Part shown: positions 1 through 64,000 of the stretch, piece by piece
Position numbering within the stretch: position 1 is the stretch's first letter
How the letters are laid out: every line of letters begins with the position of its first letter
Origin: a virus
Taxonomy: Duplodnaviria; Caudoviricetes
IMG/VR virus record: IMGVR_UViG_3300037714_000266
Location: 14,176 to 78,175 of that record
Reading direction: 5' to 3' (one strand)
Length of the DNA: 64,000 nucleotides
Made by a program: the position numbers and the translations under genes
Notes under the pieces: model-generated
What the model was told of the DNA's origin: nothing
Database searches by the model: none
The model's input: only the letters and a program-made list of their open reading frames with translations

Positions 1-611
1 AGGGCCTTGGTAAGCGCCTGCACCTCCCTGATCGACGCATCGAACAGCTTGTGCAGTTTGGTGTTCTCTGCCGTGAGGCGCTCTACATCGCCGAAAAGAC
101 CGGCAGCTCCGCCTTCCAAAAAGGTGAGCGAATCGAGAAACAGATCGCGCTCTCGAATGAACGCCTCGGCCGAATCTGATCCATGGACCGCGTTAGCCGG
201 CATCTCAGATCCGTACATGGAGCGTAAGGTCTTGTCGTTGGCCGATGACTTTCGGGACTCCATTGGATCTGTGGGTCCCATGAGGTTACGCCATGTTTCG
301 ATCGCAGCGACGCCCTCGAAGCATGCGAAAACAACCGGCCCAGAGCACTGGAAATCGATCAGGTCTTCGTAGAACGACTTGTCCTTGTGCTCTTCGTAGA
401 ATTTCTCCCAAAAAACCCTTGGGACAGGGCCTTCGCTCATGAACATCCAGATCAAATCCAAAGACCACTGCCCAGCTTTTGCGATGATCTCGCCGACGTT
501 TCCGTCCCTGACGGCGTCGGGTTTGATGATGGCGAATGTGCGTTCGAGATCAGAGCACAGGAACGTGCCCTGATGGTCTTGCGCCTCTGTGGCGCCAACG
601 TCGTCAGCCAT
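1..611 (-). CDS. ndk: Nucleoside diphosphate kinase with C-terminal extension (3' end runs off window)
   Basis: Manual translation from ATG at 611: ERTFAIIKPDAV...FYEEHKDKSFYEDLIDFQCSGPVV...WRNLMGPTDP...NAVHGSDS, the NDK signature with catalytic His. Frame is open to the window edge and is not in the ORF track. Confidence 0.9.
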   Translation of the reverse strand, partial: MADDVGATEAQDHQGTFLCSDLERTFAIIKPDAVRDGNVGEIIAKAGQWSLDLIWMFMSEGPVPRVFWEKFYEEHKDKSFYEDLIDFQCSGPVVFACFEGVAAIETWRNLMGPTDPMESRKSSANDKTLRSMYGSEMPANAVHGSDSAEAFIRERDLFLDSLTFLEGGAAGLFGDVERLTAENTKLHKLFDASIREVQALTKA

Positions 612-1029
612 TGGACCCAACCCTCGCTTCCCACCCCTCGCGTGCAAGCACGGTGTCGATGGCATCGGCATACGCGTGAAGCGCCTGTCCAGGGGTCGTC
701 GCGTTGTCGAAGTCGGCCGCGAACTCGCTAACTGGGTGGGATAGATCGACGAGGCTGTCGCCGATCTGGATCTTGGACGGACCGATGAGTCGTACGGGAC
801 CCGAAATCACCCTGACCCGATAGAAGGGGTTTCCATCGTCGGAATCGTCCTCCTCTCGCGGCTCGATACTGAGCACCAATCGATTGGGCGAGAAGACCCA
901 CGTCCTCAACCGATTGTAGATGTGACCGGCGACCTGTTCGTGAGTCAGGTCTCCTCTGAGGGCGATTTTGCCGTCCGGATCACGCCTAAAGAGTTCATCG
1001 ACCAGATCCTTGGCGAAATTACTGAGCAT
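604..1029 (-). CDS. Hypothetical protein
   Basis: ORF 604..1080; start moved to ATG 1029 (GAAGGAG RBS); stop overlaps ndk start region. Confidence 0.6.
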   Translation of the reverse strand: MLSNFAKDLVDELFRRDPDGKIALRGDLTHEQVAGHIYNRLRTWVFSPNRLVLSIEPREEDDSDDGNPFYRVRVISGPVRLIGPSKIQIGDSLVDLSHPVSEFAADFDNATTPGQALHAYADAIDTVLAREGWEARVGSNG

Positions 1030-1351
1030 CTCTGTCTCCTTCTCCTGCTGCTTCTTCTTCTTGAATCCACTCGACCTCACACGACTGAACTACATCGGTG
1101 ACGCCCTTGAATTTGCTGCGGATGATGTGCTTCGCACGCCCGATACAGTCATCGCTCACGTAGAAAAGAGGCGTGATGTGATCGCCGTTCGCGTTGATCC
1201 CCACAATCTCATGCAGATCCGCCTCGTACTTCATGGGCCACTCGTAGCCGCACCCCACACACTCGACCCAGAACAGATCCCACGGCTTGCCGTTGGGGTC
1301 GACAATGGGCCCTTGCTCAAGCCTGACGTGGCCGCCGAAGAACGAAATCAC
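1019..1351 (-). CDS. Hypothetical protein (CxxC)
   Basis: ORF 1019..1420; GTG at 1351 overlaps upstream stop (GTGA). Confidence 0.55.
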   Translation of the reverse strand: MISFFGGHVRLEQGPIVDPNGKPWDLFWVECVGCGYEWPMKYEADLHEIVGINANGDHITPLFYVSDDCIGRAKHIIRSKFKGVTDVVQSCEVEWIQEEEAAGEGDRDAQ

Positions 1352-1755
1352 TCGTTTTCTCTTTGTGCAGACGTCTGCACCTTGGGGCGCTTGGGCCAAG
1401 GACCACCGCACGACCCACAAACGCCGGTTTTGGGCACTGGTTCACCAGATCCGACGTACGAATCGAGCCCCAAAGAACTGCAATCGGCACAGGTCATCGA
1501 ACCGGACCAACCAACGATGCTGTATTGCATCGCAGGTCTTTCAGATTCGGGTCTTTCACGGGAATGCTCAGGGCACAGATGGGAATCACCAAACAAATCA
1601 CGCTCCCAGCCTTTTGGCGTCTCCTCTACTCCGACGGTGTAAACCGTGCCGAACCGACTCGCGGTCAAGCGGCATTTCGTTATCGCGACGGCGTCGCACT
1701 GGACATCATTCGAGTCACGAAACTCGCACGAAATGACTGCTTCGAATCGGATCAC
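1348..1755 (-). CDS. Cys-rich hypothetical protein
   Basis: Several CxxC pairs; ATGA-coupled to the upstream HNH-like gene. Confidence 0.55.
   Translation of the reverse strand: MIRFEAVISCEFRDSNDVQCDAVAITKCRLTASRFGTVYTVGVEETPKGWERDLFGDSHLCPEHSRERPESERPAMQYSIVGWSGSMTCADCSSLGLDSYVGSGEPVPKTGVCGSCGGPWPKRPKVQTSAQRENE
1365..1380. repeat. 16-bp palindrome GTGCAGACGTCTGCAC, copy 1 of 5
   Basis: Exact sequence; read as VQTSA near the C-terminus of 1348..1755. Confidence 0.95.
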
Positions 1756-2129
1756 GAAATCTGCTCCTCAGGCTGGTTTCTATGCAAACGACATTTCCAG
1801 ACCACCAACCTCGGGTTGCTGTAGTCCTGGTGGTGCGCCTCCACTTTTTCGGTTCCGCACACCACGCATGGCTTTTTCTTGAGCTTGCCACGGCTCACCA
1901 AGACGTTGGTGTAGGCCCGGCACCTGGTCCTCCGCCTCTGCTCCTCAGTCATGTCCGCGTAAGATGGTCGGTTGGCCGCCATCCACTCCCGCTGATAGAC
2001 CCGCCGACACTCTCGGCAGTACGACCCGTCGACCTTGGGTCGCTCCTCGCACCGCGGACAAATCCCGTCGTGACGGCGTAGTTTCTTCGGGCCGCCGCCC
2101 CACTTCGACCAGAAGTCCTCCGTGTCCAT
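1752..2129 (-). CDS. Small HNH-type zinc-binding endonuclease-like protein
   Basis: CPRC, CREC and RGKLKKKPCVVCG...EAHHQDYSNPRLVVWKC, typical of small phage HNH proteins. Confidence 0.7.
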   Translation of the reverse strand: MDTEDFWSKWGGGPKKLRRHDGICPRCEERPKVDGSYCRECRRVYQREWMAANRPSYADMTEEQRRRTRCRAYTNVLVSRGKLKKKPCVVCGTEKVEAHHQDYSNPRLVVWKCRLHRNQPEEQIS

Positions 2130-2143
2130 GTTTCCCGGGAAAC
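2130..2143. promoter_or_regulatory. 14-bp palindrome GTTTCCCGGGAAAC, candidate operator
   Basis: Perfect inverted repeat directly abutting the start codon of 1752..2129. Confidence 0.35.
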
Positions 2144-2152
2144 TCTAACATA

Positions 2153-2542
2153 TCAGTCATCGACCTCGTTGAGCGATCTACAACCAAAGGGGGCATCAAC
2201 AAGAGGTCGCTTGGCGAGAAAATCGTCGATGTCGAACACCGGCAGTGCGAGGGTTTGTGCCCAACTCACCTCCAAGTCAGCGCCGATCGATGGACCTGGT
2301 CGTCTCACCAGCGCCCCGACGTGCCTTAGCCACTCCTTGTTCATGGTCAACCACCAGTCTCGCGACTGCGGCGCAACCATGTCCCAGAAGATATTGAGGT
2401 GGGGCACGTAGGGCACGTAGCCAGCATCTCTGATGCGACCGGCGTCGATAATGGCGTTTCGGACGTGGATTTGCTGCTCCTCGCCTGCACCCATGATCGG
2501 ACCGGCGAGGAAGATGAGGTTGTTCTTGAGCGTCTTCATCAT
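2153..2542 (-). CDS. Nucleoside 2-deoxyribosyltransferase-like (NDT/DUF4406-type) protein
   Basis: IFLAGP N-terminal strand, PYVPHL, GPSIGADLEVSWA...LPVF pattern. Confidence 0.65.
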   Translation of the reverse strand: MMKTLKNNLIFLAGPIMGAGEEQQIHVRNAIIDAGRIRDAGYVPYVPHLNIFWDMVAPQSRDWWLTMNKEWLRHVGALVRRPGPSIGADLEVSWAQTLALPVFDIDDFLAKRPLVDAPFGCRSLNEVDD

Positions 2543-2546
2543 CGCC

Positions 2547-2942
2547 TTACTTCTTCCAGTGTCCTGGTTTCAGCTCTTCGGGAAGTACCTCATCGGGGTC
2601 CACTGAACCACAGAGACGATCGAACAACTCGTCGAAATTGACCTCCCCTTGCGCCAATCGAGATCCACCGAACACGATGTAATGGCTCTCGCCGCTGCGC
2701 CGCTTGGGCAGCCAGTAGATGGCCTTGACGCCGTGTTTTTCAATACTGGACTTCCAGTAGGCCACCCAGAGTTGGAACGTTTTGGGCTCTCTGACGCCAA
2801 CTTCCGAAGGCAAAAGGAACCTAAACTTCAACGGTCCCTCGGCCGAGCGAAGAATAACGCCGATGTTTTTGGCCTCCCCGCGCATGAGATCGCGCTCGTA
2901 GCGGGCGATGTACCACTGAACCTCACGGGCGTGACCGATCAT
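2547..2942 (-). CDS. DUF3037-like protein
   Basis: YIARYERDLMRGEAKNIGVIL resembles the DUF3037 N-terminal motif as recalled. Confidence 0.55.
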   Translation of the reverse strand: MIGHAREVQWYIARYERDLMRGEAKNIGVILRSAEGPLKFRFLLPSEVGVREPKTFQLWVAYWKSSIEKHGVKAIYWLPKRRSGESHYIVFGGSRLAQGEVNFDELFDRLCGSVDPDEVLPEELKPGHWKK

Positions 2943-3586
2943 GTCAACCGATAGATGAGCTGAGCGAACTTGGCCACGTACTCTTTGACCTTCTCCTCAG
3001 ACCAGGCGTGAATGAGCGCGTACTCTGGGTTGAAGGTCTTGGTCACGTCCTCGGCCGCGAATGTGTCCTTGGCCGCCTCCAGCCACAGCGAAACGAGCAC
3101 ACCCTCTGTAGGCTCAACCTGAACGACCGCGACTCGCTTCCGGCTCCCGAGGATGAACCGGTACGGCCGATCCAGAACAGTGAACTCGTACCATGGCTTT
3201 TTCGAGTAGGCGTCCGACTCTGGCCAGTATCGGTTTGGGATCTCCTTCATCCGGAACGGTAGCCGGATGCCAGTCTCGAACAAACCGGTTCGAGCGCTGA
3301 AGAGAGCGTTACGAAACTCAGCGCGTTCATTGAGCGAGATATGTCTGACGAGGCATGTTTCGTGAACCCATTCCTCGACGAGCGACCAATGGATTTGGTC
3401 GGACAGAGACTCGGCGTTGGTCTCCCATCCGTAATTACAGATCCGACAGATCATCTCCCGGACGTCGACGATGATGGTCCCGGTTTTGCCCCGTCCGTCT
3501 TTGGTTCTGCGCCAACACCAGAGTTGGTCGAACTGGTCGAATCCGACCATCTGATCGTCAGTGAGGGGTCTTACGATGTCGTTCAT
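2939..3586 (-). CDS. Hypothetical protein
   Basis: ORF 2939..3664; start ATG 3586 overlaps upstream stop (ATGA). Confidence 0.65.
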   Translation of the reverse strand: MNDIVRPLTDDQMVGFDQFDQLWCWRRTKDGRGKTGTIIVDVREMICRICNYGWETNAESLSDQIHWSLVEEWVHETCLVRHISLNERAEFRNALFSARTGLFETGIRLPFRMKEIPNRYWPESDAYSKKPWYEFTVLDRPYRFILGSRKRVAVVQVEPTEGVLVSLWLEAAKDTFAAEDVTKTFNPEYALIHAWSEEKVKEYVAKFAQLIYRLT

Positions 3587-4236
3587 GCTTTCTCCGCTGT
3601 CTCGCTCTTGCTCTGACAGAAAGCGTCCCACTCCTCTTTCCAGCCATCGCGCTCGGCACAGCACCCCCTCTTTTCTCTGAGAACATCACGAAACACATTG
3701 CTGAAACTGCATTCCACACTCGGATCGACGCGGATCTCGCCCGGCGTAAACCTGGTCGCCGGCCAGTCCTTGTGGGCCTCGCAGACCTTGTAAGACACGT
3801 GCTTGCCGTCGATGGTGCCGTGGACGCAGTAGGCAACGTTGGCGCCGCAGCATGGACCGCGCTCGTACATCGCAGAGTCCCAAGGAAGGGTGTTCGTCTT
3901 GATGGCTTCCCATTCCTCGTCGGTAGGAGGGCGAAAGCCGCCGTTAGCAGAAACGTCGTAATCATCCCACGGATCAGTTGAGTGCTCCTGGTGCCGAAAG
4001 TTGATTCGGTGGTATCGAAACCAACCCTCCCAAATCGACACACCCTCCGGAGCGTCATCGAGTCCGAGATCGCTGATATTCCGCCCCACGGCGTCGATCT
4101 CATGTTCCAAATGGCCGCCCACGAAATGGATCACAAAACCATTGCCGTCACCGCCGCTCACAATCACGGCACGGTTGACGCGATCGTAATCGTAATCCGG
4201 AGCCTGCACTGTGGTTGATGCATTTATCGTTGACAT
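3583..4236 (-). CDS. Hypothetical protein
   Basis: 217-aa ORF immediately downstream of a sigma70-like promoter. Confidence 0.6.
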   Translation of the reverse strand: MSTINASTTVQAPDYDYDRVNRAVIVSGGDGNGFVIHFVGGHLEHEIDAVGRNISDLGLDDAPEGVSIWEGWFRYHRINFRHQEHSTDPWDDYDVSANGGFRPPTDEEWEAIKTNTLPWDSAMYERGPCCGANVAYCVHGTIDGKHVSYKVCEAHKDWPATRFTPGEIRVDPSVECSFSNVFRDVLREKRGCCAERDGWKEEWDAFCQSKSETAEKA

Positions 4237-4245
4237 TACGCTCGT

Positions 4246-4273
4246 ATATTACCACCTAAGATGCGCTTGTCAA
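4246..4273 (-). promoter_or_regulatory. Sigma70-like early promoter TTGACA-N16-TAATAT
   Basis: Minus strand TTGACA AGCGCATCTTAGGTGG TAATATA; spacer resembles that of the promoter at 14964. Confidence 0.6.
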
Positions 4274-4432
4274 TGCCGCCTTGCATGCGTTGCAAACCGC
4301 GTACCCAGGCAGCGGTGCCTCGGACTCATCAGCAAGGATTTCTGGGTCAAGTTCTCCGCACGCCGCCTCGAAGTCGTCGTCTGGTGCCGAGAGATGCAGG
4401 GTCCATGTGAATAGCTGGATGACGTTGTTCAT
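4256..4432 (-). CDS. Small hypothetical protein (CxxC)
   Basis: C-terminal part of ORF 4256..4615; start uncertain. Confidence 0.35.
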   Translation of the reverse strand: MNNVIQLFTWTLHLSAPDDDFEAACGELDPEILADESEAPLPGYAVCNACKAALTSAS

Positions 4433-4472
4433 GACCCGATCATCGTTTAGTCGGACCGAGACGTCCAAAAAG

Positions 4473-4991
4473 CTACTTGATGCGCAGTCCTCGTTTGCCC
4501 TCACCGATCCGGATGCCAGGGATCTCCATGCCGGACTTGAGCGCCTTCTTGAGCGCCTTTTTGTCGGGATCGCGCGGCTTGGCTGGCCCAAGGAACTCCT
4601 CGGGCACCACGGCATTTTTCATGATCTCGGTGCCGCCTTCTGACTCCTGAACCCAGATGGTGAACAGCGCCGTGGAGATCTTGTCTTTCCTGACCGCGTC
4701 CATCGCCTGCTGCGAATACATCTTGAGCCATGCTGCGATTTTTTCGCGGCTCGCCCGTCGCCTTGCCAGCCGAGTCTCTTCGATCTTGATCACCGTGGCC
4801 TCGTACTCGACCTTCTTCACGAGCCTGACGATGTTTTCGATCTTTTCGTCGAAGGCCATTTCGACGGCGTCGAGTATCTCCTTTAGGTCTTTCGACGGGT
4901 CCTTTACCTCGCCAGTCTCTGGATCGATCGTCTCATCGTCGATGATGGACTGCGCCCTTATCATGGCCTCTGTGAGTTCGTAGAGCTTCAA
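4473..4991 (-). CDS. Siphovirus Gp157-family coiled-coil protein
   Basis: MKLYELT...DPETGEV...AFDEKIENIVRLVK...EETRLARRR...FTIWVQ...DKKALKKALKSGMEIPG, characteristic of Gp157. Confidence 0.85.
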   Translation of the reverse strand: MKLYELTEAMIRAQSIIDDETIDPETGEVKDPSKDLKEILDAVEMAFDEKIENIVRLVKKVEYEATVIKIEETRLARRRASREKIAAWLKMYSQQAMDAVRKDKISTALFTIWVQESEGGTEIMKNAVVPEEFLGPAKPRDPDKKALKKALKSGMEIPGIRIGEGKRGLRIK

Positions 4992-5001
4992 AGGTTTCCT
5001 C

Positions 5002-5211
5002 CTACTTCACCAGCTTCAGCTTTGTACCTCGACGGCATTCATTGCACTGCGGCTGTTGTCGAATGATCCCGTCAGCATCCCGGAGACCGAATTTCGAAGC
5101 GGGAAGCCACCGCCTGCACTTGGTGCAGTTGAATTGGCACCGAGTCAAAACCACGTTGACCGGGTATTCGACGCGGAATTCGTCGCCACTCGCTTCATCC
5201 TTCTTCGGCAT
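5002..5211 (-). CDS. Small zinc-finger protein
   Basis: CTKC ... CNEC. Confidence 0.55.
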   Translation of the reverse strand: MPKKDEASGDEFRVEYPVNVVLTRCQFNCTKCRRWLPASKFGLRDADGIIRQQPQCNECRRGTKLKLVK

Positions 5212-5803
5212 CTGACCCTTTGGATCGCCGGCTCATTTTGCGATCAATAGGACGTACGAGCGCCTCGTGGACTGACAAGCCCTTCCGTAGTCGTTTGTAG
5301 AAGACCGCCTCGCTCATTCCGATGCGCCGCAGGTGATCGATGGGTCGCCCCCTCACGCCGTCGATCTCCAGTACCACAGCATCGCCCATGCGCGCTCGCG
5401 CGCGACAAACACCGGAGCAGTAGAGTCGACCCGGAAGCGATGGCCCCTCACATATCGCGCACGGGTGTGTTCCTCGCTGCCGCACACGGGTTGTATGAGG
5501 CCCTGAGCCCGCCATGGCTTCTCTGAGCAGGACGAGGTCGACGTCGCGCTCCCCCGGCCTCACGGGCCGATGAGAAGGCTTCTCGCGCCTCCCTGCGTTG
5601 CACTTCGAGCAGAACGAAGACCGCTCCTCGGTGAAGCTTTCGCATCCGATGGTCCTACACGGTCGGTAGGATGAGATCCCTGGGTGCAATGCTTCAGCCG
5701 CCGACTTGAGGCTCTTCAGGTGGCTTGCTGACCGTACCCGAAGCCTCGATGGCAGCGTACTTGGCGTTCTCCTTGTCGATGCGATCGGTGACGAGCTTCG
5801 CAA
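5195..5803 (-). CDS. Zinc-finger / HTH DNA-binding protein (true start probably near 5689)
   Basis: CxxxxC, CSKC, CAIC, CSGVC and C-terminal GMSEAVFYKRLRKGLSVHEAL helix motif. Confidence 0.5.
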   Translation of the reverse strand: MRSSSPIASTRRTPSTLPSRLRVRSASHLKSLKSAAEALHPGISSYRPCRTIGCESFTEERSSFCSKCNAGRREKPSHRPVRPGERDVDLVLLREAMAGSGPHTTRVRQRGTHPCAICEGPSLPGRLYCSGVCRARARMGDAVVLEIDGVRGRPIDHLRRIGMSEAVFYKRLRKGLSVHEALVRPIDRKMSRRSKGSDAEEG

Positions 5804-5984
5804 GGTACTTCGGGATCGCCATCATCTTTTGGATCCCCTCGTAACTCTTGGACTGCGATACGAAGGGTGCGTAGTTCACGATCAACTCCCGTAGCGTCGC
5901 CACGGATTCGCGCCAGATCTGATTTTCGACCTTGGCGCGTCGAAGCTCATACTCCAACGTTTTCCGGTCGTCTTGGTTGTCCAT
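5694..5984 (-). CDS. Hypothetical coiled-coil protein
   Basis: ORF 5694..6071; start moved to ATG 5984 because the ATG at 6071 overlaps a promoter -10. Confidence 0.55.
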   Translation of the reverse strand: MDNQDDRKTLEYELRRAKVENQIWRESVATLRELIVNYAPFVSQSKSYEGIQKMMAIPKYLAKLVTDRIDKENAKYAAIEASGTVSKPPEEPQVGG

Positions 5985-6069
5985 GTGCGGTTTCTGTCCC
6001 GTACGATGACGATGGGCCAATGGGCTGATTCGTGGCTTTGGACCTGGTGATAACGTACTCATCTGGCCC

Positions 6070-6098
6070 ATCTTAGTGGGTCAGATGGATATGCTCAA
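6070..6098 (-). promoter_or_regulatory. Sigma70-like promoter TTGAGC-N17-TAAGAT
   Basis: Sits in the gap between the virion-gene block and the small early genes. Confidence 0.45.
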
Positions 6099-6100
6099 GG

Positions 6101-7927
6101 TCAGAGCCACTTCGCTCGGAGTTTTTCGAGGGCCACGAGGTTGAGGATCCCGCCCTTAGCCCACTGGATGATGACGGTCCCGCCGGTGGTACTCCCAACG
6201 AAGACTCCGTAGGCCGTGCCGTTGGTGACGATCATGCCAGACTCGATATCACCACTCTTGCCGTCGACGCGCTTGAGTCCGTTGGCCTGTGCTGCGGCGG
6301 CCGACAACGTTGTGTTCGCCTTCACCTCGGTGAGGTGGCTGACGTCTTCGGTGACGCCGCGCTTCTTCGCGAGCAGGGCGATATAGGGAGCGTGGGCAGC
6401 TTCAGCTTCACGATCGGACTTGGGGTCGAGCGTTACTGTGAACTCAAGACCTTCCTTGTCCCACTTGACCTTGTGACCCTTCTTCGTGATGGCTGCGGCA
6501 AGTTTCTGATTGTTCTTGCGCAGCTTCTCTTTGTCGCGATTGTCGCGGTGTCCAGCGTGAAGGACGCGGCCTGCCCATTCACTCCAGAACTGACTGCCGA
6601 ACATCTTCTCGCCGATTGCGACGACCTCGTCTCGCATCCGACCTCTGGCACGGTTGACGATCACACCCTTCGCAGGGATGTAGTCCTTCCCCATCTTCAG
6701 ATCGAAGTCGACATCTTTCATGAGCCAGTCGGGGATCTTTGCTTCGCTGATTCCGGCACTCTCCGTGATCCACACCATGCCGTCGCGTCCGACCGCAAAC
6801 CCTGGCTTGTTCTTCTTGCCCTTCTCCGTGTGCTCGATCGTTTTGTCGTCGACCTTCTTCCAAACCGCTTTCCCGGCGCTCGGAACGGCAGAAAAGACAG
6901 TGCCTGGCTTGAGCGACTTGAACGACACCTTCTTCAGGTTCTCTTCGTCGAGACGATCGAAGCCGAAGGACTCGTTCATGACCTCGGCGAAGAACTTCTC
7001 GTTCTCGCTCACGAGGTCTGCAACAGCGATGTCGAATGGGTCGGTCCGGGCTCGACCGACAGCCATCAGTGAGAGGTGAGAGGCGTTCAACTCTCCATTG
7101 GGTCCCTTCGCAGGGGTCATGAGCACGAACTGCTCACCCTTGCGATTCGTCATCGACAGCCAGTCGTGGTTCGCGCCACGGCTGACCACCGAGGTGACCA
7201 CGAAGGTCTGCCCACGGATGGAGAGTTTCTGTCCTGGGGTGGCCCCGTAGAGACCCGCGAAGACGCGCTTCGCTTCACCCACGGCCGCCGACTGCGCCGA
7301 CGCCTGCGAGTTCGTGGCCATGCCAGGGGCGTCTCCGGATCCACCAGCGTCACCAACCACCGCCCCTTGGGGTCCAATCGTCTTTGACGGAGTCGAGATC
7401 GACTCGAAGTCGCTGAGCCCCTTCTGCCACGCCTTCGACTCGCCTTGCTGCGGCGTCAGGTCGAGAGTGTTCACGTGAGACCCGGAAGCCAACCGCTTGT
7501 CGGTGAATTCGACCCATGCGAGATGCCCCTTGCCGCGCTGACTGTCTTGCTCGGCCTGGATCATCTCGACCGTACCAACTTTGCCCTTGAGCGGACCCTT
7601 GGCCATTGCGTCTGCGTCCGATTTCGGCGTCACCTTCACAGCGTCGCCCACCGAGATCCCATCGGCGCTGTTGATTCGCTTGCCCTTCGATTCGGTGATC
7701 GAGAACATCTCCTCTCCGCCCGCATCGACGACCTTGGCGCTTTTCACGTCATCGCGGCTAGCGATGAGATCGGCCAACTTCTTCTTCGACGGAGCGCCCC
7801 ACTTCCGAAGCCACGAATCCTTCTTCGTCTTGCCGTCCTTGGTGGTCGTGACGATGAACGCTTTGACATCATACGACCGCGCTTCGTCGAGGCCGCTGTT
7901 CAGTAGATCTGCGTAACTCATCGTCAA
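6101..7927 (-). CDS. Putative capsid-internal multidomain protein
   Basis: 608 aa; repeated hydrophobic-x-E sites (LDEA, ITES, MNES, ISEA, LTEV); KOW/SH3-like segment ISVGDAVKVTP...GKVGTVE. Confidence 0.65.
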   Translation of the reverse strand: MTMSYADLLNSGLDEARSYDVKAFIVTTTKDGKTKKDSWLRKWGAPSKKKLADLIASRDDVKSAKVVDAGGEEMFSITESKGKRINSADGISVGDAVKVTPKSDADAMAKGPLKGKVGTVEMIQAEQDSQRGKGHLAWVEFTDKRLASGSHVNTLDLTPQQGESKAWQKGLSDFESISTPSKTIGPQGAVVGDAGGSGDAPGMATNSQASAQSAAVGEAKRVFAGLYGATPGQKLSIRGQTFVVTSVVSRGANHDWLSMTNRKGEQFVLMTPAKGPNGELNASHLSLMAVGRARTDPFDIAVADLVSENEKFFAEVMNESFGFDRLDEENLKKVSFKSLKPGTVFSAVPSAGKAVWKKVDDKTIEHTEKGKKNKPGFAVGRDGMVWITESAGISEAKIPDWLMKDVDFDLKMGKDYIPAKGVIVNRARGRMRDEVVAIGEKMFGSQFWSEWAGRVLHAGHRDNRDKEKLRKNNQKLAAAITKKGHKVKWDKEGLEFTVTLDPKSDREAEAAHAPYIALLAKKRGVTEDVSHLTEVKANTTLSAAAAQANGLKRVDGKSGDIESGMIVTNGTAYGVFVGSTTGGTVIIQWAKGGILNLVALEKLRAKWL

Positions 7928-7933
7928 TGCTCC

Positions 7934-9037
7934 TCAGAATGGGATCGATTTCGCTCGCCGGTTATCCACTGGGCCGGCCCCGGGTTTGTCTTCTGCACCC
8001 TGGGCCTCAGGAACATCCCCGTCGGTACCGGTGACCTTGGCCTTTTTGAGTTTCTTCTTCTTGGACATCAGGTGCAAGTGTCCGATGTCCTCGTCGAAAA
8101 CGGCGTGTCTGACCATGTCCCGGAACCGGATCACGCCCTCGGTTTTCTTGCCGCCCATGAGAGTTTCGAACCGATCGAGTACCTTGTTCGCCTGATCCTG
8201 GCTCATGACCATCTGAGCGTTCGTGGGTCTGAAATACCCCATCGCGAACAACTCAGAAAACGACTCGCCGTCCTTCCGGGCGTACTTGGTGACCTGCCAC
8301 TCGGGTCGATCGAAGTCGTACTTGGCGCCGTGTTTACGCTCGTAGCGGTGCGCCAGTTCGTGAATGAGGACGTAGTCAGGTGCGCCGTAGCTTCCGCCGG
8401 TCCGCTTCAGGATCTTTGGCGTCGCTCGGACAAGCATCTGATCCTTGTCACTCTTGTACTTCCCCGCTGCCGTCCCGTGGAACTCTTTCGGTGTCGCCAG
8501 GACCACCGTCAGACCGCCGTCGAGTGCCTTACGACGCCATCCCTTGAGTCCGCCCCATAGCTTCTCGAAATGCGATACCCACTTCTTGAGCTTGGCCTCG
8601 TCGAATCCAACCTGATTGACGTAGGTGTTGCCGCCCGCCTTCATCTCGGCCGGGATTGTCTTCTTGTTCTTGCCGCCGCGTGTGAAGTCAGCGAGGCCGT
8701 CGATGTTGTCCTCGACGAACCCCCATCGATTCTTCAGCTCCGTTTCCTGACTCTTCCGCCATTCAGGCGTATCGCCCTTCAACGGAGTCGCTGCAACAAA
8801 CAGGAGACGATGCAGCCAGGCCAGATCACCCTTCAGCTTCTTTTGCCCCTGCGGTGTACGACTCGCACCAAAGGTAAAGTTCTTGGTCATCCAGTCGGCC
8901 AACTCCTTGGCTTTGTCCGGATCCCATTTTTTCATGAGCAAAGAGACGCGTTGACGCAACTCAACCCCCAGATCCTCTGACGCTTCGAGGAATGGGGGTT
9001 GAGAGTCGAACAGTGAACTGAGACGAAGAAGGTTCAC
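7934..9037 (-). CDS. Zincin-like HExxH metallopeptidase, putative capsid cargo
   Basis: AAGKY...VLIHELAH...GESFSELFA zincin pattern; N-terminal leader ending FLE-A. Confidence 0.7.
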   Translation of the reverse strand: MNLLRLSSLFDSQPPFLEASEDLGVELRQRVSLLMKKWDPDKAKELADWMTKNFTFGASRTPQGQKKLKGDLAWLHRLLFVAATPLKGDTPEWRKSQETELKNRWGFVEDNIDGLADFTRGGKNKKTIPAEMKAGGNTYVNQVGFDEAKLKKWVSHFEKLWGGLKGWRRKALDGGLTVVLATPKEFHGTAAGKYKSDKDQMLVRATPKILKRTGGSYGAPDYVLIHELAHRYERKHGAKYDFDRPEWQVTKYARKDGESFSELFAMGYFRPTNAQMVMSQDQANKVLDRFETLMGGKKTEGVIRFRDMVRHAVFDEDIGHLHLMSKKKKLKKAKVTGTDGDVPEAQGAEDKPGAGPVDNRRAKSIPF

Positions 9038-10107
9038 TGCTCGTTGGGTTTGTCGATCGACTCGTCAGTGATCGACTCGGCCGCCCGAAGAGCGCGAGTG
9101 ATGCTCATGGCCGCGAGTTTCTGCTGGTTCTCGATGGACAGTCCGTCGTAGATCTGGACGACGGCCGCTGCGCGATGCACCGGCACCTGGGTGCCCTCGA
9201 CTCGAACAGCCATACCATCACGCACAGCACGCCGCAGGAGTTTGATGTTGACGCTGTCCCGCTCCTGATCCTCGGTGTGGTGGTTCAGTTCGTCGCCTGC
9301 GAAGACCGCCTGCACGATGGCTGCGACCTCGTTAAGATCGGCCGATGTCCACACCTGAGTCTCATCGGTGCGCGACGACGCCATCGGGGTGGCGCCCTCC
9401 TCGGACTCGACCGTGAGATCAGGCCGCAAATCGCGGAAGCGCGGGTTGGCCGAACCGATGTTCACAAGCTTGATGGTCCCGCCGCCCCCGTTGCCGCTCG
9501 TGGGTGGCACGAGCATGGCGTACTGGTCGCCCTTGCCGCCGCCGCTGGCCCCCGCAAGGGTGACGATGTGCATGCCGTGCTTCGTCGGTTTCGCGGCCTG
9601 AGTGACCTTGTAGGCCACGCCGCCGGCTTTGACGATCTGACCCTTCTTGGCGTTCATGAGCGCATTGGCGCCCTTGACCATGTTGGCCATCTGACCTGAC
9701 ACCGTGTTGTTCGGTGTCGCGGTCGCTGCGCCAGCTTCCACGACCGGGTCTTCCCAGAGACCATGCCCCTGCTGAGCGAACTTCAGACCCGTCGCTGCTG
9801 CCGTCGTGCGAATCGCGCTCTCGACCATCTGATGCAGCTTTTTGAGCGACTCCATCGGAGCGCCAGCCAACGCGATCCGTGCATCGGACTCGGTGAGCGC
9901 ATTGGCCATCGAGGCGGAGACGTCGTTGACGCCTGAGCGGAGACGAGTGATGAGGTTTTCGTACTCACGGATGAGTTTCAGAGCTGCCTCATCTTCGGGC
10001 ACCTCATCCACTTGAGGAAACGGTCCTGACGACTCGACCAGGTCCGCCTTGGGTCTGTCGAGAATGCCTCGAACCTCGTTCAGAATTGCAGTCGTCGTCA
10101 TGTTCAA
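9034..10107 (-). CDS. Putative prohead core / internal head protein
   Basis: Many hydrophobic-x-E sites; C-terminal AAAVVQIYDGLSIENQQKL resembles head-region proteins of T4-like phages as recalled. Confidence 0.6.
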   Translation of the reverse strand: MNMTTTAILNEVRGILDRPKADLVESSGPFPQVDEVPEDEAALKLIREYENLITRLRSGVNDVSASMANALTESDARIALAGAPMESLKKLHQMVESAIRTTAAATGLKFAQQGHGLWEDPVVEAGAATATPNNTVSGQMANMVKGANALMNAKKGQIVKAGGVAYKVTQAAKPTKHGMHIVTLAGASGGGKGDQYAMLVPPTSGNGGGGTIKLVNIGSANPRFRDLRPDLTVESEEGATPMASSRTDETQVWTSADLNEVAAIVQAVFAGDELNHHTEDQERDSVNIKLLRRAVRDGMAVRVEGTQVPVHRAAAVVQIYDGLSIENQQKLAAMSITRALRAAESITDESIDKPNEQ

Positions 10108-10111
10108 CTCC

Positions 10112-12310
10112 TCACCATCTCAGCTTTCGGCACCATCCGAGTAGCTTGTCCGGCTTCTTCATGTCGGCCAGCTTCATCGACATCGTGCGTTCCGTCCAGT
10201 CGCGATTGTGCTTGGTCTTCGCACGGACGATGACGGTGAACATTCCTTGGTCGTTCGTCTTCGTGCTGACGTTGATGTCGACCTCGGGACGGCCAATGCT
10301 CACTCGGACCTCGGCCGGTGTCATCGGCGCGTAGTACGCCAGTCGCACAACCTCTCCCATATAGAGGTTATTGGCGACAGATGGTTGTGTGTTCATCGGC
10401 TTCCAGTCGACCGGCGTGTTCTTTTCGAGCCACGAATCGATCGCCGACTTCGCTCCCTTGAGCGCCATCTTGACCTGCTCGGTTGGGCCGTCACTGGCCT
10501 TCGGTGTCGGACCCACCTGACCACCAGCGGATATCTCGAACAACTCATCGAGCGTGGGTTCGGCCGTTTCCTCGGCCACACCACCGCCAGGAACCCTCAC
10601 TTCGCTGATGCCGAAGTCACGGACTCTACCACCGTAGTCGACCATGGCGATGTCCTGTGTTGGCGTCTTTGGGATCGCCAATTCGAACTGATCACGTATT
10701 CCGCCGTCACCTGACACGAGGATGAGTTTGACCATGTCCGGCTGATGCTTGACCTGCTTGACGTTGAACTCGTAGGGACCGATCCGCATCGTGTCGCCAG
10801 CCTTCACCTTGCCGATGCGGTCATAGTGGCCTTCGTACCAACCCTGTGAGGCGCCAGAAACCCCGCCAGTATTCCAGCCACCCTTGCCTGGTTCTTTGCC
10901 TTGACCACTCTGTTGAAGATTGGCGGTCGGCGGCGCCTCGAAGTGACCCAGGGTCTTGCAGCCGTGAGACGAGCCCGCAACGCCGCCGGTGTTGATGCCT
11001 TCGTCGAGGATGGACTCGATCACATCGGCGACGTTCTCTGTTTTGGACTTGTTGAGACGGCGCGCCACCCTCTCGGCAGCAGACTTCGCAGCCTTGAGAC
11101 TGTCGGCATTGCCCTTTTGTCCCTTGTGCTTGCCCTCGACGGTTGACGCACTCCAGTCCCAGTCGCTCTTGGTGCCGTTGACCTGCATCTCGACATTGCC
11201 GTCGACGAACTCCCACGACTCGTAACCGTCGTTGTGCTTCGAGAGTTGATTCCACCCGCTCTTGGAAGTCGATTCGGTCCATAGACGCTGACCGATGAGC
11301 GTGCTCTTGAAACCTTTACGCCAGTTCGTCGATGGAGCACCGTCTGGCTCATCGCCGTAGCGGCGAACGAGATCCATCCACCCCTTCCAGTCCGTTGGAC
11401 GTTTCGCCCACTGATTCAAGATCGCCGTCGTAACCTGCGATCCGGCGCGTTGGCCATCCTTGTAGTCGGAGTTGGTTTCAACGAGTGCGTTTTCGAGTTT
11501 GGTTGACTTGGACTCGCTCATCCGCTGATCGATGTCCTGTTTTTCCGATCGACGTACGGCCCGGTTGTAGTCGGACCTAACACCCTTCTTCAACTTCGGC
11601 TTGACGGCTGGGTGCTTGGCGAATCCGACCTCCGAGGCGTAACCCTCGCCCTTCTTGGCTCCGGCCAGTTCTCGGCCAGCGCGCTTCTCTTCAAGGCCAT
11701 TGACGCCATCGACAGCTCTTTCGAACGCATCATCCAGATCCATGATCTCCTCCGACTTCGGACCCGTTGTGACGCTCGCGCTCTTACCCGCCGGTCCACA
11801 CGAGGGGTTATCTGGGTTCTTGTACATGCAGTAGCGCTGCCACGAGACACGCGCGTAATACTCCTTCGACTTCCCAGGCTGACTCTCCCTGATCTCGTCG
11901 TAGTAGCGAGCGAGCACTTTCTGGGTGCGCTTGTCTCCGGCCGGGGGGCCATGTGGCCTTTCCTTGGCTTCATCCATCGCGACCAGTACATCGCGCTGCG
12001 ACTCGCTCATCCCTGCGCTCATCGAAATGAGTGCGTACTCGATGGCCTTGTCGGCTTCGTCTTGAGCCTTCTGCCAGAGTTTCTCGGCCTTCTTCTGATC
12101 ACCGGCGGCGGACGCTGCCTTGGCCTGCTTGGCAACGGCTGCGATCTTTGCGCGCACCGACTTCGGAACAAGGCCCTCGCCCACGGCCTGATCGATGACG
12201 CTCATGAACGATCCGAACATATCGTCGGCCGAAGGAACCTTTTCCAGGAGAGTTCCAAGGGCCACGAAGTGTCCGGCTTCGCCTAACTCCTCTGTCGTCA
12301 TCCCAAGCAT
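10112..12310 (-). CDS. Putative capsid-internal multidomain protein
   Basis: 732 aa; short modules separated by LGEA, MSES, MDEA, LEEK, LDEG, LFEI sites. Confidence 0.65.
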   Translation of the reverse strand: MLGMTTEELGEAGHFVALGTLLEKVPSADDMFGSFMSVIDQAVGEGLVPKSVRAKIAAVAKQAKAASAAGDQKKAEKLWQKAQDEADKAIEYALISMSAGMSESQRDVLVAMDEAKERPHGPPAGDKRTQKVLARYYDEIRESQPGKSKEYYARVSWQRYCMYKNPDNPSCGPAGKSASVTTGPKSEEIMDLDDAFERAVDGVNGLEEKRAGRELAGAKKGEGYASEVGFAKHPAVKPKLKKGVRSDYNRAVRRSEKQDIDQRMSESKSTKLENALVETNSDYKDGQRAGSQVTTAILNQWAKRPTDWKGWMDLVRRYGDEPDGAPSTNWRKGFKSTLIGQRLWTESTSKSGWNQLSKHNDGYESWEFVDGNVEMQVNGTKSDWDWSASTVEGKHKGQKGNADSLKAAKSAAERVARRLNKSKTENVADVIESILDEGINTGGVAGSSHGCKTLGHFEAPPTANLQQSGQGKEPGKGGWNTGGVSGASQGWYEGHYDRIGKVKAGDTMRIGPYEFNVKQVKHQPDMVKLILVSGDGGIRDQFELAIPKTPTQDIAMVDYGGRVRDFGISEVRVPGGGVAEETAEPTLDELFEISAGGQVGPTPKASDGPTEQVKMALKGAKSAIDSWLEKNTPVDWKPMNTQPSVANNLYMGEVVRLAYYAPMTPAEVRVSIGRPEVDINVSTKTNDQGMFTVIVRAKTKHNRDWTERTMSMKLADMKKPDKLLGWCRKLRW

Positions 12311-12804
12311 CAGATCCCCGTCGTTGTTGCGTCGACCGCCGCGACGATACCAATCGTCACAGCCACCCCTACCACGAACCCGCCGATGAGCCCGACTTCA
12401 TCCCCATGAAGTTCCCACCACGTTCGTTCGGCTCTCTCGTTGGCGCGCTGGATCTCCTCGTCAGCCATCTCCAGGTGTCGAGTGTAGATCTGGCGTTCGC
12501 GCTCCCAGGTGCGTTGGTCGATCTCGTAAAGGCCCCTGACCTCGTCGTACGAGACGCGCAGACGAGCGACGTACGCAGCGCTCTCGTCAGGAAACAGCAC
12601 GCCAGGGCCTGTCTCCACTTCTTCTTCACCGCCGGTCACGACACAGCTATCGACGGCAACAGTTTGGACGCCCTCGTCGGGACGCTGCACCTCGTCGGGC
12701 ATATCGACCGCGATGATCGGGTCTGGGAGTGTGCGAGGCGATGCCGTGGCAGCCGAACCGCATCCAGCGACCATGATAGTCAACGCTACCCAAGCACCTC
12801 GCAT
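12310..12804 (-). CDS. Lipoprotein with coiled coil and C-terminal TM helix (u-spanin/o-spanin-like)
   Basis: Signal MRGAWVALTIMVAG-C lipobox; helical segment; C-terminal VGLIGGFVVGVAVTIGIVAAV. Confidence 0.65.
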   Translation of the reverse strand: MRGAWVALTIMVAGCGSAATASPRTLPDPIIAVDMPDEVQRPDEGVQTVAVDSCVVTGGEEEVETGPGVLFPDESAAYVARLRVSYDEVRGLYEIDQRTWERERQIYTRHLEMADEEIQRANERAERTWWELHGDEVGLIGGFVVGVAVTIGIVAAVDATTTGI

Positions 12805-12826
12805 TTTCGACCCCTCCCACCGCAAG

Positions 12827-12866
12827 ACGCCGCGAACCCCAGGGAAACCCCCCAGGGTCGCGGCGT
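12827..12866. terminator. GC-rich intergenic hairpin (terminator or processing site)
   Basis: ACGCCGCGA...TCGCGGCGT stem with inner GGGAAACCC; no clear U-tract. Confidence 0.35.
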
Positions 12867-12893
12867 TACAGATGTCGTCCCGACCCGGAAAGA

Positions 12894-13166
12894 CTAGACC
12901 GAGTATTCGTCCATCACGTCGATGGGGCCGACCGGAGTGTCGCCGGTGCCAGGCGCACTGGCCTCGATGGTGATCAACTCCAGGGCGATGAGGCGGTTCA
13001 GTTCCTTGTATGCCGGAGCACCCTTGTCTTCACCGAACCGGAGATCCGCGTCGGCGACGCCGGTGGCGACGTTGGCCGAATCGGCGACGGCGAATTGCTG
13101 GAATGGGTGCGGCAGATCACCGACTGCGAAATCCGCGCCGGAGGTGTTTGTGAGATCGAGCAACAT
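12894..13166 (-). CDS. Small acidic putative virion protein
   Basis: 90 aa with RBS (AAAGGAAG); N-terminus loosely resembles 55283..55705. Confidence 0.6.
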   Translation of the reverse strand: MLLDLTNTSGADFAVGDLPHPFQQFAVADSANVATGVADADLRFGEDKGAPAYKELNRLIALELITIEASAPGTGDTPVGPIDVMDEYSV

Positions 13167-13277
13167 GGTGGCTTAACTTCCTTTCGTCGGGTCGTCATCG
13201 AGGTTTTGAGGCGCCTCGTTGCCTTTGTCGAAGTGATTGGAAACCTACCACAACAGTTTAGAAGTCCAGAGTTTCCG

Positions 13278-13293
13278 GTGCAGACGTCTGCAC
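13278..13293. repeat. 16-bp palindrome GTGCAGACGTCTGCAC, copy 2 of 5 (extends to 18 bp)
   Basis: Exact sequence, intergenic, just after the holin-like stop codon. Confidence 0.95.
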
Positions 13294-13299
13294 CAATCT

Positions 13300-13663
13300 C
13301 TAGCTAAGCTTTTTCCCGTAGTTGGCAACCGCACTCTTGATCGAACTGACGACCGTTGCGTAGGCGATCATCGCAACGGCACCCGCGCCGGCATAGAACA
13401 TCACACCACCGGCCATTCCCTCGGTTCGAAGAGCATCAGTCACCGGGATGCCAGGGATGAGCCCGATCAGTCCACCGACCACGACCGCGTGGAAGCGATA
13501 GGTGACGTAGTAGACGCCTTTGACCCCTGGGTAGCCGGTCTTCGGCATGTCCTTCTGATCGCCGAGGATGAGTTTTTTGGCGATCTCACCAGCCAACCCG
13601 ATGACGAGCACCGAGATCCACAGAGCTGGGTGAGCGATGTATGCAATGAGTGCGTCGAGCATG
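13300..13663 (-). CDS. Holin-like protein with about three TM helices
   Basis: Start ATG 13663 with AGGAGG RBS; three hydrophobic segments and a basic C-tail; near the spanin-like gene. Confidence 0.55.
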
Positions 13664-13672
13664 ACGGGCCTC

Positions 13673-14443
13673 CTAAGCTGCCGATGGCCACCTCTTCGCG
13701 ATACGCCCAACGGTGGTCGACAGTCTTGCGTCAGTATCTGAATCGGCCTGTCCCAAGGCAAGTTTCCGTGCAAAGCCGCGTCGAAAGCCGTCAATCCCAC
13801 CGCCTCCGTCCCACGTTTCGTAATCGTTGAGCTTCATATCCACGAACCAAACACGAGTCGCCACGGCTCCAAGAACGGCCTCCAAATCGCCCGACAACCG
13901 CGCATCTGGGTTGATGACCACAAGGTCGTCTTCTGGGTCATAGACGGCGTACTGACTCATCTGACCGCGTCCACGACCCATCTCACGAGGATCGAGCATG
14001 ACCGGTAGCGTTCCGCGTGAAAGCCCAACGGAAGCCAAGAGTTTCGTGGTTGTTTTCAGGACCCCCATTAGTGGCCTCATCTCCGACTCGGAGTAGCCCC
14101 AGACATTGATGACCTCGAAGTCGCCCACCAATGCCTGAGCCGGGGCATCGCCTATCTTGGCTTGATCAATGAGTTTCTGGACATCTCGTACCACCACGAG
14201 AAGGTCGCGCATTTTTCGGGCGGCGCGCTGATCTACACCACTGCGTTGCAGGTTGTGCATCGCCAATCGGAGACGCTGTCGCAGCTTCGCGACCTCTGGC
14301 CGATCACCCACCAGGCCGTCTAGAATCGGCCTCACCATGTCGAGTAGCTGTTTTATTTTCACCCGGCCGGTTCCGGTGAGCGATACGGCTACCGAGACCT
14401 CGTCCAACTCCTTGATGATTCTCGCGAAAGTCTTGCGGTCCAC
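13673..14443 (-). CDS. Hypothetical protein, possible capsid cargo
   Basis: GTG 14443 with GGAAGG RBS; leader MDRKTFARIIKELDE. Confidence 0.6.
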   Translation of the reverse strand: MDRKTFARIIKELDEVSVAVSLTGTGRVKIKQLLDMVRPILDGLVGDRPEVAKLRQRLRLAMHNLQRSGVDQRAARKMRDLLVVVRDVQKLIDQAKIGDAPAQALVGDFEVINVWGYSESEMRPLMGVLKTTTKLLASVGLSRGTLPVMLDPREMGRGRGQMSQYAVYDPEDDLVVINPDARLSGDLEAVLGAVATRVWFVDMKLNDYETWDGGGGIDGFRRGFARKLALGQADSDTDARLSTTVGRIAKRWPSAA

Positions 14444-14506
14444 GTATTTGATCCTTCCCGTTCCATCAAGTGTCAGATCCCGACACTCCTTCGCGTCACT
14501 AGAGTC

Positions 14507-14953
14507 ATGACTATCGAAATAACCGACGCCAGTCACCTAGACCACGGCCTCACGGTGGCTCAGATCGAGTACGCCATTGAGTCAGCCGAACAACACATGG
14601 GTCTCACGGAACTCATCATCCACACCGTGGAGTTGCCAGAGAGGTACGGAACCGTTCCGTGTGGTCTTCATGGCCCCGTCCTCGGCGACGATCCGGTGCC
14701 AGAGACCGAGGTCGTCTACGAAGTCAGGGGAAGCCGCAATGGCCCCTCACGCCTCGTGGACCGAACCGAACGTCAGGTACGGACCCTGACCATCATCGCC
14801 GGACCCCACGAAGGCAAACCATGGGTCCTCTACACCGCCTTTGGTGGACCTGTGACCCCTCGTGAACCCTTCGATGTCCCCAACTGGGACGGCGCTGCGT
14901 TTATGGAGTCCCAGGCTTTCTGGGCCTCACACGCGCTCACCCGAAAAAGGTGA
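14507..14953 (+). CDS. Hypothetical protein
   Basis: 148-aa ORF, first gene of the plus-strand island. Confidence 0.65.
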   Translation: MTIEITDASHLDHGLTVAQIEYAIESAEQHMGLTELIIHTVELPERYGTVPCGLHGPVLGDDPVPETEVVYEVRGSRNGPSRLVDRTERQVRTLTIIAGPHEGKPWVLYTAFGGPVTPREPFDVPNWDGAAFMESQAFWASHALTRKR

Positions 14954-14963
14954 CTATCTGGTC

Positions 14964-14992
14964 TTGACTAGCGCTTCCTATATGCCTAATAT
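14964..14992 (+). promoter_or_regulatory. Sigma70-like early promoter TTGACT-N17-TAATAT
   Basis: AT-rich intergenic site followed by GGAAGG RBS and ATG 15016. Confidence 0.7.
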
Positions 14993-15015
14993 AGATAGTG
15001 GAAGGAAGCCAACCC

Positions 15016-15969
15016 ATGACCCGTACCGACATTCACCGCGTCTCCCAGATCAAGCCCGAGGAATACGTCATCGTTTTCTCGTACGCCCTCGCGAGTACGA
15101 GCGACGGCTGGCCGGTTCCGAGTTTCAGGATCAACTGCGCGCTCGACAAACGTCACGAAGTCGACGGCCAGATCGTCAACGGCACCCATCACAAAAACGG
15201 AAACTGCTGCGTCATCGGGCTGCGTCAGTCCGGAAAGAAACTCGCGGAGCATGGCGCACCCGGTACGTGCACCATCTGTGGCACCTGGCACATCTACGGT
15301 GACGTGTGGCGTCACGAGTCGACCGGAGAGCACATCTTCGTCGGTCACCAGTGCGCGGACAAGTACAACCTCATCGCCGACCGTCGCGCGTTCGAGAAGG
15401 CGCTCAAGGGCGTTCGAGTCCGATCCGTTCGCGAGCACGAGAAGGCCATTCGTCACGAGGAGCGCCAGAACTTCATCGACGCGCACGACGGTCTTCGTGA
15501 TGCACTGGAGACCGATCACCGCATCGTTCGCGACATCAAGGATCGCTTCCTCAACGGTCGCTACACCACGCTCACCGAGGGTCAACTCAACCTGGTCATG
15601 AAACTCTACCGCGAGTCGCTTCGTCCCCAGGTCGTCGAGCATCACGTTCCAGCTCCCATCGAAGCTGGTCGTCAGGTTGTCGAGGGCACTGTCGTCAGCG
15701 TTAAGTGCTACGACGGCAACTACGGCCTCACGTTCAAGATCACCGTGAAGGTCCACACCGACGAGGGCACCTGGCTCGCATGGGGCACCTGTCCAACTTC
15801 CCTCCTCGACGCCGAGGGCAACGTAGGCGGCAAGAAACTCCGCGGCGCCAAAGTCCGCTTCGCTGCGAAACTCAAGAAGGGTCGCGACGATCACTTCGCG
15901 CTCTTTTCTCGACCCACCCAGGCTGAAGTTGTCGAGTGGGCAAAAAACGACGCGGCCGAAGCAGCGTGA
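15016..15969 (+). CDS. Hypothetical early protein with Cys/His metal site and C-terminal OB-like beta domain
   Basis: CTICG...GHQC; VVEGTVVSVK...FKITVKV...VRFAAKL. Confidence 0.7.
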   Translation: MTRTDIHRVSQIKPEEYVIVFSYALASTSDGWPVPSFRINCALDKRHEVDGQIVNGTHHKNGNCCVIGLRQSGKKLAEHGAPGTCTICGTWHIYGDVWRHESTGEHIFVGHQCADKYNLIADRRAFEKALKGVRVRSVREHEKAIRHEERQNFIDAHDGLRDALETDHRIVRDIKDRFLNGRYTTLTEGQLNLVMKLYRESLRPQVVEHHVPAPIEAGRQVVEGTVVSVKCYDGNYGLTFKITVKVHTDEGTWLAWGTCPTSLLDAEGNVGGKKLRGAKVRFAAKLKKGRDDHFALFSRPTQAEVVEWAKNDAAEAA

Positions 15970-16163
15970 CGCTTGACGAACGCGACAAAGAGATTCACTC
16001 TGAGAACTCGATGACACCGATCTGCAAAAAGTCGCGCACCGAGGCGCTCCAAATATTGGGGGAAAAGTCCTTCAATACCTGGGGTACGTGCCTGGTGAGT
16101 GGCTATGCAGCCATCGATCTCGCGCACCAGGAGCCTACACAGGGCGGACTCATCGACCACTGA
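15966..16163 (+). CDS. Small hypothetical protein
   Basis: GTGA overlap with the previous stop; ends just before a terminator. Confidence 0.4.
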   Translation: MTLDERDKEIHSENSMTPICKKSRTEALQILGEKSFNTWGTCLVSGYAAIDLAHQEPTQGGLIDH

Positions 16164-16187
16164 CCAACCAAGAAGGTCGCAACGATG

Positions 16188-16221
16188 AAGCCGCCCAGTC
16201 GAAAGACTCGGCGGCTTTTTT
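16188..16221 (+). terminator. Rho-independent terminator
   Basis: AAGCCGCC-CAGTCGAAAGACTC-GGCGGCTT followed by a T-run. Confidence 0.75.
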
Positions 16222-16278
16222 CGTTGTGCTGAAAGACAACCATGCACACGAGGAGAAAACGTAAGAGCACATCCCCAT

Positions 16279-16355
16279 GGGGCTGTAGCTCAGTCTGGTA
16301 GAGCATCCGCCTTTTAAGCGGGCGCGCGTGGGTTCAAATCCCTCCAGCCCCACCA
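16279..16355 (+). tRNA. tRNA-Lys(UUU)
   Basis: Cloverleaf, loop CTTTTAA, CCA encoded. Confidence 0.92.
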
Positions 16356-16358
16356 TTT

Positions 16359-16431
16359 GCCGCAGAAGCTAGACAGGAACAGCACTCGGTTCTTACCCGA
16401 GAGATCCCCGGTTCGATTCCGGGTTGCGGTA
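16359..16431 (+). tRNA. tRNA-Lys(CUU)
   Basis: CTCGG-TTCTTAC-CCGAG; no encoded CCA. Confidence 0.88.
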
Positions 16432-16438
16432 CCGACAT

Positions 16439-16512
16439 TCGGGAGTCGTCTAGCGGTAGGACGATCGGCTCTGGACCGATCAACCGGGGTTCGAATCCCT
16501 GCTCCCGAACCA
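16439..16512 (+). tRNA. tRNA-Gln(CUG)
   Basis: ATCGG-CTCTGGA-CCGAT; CCA. Confidence 0.92.
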
Positions 16513-16518
16513 AGCACT

Positions 16519-16577
16519 CGCTCTCTGACAACTGAAGAAGGAATTTCCAAAAGGAAGGGGTCACCGAAACCCCTTCC
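16519..16577 (+). promoter_or_regulatory. boxA-like sequence plus hairpin (nut/rrn-type antitermination site candidate)
   Basis: CGCTCTCTGACAACTGAA then GGAAGGGGT-CACCGAA-ACCCCTTCC in the longest early spacer of the array. Confidence 0.45.
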
Positions 16578-16581
16578 ACTT

Positions 16582-16657
16582 GGGTCTGAAGCTCAAATGG
16601 GAGAGCGGCCGACTGTTAATCGGATGGTTGCGGGTTCGATCCCCGCCAGGCCCGCCA
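16582..16657 (+). tRNA. tRNA-Asn(GUU)
   Basis: Loop CTGTTAA; CCA. Confidence 0.92.
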
Positions 16658-16663
16658 AGTCAT

Positions 16664-16738
16664 AGGTCACGGTCTGGGTAACCGGGTTGGTCTCCAAAAC
16701 CGACCGTCTGCAACGTTCGATTCGTTGGTGACCTGCCA
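16664..16738 (+). tRNA. tRNA-Trp(CCA)
   Basis: Loop CTCCAAA; short D-arm; CCA. Confidence 0.85.
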
Positions 16739-16741
16739 AAT

Positions 16742-16818
16742 GGGATGGAAGATGAAGTGGTGGAATCGCTGGCCTGTCACGTCAGAGTAAGCGGGTTCAA
16801 CTCCCGTCCGTCCCGCCA
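16742..16818 (+). tRNA. tRNA-Asp(GUC)
   Basis: CTGGC-CTGTCAC-GTCAG; CCA. Confidence 0.9.
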
Positions 16819-16819
16819 C

Positions 16820-16892
16820 GCTGTTCTTGCGTAAGTGGTCTGCGCGCTCGGCTGAAGCCCGAGAGGACCGGGTTCGATTCCTGGGGACAGCA
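16820..16892 (+). tRNA. tRNA-Phe(GAA)
   Basis: CTCGG-CTGAAGC-CCGAG; 3' CC abuts the next tRNA. Confidence 0.88.
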
Positions 16893-16893
16893 C

Positions 16894-16968
16894 CGGGGTG
16901 GAGTCGCGGCGTGCGACGCCTGTTTTGGGAACAGGAGGCGGCTGGTTCAACTCCAGTCACCCCGACCA
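16894..16968 (+). tRNA. tRNA-Pro(UGG) copy 1
   Basis: CCTGT-TTTGGGA-ACAGG; CCA. Confidence 0.88.
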
Positions 16969-16970
16969 AT

Positions 16971-17044
16971 GTCCTCGATGCTCGAATGGAACGAGCGCCG
17001 GTTTCCTAAACCGGAGTGTGCAGGTTCGAATCCTGCCGAGGACG
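16971..17044 (+). tRNA. tRNA-Arg(CCU)
   Basis: CCGGT-TTCCTAA-ACCGG; no CCA. Confidence 0.9.
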
Positions 17045-17057
17045 CTGAAAGATTTTC

Positions 17058-17145
17058 GGAGCGAGGTTTCCATCATGGTAGATGGCTCCCGGCTGTAACC
17101 CGGCAGGTGTTCCACACTGGGGTTCGAATCCCTCCCGCTCCACCA
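17058..17145 (+). tRNA. tRNA-Tyr(GUA)
   Basis: Loop CTGTAAC; long variable arm; CCA. Confidence 0.88.
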
Positions 17146-17146
17146 T

Positions 17147-17221
17147 TGGACCGGACGGTCTGGTCGACCTGTTTCGCCTGATAAGCGGAGCGGTCAGGTT
17201 CAATTCCTGGCGGTCCAACCA
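17147..17221 (+). tRNA. tRNA-Ile(GAU)
   Basis: TTCGC-CTGATAA-GCGGA; CCA. Confidence 0.85.
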
Positions 17222-17223
17222 AC

Positions 17224-17295
17224 GCCTCGCAAGCAGAGACGGCGCTGCACTCGCTTGGTATGTGAGTTAGATCGGTTCAAGTCCGATGCGAGGCT
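17224..17295 (+). tRNA. tRNA-Thr(GGU)
   Basis: CTCGC-TTGGTAT-GTGAG; no complete CCA. Confidence 0.85.
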
Positions 17296-17301
17296 CCGTA
17301 T

Positions 17302-17379
17302 GGTGATCGATGCCGAAGTAGTCGAGGCGCGCGGTTGTGGACCGCGTTCAAGCGGGTGCGAGTCCCGTCGATCACACCA
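17302..17379 (+). tRNA. tRNA-His(GUG)
   Basis: CGCGG-TTGTGGA-CCGCG; possible G-1; A73; CCA. Confidence 0.88.
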
Positions 17380-17515
17380 GGGTAGCTCAATCGCATGGTA
17401 AATGCCCCCGGGTCTAGGAGTGGTTCTCCTAGCCGTTCTTATAAGGCGGTAAAGCAGGTTCGATTCCTGACGGGCGCACCAAACTGCTGTCGGTTCAAGT
17501 CCGACCTGACCCACC
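17380..17515 (+). pseudogene. Remnant tRNA halves flanking tRNA-Ile(UAU)
   Basis: 5' GGGTAGCTCAAT (17380-17391); 3' T-arm plus acceptor GTCGG-TTCAAGT-CCGAC-CTGACCC-A-CC (about 17489-17515). Confidence 0.5.
17404..17481 (+). tRNA. tRNA-Ile(UAU), atypical
   Basis: CCGTT-CTTATAA-GGCGG; 7-bp D-stem CTAGGAG/CTCCTAG; C3:C70 mismatch; CCA. Confidence 0.7.
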
Positions 17516-17587
17516 CGTCCGGTAGCTCAGTGGTAGAGCGCTCGCTCGACACGCGAGAGGTCGTGGGATCGTGTCCCACCCGGACGA
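17516..17587 (+). tRNA. tRNA-Val(GAC)
   Basis: CTCGC-TCGACAC-GCGAG; T-loop ATCGTGT; no CCA. Confidence 0.85.
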
Positions 17588-17598
17588 CTACACACAAC

Positions 17599-17672
17599 GG
17601 GGCCATCGTCTAACGGGAGGACGTCTCGCTTGCAACGAGAAAATAAGAGTTCGATTCTCTTTGGTTCCACCA
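17599..17672 (+). tRNA. tRNA-Ala(UGC)
   Basis: Loop CTTGCAA; G3:U70; CCA. Confidence 0.92.
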
Positions 17673-17677
17673 CTTTT

Positions 17678-17752
17678 GCGGGTAAGGCCAAATCGGTGAG
17701 GCGTCAGGTTTCCACCCTGAAGAAGTCGGTTCGATCCCGACTGCCCGCTCCA
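17678..17752 (+). tRNA. tRNA-Gly(UCC)
   Basis: TCAGG-TTTCCAC-CCTGA; U73; CCA. Confidence 0.92.
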
Positions 17753-17755
17753 CTT

Positions 17756-17826
17756 GTCGCGATCTTCTGGGAAGGACACCGGCTGCAACCCGGTGAAGGA
17801 GAGTCCGATTCTCTCTCGCGACTCCA
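17756..17826 (+). tRNA. tRNA-Cys(GCA)
   Basis: ACCGG-CTGCAAC-CCGGT; U73; CCA. Confidence 0.88.
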
Positions 17827-17832
17827 GAGTTT

Positions 17833-17905
17833 GCTCTCGACGCCGACAGGAACGGCAATCGGATTTCTACTCCGATCTTTTGGGGTTCGAGTCCTCACGA
17901 GAGCG
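17833..17905 (+). tRNA. tRNA-Arg(UCU)
   Basis: TCGGA-TTTCTAC-TCCGA; no CCA. Confidence 0.88.
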
Positions 17906-17909
17906 CTGT

Positions 17910-17985
17910 GACCGTGTAGCTCGATTGGACGAGCGCCTGGCTACGAACCAGGAGGATGGGGGTTCGAGTCCCTCCACGGTCGCCA
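17910..17985 (+). tRNA. tRNA-Arg(ACG)
   Basis: CCTGG-CTACGAA-CCAGG; CCA. Confidence 0.93.
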
Positions 17986-17988
17986 GAT

Positions 17989-18061
17989 GTCTTCGTAGCT
18001 CAACAGGAGAGAGCACCGGTCTCCGAAGCCGGGGATCGTGGTTCGACTCCACGCGAAGACG
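17989..18061 (+). tRNA. tRNA-Arg(CCG)
   Basis: CCGGT-CTCCGAA-GCCGG; no CCA. Confidence 0.9.
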
Positions 18062-18065
18062 CTGA

Positions 18066-18137
18066 TGCGGGGTGGTGTACTAGAGCACGCCGGCCTCATA
18101 AGCCGAAGGACCTGGGCAGTTCAGGCGACCGCAACCA
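18066..18137 (+). tRNA. tRNA-Met(CAU)-like, fMet-derived, degenerate T-arm
   Basis: TGCGGGG start, loop CTCATAA, CCA; T-loop GGCAGTT is non-canonical and the acceptor base is mismatched. Confidence 0.6.
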
Positions 18138-18139
18138 AT

Positions 18140-18211
18140 CCCGGTGTGGGGTCAGAGGAGACCCAGCGGTTTCATAAGCCGCCAGAGTCGGTTCGAGTCC
18201 GATCGCCGGGA
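18140..18211 (+). tRNA. tRNA-Met/Ile2(CAU)
   Basis: GCGGT-TTCATAA-GCCGC; no CCA. Confidence 0.85.
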
Positions 18212-18215
18212 CTGA

Positions 18216-18292
18216 CGGGGTATAGCGCAGTTTGGAAGCGCGCCGCATTTGGGATCCGGAGGTCGTCGGTTCGAACCCGACTACCCCGACCA
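18216..18292 (+). tRNA. tRNA-Pro(UGG) copy 2
   Basis: Loop TTTGGGA; CCA. Confidence 0.9.
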
Positions 18293-18297
18293 CGTGA

Positions 18298-18373
18298 GTG
18301 CGGATAGCTCAGATGGAAGAGCGCTGGTGTTACATACCGGAAGTCGTCGGTTCGAACCCGACTCCGCATACCA
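18298..18373 (+). tRNA. tRNA-Val(UAC)
   Basis: CTGGT-GTTACAT-ACCGG; CCA. Confidence 0.92.
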
Positions 18374-18374
18374 A

Positions 18375-18462
18375 GCTCAGATGGCGGAATGGCAGACGCG
18401 CTGGTTTGAGAGACCAGTGAGGCGTAGACCTCGTGAGGGTTCGACTCCCTCTCTGAGCACCA
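18375..18462 (+). tRNA. tRNA-Leu(GAG)
   Basis: CTGGT-TTGAGAG-ACCAG; long variable arm; CCA. Confidence 0.92.
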
Positions 18463-18464
18463 AG

Positions 18465-18547
18465 GCTCGCGTGGCGGAACGCAGACGCAGCTAGCCTAAA
18501 CCTAGCCGTCCTTCATGGACGTGGGGGTTCAAATCCCTTCGCGAGCA
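18465..18547 (+). tRNA. tRNA-Leu(UAA)
   Basis: GCTAG-CCTAAAC-CTAGC; no CCA. Confidence 0.88.
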
Positions 18548-18552
18548 CTCAC

Positions 18553-18637
18553 GGCTGAGTGGCGGAATGGCAGACGCGCCTGGCCTAGGACCAGGTGATC
18601 TAAGATCGTGCAGGTTCGACTCCTGTCTCAGCTACCA
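18553..18637 (+). tRNA. tRNA-Leu(UAG)
   Basis: CCTGG-CCTAGGA-CCAGG; CCA. Confidence 0.92.
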
Positions 18638-18638
18638 T

Positions 18639-18722
18639 GCAAGCGTGGCGAAACGGAAAACGCAGCAGATTCAAGTCCTGCTGGCCCGCGAGGTCTTGTG
18701 AGTTCGAATCTCACCGCTTGCA
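18639..18722 (+). tRNA. tRNA-Leu(CAA)
   Basis: Loop TTCAAGT; long variable arm; no complete CCA. Confidence 0.88.
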
Positions 18723-18756
18723 CCGAAAACCAATAACCAAAGAAAGGAGACGACCG

Positions 18757-19290
18757 ATGCGTACGCTCGTATTGGATCGTTCATACCAGCCGCATCGTGT
18801 CGTTTCGTGGCAGCGCGCCGTCACGATGCTCTTCCAAGGAAAGATCGAGGTGCTCGAAGAGTACGACGAGGACATTCGATCCGTCTCGATCACAATCAAG
18901 ATGCCGGCCGTCGTCCGGCTTCTTCACCACGTCACTGGACGTAAGAGAGCAATCAAGTTCTCGCGGATCAACGTGGCGACTCGTGATGACTTTCGTTGCC
19001 AATACTGCGGAGCCAAACACGCACTCGGCAAACTCACATACGACCACATTGTTCCGCGAGGCCAAGGCGGCCTGACGACGTGGACGAACATCACGATGGC
19101 CTGTTACGGCTGCAACGAGAAGAAGGGCAACCGAACCCCAGAGCAAGCGGGGATGCGGCTCAAGAAGCTTCCTGTGAAGCCAGAGAGCCTTCCAGTGGTC
19201 GTCTTCAGGATCGATCCACAAGCAACGATCCCAGAACAGTGGGTCAACTTCATCTACTGGCACGGATCGCTGGATGACGAGGGATCGTGA
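18757..19290 (+). CDS. HNH endonuclease (McrA-like) embedded in the tRNA array
   Basis: AAGGAG RBS; TLVLDRSYQP...RDDFRCQYCG...TYDHIVPRGQGG..W.N...C..CN.KKG. Confidence 0.9.
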   Translation: MRTLVLDRSYQPHRVVSWQRAVTMLFQGKIEVLEEYDEDIRSVSITIKMPAVVRLLHHVTGRKRAIKFSRINVATRDDFRCQYCGAKHALGKLTYDHIVPRGQGGLTTWTNITMACYGCNEKKGNRTPEQAGMRLKKLPVKPESLPVVVFRIDPQATIPEQWVNFIYWHGSLDDEGS

Positions 19291-19310
19291 AAAGTCTCCG
19301 ACTCGATTGA

Positions 19311-19378
19311 GTCCTTGGACCGGCCGGCATGGCGGCCGGTGAGAAAAACCTCCCGTCCAAAGGAGGACCATCGCACCA
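19311..19378 (+). ncRNA. Structured spacer downstream of HNH
   Basis: ACCGGCCG/CGGCCGGT hairpin, competing GTCCTTGGAC/GTCCAAAGGA and CCTCC/GGAGG stems; ends GCACCA. Confidence 0.3.
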
Positions 19379-19379
19379 A

Positions 19380-19456
19380 CGGGGTGTAGCTCAGCTTGGA
19401 AGAGCGCTCGTTTCGGGAACGAGAGGCCGCTGGTTCGAATCCAGTCACCCCGACCA
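19380..19456 (+). tRNA. tRNA-Pro(CGG)
   Basis: CTCGT-TTCGGGA-ACGAG; CCA. Confidence 0.93.
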
Positions 19457-19457
19457 C

Positions 19458-19541
19458 GGAGAGAGAACCGATCCGGGATCGGCCTGGTCTTGAACACCAA
19501 GGGACGAGATCGTTGGGGTTCGACTCCTCCTCTCTCCGCCA
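19458..19541 (+). tRNA. tRNA-Ser(UGA)
   Basis: Loop CTTGAAC; G73; CCA. Confidence 0.87.
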
Positions 19542-19543
19542 AT

Positions 19544-19629
19544 GGAGACTGATCCGAGCTGGGCTCGGCGCCGCTTGGAAAGCGGTTGGGCGCTTCGGTG
19601 TTGCGGTTCGATTCCGTCTGTCTCCGCCA
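19544..19629 (+). tRNA. tRNA-Ser(GGA)
   Basis: GCCGC-TTGGAAA-GCGGT; G73; CCA. Confidence 0.9.
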
Positions 19630-19630
19630 T

Positions 19631-19694
19631 GACCGGTCGGCGGAAGGCTCAAAAACGAGCCTAAGTCATCGACATGACTCACTTTAGACTGGTC
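19631..19694 (+). ncRNA. Unassigned three-way-junction RNA
   Basis: 8-bp closing stem GACCGGTC/GACTGGTC enclosing GGCTC-AAAAAC-GAGCC and GTCAT-CGAC-ATGAC. Confidence 0.5.
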
Positions 19695-19701
19695 GTCTCA
19701 T

Positions 19702-19789
19702 GGTAACTGAATCGAGCAAGGCTCGGACCCCGTTGCTAGCGGGTGTGACGTCGTAAGGCGTTGGGGATCAAGACCTCCGGTTACCGCCA
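19702..19789 (+). tRNA. tRNA-Ser(GCU)
   Basis: Loop TTGCTAG; T-loop ATCAAGA; CCA. Confidence 0.87.
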
Positions 19790-19828
19790 TGCGGATGTAG
19801 CTCAGTTGGAAGAGCGCGATCTTGCCAA

Positions 19829-20399
19829 CGGCTACGGGTTCGAATACGGTGTCGTATGGGACAACCAGCGCGGTGGAACGGGAGACACGTTTACTATACC
19901 GCCTCTGATTACCCGCGGGTTCTTTGGCCAGAACATCCTATGGCGAAGAGCGATGGGATGGTTCGTATTCATCGGGCGGTGGCGGCTGAAGCGGCCGGCC
20001 GACCGCTCCGACCAAGCGAGCACGTACACCACAAAAATGGCGTTCGGAACGACTGGCGTGCCGACAACCTGGAAATATGCTCTCCCACGGAACACCGCAT
20101 CAAGCACGCGATGCAGCAGCGCGTTACTTTCGGTTGTGCAAGTTGCGGGATAGAGGTCGTGCGCGCACGTTCGCATGTGCGAGGCGAGAAGTCATACTGC
20201 TCGCATAAGTGCGCGCACAAGGCTACTGAACGTACCAGGTACCCCGACAATGATGAGCTGGCAAAGTGGGTATGGCGAGAGCCGCTCACGGCGATCGCAG
20301 TGAAACTCGGCGTGTCCGATAAAGCGCTAGCCAAGAGGTGTAAGATTCGGAAGATTTCGACCCCGGGTCGGGGGTACTGGTCTAAGCGGCGATAGGTTC
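19829..20399 (+). mobile_element. HNH-encoding insertion / putative intron in the tRNA-Gly anticodon loop
   Basis: 571 nt, of which 540 nt is one ORF; boundary could shift by 1 nt (19828..20398). Confidence 0.8.
19856..20395 (+). CDS. HNH homing endonuclease with zinc finger and C-terminal HTH
   Basis: HRAVAAEAAGRPL...EHVHHKNGVRNDWRADNLEIC...H..KH; CASC; CSHKC; LTAIAVKLGVSDKALAKRC. Confidence 0.88.
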   Translation: MGQPARWNGRHVYYTASDYPRVLWPEHPMAKSDGMVRIHRAVAAEAAGRPLRPSEHVHHKNGVRNDWRADNLEICSPTEHRIKHAMQQRVTFGCASCGIEVVRARSHVRGEKSYCSHKCAHKATERTRYPDNDELAKWVWREPLTAIAVKLGVSDKALAKRCKIRKISTPGRGYWSKRR

Positions 20400-20439
20400 G
20401 GTCGAGGCCATGGGTTCGAGCCCCATTATCCGCTCCAAT

Positions 20440-20515
20440 GTCCCCGTCATCTAGTGGCTCAGGATGCTGGCCCCTCAAGCCGGTCACAACGGTTCAAATC
20501 CGTTCGGGGACGCCA
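20440..20515 (+). tRNA. tRNA-Glu(CUC)
   Basis: CTGGC-CCCTCAA-GCCGG; CCA. Confidence 0.92.
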
Positions 20516-20516
20516 A

Positions 20517-20601
20517 GGAAGGTGAAGACTCAGTGGTGGGTCACCCGTTTCGAAAGCGGGGTTACGCGCAAGCGTAAGGGGTTCGACTCCTCCTCCTTCC
20601 A
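20517..20601 (+). tRNA. tRNA-Ser(CGA)
   Basis: CCCGT-TTCGAAA-GCGGG; long variable arm; no complete CCA. Confidence 0.87.
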
Positions 20602-20607
20602 CCGTCA

Positions 20608-20679
20608 GGCCCTGTCGTCTATTGGTTAGGATCGGAGTCTTTCAACCTCCGGAACGGGGTTCGATTCCCCGCAGGGTCA
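20608..20679 (+). tRNA. tRNA-Glu(UUC)
   Basis: Loop CTTTCAA; no complete CCA. Confidence 0.88.
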
Positions 20680-20697
20680 CCTCGGGAAATTCCTTCG

Positions 20698-20774
20698 GCC
20701 GGTGAGGTCCCATTGGCAGGGGCGCCCGTTTTGTACGCGGGAGACTGTGGGTTCGAATCCCTCCGCCGGCTCCA
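20698..20774 (+). tRNA. tRNA-Thr(UGU)
   Basis: CCCGT-TTTGTAC-GCGGG; CCA. Confidence 0.9.
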
Positions 20775-20777
20775 TTT

Positions 20778-20853
20778 GCCCTTGAAGTCTCAATGGAGAG
20801 ACGCCCGTTTCGTATTCGGGAGGCGATCGGTTCGATCCCGATCAAGGGCTCCA
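20778..20853 (+). tRNA. tRNA-Thr(CGU)
   Basis: Loop TTCGTAT; CCA. Confidence 0.9.
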
Positions 20854-20854
20854 T

Positions 20855-20925
20855 TGGGACGTCCCGCGGGTCGGGTGGTCGGCCTTTGAAGCCGATGACG
20901 GTGAGTTCGAGTCTTCCCGTCCCAG
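20855..20925 (+). tRNA. tRNA-Gln(UUG)
   Basis: TCGGC-CTTTGAA-GCCGA; no complete CCA. Confidence 0.85.
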
Positions 20926-20928
20926 CCG

Positions 20929-21345
20929 TCACAGGTTCGAGTTGAGCCAAGCCGATAGCTGACGCCTGGCTTCGACCGGGTCTTCCTTGGCGACCTCCTC
21001 GATGCGGTCCAATTCTTCGCGTCGGACGTCGGCCCGTGTCTCGACCCTGGCCTTTTCGATCTCACCCTCCAGCCGAACCTTCTCGACCTCAAGTTCAGCT
21101 CGATCTTTGAGCGAAGGGGTTGGCGATGGATCGGTCTTGTCGTTGTTCGACACGAAGAGCGCAAGAAGGACTCCGCCAACTGCCGCGGCGATGCCGACAA
21201 CGGCCCACCAATAGCGCCTGATAAACCTCCACACCTTCTGCATCAAAGCACCTTCCCGTTCGCTATGTTCTGCAATGGCGACGACTGTCAGGGCGAGTGT
21301 GACCGGTACAGCAAACGGAGCGAGGGCACCTAGCCACGCCAGCAT
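20929..21345 (-). CDS. Membrane protein with TM anchor and coiled coil (i-spanin-like); second start at 21243
   Basis: ATG 21345 overlaps upstream stop (TGATG); internal GGAAGG RBS before ATG 21243; WWAVVGIAAAVGGVLLALFV followed by a charged helix. Confidence 0.6.
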   Translation of the reverse strand: MLAWLGALAPFAVPVTLALTVVAIAEHSEREGALMQKVWRFIRRYWWAVVGIAAAVGGVLLALFVSNNDKTDPSPTPSLKDRAELEVEKVRLEGEIEKARVETRADVRREELDRIEEVAKEDPVEARRQLSAWLNSNL

Positions 21346-21581
21346 CAACCCTCTGTGAGGAGTTGTGGTCCCTTGCCTGGTTCCACCTGCTCTTGGCGAA
21401 CGGAACCTTGTCCAACATCGTCGGTGAGAAGCTGTCGGCCCTTCTGATCGACGACCTCGTTGAATCCGCACGACGAGCAACTCTTGCGAACCTTGCCGTC
21501 ACCCACTGCCTCGGTCATGAGACTGGCGCTGTTGCACTTCGGGCATCTCGGGCCCGCGTGCGCGTGATTATTGTTCTCCAT
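21345..21581 (-). CDS. Zinc-ribbon protein
   Basis: CPKC ... CSSC. Confidence 0.65.
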   Translation of the reverse strand: MENNNHAHAGPRCPKCNSASLMTEAVGDGKVRKSCSSCGFNEVVDQKGRQLLTDDVGQGSVRQEQVEPGKGPQLLTEG

Positions 21582-21593
21582 CCGCTTCTCCTT

Positions 21594-23078
21594 CTACTTC
21601 ACCGACAGCAGCGTCTTGACGAGCGCATCGGCCGACTTGACGAAGCCACGGTACCCTTCACGGGTAATCACGAATTCGTGCTCAGTGTCAGACCACTCCT
21701 CTGGATCGGTCTTCTTCACCATGGCAGCGACGGATTCGAATCGATCCATGAGTTTCTTGGACTTGGCCAACGATGCCTTTGTGTCCTTGGTGAATCGAGC
21801 GATGTCGATCTTCCCGTTTCGTTCGCGAAAGAGATTGACCCCTGCTCGCCAGGTGCGTGTGTGTCGATCGAAGACCTCTATCGCCTTCATCAGGTTGTCG
21901 GCCGCTTCACCGATCTTTGGGTCGTCACAAAGTGCCGACCAACTCGACACGACGTTGCCCATAGATCCCGCGAACGCGTCGTAGGCTCCCCAGAGGGCGG
22001 TGCCGGCATAGTTGACCGCCTTGTAGTCAGCGGTTCCGACAGGGTCCTTGCGAACCTCCATCGTCTTCGTCTTCCAGCCGGTTTCGACAGAACCCCACCC
22101 TTCGGCGAGGATGTCGTCGATGTCTGGCTCAACCTCCTCCTGTCGAAGAGGTGTGATCTGGTACTGATCGTCGATGCGTTGAATCGTACCAGTGGTGATG
22201 AGTTGATTGAGCGTCTGACGATCAACACCAACGACCCATGCGCGATTCACACTGAACTGATGACCGCCGAAGCTCTCCTTCAGTTTTGTGGCCGCATCGC
22301 GAAGATCAGTGTCCTCGATGTCTCCGATGGCGTCTTCGTTGATCTGGGGACGGCTGCGGATGGACTCCGGATTTCCACTGCGATCGAGAGCGTTAAGTTT
22401 GAAGTCGAACCCGGTCTCCAGAAGATCCTGGATGTGGCCGATTCGACGCATCGGATTGATGTGACCGAACCGCGTCTCGTAGACATACCCGTCGGAGGCG
22501 ACGACGATCGGGGTGAACTCGTCCACCGAGATGACGATATTACCGTCGTCCTTGCGCGTGGCGAGTACCCTCGATCGAGGAGCGGTCTGTTTGCGAATGA
22601 CCTTCACCATCCGGCGGGCCATCGGCATGAAGTCAGGGTTCTCTTCGTCGGGTTCAGGAACCTCGCTGTCGGGAACCTTTTCCTCTGTGTACGGATGGAC
22701 GTATCCGGCGTTGCCAGATGTGTTGTCCCGCATGACCAAGGTGCCATGAGCGGTGTCGCCTTCTGCACCGTGATCCTGGCCCTTGTCGCGCCAACCATGG
22801 ATACGTGCCTGCCGCATGAGTTCACTGGATGCCATCTCACCGATGAGGCAATGCGCCGCTCGACCGCGTTCATCGAAATAGACGATCCCACGCTGCCCCA
22901 TGGCGTCGTTGAACTTGTGGCGGCACGGCGTCTCCGTGAAGACAAAATCCTCCAACGCCGCGCGCGTCTCTGAGTCCAGATCGCCATTCCATGGCCTGGT
23001 CATCAACTCGCCGCGATCGACCGCGCCGTCCATCTTGAGGCCGGTTTGTTCGGACAGCTCCATCATTGACTCGAACAT
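21594..23078 (-). CDS. Putative virion / internal head protein
   Basis: 494 aa; leader MFESMMELSE; INED, LKES, LAEG sites. Confidence 0.65.
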   Translation of the reverse strand: MFESMMELSEQTGLKMDGAVDRGELMTRPWNGDLDSETRAALEDFVFTETPCRHKFNDAMGQRGIVYFDERGRAAHCLIGEMASSELMRQARIHGWRDKGQDHGAEGDTAHGTLVMRDNTSGNAGYVHPYTEEKVPDSEVPEPDEENPDFMPMARRMVKVIRKQTAPRSRVLATRKDDGNIVISVDEFTPIVVASDGYVYETRFGHINPMRRIGHIQDLLETGFDFKLNALDRSGNPESIRSRPQINEDAIGDIEDTDLRDAATKLKESFGGHQFSVNRAWVVGVDRQTLNQLITTGTIQRIDDQYQITPLRQEEVEPDIDDILAEGWGSVETGWKTKTMEVRKDPVGTADYKAVNYAGTALWGAYDAFAGSMGNVVSSWSALCDDPKIGEAADNLMKAIEVFDRHTRTWRAGVNLFRERNGKIDIARFTKDTKASLAKSKKLMDRFESVAAMVKKTDPEEWSDTEHEFVITREGYRGFVKSADALVKTLLSVK

Positions 23079-23536
23079 CAGCGCTTCCTCCGCTTCTTGG
23101 TCTTCTTTTTACCCTTACCATGGTCGAGGTGCTCGAAGGGACTTCCTGAACTAAAGGGTCCGCCGTCGGTCACCTTTGCCGATCCTGGCGCTACGTGAAC
23201 CTTGTACTTCTGAGCCAGGTCGCGAAGATCCCCTGATGCTGATGGACTCGTGCCAATGCCATGGATACCCATTGGCATGACAAAGTCGACTCCGAAGCCG
23301 CTGGTTTTTCTGGCTCGCTCTGCCAAAAAATCAACCAAGGGAACGAACTGACGACGCTCGACTCTGAACGGAACCTTCACCGGTCCAATGAACGGCTGCT
23401 TACGATCGCTACCACTGCGTTGTCGACGACGTCGGCCGTCTTCCATCCGGTCGACCTTGCCCATGACACGCATGCCCTTGTAGCCGACGCCGCCGCCGAC
23501 CGAGGAGCGCGCATTGGAGTTTCCAGCGGCACCCAT
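23078..23536 (-). CDS. Basic hypothetical protein
   Basis: Coupled to neighbours; K/R-rich C-terminus; start uncertain. Confidence 0.5.
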   Translation of the reverse strand: MGAAGNSNARSSVGGGVGYKGMRVMGKVDRMEDGRRRRQRSGSDRKQPFIGPVKVPFRVERRQFVPLVDFLAERARKTSGFGVDFVMPMGIHGIGTSPSASGDLRDLAQKYKVHVAPGSAKVTDGGPFSSGSPFEHLDHGKGKKKTKKRRKR

Positions 23537-23793
23537 CAGCCGCCCCCGTGCGTCTTAGAAACCAAACGCAAGTAGTCTACCGCCTCTGGTTTTCCATGAG
23601 TCTCCAAGTAGAGCTTGATCGCCTTGTCGAGCACCTGCCCAGGGCTCACGTGGTATCCGATCTCTCTCGACTCTTCGCGAGCCTGGCGCGCGAGCGTCTC
23701 CACCATGACTCGCTGAACCATGAGTATCACGATGTCGCCAGCACTCTGGATGCTGTCGAACGTCTCGTCGTCGATGGTGTTGTCGAAATCCAC
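23536..23793 (-). CDS. Hypothetical protein
   Basis: 85 aa, one-base overlaps with both neighbours. Confidence 0.6.
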   Translation of the reverse strand: MDFDNTIDDETFDSIQSAGDIVILMVQRVMVETLARQAREESREIGYHVSPGQVLDKAIKLYLETHGKPEAVDYLRLVSKTHGGG

Positions 23794-24557
23794 TAGCCGA
23801 CTTTCTTCAGGTAACTAGAGACTTGCTTGCTCATCAAACCCATGTCCTTGCGGCTATGGAAACGAACACGCCCATTCTCCTGAACGACCTCGGCGAACTC
23901 CAGCGCCACTTCGAGCATCCGCGGAAAACCGCTCGGGAACCACTCCTGATAGGTGACCTCGCACTGTGTCATGATGGTCGTGATGTGATCGTTGCCGGTG
24001 TGTCCTAGTTTCGTGTTCGGCATGACCAGCAAGATTTTTGGCGGCTCGAAAACACGGATATCCTCCGCTGTTTTGCCGGAGTAGTACGGATACGTGAAGT
24101 AGCGGAGCCACGACACAACGGCTCGAAGATCGAGGTCTCGCGTTCCGATCTTCAAACCAGCGGTGATGCCAGCGTTCTCGGTGGGGTAGGCGTTTGCGTC
24201 TCCGAACTGCTGGATCTCACCAGCTATGTCCGCAGACCCTGACAACGGCAGGTGTTCTGGTTCTGTGTCTGTGGTGAACACAGCCGTGAATCCAACACGT
24301 CGCTCGCCGCCGTGTGTCCATTGGTATATGGGGTGCGACCCACCAGGGATGTACCTGGGGTTCCAGGTGATCTCCCGACTGTCGGTGATTGACTCTGGCC
24401 AGTATTGAAGTGCGATCTCAACCTGTGCCTTGTTCTCGGCCCATGGAAAGATCTCTCCGGGCGCCGGGTCCTTTCCTATCAGATAGGCTTTCTCCAGCGC
24501 CGGCAGGTGCGGAACGCTGACGAGTTGTGAAAGTATGTTGGTCGGAAGATCTGGCAC
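23793..24557 (-). CDS. Contractile-system tube-initiator / baseplate tube-cap-like protein
   Basis: LQYWPESITD...W....IPGGSHPIYQWTHGGER...F motif of CIS-tube-domain proteins. Confidence 0.75.
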   Translation of the reverse strand: MPDLPTNILSQLVSVPHLPALEKAYLIGKDPAPGEIFPWAENKAQVEIALQYWPESITDSREITWNPRYIPGGSHPIYQWTHGGERRVGFTAVFTTDTEPEHLPLSGSADIAGEIQQFGDANAYPTENAGITAGLKIGTRDLDLRAVVSWLRYFTYPYYSGKTAEDIRVFEPPKILLVMPNTKLGHTGNDHITTIMTQCEVTYQEWFPSGFPRMLEVALEFAEVVQENGRVRFHSRKDMGLMSKQVSSYLKKVG

Positions 24558-24569
24558 ACCAACAGCTTA

Positions 24570-24770
24570 TCAGCTCGGCTCGATGAGACCCGCCTTGATT
24601 GCCAGTGCCTTGAGCAGATCATCCTTCTGAGCGCCATTGAGCGACTCGAACGTCTCCCCCAAGAACGCGCCCTTGGCCTCTTTGGCCATTCTGACTTGAT
24701 CGATCTTCTTCTTCTGCGAGCTGTTTTCCCAACCCGCTCCGCTCTTCAGCTTCTTCGCTGCCTTCGCCAT
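24570..24770 (-). CDS. Small hypothetical protein
   Basis: 66 aa with GGAG RBS. Confidence 0.6.
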   Translation of the reverse strand: MAKAAKKLKSGAGWENSSQKKKIDQVRMAKEAKGAFLGETFESLNGAQKDDLLKALAIKAGLIEPS

Positions 24771-25250
24771 CTACTCCTCCACTCGCGGAAGCACCGGGCC
24801 GGTCTTCGGTACGAATTGAGACCCAGTTTTGCGATTGGGTTGCTTCTCCACGATCTCTCTCGGAACCACCTGTCGAACACTGATCGTGACGTCATCGAGA
24901 CTGGTGGCACCAGCCGGGATGCTGCACGAGAAGAGACGACCCAGTGTCTGGTACTCGGAATCGTTGAGGTCGAATGGTCTGTCTGCACCATCCTGAAGAA
25001 CCTCGTCCACAACCACGCTTACCTCGAAAGCGGGGGCTGGTCCCTTCACCAAAGAGGCAAGCAAAACCGTGTCGTAGGTCGCATCCGGTGTGACCACGTA
25101 CTCCGCGTCATCGGAAAGGGTCAGCGCTTCGCCGCAGTAGTGGAAGTCGCCGCTGCCAACGGTGATGAGCATTCCGTTGACGGACACGGGAAGGGCAAGG
25201 TCGTTACGACCTTCCACTCCATTCTGCTTGATGATGTTGATCGTAGCCAT
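24771..25250 (-). CDS. Tail-fibre-associated protein
   Basis: Start ATG 25250 (GAGGG RBS), directly after the fibre gene. Confidence 0.55.
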   Translation of the reverse strand: MATINIIKQNGVEGRNDLALPVSVNGMLITVGSGDFHYCGEALTLSDDAEYVVTPDATYDTVLLASLVKGPAPAFEVSVVVDEVLQDGADRPFDLNDSEYQTLGRLFSCSIPAGATSLDDVTISVRQVVPREIVEKQPNRKTGSQFVPKTGPVLPRVEE

Positions 25251-25257
25251 CAGACCC

Positions 25258-27393
25258 TCACTGGCGAAGTTCGCCATGGCAAATGAACGAGAACGTTCTG
25301 GCGTTGCTCGATGAAAGAGCAACCGTACCACCAGTGTCATCGAACACCGTAATCGTGAACCCCGATGCCGCGAGAGAGCTGAATGACAGGAATTCCGACT
25401 GCCCTCCAAGCAGCGCGCCGGCCAAGATCAGATTTGCGTTGTCGAGCGCGTCGACGAAAGATACGTCGATAACATTGCCCGTTCGAATCGCCGTCCAATT
25501 GTACCCATCGACGGTACCGAAGGCACCGCTGGCGTCGACGGTGATGAACCCTGTTGCCTTGACCACAGTCTGGTCGCGCAGGGCGATAGACGGGAACGCT
25601 CCGGCCGTCTCGGCGACGTTTTCAGCAGTCGCACCTGGGATCGAGATCAGCGCGGTTCCCGCATTGCCCCTGACGTTCAGTTGAGTCGTAGCCGGAGAGA
25701 GAAGTACCTCGAAGATCGGGTTGTTGCTATTGGTATCCCAGGCGCCATCAGCCCATGGAGTGGCGTTGCCAGGGGTGTCCTTGCACCACGCCTTGATTCC
25801 CTCCCTATTGAGAACGAGAGCCCACGAAGCGTCAGCGGTATCTCTATTCCAAAGGGCGGTCGTTTGGTCGTACCTGGCGTTGATAGTGATCATGAAGCCG
25901 CTTGGCTCGACGAACCCCTGGATCTCATTCGCTTGGTAGAACCGGATCTCTCCTACGTCATCATGCGTCGACAGATCATCGAAGTTGACGGCAGCGATGA
26001 GATCCTTCTCACCGGATGCGCCAAAGCTGTTGTACCGCGTGTCGGCTATCTCTCGATCTGTGATTCTGTCTTGAGTCTTGGCCGCTTCGCGAAATCCACC
26101 GAGAACCTGCTTGTAAAAGGTTCCGGCGTTCGCTGTTCCACGCATCAACTCAGCAAGAAACTGATAGGTTCCGCCGGCAGACGGGACGTCTGCTACGTTC
26201 ACTTGTTCGTGCGTCTGGTTGACGAAGTCGTCCATGCTGACCACGAGACCAGTGATCGCCGGAGCGAGTAGCGTACGTGTCCCAGCGAGGTCGCCGCCCA
26301 TGAGTCCAGCGTCTGCGCGAAGCAAATCGCTGCTGAATGTCTGCCGACGCACCCAGACGCGAATATCATCGAAGAACACCGCGTCGCCGCTACCAGGGGT
26401 GACGCCGTCTGTATCTGCTTCGATCCCCACACGCATCCACAAAGCACCCGCTGGCGCCTCGATGATCTCCTCGAATGTCGTGTAGGCGAACGTTCCTGAT
26501 AGTGAGTTGTCGCCACCCACCGACACAAATGACAGTGGTGAAAGCGTCGCGTCGTAGAACCTGATGAGCAGTCCGTACGCGGAAGCCGCGCCGCCCACTG
26601 GCATCCCGTCACCGCGCACCGAAACGCGAGCCTTCACGAGAGAGCCGGCACTCACTGGAATGACCTTCGACTGAATGGTGTCGTCGTTGACCATCGGCAC
26701 CGACCCGTCGGACCTGATCTCCAATTCGTTGGTTCCGAAAAGAGGCGATGCCGTGCTGATGTGAATGGTGTACCCAGCCGCATTGAATGCGCCGAACCAC
26801 CCAGGAATACGATCGACGGCAAATCCACCCACCGGTGATGGAGGAGCAGATTCGAAAATACCGTTGACGATCACCTGCTCCCATTCGCGTAGAGCCGCAG
26901 ATGGAGAGAGACCCGCTTCGCGACGCTGAGCAGGTGTAATCGCAGAGCCGGCGATGGGACCAGATCCTGGCACCACCACCCTACCGATCACCACGAGGTA
27001 CGCAGCCTCAGACACTGGAGACGTGATCAGTTCGGTCTCTGAGTAGGTGCGCCATTCGACGATGGTCGCGTTAGAGATCGTGTACTCGACGTACAGACAG
27101 ACGTAGATCGTGCTGCTAGCAACCGTTGCCAGGTCGAGAGTGACGTTCCCTTCTTGCCGAAACGTGAGTTGACGACCATCGGCGTCGATGTACGAATAGA
27201 CCGAGTCGCCGGTGTCTGGATCTGCGTCGATTCTGACATTCAGTCCCGAAGCAGCCGTCACCAAGGTGCCGCCACGAAGGATTCCAGGCGGCACGATCCC
27301 GTTCAGTTTTTTGTTGAGCCCGTCCGATACATACGGCTCGGTCCACCTCATCTTCACGAGGTCGTTGGATGGTGTTGTGATCGTCGTCGGCAT
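25258..27393 (-). CDS. Tail fibre protein with carbohydrate-binding-like domain
   Basis: 711 aa, beta-rich; WEQVIVNGIFE...GW...jelly-roll pattern; follows the collar gene. Confidence 0.7.
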   Translation of the reverse strand: MPTTITTPSNDLVKMRWTEPYVSDGLNKKLNGIVPPGILRGGTLVTAASGLNVRIDADPDTGDSVYSYIDADGRQLTFRQEGNVTLDLATVASSTIYVCLYVEYTISNATIVEWRTYSETELITSPVSEAAYLVVIGRVVVPGSGPIAGSAITPAQRREAGLSPSAALREWEQVIVNGIFESAPPSPVGGFAVDRIPGWFGAFNAAGYTIHISTASPLFGTNELEIRSDGSVPMVNDDTIQSKVIPVSAGSLVKARVSVRGDGMPVGGAASAYGLLIRFYDATLSPLSFVSVGGDNSLSGTFAYTTFEEIIEAPAGALWMRVGIEADTDGVTPGSGDAVFFDDIRVWVRRQTFSSDLLRADAGLMGGDLAGTRTLLAPAITGLVVSMDDFVNQTHEQVNVADVPSAGGTYQFLAELMRGTANAGTFYKQVLGGFREAAKTQDRITDREIADTRYNSFGASGEKDLIAAVNFDDLSTHDDVGEIRFYQANEIQGFVEPSGFMITINARYDQTTALWNRDTADASWALVLNREGIKAWCKDTPGNATPWADGAWDTNSNNPIFEVLLSPATTQLNVRGNAGTALISIPGATAENVAETAGAFPSIALRDQTVVKATGFITVDASGAFGTVDGYNWTAIRTGNVIDVSFVDALDNANLILAGALLGGQSEFLSFSSLAASGFTITVFDDTGGTVALSSSNARTFSFICHGELRQ

Positions 27394-27411
27394 CTGCTTC
27401 TTCTACTCCAA

Positions 27412-28128
27412 TTACCAAACCAGTTGGATGATGTGGTTGAGTTGAACCGATCCTGATTTGGTCTCCAGGTCGAACGTTACGTAAACAAGCATCACCCCGT
27501 TTTGATCGAAAAGACCAAGCTCGAAAAACTCCGGGTTGTTCCCGGGTTGATCGATGTTGGCTTCTGCCGCTGACACGATGGCCGTGATCTCGTCGATGGC
27601 TGGTGAGGTGCTCAGAAGAAGAACGTCGCCCGCTATCAGGGTCTTACGAAACGTGAACAATGGCTCGTCGGCAACTCGGCATTCACGGCCGCTGATGGTC
27701 GCTCCTGCATAGTTTGCCGTAAGCGTGATCTGTAGATTGTTGTCGACGGTCAGAACCTGACCCCAGACATCATGTTCTGATCCTGGATCACCGGCAGATC
27801 CGAACTCACTTCCAACACCACCTGTGAAATCGGGCCCAGGCTTGATCCACTGCCCTGGAACCACGTCGACCGTGAACTGAGTTCCGGTGCCGACAACGAC
27901 CGCTGTGCCGTCGAAGGCCACTGTGCCACCGCTATTCAGCGGAGCGCCTTCGGATTCCAGATCGGTGAACGTGGCGTTTGGTGAGATCGGCACCTTGGGG
28001 GAACCGGTGAAGCCGCCTTCTCCGATCTTGAATCGAACAATTGCTTGCTGAGAGTCAGGGACATCCCGCGCGAAGACCCGGGCGAGGACCCCTCTCCAAC
28101 TCTCCTGCACTATTGCGTTGACCGACAT
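27412..28128 (-). CDS. Tail collar / fibre attachment protein (DUF3751-like)
   Basis: FKIGEGG ... ELGLFDQNGVMLVYVTFDLETK motif. Confidence 0.7.
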   Translation of the reverse strand: MSVNAIVQESWRGVLARVFARDVPDSQQAIVRFKIGEGGFTGSPKVPISPNATFTDLESEGAPLNSGGTVAFDGTAVVVGTGTQFTVDVVPGQWIKPGPDFTGGVGSEFGSAGDPGSEHDVWGQVLTVDNNLQITLTANYAGATISGRECRVADEPLFTFRKTLIAGDVLLLSTSPAIDEITAIVSAAEANIDQPGNNPEFFELGLFDQNGVMLVYVTFDLETKSGSVQLNHIIQLVW

Positions 28129-28138
28129 TCCTACCCTC

Positions 28139-29722
28139 TCATGGCACCGTGAACACCGTCGCCGACGCGATCATGTGGTCGGTGTCGGCCTCGATAACGT
28201 CGGCCGGAACGATGTCGTAGTAATAACCGACGCTTGCCGCTGCTGTCACTATAGTCGCAGCTTGCGCGGTTGCTGTGATGTTCATAGTCGCCTGGACAGG
28301 TCCGAGGATGTGAATGATGTCAGTGAGTCGCACATGAATCGGCACGACTTGAAGCATTTTTTGGACGAGGCGCGTCAAAACACCAGCCAGCAACGCGTCC
28401 GGGTCCGTAAGTACCTCAGTGGGAATAACCTCAATCCGAAGGACCGACGCGCGACACCAATCACATCGTGCGACCCGGTGGCAGTCGTAGACCATGTCAA
28501 CGATACCGCCAAAGACCGGTGCGTCGCCCGCATACACTTCGACCTCCCAGTCATCGCCACCGACGTTGACCGGGGTCGTCTCCAAGTAGACGGGATCATC
28601 GAACTCGCCGTCGGGGAACTCTGCGTACCAATACCCGACTGAGAGGAGTTGCTCATCGATCGGCTGACCCACGCTGTTGGCCGTGAACCTGACCGACCAC
28701 CTACCGTCGGAGAGGTCAGCAGTCGACACGATCGTCATCCCTAGGACGTCGAGAGAGAGAGCGATGGCATCGTGCACCGTAGTCCCATCGGGAACCGTTC
28801 CAGACGCAGGCGGCTCAACCGGCTCAGATGCCCAGTTGGGTGTCTCGAAACAAAAGAAATCCAGAGGAATGGTGTCAGCCGGGATCTCGTCAAAGAACGG
28901 CTGATCCGGATCGAGGTCCGTGTAGAGTTTCCCACTGCCTATGGGAAGTTCGTAGACGTTTGCAGCCGGGATAGCAGCCGGTGCCGGATTGCTGATTCGC
29001 CATAGGCCAAGAGGAGTAGCTCTGTAGCCGCTGATCTTGCCGAGGATGTCGTACGCCTTGACCGTACCCTTTAGCGGAAGCCACTGACTGACATTCCGGA
29101 TGGCGCTGCGCTGGTAAGCTGCCGGCTCGTGCTGATCGATATCGACGCCGTAGTCGTTACCGAGAAGCTGAATGAGAGCTGGCGGTCGAAGCGTGGCGCC
29201 GGCAAACCCCACACCCTCAGTCGCCTCGGTCGCTGGCAAAGCCGTGCCAAAGAGCCGGATCACGGGGCCGCGGTCGTCGAGTTTGTGAACCGAGTTGACT
29301 CGAAACGTGGTCCCAGTAGCGTCCTCGAAGATCCACCCCACCGAGGCCGCCTGAAGAGGTTCTAAGGGGTCGCTCGGGTCCGGGTCGTCCAGAAACACCT
29401 CCACGGTCAACCCTCCCTCAGCAATAGCTGGAGGACTTCCTGGGGTTATCTGTGCGGACAGCGGTGTGATGGAGACGTTTTCGTCGAATTGTGTCCTGAC
29501 GAGATCCGGATCCCTGAGCGAATGGAAATCAACCACCCGCAGAAGCATCTCTTCAAAAAGCGGCTGTACCGATTCGGAGAATTTCTCCAAACGGTTTCCC
29601 TGTGCCGGCTGCCGATCTAGAAACCGATCGATTTCTGGCAGGTCGTTGAAGAGCACCTGCCGAGACCAATCGAATCTACCGAACGGACCAGAGCCGAACG
29701 AGCCGCTTCCAAAACCAGGCAA
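28139..29722 (-). CDS. Baseplate wedge protein (tail protein I-like)
   Basis: LLGNDYG...RSAIRNVSQWLPLKGT..AY..LG; C-terminal ..PIHV motif; TTG start with GGAGGG RBS. Confidence 0.7.
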   Translation of the reverse strand: MPGFGSGSFGSGPFGRFDWSRQVLFNDLPEIDRFLDRQPAQGNRLEKFSESVQPLFEEMLLRVVDFHSLRDPDLVRTQFDENVSITPLSAQITPGSPPAIAEGGLTVEVFLDDPDPSDPLEPLQAASVGWIFEDATGTTFRVNSVHKLDDRGPVIRLFGTALPATEATEGVGFAGATLRPPALIQLLGNDYGVDIDQHEPAAYQRSAIRNVSQWLPLKGTVKAYDILGKISGYRATPLGLWRISNPAPAAIPAANVYELPIGSGKLYTDLDPDQPFFDEIPADTIPLDFFCFETPNWASEPVEPPASGTVPDGTTVHDAIALSLDVLGMTIVSTADLSDGRWSVRFTANSVGQPIDEQLLSVGYWYAEFPDGEFDDPVYLETTPVNVGGDDWEVEVYAGDAPVFGGIVDMVYDCHRVARCDWCRASVLRIEVIPTEVLTDPDALLAGVLTRLVQKMLQVVPIHVRLTDIIHILGPVQATMNITATAQAATIVTAAASVGYYYDIVPADVIEADTDHMIASATVFTVP

Positions 29723-29733
29723 CTACCCCTCCT

Positions 29734-29749
29734 GTGCAGACGTCTGCAC
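29734..29749. repeat. 16-bp palindrome GTGCAGACGTCTGCAC, copy 3 of 5
   Basis: Exact; fills the intergenic gap between a stop codon (29751) and the next RBS. Confidence 0.95.
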
Positions 29750-29750
29750 C

Positions 29751-31283
29751 TCAACTCGTGATGTTGTGTGCCATCACGTCGTTTCCGGTGCCGCCATCGA
29801 CGACTGGATTCGTCGGTCCAATGAGCAAACACCCGATCGCTTGGTTGTTCACGGTGTTTGCGGTCAACTCCAGGCCATTGGTGATTCCGGCCTCCACATT
29901 CACACCCCTGAACGCACAACGGTTCACGGTGTCATCGAACAGGACACCAGACTGCCCACCGACGCCTTCGATGGTCATGTCAGATCCAAGGAGTCGTGTG
30001 ATGGAATCCTGGATGTGAATACCCACCCACGAAGCATCTGCCGCAGCATTCCGGATCTGACCCTCTCCAACCTGCGATCTCGACGCTTGAGCGCTCACCT
30101 CGACGCCAATGTTGAACTGATCGTGAAAATTGAACCCACGCAGATGACATCGGTTACGCAACGCTGCCGCGATGTCGAGACCGTAGGCGACCGCGCCGTT
30201 GATCACATGCGGCTGCGTGGCCGTTGTTCCGCCAACCACCCGCCATCCAATGAGGTCAGCAGCCACAGAGTTGTCCCTAAGCGATGGTGCAGAGAAGATT
30301 TCGCAGTTGAGTTGTTTCGTAACAACCATGTTGTTCGATACCGAAAAAACACCTCGAATGAAGAGGTTGGTAGCCTGTGTACCACCATACGCACCAAGGA
30401 ACGTGACCCTGACGCGTTCGCATTTTGCGTAGTTTCCATTGAGCCTGACGACGTAGTCAGCCGTGTTTCCGGGACCGGTAGGTAACGCCACCTCAACGCC
30501 CACATCGACGAGTTGGCTGTCTTCGCTGAGCGTGATCGCGCTCATGTCGTCAGATGACTTCGTACGGATGATGCTCGCGCCTGCCGCAGCTCCGCGCACA
30601 CGTACGCCAGCAGGAACGATAAACGGTACGGTTGCTCCGACTCCGAGGTCGTAAACCCCTGGTCGGATGTAAACCTCTGTGTCACTAGTGGCCGCCGCCA
30701 GTGCCGCGGCGAGTTGCGCTCCATCGCCAATGTCGAGGTAATCGGCGTCGCTGGATACGTCACCGGCCCCGGTGTTGCCAACGATAATGGGCGCCGTCCG
30801 TGGATTGGCTCCTCCTGCGCCGCCGACCCCTTGTGCCGAGCCTATATTGGTGACCGCGTCGGTGTTGTTGAGAAGCAAACCATTGCGGACATAGAGTCTG
30901 TCGCCGATTCGTGTAGCGATCGCAAACGCGTCATTCGTCGACGGCACCGTGCTCGACGCTACAATCGCGACATTCGTGTTTGAACCCGGTGCCCGAGACA
31001 AGGTTACGTAGGCGGTCTCGCCATTGGCGATATCGATGTTGCCGGCAGGGATCTGCCACAAGAACCCAGTAATGGGTGCCGTGATCATCAACGCCGAGGC
31101 CCACGAGAACGTAGGCGCTGTCCAATTGATGACTCCGCCTTCGGCAAGGACGGCGTGACGATCTTCTCGCGATGCGTATCCGACAGCGTCTATCGCATTG
31201 ACGAAGTCACGAAACGCGTCGAACCACGGATCGTCTTCGGCCGACGGATACGGCAGAACCAAACGTGGTGACTGTTCAGCCAT
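29751..31283 (-). CDS. Tailspike / fibre with right-handed beta-helix (pectin-lyase-like)
   Basis: DGAQLAAALAAA...VYIRPGVYDL...VRVRGA followed by beta-helix repeats. Confidence 0.75.
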   Translation of the reverse strand: MAEQSPRLVLPYPSAEDDPWFDAFRDFVNAIDAVGYASREDRHAVLAEGGVINWTAPTFSWASALMITAPITGFLWQIPAGNIDIANGETAYVTLSRAPGSNTNVAIVASSTVPSTNDAFAIATRIGDRLYVRNGLLLNNTDAVTNIGSAQGVGGAGGANPRTAPIIVGNTGAGDVSSDADYLDIGDGAQLAAALAAATSDTEVYIRPGVYDLGVGATVPFIVPAGVRVRGAAAGASIIRTKSSDDMSAITLSEDSQLVDVGVEVALPTGPGNTADYVVRLNGNYAKCERVRVTFLGAYGGTQATNLFIRGVFSVSNNMVVTKQLNCEIFSAPSLRDNSVAADLIGWRVVGGTTATQPHVINGAVAYGLDIAAALRNRCHLRGFNFHDQFNIGVEVSAQASRSQVGEGQIRNAAADASWVGIHIQDSITRLLGSDMTIEGVGGQSGVLFDDTVNRCAFRGVNVEAGITNGLELTANTVNNQAIGCLLIGPTNPVVDGGTGNDVMAHNITS

Positions 31284-31932
31284 CTCGCCCCTCGTCAGCC
31301 TTCCAAGCGTCCCCGATGTCGTATGCCTCTTCCTCGTGCACCGAACCCCGGTAGGCGTTCTCTCCTCGGAGTCTGGCGGTCAATCCGTTGTAGATACCCA
31401 TCCACAGGTAGCCTACCCACCAGTTGAACAAGAAGATGGCAACGCCCCACCCAACATGCCCCAGTACGACAACTGTACCGCCGTTGTACAACCCAACAGC
31501 AAACGATCGCAGCATCGTGGCCTCGAACTGTTCGACATGAACGTGCTCGTGCTCCTGGGTTCTTCCCCATCCATTGAGATTGGCCGCTCCGGGTCCATAG
31601 AAGCCGCCGTGTCCCAGGGTGGTCCCTCCCCATGTGAGATACTTTCCGAGGCGGTTCGTTGCCGACGCCGGCCGAAGAAGCGGCTCCTCTTTCGTTAGGA
31701 ACGCGAACCAGCTCCCGCTGTCGTAGTGGGCGTACCAACTCCGTGTCGGCCATGAATCAGGCTTCAAGTCACACCACAGACTCTTACCGTCTCCGCTTTC
31801 CGGGTTCGGGTTTTGCTCCCACCTCAGATTCTCACCCCAGAGAAGACGGATGAGTAACACGAGTGGCCAGCACACCGTCAGGTTCCAAATGGCTGCGGTC
31901 ACGTACAACACGATATGTCGTTTGGTCTTCAT
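31276..31932 (-). CDS. Membrane protein with HExxH (HEHVHVEQ) motif
   Basis: N-terminal and C-terminal TM segments; coupled to both neighbours. Confidence 0.65.
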   Translation of the reverse strand: MKTKRHIVLYVTAAIWNLTVCWPLVLLIRLLWGENLRWEQNPNPESGDGKSLWCDLKPDSWPTRSWYAHYDSGSWFAFLTKEEPLLRPASATNRLGKYLTWGGTTLGHGGFYGPGAANLNGWGRTQEHEHVHVEQFEATMLRSFAVGLYNGGTVVVLGHVGWGVAIFLFNWWVGYLWMGIYNGLTARLRGENAYRGSVHEEEAYDIGDAWKADEGRDG

Positions 31933-34070
31933 GCCGAGATGGCTCCCGTCGTAGCAGAAACCGTCTGCGCGGTGAACGTAACGGTTCCTTTCGTGATGAC
32001 CTGCTGGTCGGTGACGATGAGGTTTCCGTCTGCGTTGATGAACAGAGCATCTCCGATGATCCTGATGACCCCGAAGTCGACGCCCTCGATGCCGCCTCGT
32101 CCGGTGTCTCTGTCTGGCACAAGGATCGTGTACAGATCGGACAGTCGAAGCGACCTGCCGAAAGCGCGGACCTTCAGCAACGTGTCAACGGCTGTACGTG
32201 CGTTGGAAAGCACGGTGGCCTGAACGTAAGTATCGAGGATACCGAGAACGATGGTGATGTCAGCAGACACGAGGAAGTTACCGCCGCTCATGACCTCGAC
32301 GACCTGGGTTACTTCCTTTCGAGATTCTAGGTACCGCTCTAGCGATCGCTGAAGAGCAATCGACGGCTCCTGAAGGAATCCATCAACGTCGCGCGTCAGA
32401 ATCGGCACCTGAACCAAATTGGCCTGACAGTCTGCTGCGAGGAACCCATCCACGTGGGCATAGATGTCATCCAACTCATCAGACACAGCCGTGTCGAACT
32501 GAGCTGCGATGAGCGTGTCGATGTCGTCAAGATCGGTTAGCGCAGCAGTCAGGTTTGTGCTGACAGTAGCAAGTCCAGGAGTAACGACGTTCGTAATCCC
32601 TTCGTTGGCATCGAACACCTGCTGCTCGATCGAACCGCATCTCGCGATGATCGTGTCTAGGCGGGAGTACATGCCAGCCAACTCGCTCTTGATCGAATTG
32701 AGTCTTGCGTTTTTTGCCGCATCTCCGCTTACACCAAGACCCTCGTCCGCAAGCACATCAGAATCGGTCACATCAGAGCGAATGGACTCAGCTTCGGATC
32801 GGATGTCGATCGCATCTCCGGTGGGCAGTGCGGTCAATGGATCGGTGACGATCTGATCAAGGGCCGGCTTAATCGTGTTCGAGACTTCGTCCTCGATGTC
32901 ACTTCTCTCTGACTCTGCGCTATTGAGAGATGCCCTTGCGGTTGCGGTTTCGGCCTGCACGTTGGCACTGATCGGCTCGATGATGTCTCGAATGTTCTGG
33001 AGAAGGATCTGAAGGGTGAGGTCTTCGGAGGCACCGCGAGCTACGAACGCTTGCGCAACGGCAACGGCCCCGGCCAAAGGATCAGCATAAGCCCTCGACA
33101 ACCCTTCGTAGTCCTCGCGAGTCACGGCAACATTACGGGCCTTGAAGAACGCCGGAGCATTGGCACGGATGCTATCCAGGGACTCTCGGTTCGACCCACC
33201 AGAGGATGGCGATGGGTTGGTGATGGTGATCTCGATGTTCGTGAAAGCAACCACCAACGGATCAACAACGTCGGTGATTGTATTCGACTTTACGAGCCCG
33301 GCCTGACCAGAAGTCGCCACGTATTCGATGCGGATGGATGCTCCGTCTGCCGGGATGTTGCCTGCTACACCATCGCCGAAACGAAGCAACGGCGGCTCCG
33401 CGTTCTCCTCTAGTTCGAACTGATCTGTCTGGTCGAAGGTGATGATCTCGCTTTCTGTCCACGGAGATCCATCAACAGTGACGATTGCACTGTCGCCGGC
33501 AACGAACTTCCCTTCGCCTGGGTTGAGTCGAAACACCTGGTTGCGAGTTCCGTTGGAAGAGAAGTTCTCGACAGTGGTAACACCCTCGCGCACCGATACG
33601 GTTCTAGGTGGGCTCAGAGGGCCTTCGCCAACCGGGAAGATGATCTCTTCTGCGGCTTCGAAGATGAGATCACTTGGTCCCTGGAACTGAAACCCAACCT
33701 CTATCGGCACATCGAACGCCTGGATCTCGTTGAGTAGAACTTCGAGATCGGTCGACGCGCCGACAGCCGCAGCGGGTTTGTAGCCGATGTTTCTTGATAG
33801 CCGGTTGAGTGATCGCCGAAGTCGTGCTGTCGCGATGTAACTCTCGGTTGCCTGTCGGTCGATGTAGAAACTCAGCGTCTCTGCGGCCCAGCACACGATG
33901 TCGATGAGCATCTGACCCGTCCCGGAGGAGACGAAGTCGTTGAACTCGGTGACGTATAGGATCTGAAGACGCGCAACCAGGTCATCGACGAATGTGAAGA
34001 AGTCTTTTCCGGCAAACCTTGCTCGATTGATGAGAGCCTGCGGAGACTCCAATTGAATTGGATCAGCCAT
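31929..34070 (-). CDS. Baseplate wedge J-like / T4 gp6-like protein
   Basis: KDF..FV...ESYIATAR...IGY; SNG..NQ.F; FGDG..G.IP; GGS.RES...IR..AP...RAVT.EDY. Confidence 0.9.
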   Translation of the reverse strand: MADPIQLESPQALINRARFAGKDFFTFVDDLVARLQILYVTEFNDFVSSGTGQMLIDIVCWAAETLSFYIDRQATESYIATARLRRSLNRLSRNIGYKPAAAVGASTDLEVLLNEIQAFDVPIEVGFQFQGPSDLIFEAAEEIIFPVGEGPLSPPRTVSVREGVTTVENFSSNGTRNQVFRLNPGEGKFVAGDSAIVTVDGSPWTESEIITFDQTDQFELEENAEPPLLRFGDGVAGNIPADGASIRIEYVATSGQAGLVKSNTITDVVDPLVVAFTNIEITITNPSPSSGGSNRESLDSIRANAPAFFKARNVAVTREDYEGLSRAYADPLAGAVAVAQAFVARGASEDLTLQILLQNIRDIIEPISANVQAETATARASLNSAESERSDIEDEVSNTIKPALDQIVTDPLTALPTGDAIDIRSEAESIRSDVTDSDVLADEGLGVSGDAAKNARLNSIKSELAGMYSRLDTIIARCGSIEQQVFDANEGITNVVTPGLATVSTNLTAALTDLDDIDTLIAAQFDTAVSDELDDIYAHVDGFLAADCQANLVQVPILTRDVDGFLQEPSIALQRSLERYLESRKEVTQVVEVMSGGNFLVSADITIVLGILDTYVQATVLSNARTAVDTLLKVRAFGRSLRLSDLYTILVPDRDTGRGGIEGVDFGVIRIIGDALFINADGNLIVTDQQVITKGTVTFTAQTVSATTGAISA

Positions 34071-34450
34071 CAGAGCGTCCTCGGGATGACCACCGAGATC
34101 TTCTTGATGTCGGCAAGTACGCGATAGGTGATATCCACGACAAGTTCTTCCTGCTCCAAAGCCGGTATGAACCGCCTGTTGACGTTGACCGCCAAAACCT
34201 GGGATCTCGGCTCACCATCCCCAAGAGCCGCTCGTACCTCATCGTCGATTCTCGCCGCCAACACAGGACCCACGGATTCGAAGACAAAGTCGTAGATATT
34301 GGACCCGGTAGAGGGTCGCATTACCCGAGAACCGCGCCTGGTCAGCATGGTCCGCATGATGTTGTGGGCGATGACGTCGTCGTCTTCGGCCCTTGCTGGC
34401 AGAGAAAACGCGGACTTACCGAACGGAAAAGCGATGCCTAGGATGGTCAT
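34070..34450 (-). CDS. Baseplate wedge gp25/W-like protein
   Basis: GIAFPF...NIMRTMLTRRGSRVMRPSTGS...EPR. Confidence 0.9.
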   Translation of the reverse strand: MTILGIAFPFGKSAFSLPARAEDDDVIAHNIMRTMLTRRGSRVMRPSTGSNIYDFVFESVGPVLAARIDDEVRAALGDGEPRSQVLAVNVNRRFIPALEQEELVVDITYRVLADIKKISVVIPRTL

Positions 34451-34520
34451 GTAGCGCCACGTATTGCCTATTGAAGAGGCGGGCCCATCCTAACCCATCG
34501 AGGCCGCCACGTTGAGTCTC

Positions 34521-35096
34521 CTACTGAAGCACGCAAGTATTCGTAATTGGAAGCGGTCCTCCCATTGGAACCGTGGTCGTGTCCAACCCCGTAATGAGCA
34601 CGAAGACAGCCGATCTGGTTGCCACATCCATGGCCGCGGCAAACTCGGCGGCCTTCTGCTGAGCCGTCACCCCTGGGTCGTACCTGAGAGCCGCCGGCAG
34701 GATGCTTGAAAACATGACACCAGGCGTCACCAGGGTCACCACAGAGGTCGCCTCGGTGGCGAAGATCGTGGTCCCTCCCACATTGGGGCACGGCGGAACC
34801 GGTGGTGGGATCACTCCTACGTCGAAAGCGGTTCCGGTCCAATACGCCACGAAAGCTGCCTCCATCTGCTGTGCCCAAATGGTAGCCGTGCGCGAAGCAA
34901 AGAAGTTGAGAGGCGCCGAGAACTTCGACGGCATCAGATTGTTCGGCGACTCTCCGCTGACATCTTCAGCGTCGGACGCGTACGCATGATAGGCGTTAGT
35001 CCAGAACCGCTCGGCCTGACTTCCGTTGTAGATCAACCCCGGCCTGGTAAAGAACCGCACCAAACTCGCCTGAAGCTTCGAGCGTTGGAGCGTCAT
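34521..35096 (-). CDS. Baseplate-region hypothetical protein
   Basis: 191 aa, coupled downstream of the spike gene. Confidence 0.65.
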   Translation of the reverse strand: MTLQRSKLQASLVRFFTRPGLIYNGSQAERFWTNAYHAYASDAEDVSGESPNNLMPSKFSAPLNFFASRTATIWAQQMEAAFVAYWTGTAFDVGVIPPPVPPCPNVGGTTIFATEATSVVTLVTPGVMFSSILPAALRYDPGVTAQQKAAEFAAAMDVATRSAVFVLITGLDTTTVPMGGPLPITNTCVLQ

Positions 35097-35839
35097 TTCG
35101 CAACCTTCACCGTCCTCGACAACGCTTGTTGAAGTCGTATTTTGATGGCTTGGAACTGAAGGGCGTTGATTGGCGTCGAACTTGGTCCTGTTGAGGTGCC
35201 AACCGTCATTGTGATGATCGCGTCTAGCATCTCTTCCAGAAGTCCCTTGAGTGTGTCTCCGAGAACACCTGGTTCGTTGCTTCCAGCTCCGACCACCACG
35301 GTTTTGCCCTCGGTGTTCGTGTGGAAAATATGACCGTCCTTGTCGATGACGGTTTCTGCGCCATTGCTGTGCCTGAGTTGTACCTGTGCCGAGTCAGATC
35401 GATCATCGAACACGAGTCGATGCCCGCCGGGTGTCAGGATCCACTGAAGCCCGACGTCGGCAAGATCATCCGGCATGTCACCTTCGGCGAACCATCCGCC
35501 GATCCATAGCGGTACGTCGATGCGACCGAACTCAAACTGGACGTAGCAGAACGTGTTCTCAGGCGGCGTAAACCGGATGCCGTGGTCCTTGCCTGCCAAT
35601 GGAAATATGGGGAAGGCAACACGTGGCGGCGTCTCGTCCGTATCTCCTACCGCTGGGCATCGGATCTTGATGCGCCCCATGTTCTTGTCGTCGGTGTTGC
35701 TGATTACCTGCGCTCTGTACACCCCGTAATAGAGGTTGAGAAACTCAAGTCCATGGATGAGCAACCGATCTATGAACCGGTTGTACCCATGAGAGCTGGC
35801 ATACGGAGATCCAACCGGAGCGCGTCGAGAACGAATCAT
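35093..35839 (-). CDS. Baseplate spike (gp5/gpV/VgrG OB-fold)
   Basis: YGVYRAQV..N.D....GRIK...P...V.VQFEFG..D.P.W.G; GH.L.FDD. Confidence 0.9.
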   Translation of the reverse strand: MIRSRRAPVGSPYASSHGYNRFIDRLLIHGLEFLNLYYGVYRAQVISNTDDKNMGRIKIRCPAVGDTDETPPRVAFPIFPLAGKDHGIRFTPPENTFCYVQFEFGRIDVPLWIGGWFAEGDMPDDLADVGLQWILTPGGHRLVFDDRSDSAQVQLRHSNGAETVIDKDGHIFHTNTEGKTVVVGAGSNEPGVLGDTLKGLLEEMLDAIITMTVGTSTGPSSTPINALQFQAIKIRLQQALSRTVKVAK

Positions 35840-37239
35840 GCGTCCTCTGATGGCAACGCATCGACGTCGGAACCGCCGCCGATCGCGTCATCGGTGGTTG
35901 CCTCTGGCGGATCCTGTTGATTGATTTGCGGAGGTCGAACCTGAAAGAAACTGGCAATGAGATCTGACTGCGTCGCGTTGTTCATACAGGTCATGGTCAT
36001 AGACCACTCACCAGCCATCGCTCGATGCGTCATGCCGTGGACCTCGAAGGTGCCATCGAGTCGACCGGTACCGCGAATAGCAATCAGTTCACCGGGAATC
36101 TGTTCAGGAACACCGATGGCTGTGATGGTTGCATTCATAGCACCACGAACAGCGCCTTCGTCCCTGTGCGCTTGAACGACCTGCAACGTGGTGCGACTCG
36201 GATCGCGTGCCGACACAGGAAGGTACTCACCGGCGTCCAACTGCGACCGAGCGTCGGCGAATATCTGAGACAAATGATCGCCAATGACAGATGATCCGGT
36301 AGCTGTTGCGATCGCGAGACCGAGACCAGGCACAATGCTCGTCTCCTGATTGACTACGTGTCGCTCGATCTCTTTGTTCGTGGGATTGATGTCTCCAGTG
36401 CGAACAGACTCCGCAGATCTCGGCATCCAAATACCGAGCGCATCCGACTCGTAATCGAGAATCGGAAAAACGTTGATCATGTCGATCTGACGCCGCATCA
36501 CATAGGTGCGCACCGGTCTTTCTTGATTCTTCTCTCCTCTGCTCAAGACAAAGAGTCTGCTGCGTCCAAGTTCGTGTGGATCTGGACCCATGTAGCAGTC
36601 GACGTTGGATTGACGGCAAAGTTGATTGATGAACCCCCAATCAGAAAAACCGCCCTGGCTAACGCTCTCACGCTGACGATCCAACTCTTCGGAGCCATCT
36701 GGGTACTGGACTGACCATCTATGCCGATCTGCAATGTCAGCGATCACGTCACGGTATGAAGTGTTTTCGTAGACCTTGTTCGATGAGCTACGCAGGCTCG
36801 CAAACGCTCCACCCTCCCCGTTGAGTGTGGCAAGAAGCCCATCGTCAGGGGCAATACGAATGGCTGGTTTGATAGCCATGGCACTGAACCACGGAGTGAA
36901 CCGACCTGACTTTGGGTAACCGAGTTGCGCCTCGATGACGTTGCCGATCTTGAACAACGAACTGTCCAGCATACGAAGACCGAGGTCATACGGCGCCGCT
37001 ATGGTGACGGTTAGCTTCCCGTTGAGCCCAAGATTCAGATCGATTTCGAGACTCTCGACGACTGGAAGATCGATGCCGGTGAGTTCTCCAGCACTCGCCA
37101 TGGCCGCCCCGCCAAGTCCGCTGCCGGGAGAACCCGTCGCTCCCTCAGTCGCAGACGTCCACAACAGATACGAAGGACCGTCGGTGTCGCGCACGCGCAC
37201 GAGCATCTGAAAGCCAGTCGGATCGAGAGCCTGTGTCAT
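35836..37239 (-). CDS. Baseplate hub (gpD/gp27-like)
   Basis: Position and SDWGFINQLC, G.P...PG..I.I.G.GRLDG.F.V....H motifs. Confidence 0.8.
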   Translation of the reverse strand: MTQALDPTGFQMLVRVRDTDGPSYLLWTSATEGATGSPGSGLGGAAMASAGELTGIDLPVVESLEIDLNLGLNGKLTVTIAAPYDLGLRMLDSSLFKIGNVIEAQLGYPKSGRFTPWFSAMAIKPAIRIAPDDGLLATLNGEGGAFASLRSSSNKVYENTSYRDVIADIADRHRWSVQYPDGSEELDRQRESVSQGGFSDWGFINQLCRQSNVDCYMGPDPHELGRSRLFVLSRGEKNQERPVRTYVMRRQIDMINVFPILDYESDALGIWMPRSAESVRTGDINPTNKEIERHVVNQETSIVPGLGLAIATATGSSVIGDHLSQIFADARSQLDAGEYLPVSARDPSRTTLQVVQAHRDEGAVRGAMNATITAIGVPEQIPGELIAIRGTGRLDGTFEVHGMTHRAMAGEWSMTMTCMNNATQSDLIASFFQVRPPQINQQDPPEATTDDAIGGGSDVDALPSEDA

Positions 37240-37569
37240 TCACCGGCCCTCCAACCCTCGCGACGGCCGACGAAGGATCTGCGAAAACACACGCCTGGCC
37301 GACGGGACCGTGATCACCTGCCCCTCGTAAAGGCCGTTGGGGATCAAATCAATCCCGTTCGCAAGGGTGATAATCCACCACAGATCGGAGGAACCATAAA
37401 AGTCGTTGGCGAGTCGGTCAGCGCGGTCATTTCGATCGACGATGTACCGCCGGTCGTCCGGAGCTGGATCGATCTTCGGATACTCAGGCATCTCCCAATA
37501 CTCGATGTTATCCAGCGTGCTCAGGCGCGCGAACTTCATCCGCGAGGTATCTCGGATCCGTACCGTCAT
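37240..37569 (-). CDS. LysM-like baseplate protein (gp53 / tail X-like)
   Basis: DRADRLANDFYGSSDLWWII..ANGI....G..I.VP. Confidence 0.85.
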   Translation of the reverse strand: MTVRIRDTSRMKFARLSTLDNIEYWEMPEYPKIDPAPDDRRYIVDRNDRADRLANDFYGSSDLWWIITLANGIDLIPNGLYEGQVITVPSARRVFSQILRRPSRGLEGR

Positions 37570-40500
37570 CGCGTCTCATGATCCGGGCCGGGCCCGGCGA
37601 CACGAGGCGAAGCGCCGCGTGGTGTGGGATTTCTGTCGCCGCCCATGACACTTCGAAGCTGACGCATTGCTTCGGATCCAAATGCTTTGATCATCATGTC
37701 GCGCTCGGCCTCGCGTTCCGTTTGCTGAGCCTCGCGCTGGGCCTGACGGCGTTCTCTGTCACGCTGGGCCGGAGGTGTCTCCCCGGTCGTTGCGGCCCTT
37801 CCATCAACGCGTGGCCTGCCATCAGAGGTCACGGTCGGCCGCTCGTCCGCTGCCTCGCCACCACCAGGACCCACACCGATGCCGGCTAGGGTTCGCTCTA
37901 TCTCACTGCTCGTAAATCCACGCCCAGCACTAACCGCCTGTTCGATGTCAGACACGGCAGCACTGAACTGCTCTTCGCCGATTCGTCCCTCTTGCGCAGC
38001 CTGTGCGATCCCTTCCAAAAGTGGACGCGCAGATTGGTAGGCTTCTTGGACTCGTTCCTGGCGAGCACGACCTGCCAACCTTCCGCTTTCGACGTCGGAG
38101 ACAAACTGCCGAAGCCTGCTGGTTGCGCGGTCGAAGAACGCTTCTGTCGAAACAGCGAACTCCCTGATGCCACTCACTGTGGATTCAAGCGACACCGCCT
38201 GGTTGTGCTGATATGCACTGGCCTGGCTTTCCATGGTGTTGTACGCGTTGGCTGTAGCAGTGGCCTGCTGAGCGATCTCGCGCGTCATCCTAGCTGTTTC
38301 GATCCGATACGCCTCGCCTCTTGCGCGAGACTTACGCTCCATCTCGTCAAGTTGTTCGTCGAGTTCTGTGATCGGCTCCTGGATCCGAGTCCTCATCTCG
38401 TTGAGGTTTCGATCGATGGGACCCAGATCGACACCAATGCGCGAGAGAACACCTCGTAGCGGCTGGAGGTTTTGGATGAAGTCGAGGATGAGCAAAGGTA
38501 GGTTTCTGAAACCCCTCTCGATGCGCATCATCCCGCCTTCCATGCCTTCGAACAGGTTGGTGAAATGAAAGTCCGCGAACGCGATGGCCATTCCAACGCT
38601 GTTGCGAATGGTTGTTCCAATCAACTCCCACCCAGCCGACAAAGTGTTACGCCAACCGATCCACCGAATGACCAACATTCCGATGGCAGTTTCAATGGTG
38701 TTGAAAGCTGTCACGGCAGTGGTCGCGATGTGCCCGAATGTTCGCACCGCCACCGTAAGAGCGGTGCTCATCGTGTTCACCCACGTATGGGCCAAACGAA
38801 CTATCACGGGCCTGATCACGTTGGACCACATCCACTTGGCGGCGACACCGATCTTCTGCCAGACCCACTTAGCCGCTGGCCATATGTGCTTCACGAAGAC
38901 CTCGACGACCTCTTTTTTCAGATCCTTGAGCATCGGCGAAACGGTTTCTTCCCAGAACGCGAGCGCCATGCTGGCAAGATCCTGCCAAAGAAGGATCGCC
39001 TCATCGATGATGGGGTTGATCTCGGTGTCCCAGTAGTCAACGAAGTCGTTGAAGGTCGGCTGAACAACGTCTTCCCAGAAGCCTCCGATGAGATCAGCTC
39101 CGAAGATGTTCGTGAAGAGAGTTCGGACGCGACCTGGTAGGCCCATGAGAGCCAAGTTGAATACCGAGAAGAATCCCTCGAACAGCACGTCACCCCAATC
39201 GCCGTCCTCGATGGCGCGTTGGAGATTGCCGAGGTTTGTTGAATCCCAGAGAAAACCAAAGATGCTGTTGAAAATGCCGCCGCCGGTCTCTCCAAACATA
39301 CCCTCGGTGATCCCGCTCATCATCGTGCCGAGGTTGGTGAAGATGGACCGAATCGCTCCGGCAACAGAACGCAAGATCTCGCGACCGCGTCCGCCCTCGC
39401 CAAAGGATGCGAAGATGGTCACGAGCCCGTCCTTGATGCTCTCACCAACGGCTTGCCAATCGACCGAGTCGACCCAGTCCCCGACCTTGCCGGCGAGGTC
39501 TTCGAGGTAGACGCCTGCGTTCTCGATCAACGGAAGCAAATCATCCCAGTAGTAAATGGCTGCTGCGATACCGCCGACGAGCAACGTCCACGGGTTGAGA
39601 AGGAATCCAATGGCGCCGCCGAGACCCGGCATCATGGCGGCCATCTGAGTCATCGCGAGGATGAGTGGACCAGCCTCAGTGGCGCCTTCGAACAAACCGG
39701 CGCCAAACATACCGATGAGTGGCAAATTCTTCTCGATGGCTTCCGGAAGTTGAATCCCAAGACTCGGCAAAAGCCGCGTCTTTATCGACTCCACCAAACC
39801 AATGATGCCGTGCCTCCTGAAGTCGAGGAACGCCTGGGTGAGTCCACCAACTGGTCCATCTTCGGCCCGCAGTCCTTCGATGGTGTTTTCGAGCGTTTGG
39901 AACGCCCTTCGCTGCCTACCAAGCACCTCGCTATTACTCAGCGTCGTCATCCGGTTGAGATGAGTCTCAAAGCTGTCCCGCATCCGCTCCATGTTCTCAC
40001 CGAACGTGCGCCCGCTGGCCGCCGCCGATCGTCCCATCCGGTTGAAGGCCCCGGTGATGTTCTCAACGGGCGCCTGAGCGCGCTGTAGAGCCGCTGCGGC
40101 GTCGTCTCCGCCGGTGACGAGGAACCGGAAGGACGTCGGCAACTCCTCCAAGGACGCCATCAAACGCATCGCGCGAGGATCGGACGCGTCGAGTTGACTC
40201 ATGAGTTGCTGCATGTTGGCAGCGAACGTGATCGGATCGCTCATCACACTCTGAAGGGCGCCGTCGATGTCGCCGCTGGCAATACCAATCTCTTGAGCGA
40301 GGTGAGGGAAATCGCTGGCAACGCCCGAGACAAGATCGCGGATCTGCCGTCTCTGTCCGCCGAGTGCTGTAAAAGTAGCGATCGCGTCCTGCATGGCTGC
40401 GTTGGCGTCGCCACCGAGTCTGTCGACGCTCGCTTTGGCGAGTCTAGCGATGGATTCCGTAACCTCGTCGATGCCGGGTGCAGCTCCAGGTGGGAATGCA

Positions 40501-41186
40501 CTGATGATCCCATCGGCCGCTTCGGTGATATTCGGCAAGGCTCGCGCGAATTCGCTCCCCGCACCGATACCCTCGCCAAGAGCAGTCAAGGTGTCGAGGA
40601 CTCGTTGTGCGCCGTCCGTCCCGAGGTCGTACCCGTGCGCCAACGAAGTGAGTGTAGAGCCAAGCTGTTCGGCCGAAAGAATGCCAGCTTGCATCGAACC
40701 GGCGACACCTCGCACTGTCAGTCCGTAGTCTGATAACTCGTCGCCCGATTGAACGATGCGGCGGATCCCTTGGACCATCTCGCCCGCATCGACGCCAAGG
40801 TCGTATGCCACGCCTCCGATGGCGCCGCGATACCGGTTCATCTGCGCCGTCATGTCGCCCATGCCAGCCGTTGCAGCACGAAACGACGCCGCGTACTGAG
40901 CACCAAAGGACTCAGCAGCCGTGTCCTGTGCCGAGGGTCCTAGCGCCCCTGCGCGCTCGGCAATACCTTCAAGCGCTCCGCGGATGTTCGTGAGTTGATG
41001 GAGGTTCAGAGCGCCAATAGCATTGCCGAACCGCTGAAGCATGTTCGATGACTTGCCGACTTGCTTGACGTTCTCCTTCAGATCGTCCATCCCGCCGGCC
41101 AGACGTTCGGTCATGACCACGGCGCCATCGTCCTTGGCTCCGAACAGGAACCCGAACGAGAACAGCCGTTTGATGCTTCCAGCCAC
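37566..41186 (-). CDS. Tape measure protein
   Basis: 1206 aa, helical, Ala/Gly-rich with W/F repeats; between chaperone and LysM genes. Confidence 0.9.
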   Translation of the reverse strand: MAGSIKRLFSFGFLFGAKDDGAVVMTERLAGGMDDLKENVKQVGKSSNMLQRFGNAIGALNLHQLTNIRGALEGIAERAGALGPSAQDTAAESFGAQYAASFRAATAGMGDMTAQMNRYRGAIGGVAYDLGVDAGEMVQGIRRIVQSGDELSDYGLTVRGVAGSMQAGILSAEQLGSTLTSLAHGYDLGTDGAQRVLDTLTALGEGIGAGSEFARALPNITEAADGIISAFPPGAAPGIDEVTESIARLAKASVDRLGGDANAAMQDAIATFTALGGQRRQIRDLVSGVASDFPHLAQEIGIASGDIDGALQSVMSDPITFAANMQQLMSQLDASDPRAMRLMASLEELPTSFRFLVTGGDDAAAALQRAQAPVENITGAFNRMGRSAAASGRTFGENMERMRDSFETHLNRMTTLSNSEVLGRQRRAFQTLENTIEGLRAEDGPVGGLTQAFLDFRRHGIIGLVESIKTRLLPSLGIQLPEAIEKNLPLIGMFGAGLFEGATEAGPLILAMTQMAAMMPGLGGAIGFLLNPWTLLVGGIAAAIYYWDDLLPLIENAGVYLEDLAGKVGDWVDSVDWQAVGESIKDGLVTIFASFGEGGRGREILRSVAGAIRSIFTNLGTMMSGITEGMFGETGGGIFNSIFGFLWDSTNLGNLQRAIEDGDWGDVLFEGFFSVFNLALMGLPGRVRTLFTNIFGADLIGGFWEDVVQPTFNDFVDYWDTEINPIIDEAILLWQDLASMALAFWEETVSPMLKDLKKEVVEVFVKHIWPAAKWVWQKIGVAAKWMWSNVIRPVIVRLAHTWVNTMSTALTVAVRTFGHIATTAVTAFNTIETAIGMLVIRWIGWRNTLSAGWELIGTTIRNSVGMAIAFADFHFTNLFEGMEGGMMRIERGFRNLPLLILDFIQNLQPLRGVLSRIGVDLGPIDRNLNEMRTRIQEPITELDEQLDEMERKSRARGEAYRIETARMTREIAQQATATANAYNTMESQASAYQHNQAVSLESTVSGIREFAVSTEAFFDRATSRLRQFVSDVESGRLAGRARQERVQEAYQSARPLLEGIAQAAQEGRIGEEQFSAAVSDIEQAVSAGRGFTSSEIERTLAGIGVGPGGGEAADERPTVTSDGRPRVDGRAATTGETPPAQRDRERRQAQREAQQTEREAERDMMIKAFGSEAMRQLRSVMGGDRNPTPRGASPRVAGPGPDHETR

Positions 41187-41201
41187 GGATCTTTTCTACC
41201 G

Positions 41202-41392
41202 TCATCGACCCCTGTGAGTCTTGTTTTTGTTGTGCAAGATTCGCAATTGGTCGAGGTGGGCCTTTTCCTCGCACATGCGCCTGCGCCGACCCGACGGCAT
41301 CGCCATGATGCTTTCGTAGGGTTGGTGCAGAGCCTCCATCAGGTAGAAGATTTCCGCTTCGAGCGCCTGGAGGATGCCGAAGGGAAAAAAAA
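41202..41392 (-). CDS. Frameshift extension of the tail assembly chaperone (-1 frame)
   Basis: LEAEIFYLMEALHQPYESIMAMPSGRRRRM, with no convincing start of its own; entered at the T8 run. Confidence 0.75.
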
Positions 41393-42382
41393 GGTCTTCT
41401 GTCCCACGTCGAGAACGCCGTTGAATTCGGTCTTGCAGTGCTTGCACTCGAACTCCAGGTCGATGTCGATCCCGGGTTCGTGTTCCAGGAACGCCTCGCG
41501 GAAGTCCTCACGGTCGCCGCTGGACAGCGACTTCACTGCCTGAACAACGGCCTTTGCTCGCGACGACAGCTTCAGCTTCGTCTTCTTCTCGTTGAAGAAG
41601 TCGGCCATCCCCAACCGGACGTCATGATCTCCCCACTGGGCAAGACGAACGACGATCATGTAAGTCAGGATCTCGTGGTCGATCTCGGTGATGTTGCTCA
41701 GAGCTGTGAGCAACTCGTCCTGTGGGCCGAGCATGACGCGCCACGTCACTTGGATGTTGGAGTCGCGCAGCAGTAGATCGTGAATCCGCGCCGTGGGATC
41801 GGGAGACTCGAAGGTCTCCAGTTCTCCAAGGTTCACGGTGTACTGCTGCTCTTTGCCGCACGTCCGATGACGCGGACAGCAAACGATCATGTCGTAGTGG
41901 TCCTTCGTCCTGCGCCAATGCGTGGTCCGACGAATGCTGATCAGTAGATGAGTGCGACTGCCTGACGGCAGGTTTCGCACCACCTCACGAAGCTTGGATG
42001 GTTCGGTGATCGACTTGCCTTCCTCTGTCGAGATGGACAGCAAGCAATTCGCCATCAGCATCTCCATGCGCTCGATCAGAGATGTTGCGTCGTTGCCTAG
42101 GAGATCCTCTTCGTGACCTCCAATCGATCTGACGTGAACCCGATTGTACAACTCGGTCTTTTCACCGTCGGTTGCGACGTATCCACCGACAATCTGAAAC
42201 ACACCCTCTTCGGGCGCTGCGTCGGTCGCGCTTTCGTAATCGCCACCGCCTTCAACGCCATCCAACTCCAAGATCCCCGCTTGACCCTGGCCTTCCTTGG
42301 CGTCGTCGATAGCCGCCTTCAGTCGCATCTTCTGAAGCTGCGGTGAGGGAGTGCCCTCTGACCTGACGTTCTCGTTCTCCAT
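41339..42382 (-). CDS. Tail assembly chaperone
   Basis: Upstream of tape measure; CxxxxxC and CKHC zinc motifs; ends at the slippery site. Confidence 0.75.
   Translation of the reverse strand: MENENVRSEGTPSPQLQKMRLKAAIDDAKEGQGQAGILELDGVEGGGDYESATDAAPEEGVFQIVGGYVATDGEKTELYNRVHVRSIGGHEEDLLGNDATSLIERMEMLMANCLLSISTEEGKSITEPSKLREVVRNLPSGSRTHLLISIRRTTHWRRTKDHYDMIVCCPRHRTCGKEQQYTVNLGELETFESPDPTARIHDLLLRDSNIQVTWRVMLGPQDELLTALSNITEIDHEILTYMIVVRLAQWGDHDVRLGMADFFNEKKTKLKLSSRAKAVVQAVKSLSSGDREDFREAFLEHEPGIDIDLEFECKHCKTEFNGVLDVGQKTFFFPSASSRRSKRKSST
41384..41392 (-). other. Slippery site T TTT TTC (programmed -1 frameshift)
   Basis: Minus strand ACC TTT TTT TTC CCT near the end of the chaperone ORF. Confidence 0.75.
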
Positions 42383-42426
42383 CTACTCCTCCTAAAACCT
42401 TCTGCTGCTACTAGCGGACGGGCATC

Positions 42427-43074
42427 CTACCCGTTGAGTGTCGTCAGAGCCATTACCCTGGACCACTCTTGCTGCTTCTTCTTCTTCCGCTTCACCGGGG
42501 CGACACGACGCAATGGAGTTCCTATCGGAACCGGCGCCGTAGCGATGTTACCCGTACCCATGACCCCGCCCGTGCCCGCGTGGGTTGCGCCCTGCTTCAC
42601 GGGACCAAGCACCGCACCAGAGGTCGTCATTTCAGTTTTGGCGGTCTCCATGCATACCTTGCAGTCGATGTTCACGCCGGGTTCTGAGCCGCACTTCTTG
42701 CATCCACCGTTACCGCCGACATTGATGAGCGCCATCATCTTTGCGTAGCGACCACCAACCTGTGCAGACGTCTGCACCGCTTCGGTAGCATCCTTGCCGA
42801 TGGCATCGTCGTCAGATCCGGAACCGCCGTGCGTTTGGGTTTTTGGCTCCTGCGGCGTATTGGCGTCGGTCTTTTTCCCCTTTGTGGCCTTTTTCTTCTT
42901 CTGGCGACGGTATCCAACGATCCCTTCTTCGCCGCCATCGCCGTCCATGCTGCCGCTCATCTGAAGAAAGAAGGCACTCAGGGGCAGGAATATCTTCCCT
43001 GGTCCCATCTTAGAGGTCTTGCCCTCGGCCCCCACGGGCCCGCCAACGGTCTTGGTTCCACCTGGATACGGCAC
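42427..43074 (-). CDS. Low-complexity basic protein with CxxC motifs
   Basis: 215 aa, G/K-rich. Confidence 0.55.
   Translation of the reverse strand: MPYPGGTKTVGGPVGAEGKTSKMGPGKIFLPLSAFFLQMSGSMDGDGGEEGIVGYRRQKKKKATKGKKTDANTPQEPKTQTHGGSGSDDDAIGKDATEAVQTSAQVGGRYAKMMALINVGGNGGCKKCGSEPGVNIDCKVCMETAKTEMTTSGAVLGPVKQGATHAGTGGVMGTGNIATAPVPIGTPLRRVAPVKRKKKKQQEWSRVMALTTLNG
42762..42777. repeat. 16-bp palindrome GTGCAGACGTCTGCAC, copy 4 of 5
   Basis: Exact; read as VQTSA in a low-complexity region. Confidence 0.95.
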
Positions 43075-43107
43075 GACACAGAGCCTACCTCAGAAGGTGA
43101 TGGTCGG

Positions 43108-43491
43108 TCACGCTGCGGGTGGGAAGTCAGTCAACCCGTCGATGACGTGTAGTTGAGCAAAGCGCACAACAGGCTTTCGCACAGGAGGGTCTCCTGGATA
43201 GACCACCCATGCGTCATATCGGTACTCACCGGTCTTCAGGGATTCCGTCTCGTTACTAGTGAGGGTGATAATCGCTTTACCATTGGCTCCGTCCGTGATC
43301 TGAATGCCGTCATCTACGCTGGTTTTGGCGATCAACACATCCTCGTTTGGACCGCGACGAACGGTCATGTAGATCGTGGCTCCACCGATATTCGCAGCTC
43401 GTCCGGTCTTCTGCTTGACCTCGATCTGGATGTCCTTGGTCTCTCCTCGAACAACCTCGATCTTGTTGAGTCTAGTGGGTGGATGCGGCAT
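43108..43491 (-). CDS. BppU-like Ig-fold virion protein
   Basis: RGETKDI.I.V...GATIYMTV...ITD..NGKAIITL..ET..L..G.Y.YD. Confidence 0.65.
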   Translation of the reverse strand: MPHPPTRLNKIEVVRGETKDIQIEVKQKTGRAANIGGATIYMTVRRGPNEDVLIAKTSVDDGIQITDGANGKAIITLTSNETESLKTGEYRYDAWVVYPGDPPVRKPVVRFAQLHVIDGLTDFPPAA

Positions 43492-43500
43492 CTGAACTCC

Positions 43501-43962
43501 TCAATGGGATGTCCCGTCAGTATCTCCTATCACATCATCGCCCAAGTCGACGGTGGCCGTCTCATCTTCCGCATCCACTACCCCTGTGTCGCTATCGGAG
43601 ACAGCCGCTGTCGTCATGTCGCTCACATCGGCCCCTCCAACAACGTCGTCCTGTGATCTCGTGATCGCGCTTAGGTCCATGGATGTGACCACGGCGTCCC
43701 AGTCCCAAGCTGCACCGTTGATCTGGATGATGTAGTGCCCAGTATCGGTGATGGTCGCTTCGAAGCTGAGTTTCGGGAAATCTCGGATCATGGCCGAGAA
43801 GTCCTGGGCCGTGAGCACCGCCCACTCACTGTCATCAACCGTCGTATGCGCTAGGTCAGGAAACAGCGGAACGACATCTGAGAAGATGATGTAGCCACGC
43901 GTCGCGATACCGAACTTGCCGTCGAGAAGTCCGCGAGTAGCGATATGCAACGGATGTAGCAC
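43501..43962 (-). CDS. Putative virion protein
   Basis: LHIATRGLL..FGIATRGY repeat; acidic C-terminus. Confidence 0.55.
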   Translation of the reverse strand: MLHPLHIATRGLLDGKFGIATRGYIIFSDVVPLFPDLAHTTVDDSEWAVLTAQDFSAMIRDFPKLSFEATITDTGHYIIQINGAAWDWDAVVTSMDLSAITRSQDDVVGGADVSDMTTAAVSDSDTGVVDAEDETATVDLGDDVIGDTDGTSH

Positions 43963-44745
43963 TTAGTCTCCGCGCTGAACGATGACGTTCTCACCCACTT
44001 CGGCATGATTCAGAACGATATTGCCAACCTCTTGCTTTGTCTTCGAGACGCTCAGTGGTGATTCTGGATCGAGTCCGAGGAGTTGCCAAATCTCAGCAAT
44101 CTTCGTCAGCGTTTCTGGATCAATCACGCCTCCGCTGCCGGTACTCGCGGTGACGCCAAGTTGACCTAGGACGACAACCTGATCTCCGCTGCTAGGCGCA
44201 AACGGAAGCACTGGATCGAGCGTGAAGGCTCCGTCGGTGGTCGAGTATCCAGAGATCCTCCTCGCCACAGTTCCACTCGCGCTCCTGACGACGAGGACAA
44301 GTCCTGTGTAAAAGTCGTTGGCCTGTGTTGCGTTGGTCAACACCAAAGAAGTTGTGCTTCCTGGCGCTGCGGTTAGCACCGCTGCGATCAGTGAATTCTG
44401 AAGAACAAGGATCTCACCAGCAACTGTGTCGATGTCTTCTTGGGTCACAAACGCCGTGGTGAGCGCCGTGAGTTGGATCAGCGGCTCTTCGTTTTCGATC
44501 TCAACGACCGCGATGTACTTCCCCACCCCATGAGTCGTGAGAAACGCCGATGGGAAATCGAAGTAGTAGACTCCCGGTTTGATCGAACTTTCGCTCACGG
44601 CGAGAAGCGTCGATGCGTCGTCATCAGGGTTTATCAGTGTGACGGTAAATGCACCTGCAAGTAGTCCAGACTGAAGTAGGTCGTTGACGACTACGCTAAA
44701 CCAAGATCGAGAGGTCTCGCTGGTTCGTGAGAAGTGGATCGTCAT
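43963..44745 (-). CDS. Putative virion structural protein
   Basis: Beta-rich; shares a DxY.G...RR.S.Y..TDG.F domain with 44746..46134. Confidence 0.65.
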   Translation of the reverse strand: MTIHFSRTSETSRSWFSVVVNDLLQSGLLAGAFTVTLINPDDDASTLLAVSESSIKPGVYYFDFPSAFLTTHGVGKYIAVVEIENEEPLIQLTALTTAFVTQEDIDTVAGEILVLQNSLIAAVLTAAPGSTTSLVLTNATQANDFYTGLVLVVRSASGTVARRISGYSTTDGAFTLDPVLPFAPSSGDQVVVLGQLGVTASTGSGGVIDPETLTKIAEIWQLLGLDPESPLSVSKTKQEVGNIVLNHAEVGENVIVQRGD

Positions 44746-46134
44746 TTACTTCACCGCGACGTTTGCGACTACCGTGTTGCTCAACACGATCACCTTAGCG
44801 CCCAGGGTCGGTGTGAATCCCAGCGAAATAGAGAACCTGAAACTTCCGTCAGTGAGGTCGTACCGACTCACTCTTCGTGGCACGAAGAGTCCTCGAACCG
44901 TGTCCTCCACAAGAACGTTGGCGCCAACCCAGTAGTCATCTGGTTCTGTGCGCGGCGTGGAGACTCGGAATGGAGTTGACCCGTTGTTGACCTCGGTCTC
45001 CAGCAAGATGGCCGAGTTCTTCAGGGATGGAAGATCCACGGCTTCGGCAACAACTTCAGCGTTGACCAACCCTGAAGAATCCACCGTTGCTCCGGCCGAG
45101 TTGTCGGTGAGTTGACCCACACCGCGAACGATCAGAGACCCGTTGGTCACGGTATTTTCCAAGACAATGCGGGCGGAGCTGACGTTCAACGAGAAGTCCT
45201 CTGCGCCCGTTTTGTTCCGTAGCGTGAGGCCGCCGAAGTAATCGGTGACCAGTAACTCACTTCCCGAGCCTGCACAGTCGATGACGGGAGTAGTAAATCC
45301 TCCGAAGCCATCCTTGCAATTGGCAGCGTGTAACGATCCTAAGCCACTCAATTCAATCAGGCCGTTTAAAAGCGAGTCGGTGATGTGGCCATGGACGTTG
45401 GATAGATCCCCGACGTAGCAATCTCGGATGTGCGCCTGTCCGCTAAGCGTGCCTTCCAACATCAGGTTTTGGAAGCCGCATTCTTCGGTGTCTGCCGAGA
45501 CATCCACGGTCAAAGTGATGTTGTGGTTGACGCCGAGAAAAACATAATCCGAAACGTCGATGCCGGTGAGTGTCAGATCGGACAGTAGGTAAAATGTCGA
45601 CAGTCCGCGACTGACAGCAATAGCCAGGGCGTCGGCCATGTTGTTGACTGGGTACGGCTTCGTTCCAACTGGGTACGAGGTTCCAGTGTTGCTCGATCCC
45701 ACATCGACTGAAACGACATCGCCGAAACTCGAATGCTGCACCTCTGGAGCATCGAGGAACACGGCATCAGTCAGGTTCGACACCCGCTGTTCCACCAGCA
45801 CGGTGAAGGTCCCATTGGTAGGAACGATCACGCTCTCACCCGCGGGATCGGAGAACATATTCCCCACGAGTGTCAGACGGTGGTCGTATTCAGCCGGACG
45901 GAACTTCCAAGGGAACAGCATGAAGAACGTAGAGCCCAGGTTGGCACTGCCAGAGATTGGATCACCTCCGACGACTCTGAAAGCTTGGGGGTAACCCATA
46001 CGCGACACATCGGCGAGAAGGTAGTCCTTCCACTCCGAATAAATCTCAAGCCAACTGATCTCGACATTGGGAAGCCCCGTGTCGATCTCGATGATCCTGA
46101 GATTGATCGGATCGAATGTGACGACGTCAGGCAT
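44746..46134 (-). CDS. Putative virion structural protein with beta-helix
   Basis: 462 aa; PVNNMADALAIA followed by beta-solenoid repeats. Confidence 0.65.
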   Translation of the reverse strand: MPDVVTFDPINLRIIEIDTGLPNVEISWLEIYSEWKDYLLADVSRMGYPQAFRVVGGDPISGSANLGSTFFMLFPWKFRPAEYDHRLTLVGNMFSDPAGESVIVPTNGTFTVLVEQRVSNLTDAVFLDAPEVQHSSFGDVVSVDVGSSNTGTSYPVGTKPYPVNNMADALAIAVSRGLSTFYLLSDLTLTGIDVSDYVFLGVNHNITLTVDVSADTEECGFQNLMLEGTLSGQAHIRDCYVGDLSNVHGHITDSLLNGLIELSGLGSLHAANCKDGFGGFTTPVIDCAGSGSELLVTDYFGGLTLRNKTGAEDFSLNVSSARIVLENTVTNGSLIVRGVGQLTDNSAGATVDSSGLVNAEVVAEAVDLPSLKNSAILLETEVNNGSTPFRVSTPRTEPDDYWVGANVLVEDTVRGLFVPRRVSRYDLTDGSFRFSISLGFTPTLGAKVIVLSNTVVANVAVK

Positions 46135-46536
46135 TTACATCCGGATCGGATTGGCTCGCTTGCACTCGCCACAGAAGAGCCAGTGGCTATGCCCATCGTA
46201 GGCAATCTTCTGGCGTGGCGTCTGACAGGAGGGACACGTCTCATACTTCCCCGTGTCTGTCATCGTGGGAGGGATCTTCTGAATGATGGCACGCTCCTTC
46301 TCCCAGACAGCACTGCACACATGCTCGATCTCGTGCTCTTGGATCTTCACGGCCGACACGCTGAGATCGTTGAGAATGCTCTCAGCTTCCCGTTTTGCTT
46401 TTTCCGGATCCTCGGTCTTGAAATGGGTAGTCCAGGCGTTCCCCACACGGATCTCCACCACATAGGCTGAGGAATATCGGCGCCACAGACGCTTCTTGTT
46501 GACGAATGGATCAGCGCTGGGTCGTGGTTCGGTCAT
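46135..46536 (-). CDS. Hypothetical protein with C-terminal zinc ribbon
   Basis: CPSC ... CGEC. Confidence 0.6.
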   Translation of the reverse strand: MTEPRPSADPFVNKKRLWRRYSSAYVVEIRVGNAWTTHFKTEDPEKAKREAESILNDLSVSAVKIQEHEIEHVCSAVWEKERAIIQKIPPTMTDTGKYETCPSCQTPRQKIAYDGHSHWLFCGECKRANPIRM

Positions 46537-48206
46537 GGGTTGTTGAAGTTGAGGTCGACAACTTGGTTGAGTGGGAAGTCCTGAGACCCAGCAAACGACA
46601 CGTTGTTCCTTCGGACCGGAACGTATCCCGGACGGATCGCGACGACATCATAGCCAGTGGACGCCTGAAGAGCCGCAGCAAAGGACGTGCCCCCAGCACT
46701 CTCGGTCCCATCAGCTTCGGTGCTGGTGCCCGTGAGATAGACACGTACCTCGGTCCCTGCGGTGATCCCGGTGAAGGTGATGGTGATCGCGGCCTGAACA
46801 ATCGTAGTGGCGCTCGCGCCGTTGCGGACGCTAGGGACGTCTCCACCATCAGTCACATTGATCGTGCGGGCCGCCTCGGCATTGTTGTACACCGCGGCGT
46901 CGTTTGATCCAGAACTGGGAGTGCCATTCGATCCGGGCGTACCGCTGTAGCTACTGAAGAGGTTACCCATCGAGGTTTGGGTCGATGGACCTCCTGTGAG
47001 GATCGTGACGCCATGACCATCGGAGAAGAGGAAGTCGCAAAACTTCACATCTGAGATGTCGTCGGTCTGAACGAAGCCGACGCCGTCTCCACTCGTGGCC
47101 TGCAAAATGCGGTTGCGGATGAAGATCCCGTTGGACACCAAGGCAATGAGTGAGTCGTTGAGCTGACAACTGATCACTTCGGCTACCGCGGAGTTCGCCG
47201 TGAGCCTCTTCATCCCGTTGATATTCACACCGAAGAGACCAGAAATGTCGTTGTTACCGATTCCGACGAGATCGATGTCGAAGAGCGGACCGCCGGAGAG
47301 GATCGCGCCACCCTGCGATCCTGTGGCGTCATCTCCCGTACCTGCCTTCACCCCCAGTGCGAATTCTGTAGTTCCACCGGCATTGCCGTAGACCTGGAGT
47401 CTGTAGAAAGCTCGACCGTCCCCGATGTCATCGGCGACGAGTTGATCCTCGAAACCCACCGCTTCATTCACGTCTTCGAATAGATGCGTCGTCGTGTTGT
47501 CGGCTCCGAAACGAATACCTGTGTTGAGAGCGATCGTACCGTTGGCCAAACGCTTGATCGTGCCCCATGCCTTCGTGGGATCGGCAACGTCCCCGGCATC
47601 GACGATGTCCTGCCACGTCCAAGGGACAACCCCGGTATTAGTCGCCTCCACAGTGATGCCGGGTTGGCTGTCTGGCTGCCTCCAAACGGCCTGTAGCCAA
47701 GTGTTGTCCACCATCCGCGGCATCGTACCGCCAGTGATCGTGGATACACCCACGTAGCGGATTGCCGTCGTCGCAGGTGGTGTGCCGCCGGTGCTATCAG
47801 AGATGGCCTTGGCCGCTTCAATGTCGACGACCAACATGACCCAACCGCCACTGACGGCAGCCGGATAGATATCACTTCCGCCTACGAAAACTTCGAACCA
47901 GTTTGTAACCGTTTCACCGGCAAAGCGTACGGCCAACCCACCATTGGCAAAGGTATCTAGCAGACCGGCTACACCACAGTTGACCCATAGATAGAAGACA
48001 TTGTTACTCCAGTCCTGGGCGGAGCCATGATCGTAGAGAAGCCCAGCACGAGTCGACGTAGTGTAGTATCCATAAGAACGAATCCCACGGATGAAGATCT
48101 CGGCGTCTGGTGTTCCACCAGCGGCGCCAGCTAGATCATCAGGCTGGGGTACCGTGTCGCCGGTTTGGAACCCGGACAACAATGTCCGTGCATCGAGGAT
48201 GGCCAC
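46533..48206 (-). CDS. Putative virion structural protein
   Basis: 557 aa, beta-rich, G/T/D-rich; C-terminal prealbumin-like segment. Confidence 0.65.
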   Translation of the reverse strand: MAILDARTLLSGFQTGDTVPQPDDLAGAAGGTPDAEIFIRGIRSYGYYTTSTRAGLLYDHGSAQDWSNNVFYLWVNCGVAGLLDTFANGGLAVRFAGETVTNWFEVFVGGSDIYPAAVSGGWVMLVVDIEAAKAISDSTGGTPPATTAIRYVGVSTITGGTMPRMVDNTWLQAVWRQPDSQPGITVEATNTGVVPWTWQDIVDAGDVADPTKAWGTIKRLANGTIALNTGIRFGADNTTTHLFEDVNEAVGFEDQLVADDIGDGRAFYRLQVYGNAGGTTEFALGVKAGTGDDATGSQGGAILSGGPLFDIDLVGIGNNDISGLFGVNINGMKRLTANSAVAEVISCQLNDSLIALVSNGIFIRNRILQATSGDGVGFVQTDDISDVKFCDFLFSDGHGVTILTGGPSTQTSMGNLFSSYSGTPGSNGTPSSGSNDAAVYNNAEAARTINVTDGGDVPSVRNGASATTIVQAAITITFTGITAGTEVRVYLTGTSTEADGTESAGGTSFAAALQASTGYDVVAIRPGYVPVRRNNVSFAGSQDFPLNQVVDLNFNNP

Positions 48207-48207
48207 A

Positions 48208-48624
48208 CTAGACCGCCTTCATCCGACGGTCCCAGGCCGCGATGGCATAAGCAGCGAACGAGTACAACTCATCTTGGGTGTCGACTGGGATGTACACCAG
48301 GAAATCTGGAACGCGACCGCCAAACTCCTCCGGATTCATGTGGGTCGAGTCGGAGCCGAAGTAGTACGTGGCGGAGACTGGATGTTCGAAGTCCACCAAC
48401 GAGATCACTCCTCGGACGTAGCGGCCTTCCTGTGGCGCGAAGACGACGAGAGGATCCTCGGGGAGGTCGGACGCGGAACCGATCGCGATCGCCTCGGACA
48501 GGACGAATCCGGTTCCCCGCCCGCCCCGGCAGTACAGCGCATCAGGAGCGAACGAAGAAAGGATGTACTCCCACTGGCGTGCGCGGGAGTCCACTTCCGT
48601 GTGCTGGTACGCTACCGCCAGCAT
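48208..48624 (-). CDS. SPOUT (SpoU/TrmH-like) RNA methyltransferase-like protein
   Basis: ATG overlaps upstream TAA; SLVDFEHP...YYFGSD...LVYIP...LYSFAAYAIAAWDRRMK parallels the SpoU C-terminal knot motifs. Confidence 0.55.
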   Translation of the reverse strand: MLAVAYQHTEVDSRARQWEYILSSFAPDALYCRGGRGTGFVLSEAIAIGSASDLPEDPLVVFAPQEGRYVRGVISLVDFEHPVSATYYFGSDSTHMNPEEFGGRVPDFLVYIPVDTQDELYSFAAYAIAAWDRRMKAV

Positions 48625-51119
48625 TACGGATTGAAGAAATTCCGCTCGATCTGTGCCGTAACCGGGATCACGAGGGCTGTCGAGGAAATGGTTTGAACCG
48701 TGCTCTGGGCGTGCTGTGCCACGCCCTGGCCAATGGCGCGGGCCACGACGTCGGCATCCGTGCCAGGCGTACGACCGCCTTGGGAGTTGTTCGAGTAGTC
48801 GAAACTGAACGCGAAGTCCGTCCCCGAGACCAAGCCTTGGACAGGCGAGGCCACCGAATCCTCCACGATGATGAAATCTGGCGTATCGATCGCGTGCTCG
48901 TCGATGTCGGCCGCGGCTGAGGAGGTCGTGTCGATCGTGGCACCGTCGTATCTGGTTACGTCCCATTGGCTGGTGCTAGTCAGTGCGGTGACCTGGTAGA
49001 TGCCATTCATCGCTTCGTCGGCGCCCACCAAGCCGCTGATCCGAACGTAGGCACCTGCACCGGCATCAAGAGTGGCTGGGAGATTGGCACCGGCCGAATC
49101 GAAGGTTCCGTTGGCCCCGGTGTCCGCAGTGATGACCAGATCCGCGACCGAGGTCCGGATCGTGTGGTCGAAGAGTAGTGCGAACTCGGCCAAGCCGTCG
49201 GCCTCCAACGTGGAGTTGAAGTCGATCGTAACGGGAACGCTGACGGGGTGCTGCCGCACCAGTCCCAGATTGTCGTAGTAGACCGTGTTATTTCGTGACG
49301 ACGCGTTCAGATCCGTGATGAAGACGCCCGAGCCACCACCATCGGGATTGCGTGGGAATGTATTACCACCGTCCACAGATCCGACCTGAAGCGTCGGACC
49401 GACGAACCGCATGAGGCCGTCCATGGTCACACCGATCGCGACGTCGCCATCTGCGTCGATGTCGGTGGTCTTCCGGAACTGGCGTTGACCCCACTCATAG
49501 ACTTCGGCGTTGGTTCCGCCGTTGCCGTCGATGATGATGCCGAAATCATACGGACCACCGACAAGATCACCGGCACCACCCTGCGACTGAGGGGTAGCGA
49601 AGTACGTGATCGACATTCCTGTGTAGGGCGTATCGGCATCGATCGATGCATCCGATGCCGTGATGTCCAGGTCCTCCGCGTTCGCCAAGCCGAACGTGAA
49701 GAGACGGTTCGACAAACTGGTTTCACCGGCGGCGGCCAGGTTGGCCTGGGAGAACGTTCTCGGACTGCTCAGGCCGGCTGTGCTGCGGACTCTGAGCCGC
49801 AGGGTAACCTCGTTGCGGTTGTCGACAGCGAAGCGAACTGTTGTGTCCGCTGCGTTGTTGGTCAGGGGTGTCCCGAAGACGACGAGATCGCCATCGACGG
49901 CGTCATCCACCGAAACGATCACATAGGTGCCATCGTTGGCGGGATCCTCCGCATCGAGGATTTCGATCTGCCCGCCAACAACATACCCGTCGTCGCGCCA
50001 GTTGCCGCCGTCGTTTCTGGTGATGGTGTCGTTGGTCGCGATTGCGAAACCAGTGACGCCATCGGCTGGTGTGGCCAAGCCGTCATAGGACTGGATGGCC
50101 TCGTTGACGGGTCCGGTGAACTCGAACGGCACGGTGTCATCAACCGTGGTGTCTGAGCCGAACTGGTAATAGGCGCGGTCGCCTGTTCCCGGTGTTGGAT
50201 CGGCGAAGCTGCCAAGGGTTCGGATCCCCGAATACTGCGCAGCGATGTCGCCATCGGCGCCTACCTCCGACCAACCCATGTTCCGCCAGAGTTTGCGCGT
50301 GCGAATACTGAAGGTGCCATTGTCTCTTGGCGCCCATCCGGAGTTGTTGCCAGAGGGATCCTGGCCGATGAGGTACTTACCTGCGTCAGCGTCAATGGTC
50401 AGCATCGGGAACGGCGCGTTCGCTATTAGGAAGTCATCGTCCTTCCAGGAGATCACAGTGAACGAGTAGAACGGCTGTCCGAGGACGCCATCGAGATCCA
50501 TGCCCCACTGTTCGAGGAGATAGATTTCGAGCGCCGCGACGTCGTAGAAGACGGTCTTTCCTTCAGAGACCGTCGTGGCTGCTTCGGACGCTGCGTCAAC
50601 GGGCGCGTCAGTTGAAGGATCCAGCTTCGTACAGACGTACTCTTCATTCAGCGTGGTGACCTCGGTCACTTCGAACGTCCCATTGTTCTCTGGATCGGAG
50701 TGGTCCTCGACATCGAATCGCGACCCAACCGACAGCGACGGGAGGTTGCCGCCAGCACTGATCACCGTGGATCGCCCGGATGTACCGCTGAACACCATGT
50801 CGGCCACGGCGTCTCGGATTGAGCTGAGAACGGTTGCGGCTTCTGAGGCAGCGGCGATGGGATTCGAACCACTGACCTTCTCGACGTCGATCGAGTTGGT
50901 GGCCGGCGTGGCATCAGCGACTCGATACAGACCGTTGTTGACGGTCTGGGAGTGATCTCGGATCTCGAAGTATTCGTTGTCGATGAGGAGCGGCAGTTCG
51001 GCCCCTGTACTCGTGATCGTGACCGCGTTGCCAGCCGGGGCCCCGAACACGAGATCAGAAACCGCAGTCAGCCCGCCCTGTGACAGGCTGTTTGGATCGG
51101 TGATTGTGCCAAGTGCCAT
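48624..51119 (-). CDS. Large virion structural protein with four repeated beta domains
   Basis: 831 aa; repeats centred on NNGLYRV, NNGTFEV, NDGTYVI, MNGIYQV. Confidence 0.7.
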   Translation of the reverse strand: MALGTITDPNSLSQGGLTAVSDLVFGAPAGNAVTITSTGAELPLLIDNEYFEIRDHSQTVNNGLYRVADATPATNSIDVEKVSGSNPIAAASEAATVLSSIRDAVADMVFSGTSGRSTVISAGGNLPSLSVGSRFDVEDHSDPENNGTFEVTEVTTLNEEYVCTKLDPSTDAPVDAASEAATTVSEGKTVFYDVAALEIYLLEQWGMDLDGVLGQPFYSFTVISWKDDDFLIANAPFPMLTIDADAGKYLIGQDPSGNNSGWAPRDNGTFSIRTRKLWRNMGWSEVGADGDIAAQYSGIRTLGSFADPTPGTGDRAYYQFGSDTTVDDTVPFEFTGPVNEAIQSYDGLATPADGVTGFAIATNDTITRNDGGNWRDDGYVVGGQIEILDAEDPANDGTYVIVSVDDAVDGDLVVFGTPLTNNAADTTVRFAVDNRNEVTLRLRVRSTAGLSSPRTFSQANLAAAGETSLSNRLFTFGLANAEDLDITASDASIDADTPYTGMSITYFATPQSQGGAGDLVGGPYDFGIIIDGNGGTNAEVYEWGQRQFRKTTDIDADGDVAIGVTMDGLMRFVGPTLQVGSVDGGNTFPRNPDGGGSGVFITDLNASSRNNTVYYDNLGLVRQHPVSVPVTIDFNSTLEADGLAEFALLFDHTIRTSVADLVITADTGANGTFDSAGANLPATLDAGAGAYVRISGLVGADEAMNGIYQVTALTSTSQWDVTRYDGATIDTTSSAAADIDEHAIDTPDFIIVEDSVASPVQGLVSGTDFAFSFDYSNNSQGGRTPGTDADVVARAIGQGVAQHAQSTVQTISSTALVIPVTAQIERNFFNP

Positions 51120-51195
51120 TGTGATCTCCGCCAGGTCAGGGCTTTTACGTTACCAATCTACCCATCGTTACGACAACTCTTGGGACACCTCAGAA

Positions 51196-51819
51196 TCACG
51201 CGGCGTTCGCAATACCGATTCCAGCGGAGATGGCCCGTCCAGTGAGTGGCGACAGTGTCGAGATCGTCAACTCGATGATGTGCTCTGGCTGCACTTCCAA
51301 CTCTTGAATGGACACGTCAGAAGACTTGGCATCGAAGTCGGTCCCGGCCTTGTAGCGAGTCGGGAGACAGTCGTAGCAGACCCACGCACGACCAGGAACG
51401 CGCTCAATCGGTGACGTGACGCCCAACTCGGGACCGATGCCAGAAGATCCGCCGTTGACGCCCAACGCAGAACGGAGCGGGCGAAATGTGAGGTAGTGGA
51501 CGATCACCAGGTTTCGCCTCACCGGCTGCTTTCCGCGAATAGTGTTCGTGATCCAATTGTAGAAGTCTGAGTCGAAAAACTGAGTTCCTCGCGCCATGGT
51601 GATGGGAGACACAGAAGCTGCCTTGAACACCTGACGCGGGTACTCCCAGTTCCCAGGCTTGACCTGACGCAACTCCGCATTGATCTCTGGCGCAGACGTT
51701 GAAGAGAAACCCAGGACCGGATCGAAGATCGAAAAGAGGACGTTGCCTGCGATACCCGAAGCGTCAAAGACCCAGAACGGATAACTCTGCATCCTGTCCA
51801 GGAGTCTCAAACGGGCCAT
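51196..51819 (-). CDS. Tail tube protein 2 (T4 gp19-like family)
   Basis: GFSSTSAPE....ITMARG....FYNWI...W....LP.RYK..DFDA.SSDVSIQELE. Confidence 0.85.
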   Translation of the reverse strand: MARLRLLDRMQSYPFWVFDASGIAGNVLFSIFDPVLGFSSTSAPEINAELRQVKPGNWEYPRQVFKAASVSPITMARGTQFFDSDFYNWITNTIRGKQPVRRNLVIVHYLTFRPLRSALGVNGGSSGIGPELGVTSPIERVPGRAWVCYDCLPTRYKAGTDFDAKSSDVSIQELEVQPEHIIELTISTLSPLTGRAISAGIGIANAA

Positions 51820-51834
51820 CGGACCCTCCCGGGA

Positions 51835-52410
51835 TCAGGCAGTGGGGATGGAGACGGTGAAGCGCTCGTAGGCGATGTCGATCTCGGCGAGCGACACGTC
51901 CGAACTTGTGGCGTCCATGTCGGCCGCGACCTTGACGCGGATCGGCATGCCGTTGAAAAGCTGGTAGAGCTTCGAGTTGGCCGGCTGGAAGTCCTCGGAG
52001 GCGTTGAACGGGAAGCTGCGTCCCTCGCGGATGGCGTGGAAGTAGTTCAGGTCCGCCCGGTACTCCGCGCCCTCGATGGCCGCGAGGATCCAATCGATGA
52101 AGGCCGTGTCGGCTCTGGCGGCACCGCGACTGAGTGTGACGTCGTTCGTCGTCGGGATGCCGGCGTACTTCTCTGTGTACGTCTTCACGCCCTCGCGGTA
52201 CTCCGCGATCTCCATGGTGAACTCGGGAGTCGTCGCGGCTTGGAAGCCAGCCTCCGGCTGCTCGCCAATGACGCCGCCGCCGTCGAATCCCGCCCCCGGT
52301 TGAAGCGGATCGTCACGGAATCCGCCGGGGAGTCCGAGCGCGGGGTTACCGGCCGCGGTGATGTGGAAGCGGAAATTGTGAAGGGGGTCCGTTGCTGCTG
52401 GGCGTGCCAT
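51835..52410 (-). CDS. Tail tube protein 1 (T4 gp19-like family)
   Basis: DPLHNFRF...AGFQ..T.PE....EYREG....VTLSRG....MDATSSDVSLAEIDIAYE. Confidence 0.92.
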   Translation of the reverse strand: MARPAATDPLHNFRFHITAAGNPALGLPGGFRDDPLQPGAGFDGGGVIGEQPEAGFQAATTPEFTMEIAEYREGVKTYTEKYAGIPTTNDVTLSRGAARADTAFIDWILAAIEGAEYRADLNYFHAIREGRSFPFNASEDFQPANSKLYQLFNGMPIRVKVAADMDATSSDVSLAEIDIAYERFTVSIPTA

Positions 52411-52419
52411 GGCGTTCTC

Positions 52420-53019
52420 CTAGTAGTCCGGCAGGAGCATCATACCCCGCCCGATCAGATCTCCCAAGGTACTGAACTGGCCCTCGCCCACTTCGTGAGG
52501 AGAAGGCAGTGTTGAAATGCGATCCATGAAGACCCGTAGACTCATCGTCTGTTCGACCATCTCGGTGGCGATGATGCTGTAGAGACTCGGCCACTTCTCG
52601 ACCACGTTGAGCAGATAGACCGCTTGGTCGAGGTAGCGCCGACCGATGGTCGACCGCTGGGTCTCGTTTAGGCGCATTGAGCGCCCGAATGCCGCCGTCG
52701 GAGTCATCTCTTTGAGGTCGATGCCCTCCTGTGCCGCTCGCTCGGCGTAGGCGGGCCCATAGGCCGGTGTTCCAACCGTACGAACCCACATGCGCCAGTT
52801 ATCCTCGCTCATGGCTTCATGGCCCACCACAAGGACAGGAAGGATGCCGTGTGCTTCGCGACCCGGGTAGCTACCGTGGCGCAGCTTCACGAGACGAACC
52901 AGAAGTCCGCCGTCTTCCATCGGCTCCGTCGCAGCAGAAATGGCCTTCCCCATGCCTAGATGGGTAATCGCGATGGCCTCTTCAATCTGGTCAGCGATGG
53001 ACATGATTTTTTCTACCAC
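52420..53019 (-). CDS. Hypothetical protein
   Basis: 199-aa ORF in the tail operon. Confidence 0.6.
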   Translation of the reverse strand: MVEKIMSIADQIEEAIAITHLGMGKAISAATEPMEDGGLLVRLVKLRHGSYPGREAHGILPVLVVGHEAMSEDNWRMWVRTVGTPAYGPAYAERAAQEGIDLKEMTPTAAFGRSMRLNETQRSTIGRRYLDQAVYLLNVVEKWPSLYSIIATEMVEQTMSLRVFMDRISTLPSPHEVGEGQFSTLGDLIGRGMMLLPDY

Positions 53020-53040
53020 ACAGCCAATAGCCGGTCATCT

Positions 53041-53691
53041 TCAGGGCACTTCTTCTGTTGTATCAACAGCCGCATCATCGTCAAATCCAGCAATCGTCTG
53101 AAGAAGCGCTGGTCGATTGAATGCGGTCACATGAAGCACCTCATCCGCGTCGAGGTGTGCGACCTCGGTTCCGTCGGCTGCGAAGTGCCACGGACCAGGA
53201 TCACTGTTCGTGACCGTTGTGGGCAAACGCATCCCAGAGTCACGAGGGAAGATACGCACTGGGCCGTTGATTGCGATCGATCCGCCCAACCCATCAGCCA
53301 CGAAACCTGTCACATGCCAGTCGCACCAGTGACGCATGGCAGCTCGCGCCGTCACATTCCCCGCCACAGCGGCTTGCCACACGACTTTCCCAGGCTCGCA
53401 ATAGTCGTTGCCTGCCGCGCCCGCGAGGAGGTCGAGTAACTCGCGACCTTCGGGTTCGCGCTGAACGACGATCCAAAAGCCTTTGGAGGTATCCTGTTGG
53501 ACGGTGTTCATCCGCAGCACGTGGAAGACGCCACCCTCGGGACGCCGGCACTCGACCCATCCCGCATCGACGTTGTGAGACTCCCACCCCACGGGCAACG
53601 ACGGGTGACCGGAGGCAACGACTTCGCCGTTCACCTCGTAGTCTGCGCTCGTTTCCCTGACGAGTAGATATGCGCTTCGAACGATACTCAC
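53041..53691 (-). CDS. Hypothetical (putative virion) protein
   Basis: 216 aa, GTGA-coupled to the upstream gene. Confidence 0.6.
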   Translation of the reverse strand: MSIVRSAYLLVRETSADYEVNGEVVASGHPSLPVGWESHNVDAGWVECRRPEGGVFHVLRMNTVQQDTSKGFWIVVQREPEGRELLDLLAGAAGNDYCEPGKVVWQAAVAGNVTARAAMRHWCDWHVTGFVADGLGGSIAINGPVRIFPRDSGMRLPTTVTNSDPGPWHFAADGTEVAHLDADEVLHVTAFNRPALLQTIAGFDDDAAVDTTEEVP

Positions 53692-54863
53692 AGCGGGTAT
53701 GGCTCCGTGATGAGACCAAAGAAGGGTTGCGTGAGCGCAGCGATATTACCCACCTGCATGGTTGTATTGCCTGCCCAATCGCCGGCTGCGGTGATGTCTG
53801 TCACGCCGTCGCCAGTCGTGAACCCTGAGAGCGTCATTTCGGCTGCGCTGAAATCGACGGTGATCGTCAAATCCTGTCCCGCCGACCACGTCAGTCCAGA
53901 GGCACCGACGTTGCCTAAGGCACCTCCAAGCTGCACAACCGCGGTGGCCGTAAACCTCAGAAAGTGCAGGTTTTGCAAAGACAAAAAGCGCTGCGCGACG
54001 GCGTGTAAAGTATGCTCTGCGCTAGAGAATGAGGGCCGAATGTGGATGATGAAGCCCTCAGTCAGAATCGGGTTGCCCGTGACATCGACTTCGAGGTCAT
54101 CATCGGATCGCGTTCCATTCGCGCCTGCTGTTTCAATGTGAGACGAAGCAAACGCACCCAACTCGTACTGCGCGCCCCAAAATGAACCGAATCGCGCAGT
54201 GGCGGCCGTGTTCGTCGCCCTAAGATCCGTTGTGTTTGCACCAGTGACGGTGTTCACAGCGAGACGCTGCCGAAACCAGTCATCGCTGATTGGATAGGCG
54301 ATTCGCGACTGGGTGCCAGCCTTGTTGCGGCCTCGAAGCTCTGGCGGAGCAGTCCAGTCTCCAGATACACGGCGACCCCACTGCGAAACAGTGGTCCACA
54401 CACTGTCGGCCGGCTGATCAGGGGGCTCGTAGACAATACGAGAGGCGCCATCCGCGATGAACTCTACTTGATCGGCAGCACTCGCGTCCCCGGCGGGCGA
54501 CGTGAACTGGTCGGCCGTGACGATTGAGTTTGGTGTGGACCAAGCGGCCCCAGAACAAGCACTCGATAGCCGACAGAAGTTGGTGCGCGCTCCTTCAATG
54601 ACGAACGCGCGCCGTCCATTGATGTTCTCGGGCTGTCGGAGTTGATTGATCGCGTAGCGTGTGAGGATCGTCCCGTTCCACCACGTCGCCACTGAGGCAC
54701 GAGAAAAGGTGCCCGTAGCGAAGTTGATGAGCGAGGAAATACCGCCCTGCCCTACGCCATCAACGTAGACACGTCCTCCACCACGGACGCCGTCTACGTA
54801 GACCCGCCCGAAGCGCTGTCCTAGGTTTTGCAGGACGCCGTCTACGTAGACTGGCGGCGCCAT
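53688..54863 (-). CDS. Putative virion protein with lectin-like beta-sandwich domains
   Basis: Three N-terminal VYVDG repeats; FSRASVAT...IEGARTN...WGAQYELG.FASS.I.T motif of phage fibre/head proteins. Confidence 0.65.
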   Translation of the reverse strand: MAPPVYVDGVLQNLGQRFGRVYVDGVRGGGRVYVDGVGQGGISSLINFATGTFSRASVATWWNGTILTRYAINQLRQPENINGRRAFVIEGARTNFCRLSSACSGAAWSTPNSIVTADQFTSPAGDASAADQVEFIADGASRIVYEPPDQPADSVWTTVSQWGRRVSGDWTAPPELRGRNKAGTQSRIAYPISDDWFRQRLAVNTVTGANTTDLRATNTAATARFGSFWGAQYELGAFASSHIETAGANGTRSDDDLEVDVTGNPILTEGFIIHIRPSFSSAEHTLHAVAQRFLSLQNLHFLRFTATAVVQLGGALGNVGASGLTWSAGQDLTITVDFSAAEMTLSGFTTGDGVTDITAAGDWAGNTTMQVGNIAALTQPFFGLITEPYPL

Positions 54864-55268
54864 TTACGCTGGCCTTGACACCGCCGGGCGAACGGTCACG
54901 CGCGCAACCATGGCCCCGGTGGCCCCGGTAGTGACGATTCGAATGAACTCGTCAGGAGCCAACCTGAAGAGATCGGTGATGAGCACCGTCCCGCCGGCTG
55001 TGGCTGAGTAGATCAGCACTTCGTCTCCGGCGCCGTTCACGATCGCAATATCGACCGTGGCTGCGTTGCCGAAGTCGCCTGCAATGCGCTGCACCTCGCT
55101 CAGCCAATGAGAACTCAGAAGCGAATCGAACCGTCCGCCGACGGTGTCGGTTGAGTAAACGCGAACACCGGTATCGGGATCGTCTACTGCAACAGTGGTT
55201 GGCGCAGCGCCATCGAACTGATTCGATGCGGTGATCCGCTGCTCGACAGTGATGGGCAGTGACGCCAT
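54864..55268 (-). CDS. Small virion protein
   Basis: 134 aa, beta-rich, downstream of sheath. Confidence 0.6.
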   Translation of the reverse strand: MASLPITVEQRITASNQFDGAAPTTVAVDDPDTGVRVYSTDTVGGRFDSLLSSHWLSEVQRIAGDFGNAATVDIAIVNGAGDEVLIYSATAGGTVLITDLFRLAPDEFIRIVTTGATGAMVARVTVRPAVSRPA

Positions 55269-55282
55269 GGGCGACTCCTAGA

Positions 55283-55705
55283 TCAGGCTGCGACGATCGC
55301 CAGATCCTCGACCCGGCGCCACTCGCCGTCCGAGTATTGGACCATGGTGCCGGTCCCTACTCCGCCGCCCTCGGCGCCGGCTCGACCATCGGTAGCGAAT
55401 GCGATACGGCCGTCCACCCCCGTCAAGGCGGCCAACTCGGCAACCGTGTACCGCGGCAGAATGCCCAGGTTCAAGGCTCCAGTGGTTGGAACGGCGACGT
55501 CGGTCGCGTCCTCTACGACATCGACCGAGACGGTCCCGGCGACGACGAGTTCCTTGAGTCTGACGTTTCCGTCGAGATCGGCGATGGTCACGTCTGGCCA
55601 GGTCCCCACGTCGTTGCCGTCGGGGTCTCCGGTTGCAGCCAGGTCCATATTCGGTCCCGGAACGAAGACCCGCTCCGAGCTGAGGTTGGTGATCGTGGCG
55701 TCCAT
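55283..55705 (-). CDS. Small virion protein
   Basis: 140 aa; GGAGG RBS. Confidence 0.6.
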   Translation of the reverse strand: MDATITNLSSERVFVPGPNMDLAATGDPDGNDVGTWPDVTIADLDGNVRLKELVVAGTVSVDVVEDATDVAVPTTGALNLGILPRYTVAELAALTGVDGRIAFATDGRAGAEGGGVGTGTMVQYSDGEWRRVEDLAIVAA

Positions 55706-55770
55706 TGTTCTCTCTCTACCTCCCGACAGGATTACTGCCGTCTCACACGATGATCAACTTTTGGGTCGAC

Positions 55771-58323
55771 TCAGGTCTCGGCGAACTTCTGCTGTACGCG
55801 GAACACGACGAACTCGCCTGGGGTGTTGGCCGCGACGAAGATGTCGCAGATGACCTCTCCGGCTTGTTCGACGTTGGATGGGTTGTTGGTCTCGTCGCAG
55901 ATGACCTTAAACGCCTGGTCCGGCGTGCTGCCAGCGAAAAGACCCTGCTGGAAAAGTCCGAGCAAGAAGGTCTCGACCGAGAGTTGAATCCGGGCACGGA
56001 GCGCAGCGCCCACGTTCTCGAAGACGAATCCGTGAGTGGAGTTGAAGATGCTGCTCTTCAGGAAGTTGAAAAGCCGTCTGACGTGAACGAATCGGAAATC
56101 CCCTGGCGGATTCTCCAACGTCCGTGCTCCCCAGACCGCGCGTCCGGTCTGTGGGGTGTCGACGAGCGCGTTGACCTGCGCCTGGAAGAAGGAGTCGATC
56201 TCGGCGAATTCCAGATTCCGCTCTAGGCCGACCGTGAAGTTGAGGCGCCCATCGACGGTACCCGCCGGGGCCTTGCCGACGCTCTTCGTGGTATCGGTCC
56301 TGGCGTAGACCCCAGCGATGTGGCCGATTGGCGGGATGTTGAGACCGCGATCGGTGACCGGGTCCGTGATGCGGATGTAGGGGTAGTACAGAGCCGCGTA
56401 GGAGCTGCTGATCCCCAGGGAGTTCCGACGGTAGTCCCGAGCGCCCTGCGGCGTCAGACCCGGTCCGGTGGCCAGGATGACGAACCACTTGCCGTTCGTC
56501 TCGGCCTCGGCAACCTGCTCGACCGCCATGGTGACGTCACCGGCTGCATCGGGGATACCTAGGTTGATCAGTTCGTTAGTCGTCAGCAGGGCGTACATGC
56601 CCTCGCGTGCCGTCTTGAGAGTGGGGTTGGTCAACTCGTTGCGAGTGATGCCCGCCACACCGTCGCTGCCGCCCGTCAGAGCATCGGTGGTCGATCCGTC
56701 TTGGACCGGCTCCGTGTAGTAGGCCATGTTGATGACCGATCCGGCGACATTGCCGGTTGGTGCCGCCAGGTGACTCGTCTCGGCCGCGCTTGGCGCCTGG
56801 CCGGCAGGGACTCGGAACGCGAAGGCCCCTGTCGTGTAGTTGATGACGTTGTACCCGGCCGGAGCGACCGGATCGACGTCGCCGATGAGATTGCCGACGC
56901 CGTCATCGGTGATGGTCCGCGTCTCACCGGTCGAGTCGACGTAGGTGATGATCACAGAGGCCGACTGAATGGGAGTGTCGGCGATCGCGTCCGATCGGAA
57001 GGCAACCGGAATGGTTGCCGTGCCGGCAGTGCCGTCGGTCGACCCGAAGTCGAGTTGAATACCGTCTCCGCCGCCGAGAACGAAACCACGGAGCACACCA
57101 TTGAGTTGTGCCGGGGCGACGTCTTCGTTTGACGGCTCGACGAGACGAAGCAGATCTGACCCTTGATCCGCGTCGTTGATGGCCGTCGCGAAGTAGTCCG
57201 AGCTGCTCGGATCTGTTGCGATGAGTTCGGCGATCGACTCTTCGTTAACGCCGTCGAGGTTGATCAAGACGTCGTAACGCGAGTACGAAGCCGTCGCACG
57301 ATCGAAGTAGTTTGGATTGCCGCGGACCTGGATCGTCAGATCGTTGCCCCAGACACCAGCCGAGATGGGATCGATGTCCCATACGCGCTGAGTGTAGGAT
57401 GCCGAGATTGCGAGCCCGAGAGACGGCGCATCTGCGCCCGCATCGATCGTGAACTCGATCTCACCAGTGTCGTAATCGATCGTTCCCGGTGTCGAGAGGA
57501 TCGGACCGATGCCGACAGGGATGCCGCCGAGTCCGTCGTCGACAAGAGTGATGACGATGTCAGCCGGCGTGTAGTCGGCGGTGATGTCTGTTGCAGTGTC
57601 TGGCTCATTGCCAGTTTCGGCCGACAAGGTGACGAGTCCAGTCTCGTAGTCGACATATCCACGGAGGCTGTTGCCTGCATCGTAGAGTCGTCCCTGGCCG
57701 ATGTCGCTGGGTCCCGGTGCGTTGGCACTGTCGTCGTACGAAACAGTCGCCGGTCCGGTGATGGTTGTGTCGATGTTGACCGACCCGGGAACGATCAACG
57801 CATTGGCGGCGACCTGAATGTAGAACGAGAAGTCCAGCACCGCGTCATCGGGCGCTGAACTTGGCGTCACGACCTGCGCAGCCACAGGGGTGCCGTCGTT
57901 GTACCAGGAGAGCGACATGGATCCTGGCTCCACCGGCACGTGAGCCAGCGTGAGAGGACCAGAGCCGCCGGCCGTGTAGTCCTTCTCGGCGCCGTCGCTG
58001 AGAATGAGTTCCTCGGCGACGTAGTCACTCGTGATGAACCCGTCGGCCGCGACCGCATCTGCGGCCACGACGCGGACCACATACGCCAAGCGCCCACCAT
58101 TCGCGAAGAACGCGAAGAGGTGAGTGGGCATCTGCGAGTCCTCGGTGAACCCACCGAACTGTCGTTCGAACGATTCGTACCCGGTGACGAGGACAGCCTC
58201 GTTTGTGGGGCCCTTGATCGTGAACCCGACGGTTCCGTAATTGCTCGTACTGACGCCCTGAATGGGAGCCAGTCCACGCGCTCGCTCTTGGACGTATACG
58301 CCTGGATGAAGCCGTTCGACCAT
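55771..58323 (-). CDS. Tail sheath protein
   Basis: HPGVYV.E...VGFT.KGP...FFANGG..AYVVRV; YAALYYPY...PP.GH.AG.YARTD..K.VGKAPAG; WGARTL...FVHVRRL; PGEFVVFR. Confidence 0.97.
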   Translation of the reverse strand: MVERLHPGVYVQERARGLAPIQGVSTSNYGTVGFTIKGPTNEAVLVTGYESFERQFGGFTEDSQMPTHLFAFFANGGRLAYVVRVVAADAVAADGFITSDYVAEELILSDGAEKDYTAGGSGPLTLAHVPVEPGSMSLSWYNDGTPVAAQVVTPSSAPDDAVLDFSFYIQVAANALIVPGSVNIDTTITGPATVSYDDSANAPGPSDIGQGRLYDAGNSLRGYVDYETGLVTLSAETGNEPDTATDITADYTPADIVITLVDDGLGGIPVGIGPILSTPGTIDYDTGEIEFTIDAGADAPSLGLAISASYTQRVWDIDPISAGVWGNDLTIQVRGNPNYFDRATASYSRYDVLINLDGVNEESIAELIATDPSSSDYFATAINDADQGSDLLRLVEPSNEDVAPAQLNGVLRGFVLGGGDGIQLDFGSTDGTAGTATIPVAFRSDAIADTPIQSASVIITYVDSTGETRTITDDGVGNLIGDVDPVAPAGYNVINYTTGAFAFRVPAGQAPSAAETSHLAAPTGNVAGSVINMAYYTEPVQDGSTTDALTGGSDGVAGITRNELTNPTLKTAREGMYALLTTNELINLGIPDAAGDVTMAVEQVAEAETNGKWFVILATGPGLTPQGARDYRRNSLGISSSYAALYYPYIRITDPVTDRGLNIPPIGHIAGVYARTDTTKSVGKAPAGTVDGRLNFTVGLERNLEFAEIDSFFQAQVNALVDTPQTGRAVWGARTLENPPGDFRFVHVRRLFNFLKSSIFNSTHGFVFENVGAALRARIQLSVETFLLGLFQQGLFAGSTPDQAFKVICDETNNPSNVEQAGEVICDIFVAANTPGEFVVFRVQQKFAET

Positions 58324-58373
58324 GCCTACCTCCGCCCCCGCGAAGGGTGCGTGTCATCATCACGAGTTGGGGT

Positions 58374-58835
58374 TCAGGTGTCTGAATCTGAGCCGCTGCT
58401 CAAACCCCTACGCCTCTTCCGGCGTCCTCCCTGTGAGGACAAACCAGACTCCTTCTCCTTCGACGACTCTTCAGCTCCGGCTTCTTCTTCTACTACTACC
58501 GCGGACGACTCTACCACAGCCGTCTCCCAAGACGCAGAACTTGGATCCTCGGAAACTTCCTTTGGATCTGGCTCTGGTTCGCTTTTCGAGACCATCGACT
58601 TGGCCACGTCCTGTGGTGCAGACGTCTGCACAGGCGCCGACTCTGAAGCCACTGGCAAAGCCGGTACTGGCTTCTTTTTCAGGTCCGGAAGACGCTTGAT
58701 CAATCCGGCTTGAATGAGGTGCTGCACTGCGGCAACCGGCGCTTCGAACTTGGTTCGTGGAGTGAGAATACGCGGGCCGCGTTCGGGATCGTTGTAGTTC
58801 GCGGTCGAGGTGCCCTTGTAATACCAACGTGCCAT
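58374..58835 (-). CDS. Hypothetical protein with disordered C-terminus
   Basis: 153 aa, E/S/P-rich tail. Confidence 0.6.
   Translation of the reverse strand: MARWYYKGTSTANYNDPERGPRILTPRTKFEAPVAAVQHLIQAGLIKRLPDLKKKPVPALPVASESAPVQTSAPQDVAKSMVSKSEPEPDPKEVSEDPSSASWETAVVESSAVVVEEEAGAEESSKEKESGLSSQGGRRKRRRGLSSGSDSDT
58616..58631. repeat. 16-bp palindrome GTGCAGACGTCTGCAC, copy 5 of 5
   Basis: Exact; read as VQTSA in a disordered linker. Confidence 0.95.
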
Positions 58836-58837
58836 TT

Positions 58838-59605
58838 TCAGCAGTCCTCTTTGTTCCTCAGTGCGGCTGGCCCGCCCTGATACGGCGCTCCTGCACCAGC
58901 CGTCGTACGAAGGCCCAGGTTGGTGGTGAACGTGTGGATGGTCTTCTGCACGTATGGATCTCGGAAGTCGAGTTCTGCCTCTACCCTCATCGAAATCGTG
59001 TGTCCTTGCAACCTATCGGTCACATCGATGATCTCGTTGAGAGCTTGAATGCCTTCGACGAACGCGTAGTAACCCCGCTCGCAACCAGTGGAGTCCTTGA
59101 ACCTGACTTGTCCATAGGACCAAAAAACCTTCCCAACCTTCAGCAAAAGCTTGTCGGCAATGCGTCTATGCCGAGCCCGAATGTGAAGGTCATAGGCGAT
59201 GTTAAATGGGAACGCATACGCCTTTGACTCGATCTTGCTTGGGATGTGCCGAACCGGATTGGTGCCAGGTACCGGAATCATCACTGCACCAACCGCTGCC
59301 ACTCGATACTCGAAACCCTGGTTGTGCCACCTGGCCATGTCCGGATCGATCGATCCGCGTGAAATGATGATCTGCGGAATGAGTTGCTCGGTGTAGGCCG
59401 GTTCAGACTCTCCCATGAGAATCGGGACCAACCCCTGGTACTCAGGCGGTCCCGTCACTCCATCGCAGCGAAGCGCGTACTCCTGGATGGCCTCACCATC
59501 GATCGCAGTGTTGACCAGTTCGCCGCCAAGGGTCTCGGCCATGCCGACATCGTAGTCCTCTAAGAAGACCGCTGCGGTCCGGACTCCGATGTCGCCTTCG
59601 GCCAC
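58838..59605 (-). CDS. Tail terminator / sheath stabiliser (gp15-like)
   Basis: Position upstream of sheath; P.I.ISR....D..RW...P.NI.YDL.I.A. Confidence 0.65.
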   Translation of the reverse strand: MAEGDIGVRTAAVFLEDYDVGMAETLGGELVNTAIDGEAIQEYALRCDGVTGPPEYQGLVPILMGESEPAYTEQLIPQIIISRGSIDPDMARWHNQGFEYRVAAVGAVMIPVPGTNPVRHIPSKIESKAYAFPFNIAYDLHIRARHRRIADKLLLKVGKVFWSYGQVRFKDSTGCERGYYAFVEGIQALNEIIDVTDRLQGHTISMRVEAELDFRDPYVQKTIHTFTTNLGLRTTAGAGAPYQGGPAALRNKEDC

Positions 59606-59613
59606 CTACCCTC

Positions 59614-59748
59614 TCAGTCCTCGTCGACTTCGCTGAGGTCGTCGTCGTTGTCGTCGTCGTCGACGGCTTCGGCAAACGTCTCGATCTCTTCGTCCTGGAG
59701 TTGCTGAAGCACTCCGCCGAGAGCAGCGTTGATCTTGTAGATATTCAT
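59614..59748 (-). CDS. 44-aa acidic protein (not in ORF track)
   Basis: AGGAG RBS; MNIYKINAALGGVLQQLQDEEIETFAEAVDDDDNDDDLSEVDED. Confidence 0.7.
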   Translation of the reverse strand: MNIYKINAALGGVLQQLQDEEIETFAEAVDDDDNDDDLSEVDED

Positions 59749-59758
59749 CGTTTGGCTC

Positions 59759-60574
59759 CTATTCGAGGCTGTTGCTGTTTCCGTCACCCAAGATGAAGTC
59801 CTGAAGTCCTATCGACCGTCTGGTGATCGAATTCTTTCCAACATTCACCCGAAGCGGCTTCTTCCAACGCCTTTCCTGTGGCTTTGATAGATACAGCACC
59901 GCGAGCTTTCCGAAAAGTCTTCGGGGCTCTATCTCGCGTTGAATCTTCGACAACGCTACTCTGAGGTGAGGTTGGTGGGGTTCGCCGCCTACCCCGTATT
60001 CCCTTCGAAGAGCCTCAAACACGATATCCCTACTGACCTTCCTGGAAAGTAGCGTTGGATGTGACCTGTTTGGCTGGATCCCCAAAGCACGCAATTCAGC
60101 GTCTACATGCTCACGGTCGTTGAGGCGACGTTCTCGAATAATATTCGTCTCCCGTTCGGAGACCCGTCGGCTCATTGTCGTGGCCAATTCGGCCTCGTAA
60201 GGCAACGTATCCATCGTCCATGGGTTGTATCGTTCGAGCGCCGCTACGCCAGGATCCGGCTGTGTGCGGCGCTTCTGGCCGATATAGAGCACCGTGCGCT
60301 TCGCATCGTCTGTCTTGAGTTTGGACGAGTGCTCATACCCTGGAAGGACGACGCCGAAGACGTGATCGGCCTTCGAATGCCGAAACCGCATCAGCTTGAG
60401 CTTGTTGATGTAATTCGGGATGTCGTCAGGGCCACGAGTGAGCAACTGCTTGTGAAACTCCTCGGCGATCCAGAACGGGTAATGCTCGATGAAAGACTTT
60501 GCGCGACCCGGCAAATCGTCGATGAGACGGTAGTTGCTCTTGTCCGAGTCCTTGATCTTGAGCGTGAATCTCAT
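59759..60574 (-). CDS. Hypothetical basic protein (neck/tail completion region)
   Basis: 271 aa, coupled to the upstream gene. Confidence 0.6.
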   Translation of the reverse strand: MRFTLKIKDSDKSNYRLIDDLPGRAKSFIEHYPFWIAEEFHKQLLTRGPDDIPNYINKLKLMRFRHSKADHVFGVVLPGYEHSSKLKTDDAKRTVLYIGQKRRTQPDPGVAALERYNPWTMDTLPYEAELATTMSRRVSERETNIIRERRLNDREHVDAELRALGIQPNRSHPTLLSRKVSRDIVFEALRREYGVGGEPHQPHLRVALSKIQREIEPRRLFGKLAVLYLSKPQERRWKKPLRVNVGKNSITRRSIGLQDFILGDGNSNSLE

Positions 60575-61119
60575 TCGGCCAACACGATTAGACGACCGTG
60601 ACCGCCCATTGGGTCGTCAACGACCGCCTTGTGATAGGAGCACAAACCCACAACGCCACCGTCGGCAGACCGGTGTCGCAAAAAAACCCCGTCACGGTCG
60701 TAGTCTTTTCGGTCGGCTGACTCGGGCATACCGCATCTGAAACAATGACTCGCGATGGACTCGCTATCGAGCGGCCCCTCGTAGAGTGGAAAGCTTTGGC
60801 CGTCGAGTGGACCCGAACACAACCCCTGTTGCTTCTCTTCGCAGACCGCGTACCCACGGTCTATGTTCCGATGCAGCTTGTGACACATTGCGCACGGGAA
60901 CGCGAAGTTGGACTTCATCGCCAGTTGCGCCTTCTGAATGACCTCCAACCTCAGTCCCATCGTAGGCAGATGCACCTGACGTCTTTTTTTGGGACGTCCA
61001 AACTCTTTGGAGCCTTCCTTACGCGCCCGGGTCTTCATTGACTCCGCGATACGCTTGGCCTCGTGCGATCTCGCTTCACGGGCTTTGCGAGCTAACTCCC
61101 GTTGCCTGGATGTTGTCAC
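60571..61119 (-). CDS. Zinc-binding hypothetical protein
   Basis: CAMC, CxxxxxxxC, CFRC, CSYH; basic N-terminus. Confidence 0.6.
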   Translation of the reverse strand: MTTSRQRELARKAREARSHEAKRIAESMKTRARKEGSKEFGRPKKRRQVHLPTMGLRLEVIQKAQLAMKSNFAFPCAMCHKLHRNIDRGYAVCEEKQQGLCSGPLDGQSFPLYEGPLDSESIASHCFRCGMPESADRKDYDRDGVFLRHRSADGGVVGLCSYHKAVVDDPMGGHGRLIVLAE

Positions 61120-61550
61120 GGGGTGCTCTTGAACTTGTGGGGTCCTGGTCGACTCGGCCGCATGTAGAGCGTTTCCTGACCTGGTGTCGGACCGATCCCC
61201 AACACATCGGTAGTCAACACTTCGATGGTGTATCGATCTGGATCGACGTCGATCTGTACATCGCCACCCGAACCCTGATCTCGCACGCGCACCACGCGCG
61301 TCTCGAACATGACGTCCTCGATGAATCCCTCAGCGACCTTCTGTCCGTCCTTGGTTCTGATGATGACATTGGCTCCTAGTTGGAGCGGAACAGGCTCGAC
61401 ATCGCCAATGCCATTGTAGTCGCGATGTTCGTCAGGTTTCTTTCCGTAGGTGTACACGTGAGGTTGAACGTGCCTCTCGTCTCCGGGTTCCACGCCAGCC
61501 ATAGGAACTTCTTCGGTGAGCGCTTCTTCGATCGATATTGCGTAGCTCAC
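61116..61550 (-). CDS. Hypothetical protein (putative virion)
   Basis: GTG 61550 overlaps upstream stop; leader ending LTE-E. Confidence 0.6.
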   Translation of the reverse strand: MSYAISIEEALTEEVPMAGVEPGDERHVQPHVYTYGKKPDEHRDYNGIGDVEPVPLQLGANVIIRTKDGQKVAEGFIEDVMFETRVVRVRDQGSGGDVQIDVDPDRYTIEVLTTDVLGIGPTPGQETLYMRPSRPGPHKFKSTP

Positions 61551-62137
61551 GGAGTGACCTCGTGGATCTTCCTGGCTGCATCGAACCTGGTCTTGTGCTT
61601 GAGCGCCAGTTTCCACACAACGAACACCTCCGTCGACCAGACGTTCTCGCCGGGAACAGCCTGCTGAACATCCCAATACTTGAACTTGGGGATCCTGAAC
61701 GGCGTTGCTTCGAACGACGGGTTATTCCAGAACTCGATGACATCGCCTTGTTTCGGTTCCGGTGCACCGACGTCTTCAAACTCCTTGCGCGCGATCTGAA
61801 GCCGCGCCTCACTCTGGATCTGAGTGCCCTCAGTGGACGCGTCAGGAGGCTCAACCTCATTCATCTGGTCGTAGTCGAGTACGCCGTGCATTTCCCACGG
61901 ACCCCCGTACTCAAAGTCACCACCCTTGGTCGGCTCGCGGTAGAGCGGATGCAGGTTCTTGGCGCGTCGAAGGGTGTAGAGAAGGACACGCACCCCACCC
62001 AGTCGGGCCGGCTCTTGAGCGATCGAATCAAAGAGAGGCAACTCGACTGTTGAGTGGTCGTCGTCAGGGAAGATACGCCGGAGCCGATTGACACCTCCGC
62101 CCTTGTAGAGAGTGTTGTTGTCGTCTGACTTCGCCAC
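61547..62137 (-). CDS. Neck / head-closure protein (gp14-like)
   Basis: HPLYREP....Y.GP....G...P.QGDVIEF....WDVQ; adjacent to the gp13-like gene; GTG start 62137. Confidence 0.65.
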   Translation of the reverse strand: MAKSDDNNTLYKGGGVNRLRRIFPDDDHSTVELPLFDSIAQEPARLGGVRVLLYTLRRAKNLHPLYREPTKGGDFEYGGPWEMHGVLDYDQMNEVEPPDASTEGTQIQSEARLQIARKEFEDVGAPEPKQGDVIEFWNNPSFEATPFRIPKFKYWDVQQAVPGENVWSTEVFVVWKLALKHKTRFDAARKIHEVTP

Positions 62138-62138
62138 G

Positions 62139-62417
62139 CTACTCTCCGAAGAGATCCCCCATAGGAATCGCCATCCGCCTGGTATCGACGAGTCTCTTTG
62201 CGAGATACCGACCACGATCGACGTGATCGAACACAGCCTCGGTCTTCGACCTTGGCTTGCGACGCGGGTGACGTTTCACCTTCCCGGTCGTTCGATTGTA
62301 CTGACCAATGACCAGATGACGCACACCGTCTTTCACAACGGTCCTGGCGCCGTTCAGGTTGCAGAACCGGCCATGGTCATCGTGATTGGTCACTGCTTCG
62401 TCGATGATGTCCATCAC
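62139..62417 (-). CDS. Small hypothetical protein
   Basis: 92 aa; leader MMDIIDE-A. Confidence 0.6.
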   Translation of the reverse strand: MMDIIDEAVTNHDDHGRFCNLNGARTVVKDGVRHLVIGQYNRTTGKVKRHPRRKPRSKTEAVFDHVDRGRYLAKRLVDTRRMAIPMGDLFGE

Positions 62418-62424
62418 CTACACC

Positions 62425-63114
62425 TTACCCGCTCTTCCGTATGACGTCCTTTTCGATCGACTTGAATAGCTTGTCGAACTTCCTGGCCTTGGTTGCTCCT
62501 GTGCCTGGAATACCTCCGTTGAGAGGACCCTTCTCCATGCCGTGCTGGAAGCTACGACGCACACCCTTCGTCGTCATTTTGGTCGCTTTCGGCAGCTTCG
62601 TGTTCACGCGATACGGCCCCTTCATGTAGCCGTACTTCGTCAGCGACCATCGGCAGATATTCCAGGCTGCCTTGGCGCTTTTGCCGCGCTTGTGTTTGAT
62701 CGCCAGCATGCAGTGCCTGAGTTGTGCACCCACCTGATCCTTCGGTGGTTTTCCAACCGGACTCGCGCCAGTCTTGGTTCCAGAGGCATCGCGCTTGGTG
62801 ACCTTCTTCTTCAGGGCCGATTGACGTGCCTTTCGGCGCACCCTGTTCTCGGCCGCAGCTTTTGCAATTCTGGCTTTGGCCTTCTTCTCGCGCGTCTTCT
62901 TGGCCTTCTCCTGGGCCTTTCGGTTTTTCGCTGCGATCTGATCAGTAGACGCCTTCGCCTTCGTCGCCTTGCTCTTTTGACGACGCTGCTGGGCCCCATG
63001 GTCCTGCTTCTTTGTGTCGTCCTCGTCCTTTGGGGGAGAAGGTCCGTTGGGCGGAGACGGCGGATCTGGTGCCTCTACGAGGCTCATGAATCGGGTCAAC
63101 GACATCGTCGTCAC
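62425..63114 (-). CDS. Highly basic K/A-rich protein, putative DNA-condensing head protein
   Basis: Leader ending LVE-A; long KAK-rich helix; AKAAWNICRWSL module. Confidence 0.6.
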   Translation of the reverse strand: MTTMSLTRFMSLVEAPDPPSPPNGPSPPKDEDDTKKQDHGAQQRRQKSKATKAKASTDQIAAKNRKAQEKAKKTREKKAKARIAKAAAENRVRRKARQSALKKKVTKRDASGTKTGASPVGKPPKDQVGAQLRHCMLAIKHKRGKSAKAAWNICRWSLTKYGYMKGPYRVNTKLPKATKMTTKGVRRSFQHGMEKGPLNGGIPGTGATKARKFDKLFKSIEKDVIRKSG

Positions 63115-63905
63115 CCCGTCAGGAACGGAATCGCATCAGACAACCCGAGGATCTCTTCCTTGAGTTTGTCTTTCTCCTGCTCCGCCTCGTCAATGAGAGT
63201 AGACCCGTCGAGGATCTTTGGACCGCCCGCAGAGGCGAAGCCATCAGCAAACTTCGATCGCACGCGACCGAGGCGAATCTTTGCTTCTGCAAGGGCATAC
63301 CGCATCAAAACATCACGCTCACGGAAGCGGAGACTGTCCTTGAAGTCATTCTTCAGCTTGTCGGGATTGTTCTCGGTATCGTCGACGTCAAACGCACTGA
63401 GTCTGGTCGACGCATACCTGGCGATCAGAGTTCCGGTGCGCTGATTGCGCGGGAAGACGTGCAGGAGGTTTCGATCCTTGAAGTAGTCCCAGTCGGGCTC
63501 TGATCCAACGACCCGACGAGCCGTCTCGGCATGGCTGAGGATCTGATGCAACGTGCCGTAGAACTGTCCGCCAGGAACGCCGGTGATGGACTGGTAGGCC
63601 ACGGGAAGCTGATCGACGTCGATGAACGCATAGGGATTGACCGCGGCGATGACGTCGAGTTGAACGCCTGGGAACCAGATCTGAAGAACCTGGTCGCAGT
63701 CGTCCGGCATCGTATATTCCTGAACGCCAGGGATCAGGTTCACCGCAGCGTGCCGCTTGATGCCCTTGTATCCGACGTACCAACGAATCGCGTCATCGAA
63801 GGAATCTTCGAGTTGCTCCGGACTAATCTCCAACACGACGACGCCGCCACCCAGTTTGCTCTGGATCCACTGGATGACTCCAGATCTGTTGGTCGGATCG
63901 GCCAC
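63111..63905 (-). CDS. Neck protein (T4 gp13-like head-tail adaptor)
   Basis: I.SKLGG.VV.LEI..EQLED..DDA..WY...; LMRYALAEAK..LG.VRSKF......G...LDG..L..EA..E...L. Confidence 0.88.
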   Translation of the reverse strand: MADPTNRSGVIQWIQSKLGGGVVVLEISPEQLEDSFDDAIRWYVGYKGIKRHAAVNLIPGVQEYTMPDDCDQVLQIWFPGVQLDVIAAVNPYAFIDVDQLPVAYQSITGVPGGQFYGTLHQILSHAETARRVVGSEPDWDYFKDRNLLHVFPRNQRTGTLIARYASTRLSAFDVDDTENNPDKLKNDFKDSLRFRERDVLMRYALAEAKIRLGRVRSKFADGFASAGGPKILDGSTLIDEAEQEKDKLKEEILGLSDAIPFLTG

Positions 63906-63917
63906 GGTTGTTCAGAT

Positions 63918-64000
63918 TCAGGGCTTGATCTTGTCCGCTGGACTCTTTGTGGTGCTTCCCTCGGACGCCACCTCGGCTGCCTTGGCTTTCTCTTCGGCGT
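63918..64000 (-). CDS. C-terminal fragment of an upstream gene
   Basis: ...AEEKAKAAEVASEGSTTKSPADKIKP*. Confidence 0.5.
   Translation of the reverse strand, partial: AEEKAKAAEVASEGSTTKSPADKIKP

Follow-up and report, generated by a model that had tools for sequence, protein, structure and literature searches.

Why does a virus genome carry one perfect 16-bp palindrome, GTGCAGACGTCTGCAC, again and again at long intervals, and which protein reads it? The window (the whole stretch of 64,000 nucleotides that was analysed) contains five exact copies of this word (Table 1). An exact-match search returned the same positions and gaps as the original prediction, which had taken them for a phage centromere or genome-organising site, and no further copy was found in the window at up to two mismatches. 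The earlier estimate of about 2e-5 chance copies per window was reproduced from base composition; in shuffled sequences 0.03 copies are expected, and none of 100 shuffles reached five.

Copies of the Palindrome in the Window and Its Contig

A sixth exact copy of GTGCAGACGTCTGCAC is found on the 78-kb contig from which the window derives, at contig position 3107, 12,433 bp upstream of copy 1. Homology between the copies stops at 16 bases, the flanks being unalignable, and both AGACGTCT and GTGCAGAC are confined on this contig to the motif. Genes for a tail sheath, a tape measure and a baseplate wedge (PHROG matches phrog_23, phrog_58 and phrog_219) show that the window covers the structural genes of a large myovirus. 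The stretch was also detected in several sediment metagenomes (sequencing-run look-up; contigs).

As had been described, two copies are intergenic and follow stop codons (13278 and 29734), and the three coding copies all read VQTSA. Copy 3 is 1 nt from the stop of gene 29751-31283 (minus strand) and adjoins the AGGAGG ribosome site of gene 28139-29722 (minus strand); neither a promoter nor a terminator consensus was found at this site (sigma-70 consensus; terminator scan). Copy 5 lies just upstream of the tail sheath gene. The ORFs containing copies 4 and 5 (42427-43074 and 58374-58835) have no Pfam family.

Table 1. Copies of GTGCAGACGTCTGCAC and neighbouring structural genes, in window coordinates
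Feature	Position	Strand	Description
Copy 1	1365..1380		Exact match; C-terminal tail of minus-strand ORF 1348-1755, ...VQTSAQRENE*
Copy 2	13278..13293		Intergenic; 6 nt past the stop of the upstream minus-strand gene 13300-13662/13800
Copy 3	29734..29749		Exact match; within the 28-nt spacer between genes 29751-31283(-) and 28139-29722(-)
Copy 4	42762..42777		In minus-strand ORF 42427-43074 (215 aa), residue ~100; VQTSA in a low-complexity stretch
Copy 5	58616..58631		In minus-strand ORF 58374-58835 (153 aa); VQTSA in a Pro/Ala/Ser-rich stretch
Tail sheath gene	55771..58323	-	PHROG match (context)
Tape measure	37566-41186		PHROG match
Baseplate wedge	31929-34070		PHROG match

Conservation in a Complete Relative

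The original prediction had proposed counting the motif over the whole genome and its relatives; apart from the sixth copy on the contig, this count gave 18 copies around the whole circle of a complete 183-kb relative, G006:C445 (hereafter C445). Five of these are at positions matching copies of the window's own contig. The C445 copy at 61350 is the counterpart of copy 1, in the tail ...VQTSAHEEP* of gene 61336-62154. Those at 73437, 84312 and 115342 are orthologues of copies 2, 3 and 5: the first keeps 15 of 16 bases between flanks that are 71-75% identical, the second is an identical word between flanks of 67-70%, and the third shows no base change and keeps the reading frame. The copy at 97183, in a positional counterpart gene, corresponds to copy 4, with an identical word and flanks that no longer align. 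Over the five positional pairs 79 of the 80 motif bases are kept, versus 64-75% identity in the alignable flanks, the proteins of the two genomes being 40-85% identical. This difference between motif and flanks shows that the DNA itself is under purifying selection. The idea that proteins tolerate a DNA-level signal was borne out, and the word is conserved in relatives without synonymous drift. Searches of IMG/VR and the JGI metagenomes by tblastn with the ParB, with a baseplate-region protein and with their alignment gave no more relatives of the jumbo lineage.

Spacing and Placement of the Sites

On the window's own contig the gaps between successive copies are 12,433, 11,913, 16,456, 13,028 and 15,854 (about one copy per 14,000 letters), with a coefficient of variation (CV) of 0.13 versus 0.77 under random placement (P = 0.001 for the CV, P = 0.0002 for the minimum gap). 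The 18 sites on the 183-kb circle of C445 are also even (CV 0.43, P = 0.00015), and there the gaps between exact copies are filled by copies with one or two mismatches. The same holds for G005:C220 (P = 0.0006), G005:C504 (P = 0.015) and the phage VarioGold (P = 0.018), so that evenness is found in five independent genomes. Both these statistics and the positions agree with the earlier claim of evenly spaced sites that span early, lysis, baseplate and tail regions, the sites being spread over all functional modules.

Non-coding DNA makes up 6.7% of the C445 genome and contains 7 of its 18 sites (binomial ~1e-4). Of 14 coding copies, 13 read VQTSA (~6e-6), and intergenic copies are located 1-12 nt past stop codons, abutting ribosome sites. 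The word sits where the coding cost is lowest. The bases favoured beside the palindrome are themselves symmetric, K before and M after.

Distribution among Phages and Hosts

The word is common to unrelated phage lineages. GTGCAGACGTCTGCAC, or the co-varying GTGCACACGTGTGCAC, tiles temperate phages of ~40 kb of Betaproteobacteria, including two cultured phages, Variovorax phage VarioGold and Acidovorax phage Aval, both of which integrate. Among 50 motif-bearing temperate-phage records of IMG/VR, 41 have two to seven copies each, and the same array is found in integrated proviruses with integrases. In four host genomes the copies are confined to clusters of 28-36 kb, with the exception of one stray on another contig (G002), and the 7.6-Mb metagenome-assembled genome (MAG) containing C445 has elsewhere only one match, with two mismatches. 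The word is specific to phage DNA and, bar rare strays, absent from host chromosomes outside prophages. Cyanobacterial matches are of another kind, the word being there the core of a ~50-bp inverted repeat that flanks a 1.9-kb element. A full-text search of the literature for the word or its cores returned no relevant paper.

Association with ParB-like Proteins

Phages and prophages commonly encode orphan ParB-fold proteins, whose function is not yet established (PMC12704722). A large ParB, consisting of ParB_N, HTH_ParB and a Zn-ribbon (p35 in VarioGold, gp06c in Aval), is located in or beside the motif cluster in five of five genomes. Of the 50 IMG/VR records with the motif, 43 encode it, as do 38 of the 41 multi-copy records (at least two copies), with one copy of the word inside parB, an association that is partly circular because this internal copy helps to retrieve such phages. 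Genome C504 has essentially ParB alone in common with the other motif loci. Phages with extragenic GTGCACACGTGTGCAC sites likewise carry the large ParB, and in seven of eight GTGCACACGTGTGCAC phages the site inside parB matches GTGCACACGTGTGCAC through a synonymous change of a Val codon (GTC to GTG); few evolutionary events may be behind this co-variation.

C445 encodes one orphan ParB-like protein, of 301 aa, which has a match to phrog_1033 (6e-20) and in which the GxRR and ENxxRxD boxes are retained. It has no match to Pfam ParB_N or to the large-ParB family profile, and was detected only via a weak HTH_ParB match and PHROGs. Its structural model (pLDDT 93.9) agrees at probability 1.0 with structures of Noc, ParB and KorB (KorB 8qa9), and the profile of this small-ParB family matches the large ParBs at 1e-7 to 1e-20. 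The sites nearest to its gene are 3.4 and 6 kb away. This candidate is known from C445 only, in a region absent from the window's own contig.

The original prediction of a ParB/CTPase-like or other dimeric reader stands in part: ParB-family proteins accompany the word in C445 and in the multi-copy records, but there is no ParB on the window's own 78-kb contig, which is 41% complete, nor in the available sequence of the arrays G005:C220 (13 sites), G013, G034, G042 and G057 (11 variant sites in 76.8 kb), most of these records being incomplete. Three contigs (29 kb in total) with small ParBs 53-72% identical to that of C445 lack the word at up to three mismatches; the HTH helix of two of these proteins differs from the C445 one by one residue, and that of the third differs more. 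Although the word is shared, small and large ParBs have dissimilar HTH helices. A search for a family common to all motif lineages (tblastn, blastp, phmmer, E to 0.01) gave no DNA reader and no widespread family, its only matches being a MazG-like domain (also in Aval gp04c), DUF3268, DUF1643 and a nucleoside 2-deoxyribosyltransferase-like protein. No ParA-type ATPase is found on C445 or on the window's own contig (the 11 matches to PF13614 are elsewhere in the MAG), and the complete 183-kb C445 has no integrase.

A Candidate Loading-Site Lattice

Most of the unrelated phages that the word tiles encode a ParB-type DNA clamp, and the word is therefore most likely a docking site for that clamp. 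We give an even chance to the array being a lattice on which a clamp of the ParB/KorB type loads, and not a partition centromere. A symmetric dimeric protein would dock on the 16-bp palindrome in double-stranded phage DNA, and this reader would be an orphan clamp of the ParB/KorB/Noc type without a ParA partner. Every site would serve for loading, after which the clamp would close with CTP and slide over a few kb; sliding from evenly spaced sites would, in this proposal, keep the whole genome covered. Candidate purposes are genome-wide transcription control, compaction, and the marking or shielding of phage DNA. We infer all these parts, namely the reader, its sliding and the purpose of the lattice, and consider ParB the most likely reader.

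A bolder version, which we consider rather improbable, is that the word is a common self-mark of phage DNA over unrelated lineages (jumbo myoviruses, ~40-kb temperate siphoviruses and ParB-less elements). It would be read by orphan ParB-CTP clamps of different subfamilies that coat the whole chromosome, for example to shield or organise it, and phages with the lattice but without a ParB of their own would rely on, or compete for, a clamp supplied by a co-resident prophage. Orphan ParBs are now tied to a precise candidate site array, through DNA-level selection, even spacing and concerted change of the sites. If a whole-chromosome grid for clamp loading does exist, it would add a new way in which phages organise or protect their genomes. 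Because the array is present in the cultured, integrating VarioGold and Aval, tests of binding, spreading and knock-out are immediately possible.

Alternative Explanations

The reader might instead be another sequence-specific dimeric DNA-binding protein, of phage or host, that uses the sites as roadblocks, insulators or organisers, ParB being a mere frequent neighbour through the site in its gene. We see this as a possible but less probable reading. It would account for the five arrays without ParB in the available sequence, for the close relatives of the small ParB that lack the word and for the difference in HTH helix between the ParB subfamilies. However, the jumbo lineage, C220, C504, G013/G034/G042, G057, Aval and VarioGold share only ParB-type proteins, the nucleoside deoxyribosyltransferase-like protein and structural homologues, and a host reader predicts chromosomal sites, of which there are almost none outside prophages. 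Chance matching, artefacts of assembly or adapters, and footprints of mobile elements can be considered refuted as origins of the copies: the shuffles expect a small fraction of one copy, different laboratories have obtained isolate genomes and cultured phages that contain the word, it runs in frame through genes and is conserved at orthologous positions in C445, and the copies have neither shared flanks nor target duplications.

The centromere of the original prediction fared poorly. N15, a linear plasmid prophage, has dispersed centromere sites, and a true parS of a ParABS system segregating a plasmid-like jumbo prophage would fit the 16-bp palindrome with its parS-like ACGT core and the ParB-family gene of C445. 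Yet the complete C445 has neither a ParA-type ATPase (PF13614) nor an integrase, its 18 sites tile the genome and do not cluster at a par operon, and the same array is found in integrated prophages, where partition is not needed; we hold this reading to be very unlikely. We have just as little confidence in an RNA hairpin (6-bp stem, ACGU loop) of long minus-strand transcripts with a role in processing, stability or translational coupling. The fold energy of -7.8 kcal/mol, the intergenic copies 1-12 nt past stops and abutting ribosome sites, and the pairing kept in the G6/C11 variant are all compatible with it, but the loop, a palindrome in its own right, does not vary, co-variation of the stem is limited to one symmetric swap, and the K and M preference of the flanks is symmetric too. 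In addition, a T-run is absent, the stem is weak in its context (z = -0.14 at site 29734), and neither identity over unrelated phages nor an even spacing of 10-14 kb is expected of an RNA element.

Some more specific mechanisms were rejected. CI/Cro operators are excluded in VarioGold, as its immunity region has no copy of the word. An intrinsic terminator does not fit, given a hairpin of -7.8 kcal/mol but no T-run and a negative terminator scan at 29734. Targeting by a dead-TnpB guide is excluded because AGACGTCT is found nowhere outside the six copies, so that no guide carries the word. A ParB-dependent T-dioxygenase system (PMC13229309) was set aside because its ParB lacks a DNA-binding domain.

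Comparison with Known Systems

Chromosomal parS/ParB systems resemble the array in the 16-bp palindrome, its central ACGT and, for the large phage ParBs, the copy inside parB. They differ in that the arms share nothing with TGTTNCACGTGAAACA, and in the phages there is no ParA and no clustering near the origin. The stoperators of mycobacteriophage L5 are asymmetric sites, oriented with transcription and bound by the immunity repressor. They are similar in being many identical short sites that are dispersed over short intergenic gaps and serve one phage protein (a predicted one in the present array), whereas GTGCAGACGTCTGCAC is a perfect palindrome that is absent from the VarioGold immunity region.

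KorB acts on 12 dispersed OB operators of the IncP plasmid RK2 (PMC11790492). As would be the case here, a ParB-family CTP clamp loads at short palindromes dispersed over a mobile replicon and has long-range effects (PMC11790492), and its regulatory role does not need ParA. Many dispersed copies of one short palindrome are found here as well: 6 on the window's own contig, 18 in C445 and 2-7 in 41 of the 50 records. The word is nevertheless different, the replicon is a phage and not a plasmid, and the sites, here predicted ones, are even (every 3-14 kb), mostly off promoters and often in genes; the KorB system also has a KorA-like co-regulator. BisD, which acts at bisS on ICEclc, a mobile element of Beta- and Gammaproteobacteria, is likewise an orphan clamp that resembles ParB; its palindromic sites lie inside genes, it spreads over tens of kb (PMC12409273), and it shares a long C-terminal extension with the large phage ParBs. 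Together, KorB and BisD set precedents for ParB-type clamps that act over long distances and have sites within genes. In contrast to the phage arrays, there are only two bisS sites, 2 kb apart, made of an 11-bp inverted repeat of other sequence and forming no lattice, and BisD works with BisC as an activator.

Cluster O mycobacteriophages have more than 30 invariant 17-bp repeats, TGTTCGG-N3-CCGAACA, predicted to bind a dimeric protein and of unknown function (PMC4351075). The sequence differs from GTGCAGACGTCTGCAC, the hosts are actinobacterial and the spacing is ~2 kb; neither sharing across lineages nor a statistic for even spacing is reported in PMC4351075, the Discussion of which contrasts the repeat with the L5 stoperators. 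In its likeness to the present array, the Cluster O repeat is genome-wide in a non-temperate phage, lies between ORFs or near their ends and is unlinked to promoters, and these phages encode a protein with a ParB-like domain and no parA (PMC4351075). The GTGCAGACGTCTGCAC array is also an invariant, genome-wide inverted repeat found in the gaps between ORFs or near their ends.

An evenly spaced word in the virus and its complete relative

Five exact copies of the 16-bp perfect palindrome GTGCAGACGTCTGCAC lie in the window, exactly where the original prediction had placed them (table), against 0.03 matches expected from dinucleotide shuffles. The window holds no further match at up to two mismatches, and alignment of the 60-nt flanks leaves only the 16 bases in common. 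The prediction also anticipated copies in the remaining genome, and a sixth exact copy lies at position 3107 of the virus's own 78,175-bp contig, which is 41% complete according to CheckV and of which the window occupies positions 14176-78175. The gaps along the contig are 12.4, 11.9, 16.5, 13.0, and 15.9 kb (CV 0.13 versus 0.77 for random placement, P ~0.001; for the minimum gap, P = 0.0002). Because sub-words such as AGACGTCT are found only within the six copies of the contig, the motif is all-or-none. Tail sheath, tape measure, baseplate wedge, and tail fibre genes, recognised by PHROG matches, identify the window as the structural part of a large myovirus genome.

A scan of bacterial genome contigs for the exact word found C445, which is 183,466 bp long and is filed under a Phycisphaerae MAG. 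The same 141 bp stand at both of its ends, and hence it is a complete genome, either circular or terminally redundant. It is probably mis-binned, which makes the host label unreliable. C445 (loci L245-L254) is a jumbo phage whose structural genes are collinear with the window: positions 16–78 kb of the own contig correspond to 61–121 kb of C445, with 40–85% protein identity. It contains 12 exact copies of the word, five with one mismatch and one with two; the 7.6-Mb MAG outside C445 has a single two-mismatch match, on another contig. On the circle the 18 sites are evenly spaced (CV 0.43, P = 0.00015; minimum gap 4.2 kb, P = 0.0003). Exact copies alone give no significant evenness, and hence the slightly degenerate ones are part of the lattice. 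Five own-contig sites have positional counterparts in C445, where the word is identical at 79/80 positions and the flanks are 64–75% identical or partly unalignable, which reflects selection on the DNA word and not on a peptide. The prediction had named retention of the peptide VQTSA with loss of the palindrome as evidence against it; the orthologues retain the palindrome itself. L060, a third fragment of the jumbo lineage, has likewise retained a site at an orthologous junction.

Nearly all genes (231/253 in C445) are on the minus strand. Seven of the 18 sites are in non-coding DNA, which makes up 6.7% of the genome (binomial ~1e-4), usually 1–12 nt 3′ of the upstream gene's stop codon, and some directly adjoin the next ribosome site. 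Coding copies are located in protein tails or low-complexity linkers, and 13 of 14 read VQTSA (~6e-6); this is the cheapest frame, the two alternatives giving CRRLH or ADVCT. The favoured flanking bases are symmetric, K 5′ of the word and M 3′. This placement after stops, in one frame and with symmetric flanks is as expected if a symmetric site on double-stranded DNA is under a spacing constraint. One such tail, bearing site 61350, prolongs a C445 gene for a nucleoside 2-deoxyribosyltransferase-like protein (phrog_355, DUF7768); its window counterpart appears as two ORFs, either split or mis-called.

Coordinates of the features discussed
Feature	Location	Strand	Remarks
Exact copies of GTGCAGACGTCTGCAC	window 1365, 13278, 29734, 42762, 58616		
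Site 29734	window 29734		stop, 1 nt, word, AGGAGG, 5 nt, TTG start
Hairpin extended by flanks of site 13278	window 13264-13310	minus	-21 kcal/mol (z = -4.35); not preserved at orthologous C445 site
Deoxyribosyltransferase-like gene	window 2153-2542	minus	second ORF 1348-1755
Deoxyribosyltransferase-like gene	C445 61336-62154		
Small ParB	C445 163699-164604		301 aa; reached from weak HTH_ParB match
SNF2-family helicase	L253:4605-7673 (C445 164605-167673)	minus	1022 aa
Paired copies	G026:C1:14608 and 14635		
Paired copies	L008:3671 and 3731		
Paired copies	L184:387 and 543		
Cyanobacterial repeat	L148:1001 and 2898; L125:2606 and 4573; L156; L173		
GmrSD_N (DUF262) protein	L261:16723-17841 (G005:C504 36723-37841)		

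The word in other genomes

At least 119 stretches of IMG/VR and at least 120 of the bacterial genome collection contain the exact word. In the 596 Gb of the latter, ~140 matches would arise by uniform chance, and therefore single matches mean little. The matches are concentrated in Betaproteobacteria and clustered. In four host genomes, one 28–36 kb cluster each takes all copies but one, the stray being on another contig of G002. Two contigs of an 'Acidoferrum' MAG have 13 and 14 copies spaced ~3–4 kb apart, and 41 of 50 IMG/VR records of 30–80 kb have 2–7 copies. Among cultured relatives, Variovorax phage VarioGold has six copies at up to two mismatches; it and Acidovorax phage Aval are integrating siphoviruses. 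The Aval sites are a symmetric variant, GTGCACACGTGTGCAC, found in 78 further IMG/VR stretches, including the 76.8-kb contig G057 (IMGVR_UViG_3300034152_000419, L354-L357), with 11 copies ~7 kb apart and a head module of distant kinship to the jumbo lineage. A related core on another large phage, TGGAGACGTCTCCA, is an unchecked lead and is not counted as support.

Some temperate phages have, besides dispersed copies, two that lie only 27–156 bp apart and may form a pair within a single locus. In cyanobacterial genomes the 16-mer forms the centre of a ~50-bp inverted repeat (…TTGTGAATTAGTGCAATTAA-word-TTAATTGCAC…) flanking a 1.9-kb two-gene element, of which the copies in two genomes are 80% identical; here the word seems to have another, unrelated use.

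ParB proteins associated with the word

Temperate phages with the word encode a large ParB of 500–950 aa with ParB_N, HTH_ParB, and a zinc ribbon. It lies within or adjoining the motif cluster in 5/5 host genomes, and is present in 43/50 IMG/VR records (38/41 of those with at least two copies). Part of this association is circular, because one copy of the word sits in parB, where (S/G)ADVCT is coded as xGT GCA GAC GTC TGC AC. The association is not just whole-phage kinship, since the C504 element has essentially ParB alone in common with the other motif loci. Of eight phages selected solely because the variant word occurs outside parB, seven have switched the Val codon to GTG, giving the hybrid GTGCAGAC-GTGTGCAC; loci of the original class, selected through an extragenic copy, have GTC in four cases and GTG in one (Fisher's P ~0.03 versus the variant class), and the independent events behind the switch may be few. 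The synonymously changeable half-site has thus followed the rest of the genome.

A ParB such as the prediction proposed was found in C445; none was found on the own contig, from which the corresponding region is absent. C445 has no match with Pfam ParB_N or the large-ParB profile, and its small ParB matches phrog_1033, 'ParB-like partition protein' (6e-20). The protein has 131 homologues, the source-named ones all called ParB, and keeps the GxRR and ENxxRxD boxes. Its family profile matches large ParBs at 1e-7 to 1e-20, and its AlphaFold model (pLDDT 93.9) retrieves structures of Noc, ParB, and KorB with a probability of 1.0 (TM at most 0.73). The SNF2-family helicase directly upstream is interrupted by a LAGLIDADG/Hom_end intein-like insert; in L264, with a more distant small ParB, the same insert occurs in an SNF2 gene ~6 kb upstream of parB.

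Interpretation of the array

The array is real; it is under selection and evenly spaced. Chance, artefact, and a transposon footprint are excluded by the isolates from different laboratories that bear the word, and by the in-frame reading, orthologous conservation, and lack of common flanks. The original reading as a centromere is not supported in its ParABS form: no ParA-type ATPase (nor tyrosine integrase) was found in C445, the sites tile the whole genome, and integrated proviruses carry the same array. The folding energy (-7.8 kcal/mol) would allow an RNA hairpin, but this reading fits poorly, as the loop is palindromic and invariant, the flanks are symmetric, there is no T-run, and the word is identical in unrelated phages.

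The most likely reading is a docking lattice for a putative ParB/KorB-type clamp, which we consider evenly balanced between acceptance and doubt. Protein comparisons across the motif-bearing lineages found no common family other than ParB. Our reserve stems, besides the partial circularity, from three contigs (14.7, 9.7, and 4.5 kb) whose small ParBs are 72, 53, and 64% identical to that of C445 and which lack the word at up to three mismatches; from five arrays in which no ParB was found (C220, G013, G034, G042, and G057), most records being incomplete (G057 is 74% complete); and from the HTH helices, which differ between small and large ParBs. Relative to C445, one helix residue differs in the 72% protein and in a further 64% protein, and the 53% protein departs more. 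That some other protein reads the lattice is a tentative alternative, and all remaining readings are minor.

The closest systems to such a lattice are three: KorB of RK2, with operators (OB) likewise dispersed over the replicon (PMC11790492), BisD/bisS of ICEclc, with sites likewise inside genes (PMC12409273), and the unexplained 17-bp dyad repeat of Cluster O mycobacteriophages, which have, as found in C445, a ParB-like protein but no parA (PMC4351075). A 2025 survey catalogues numerous phage-encoded orphan ParB-fold proteins but gives neither sites nor a function for them (PMC12704722). A full-text literature search found no paper containing the word. What is new here is one exact word common to a lineage of jumbo myoviruses and to numerous temperate siphoviruses whose ParB belongs to a different subfamily, the concerted codon-level change within parB, and the availability of cultured phages for testing the lattice idea. 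In the C504 element there is also a gene for a GmrSD_N protein, of which two further motif-bearing loci, L196 and L170, have homologues.
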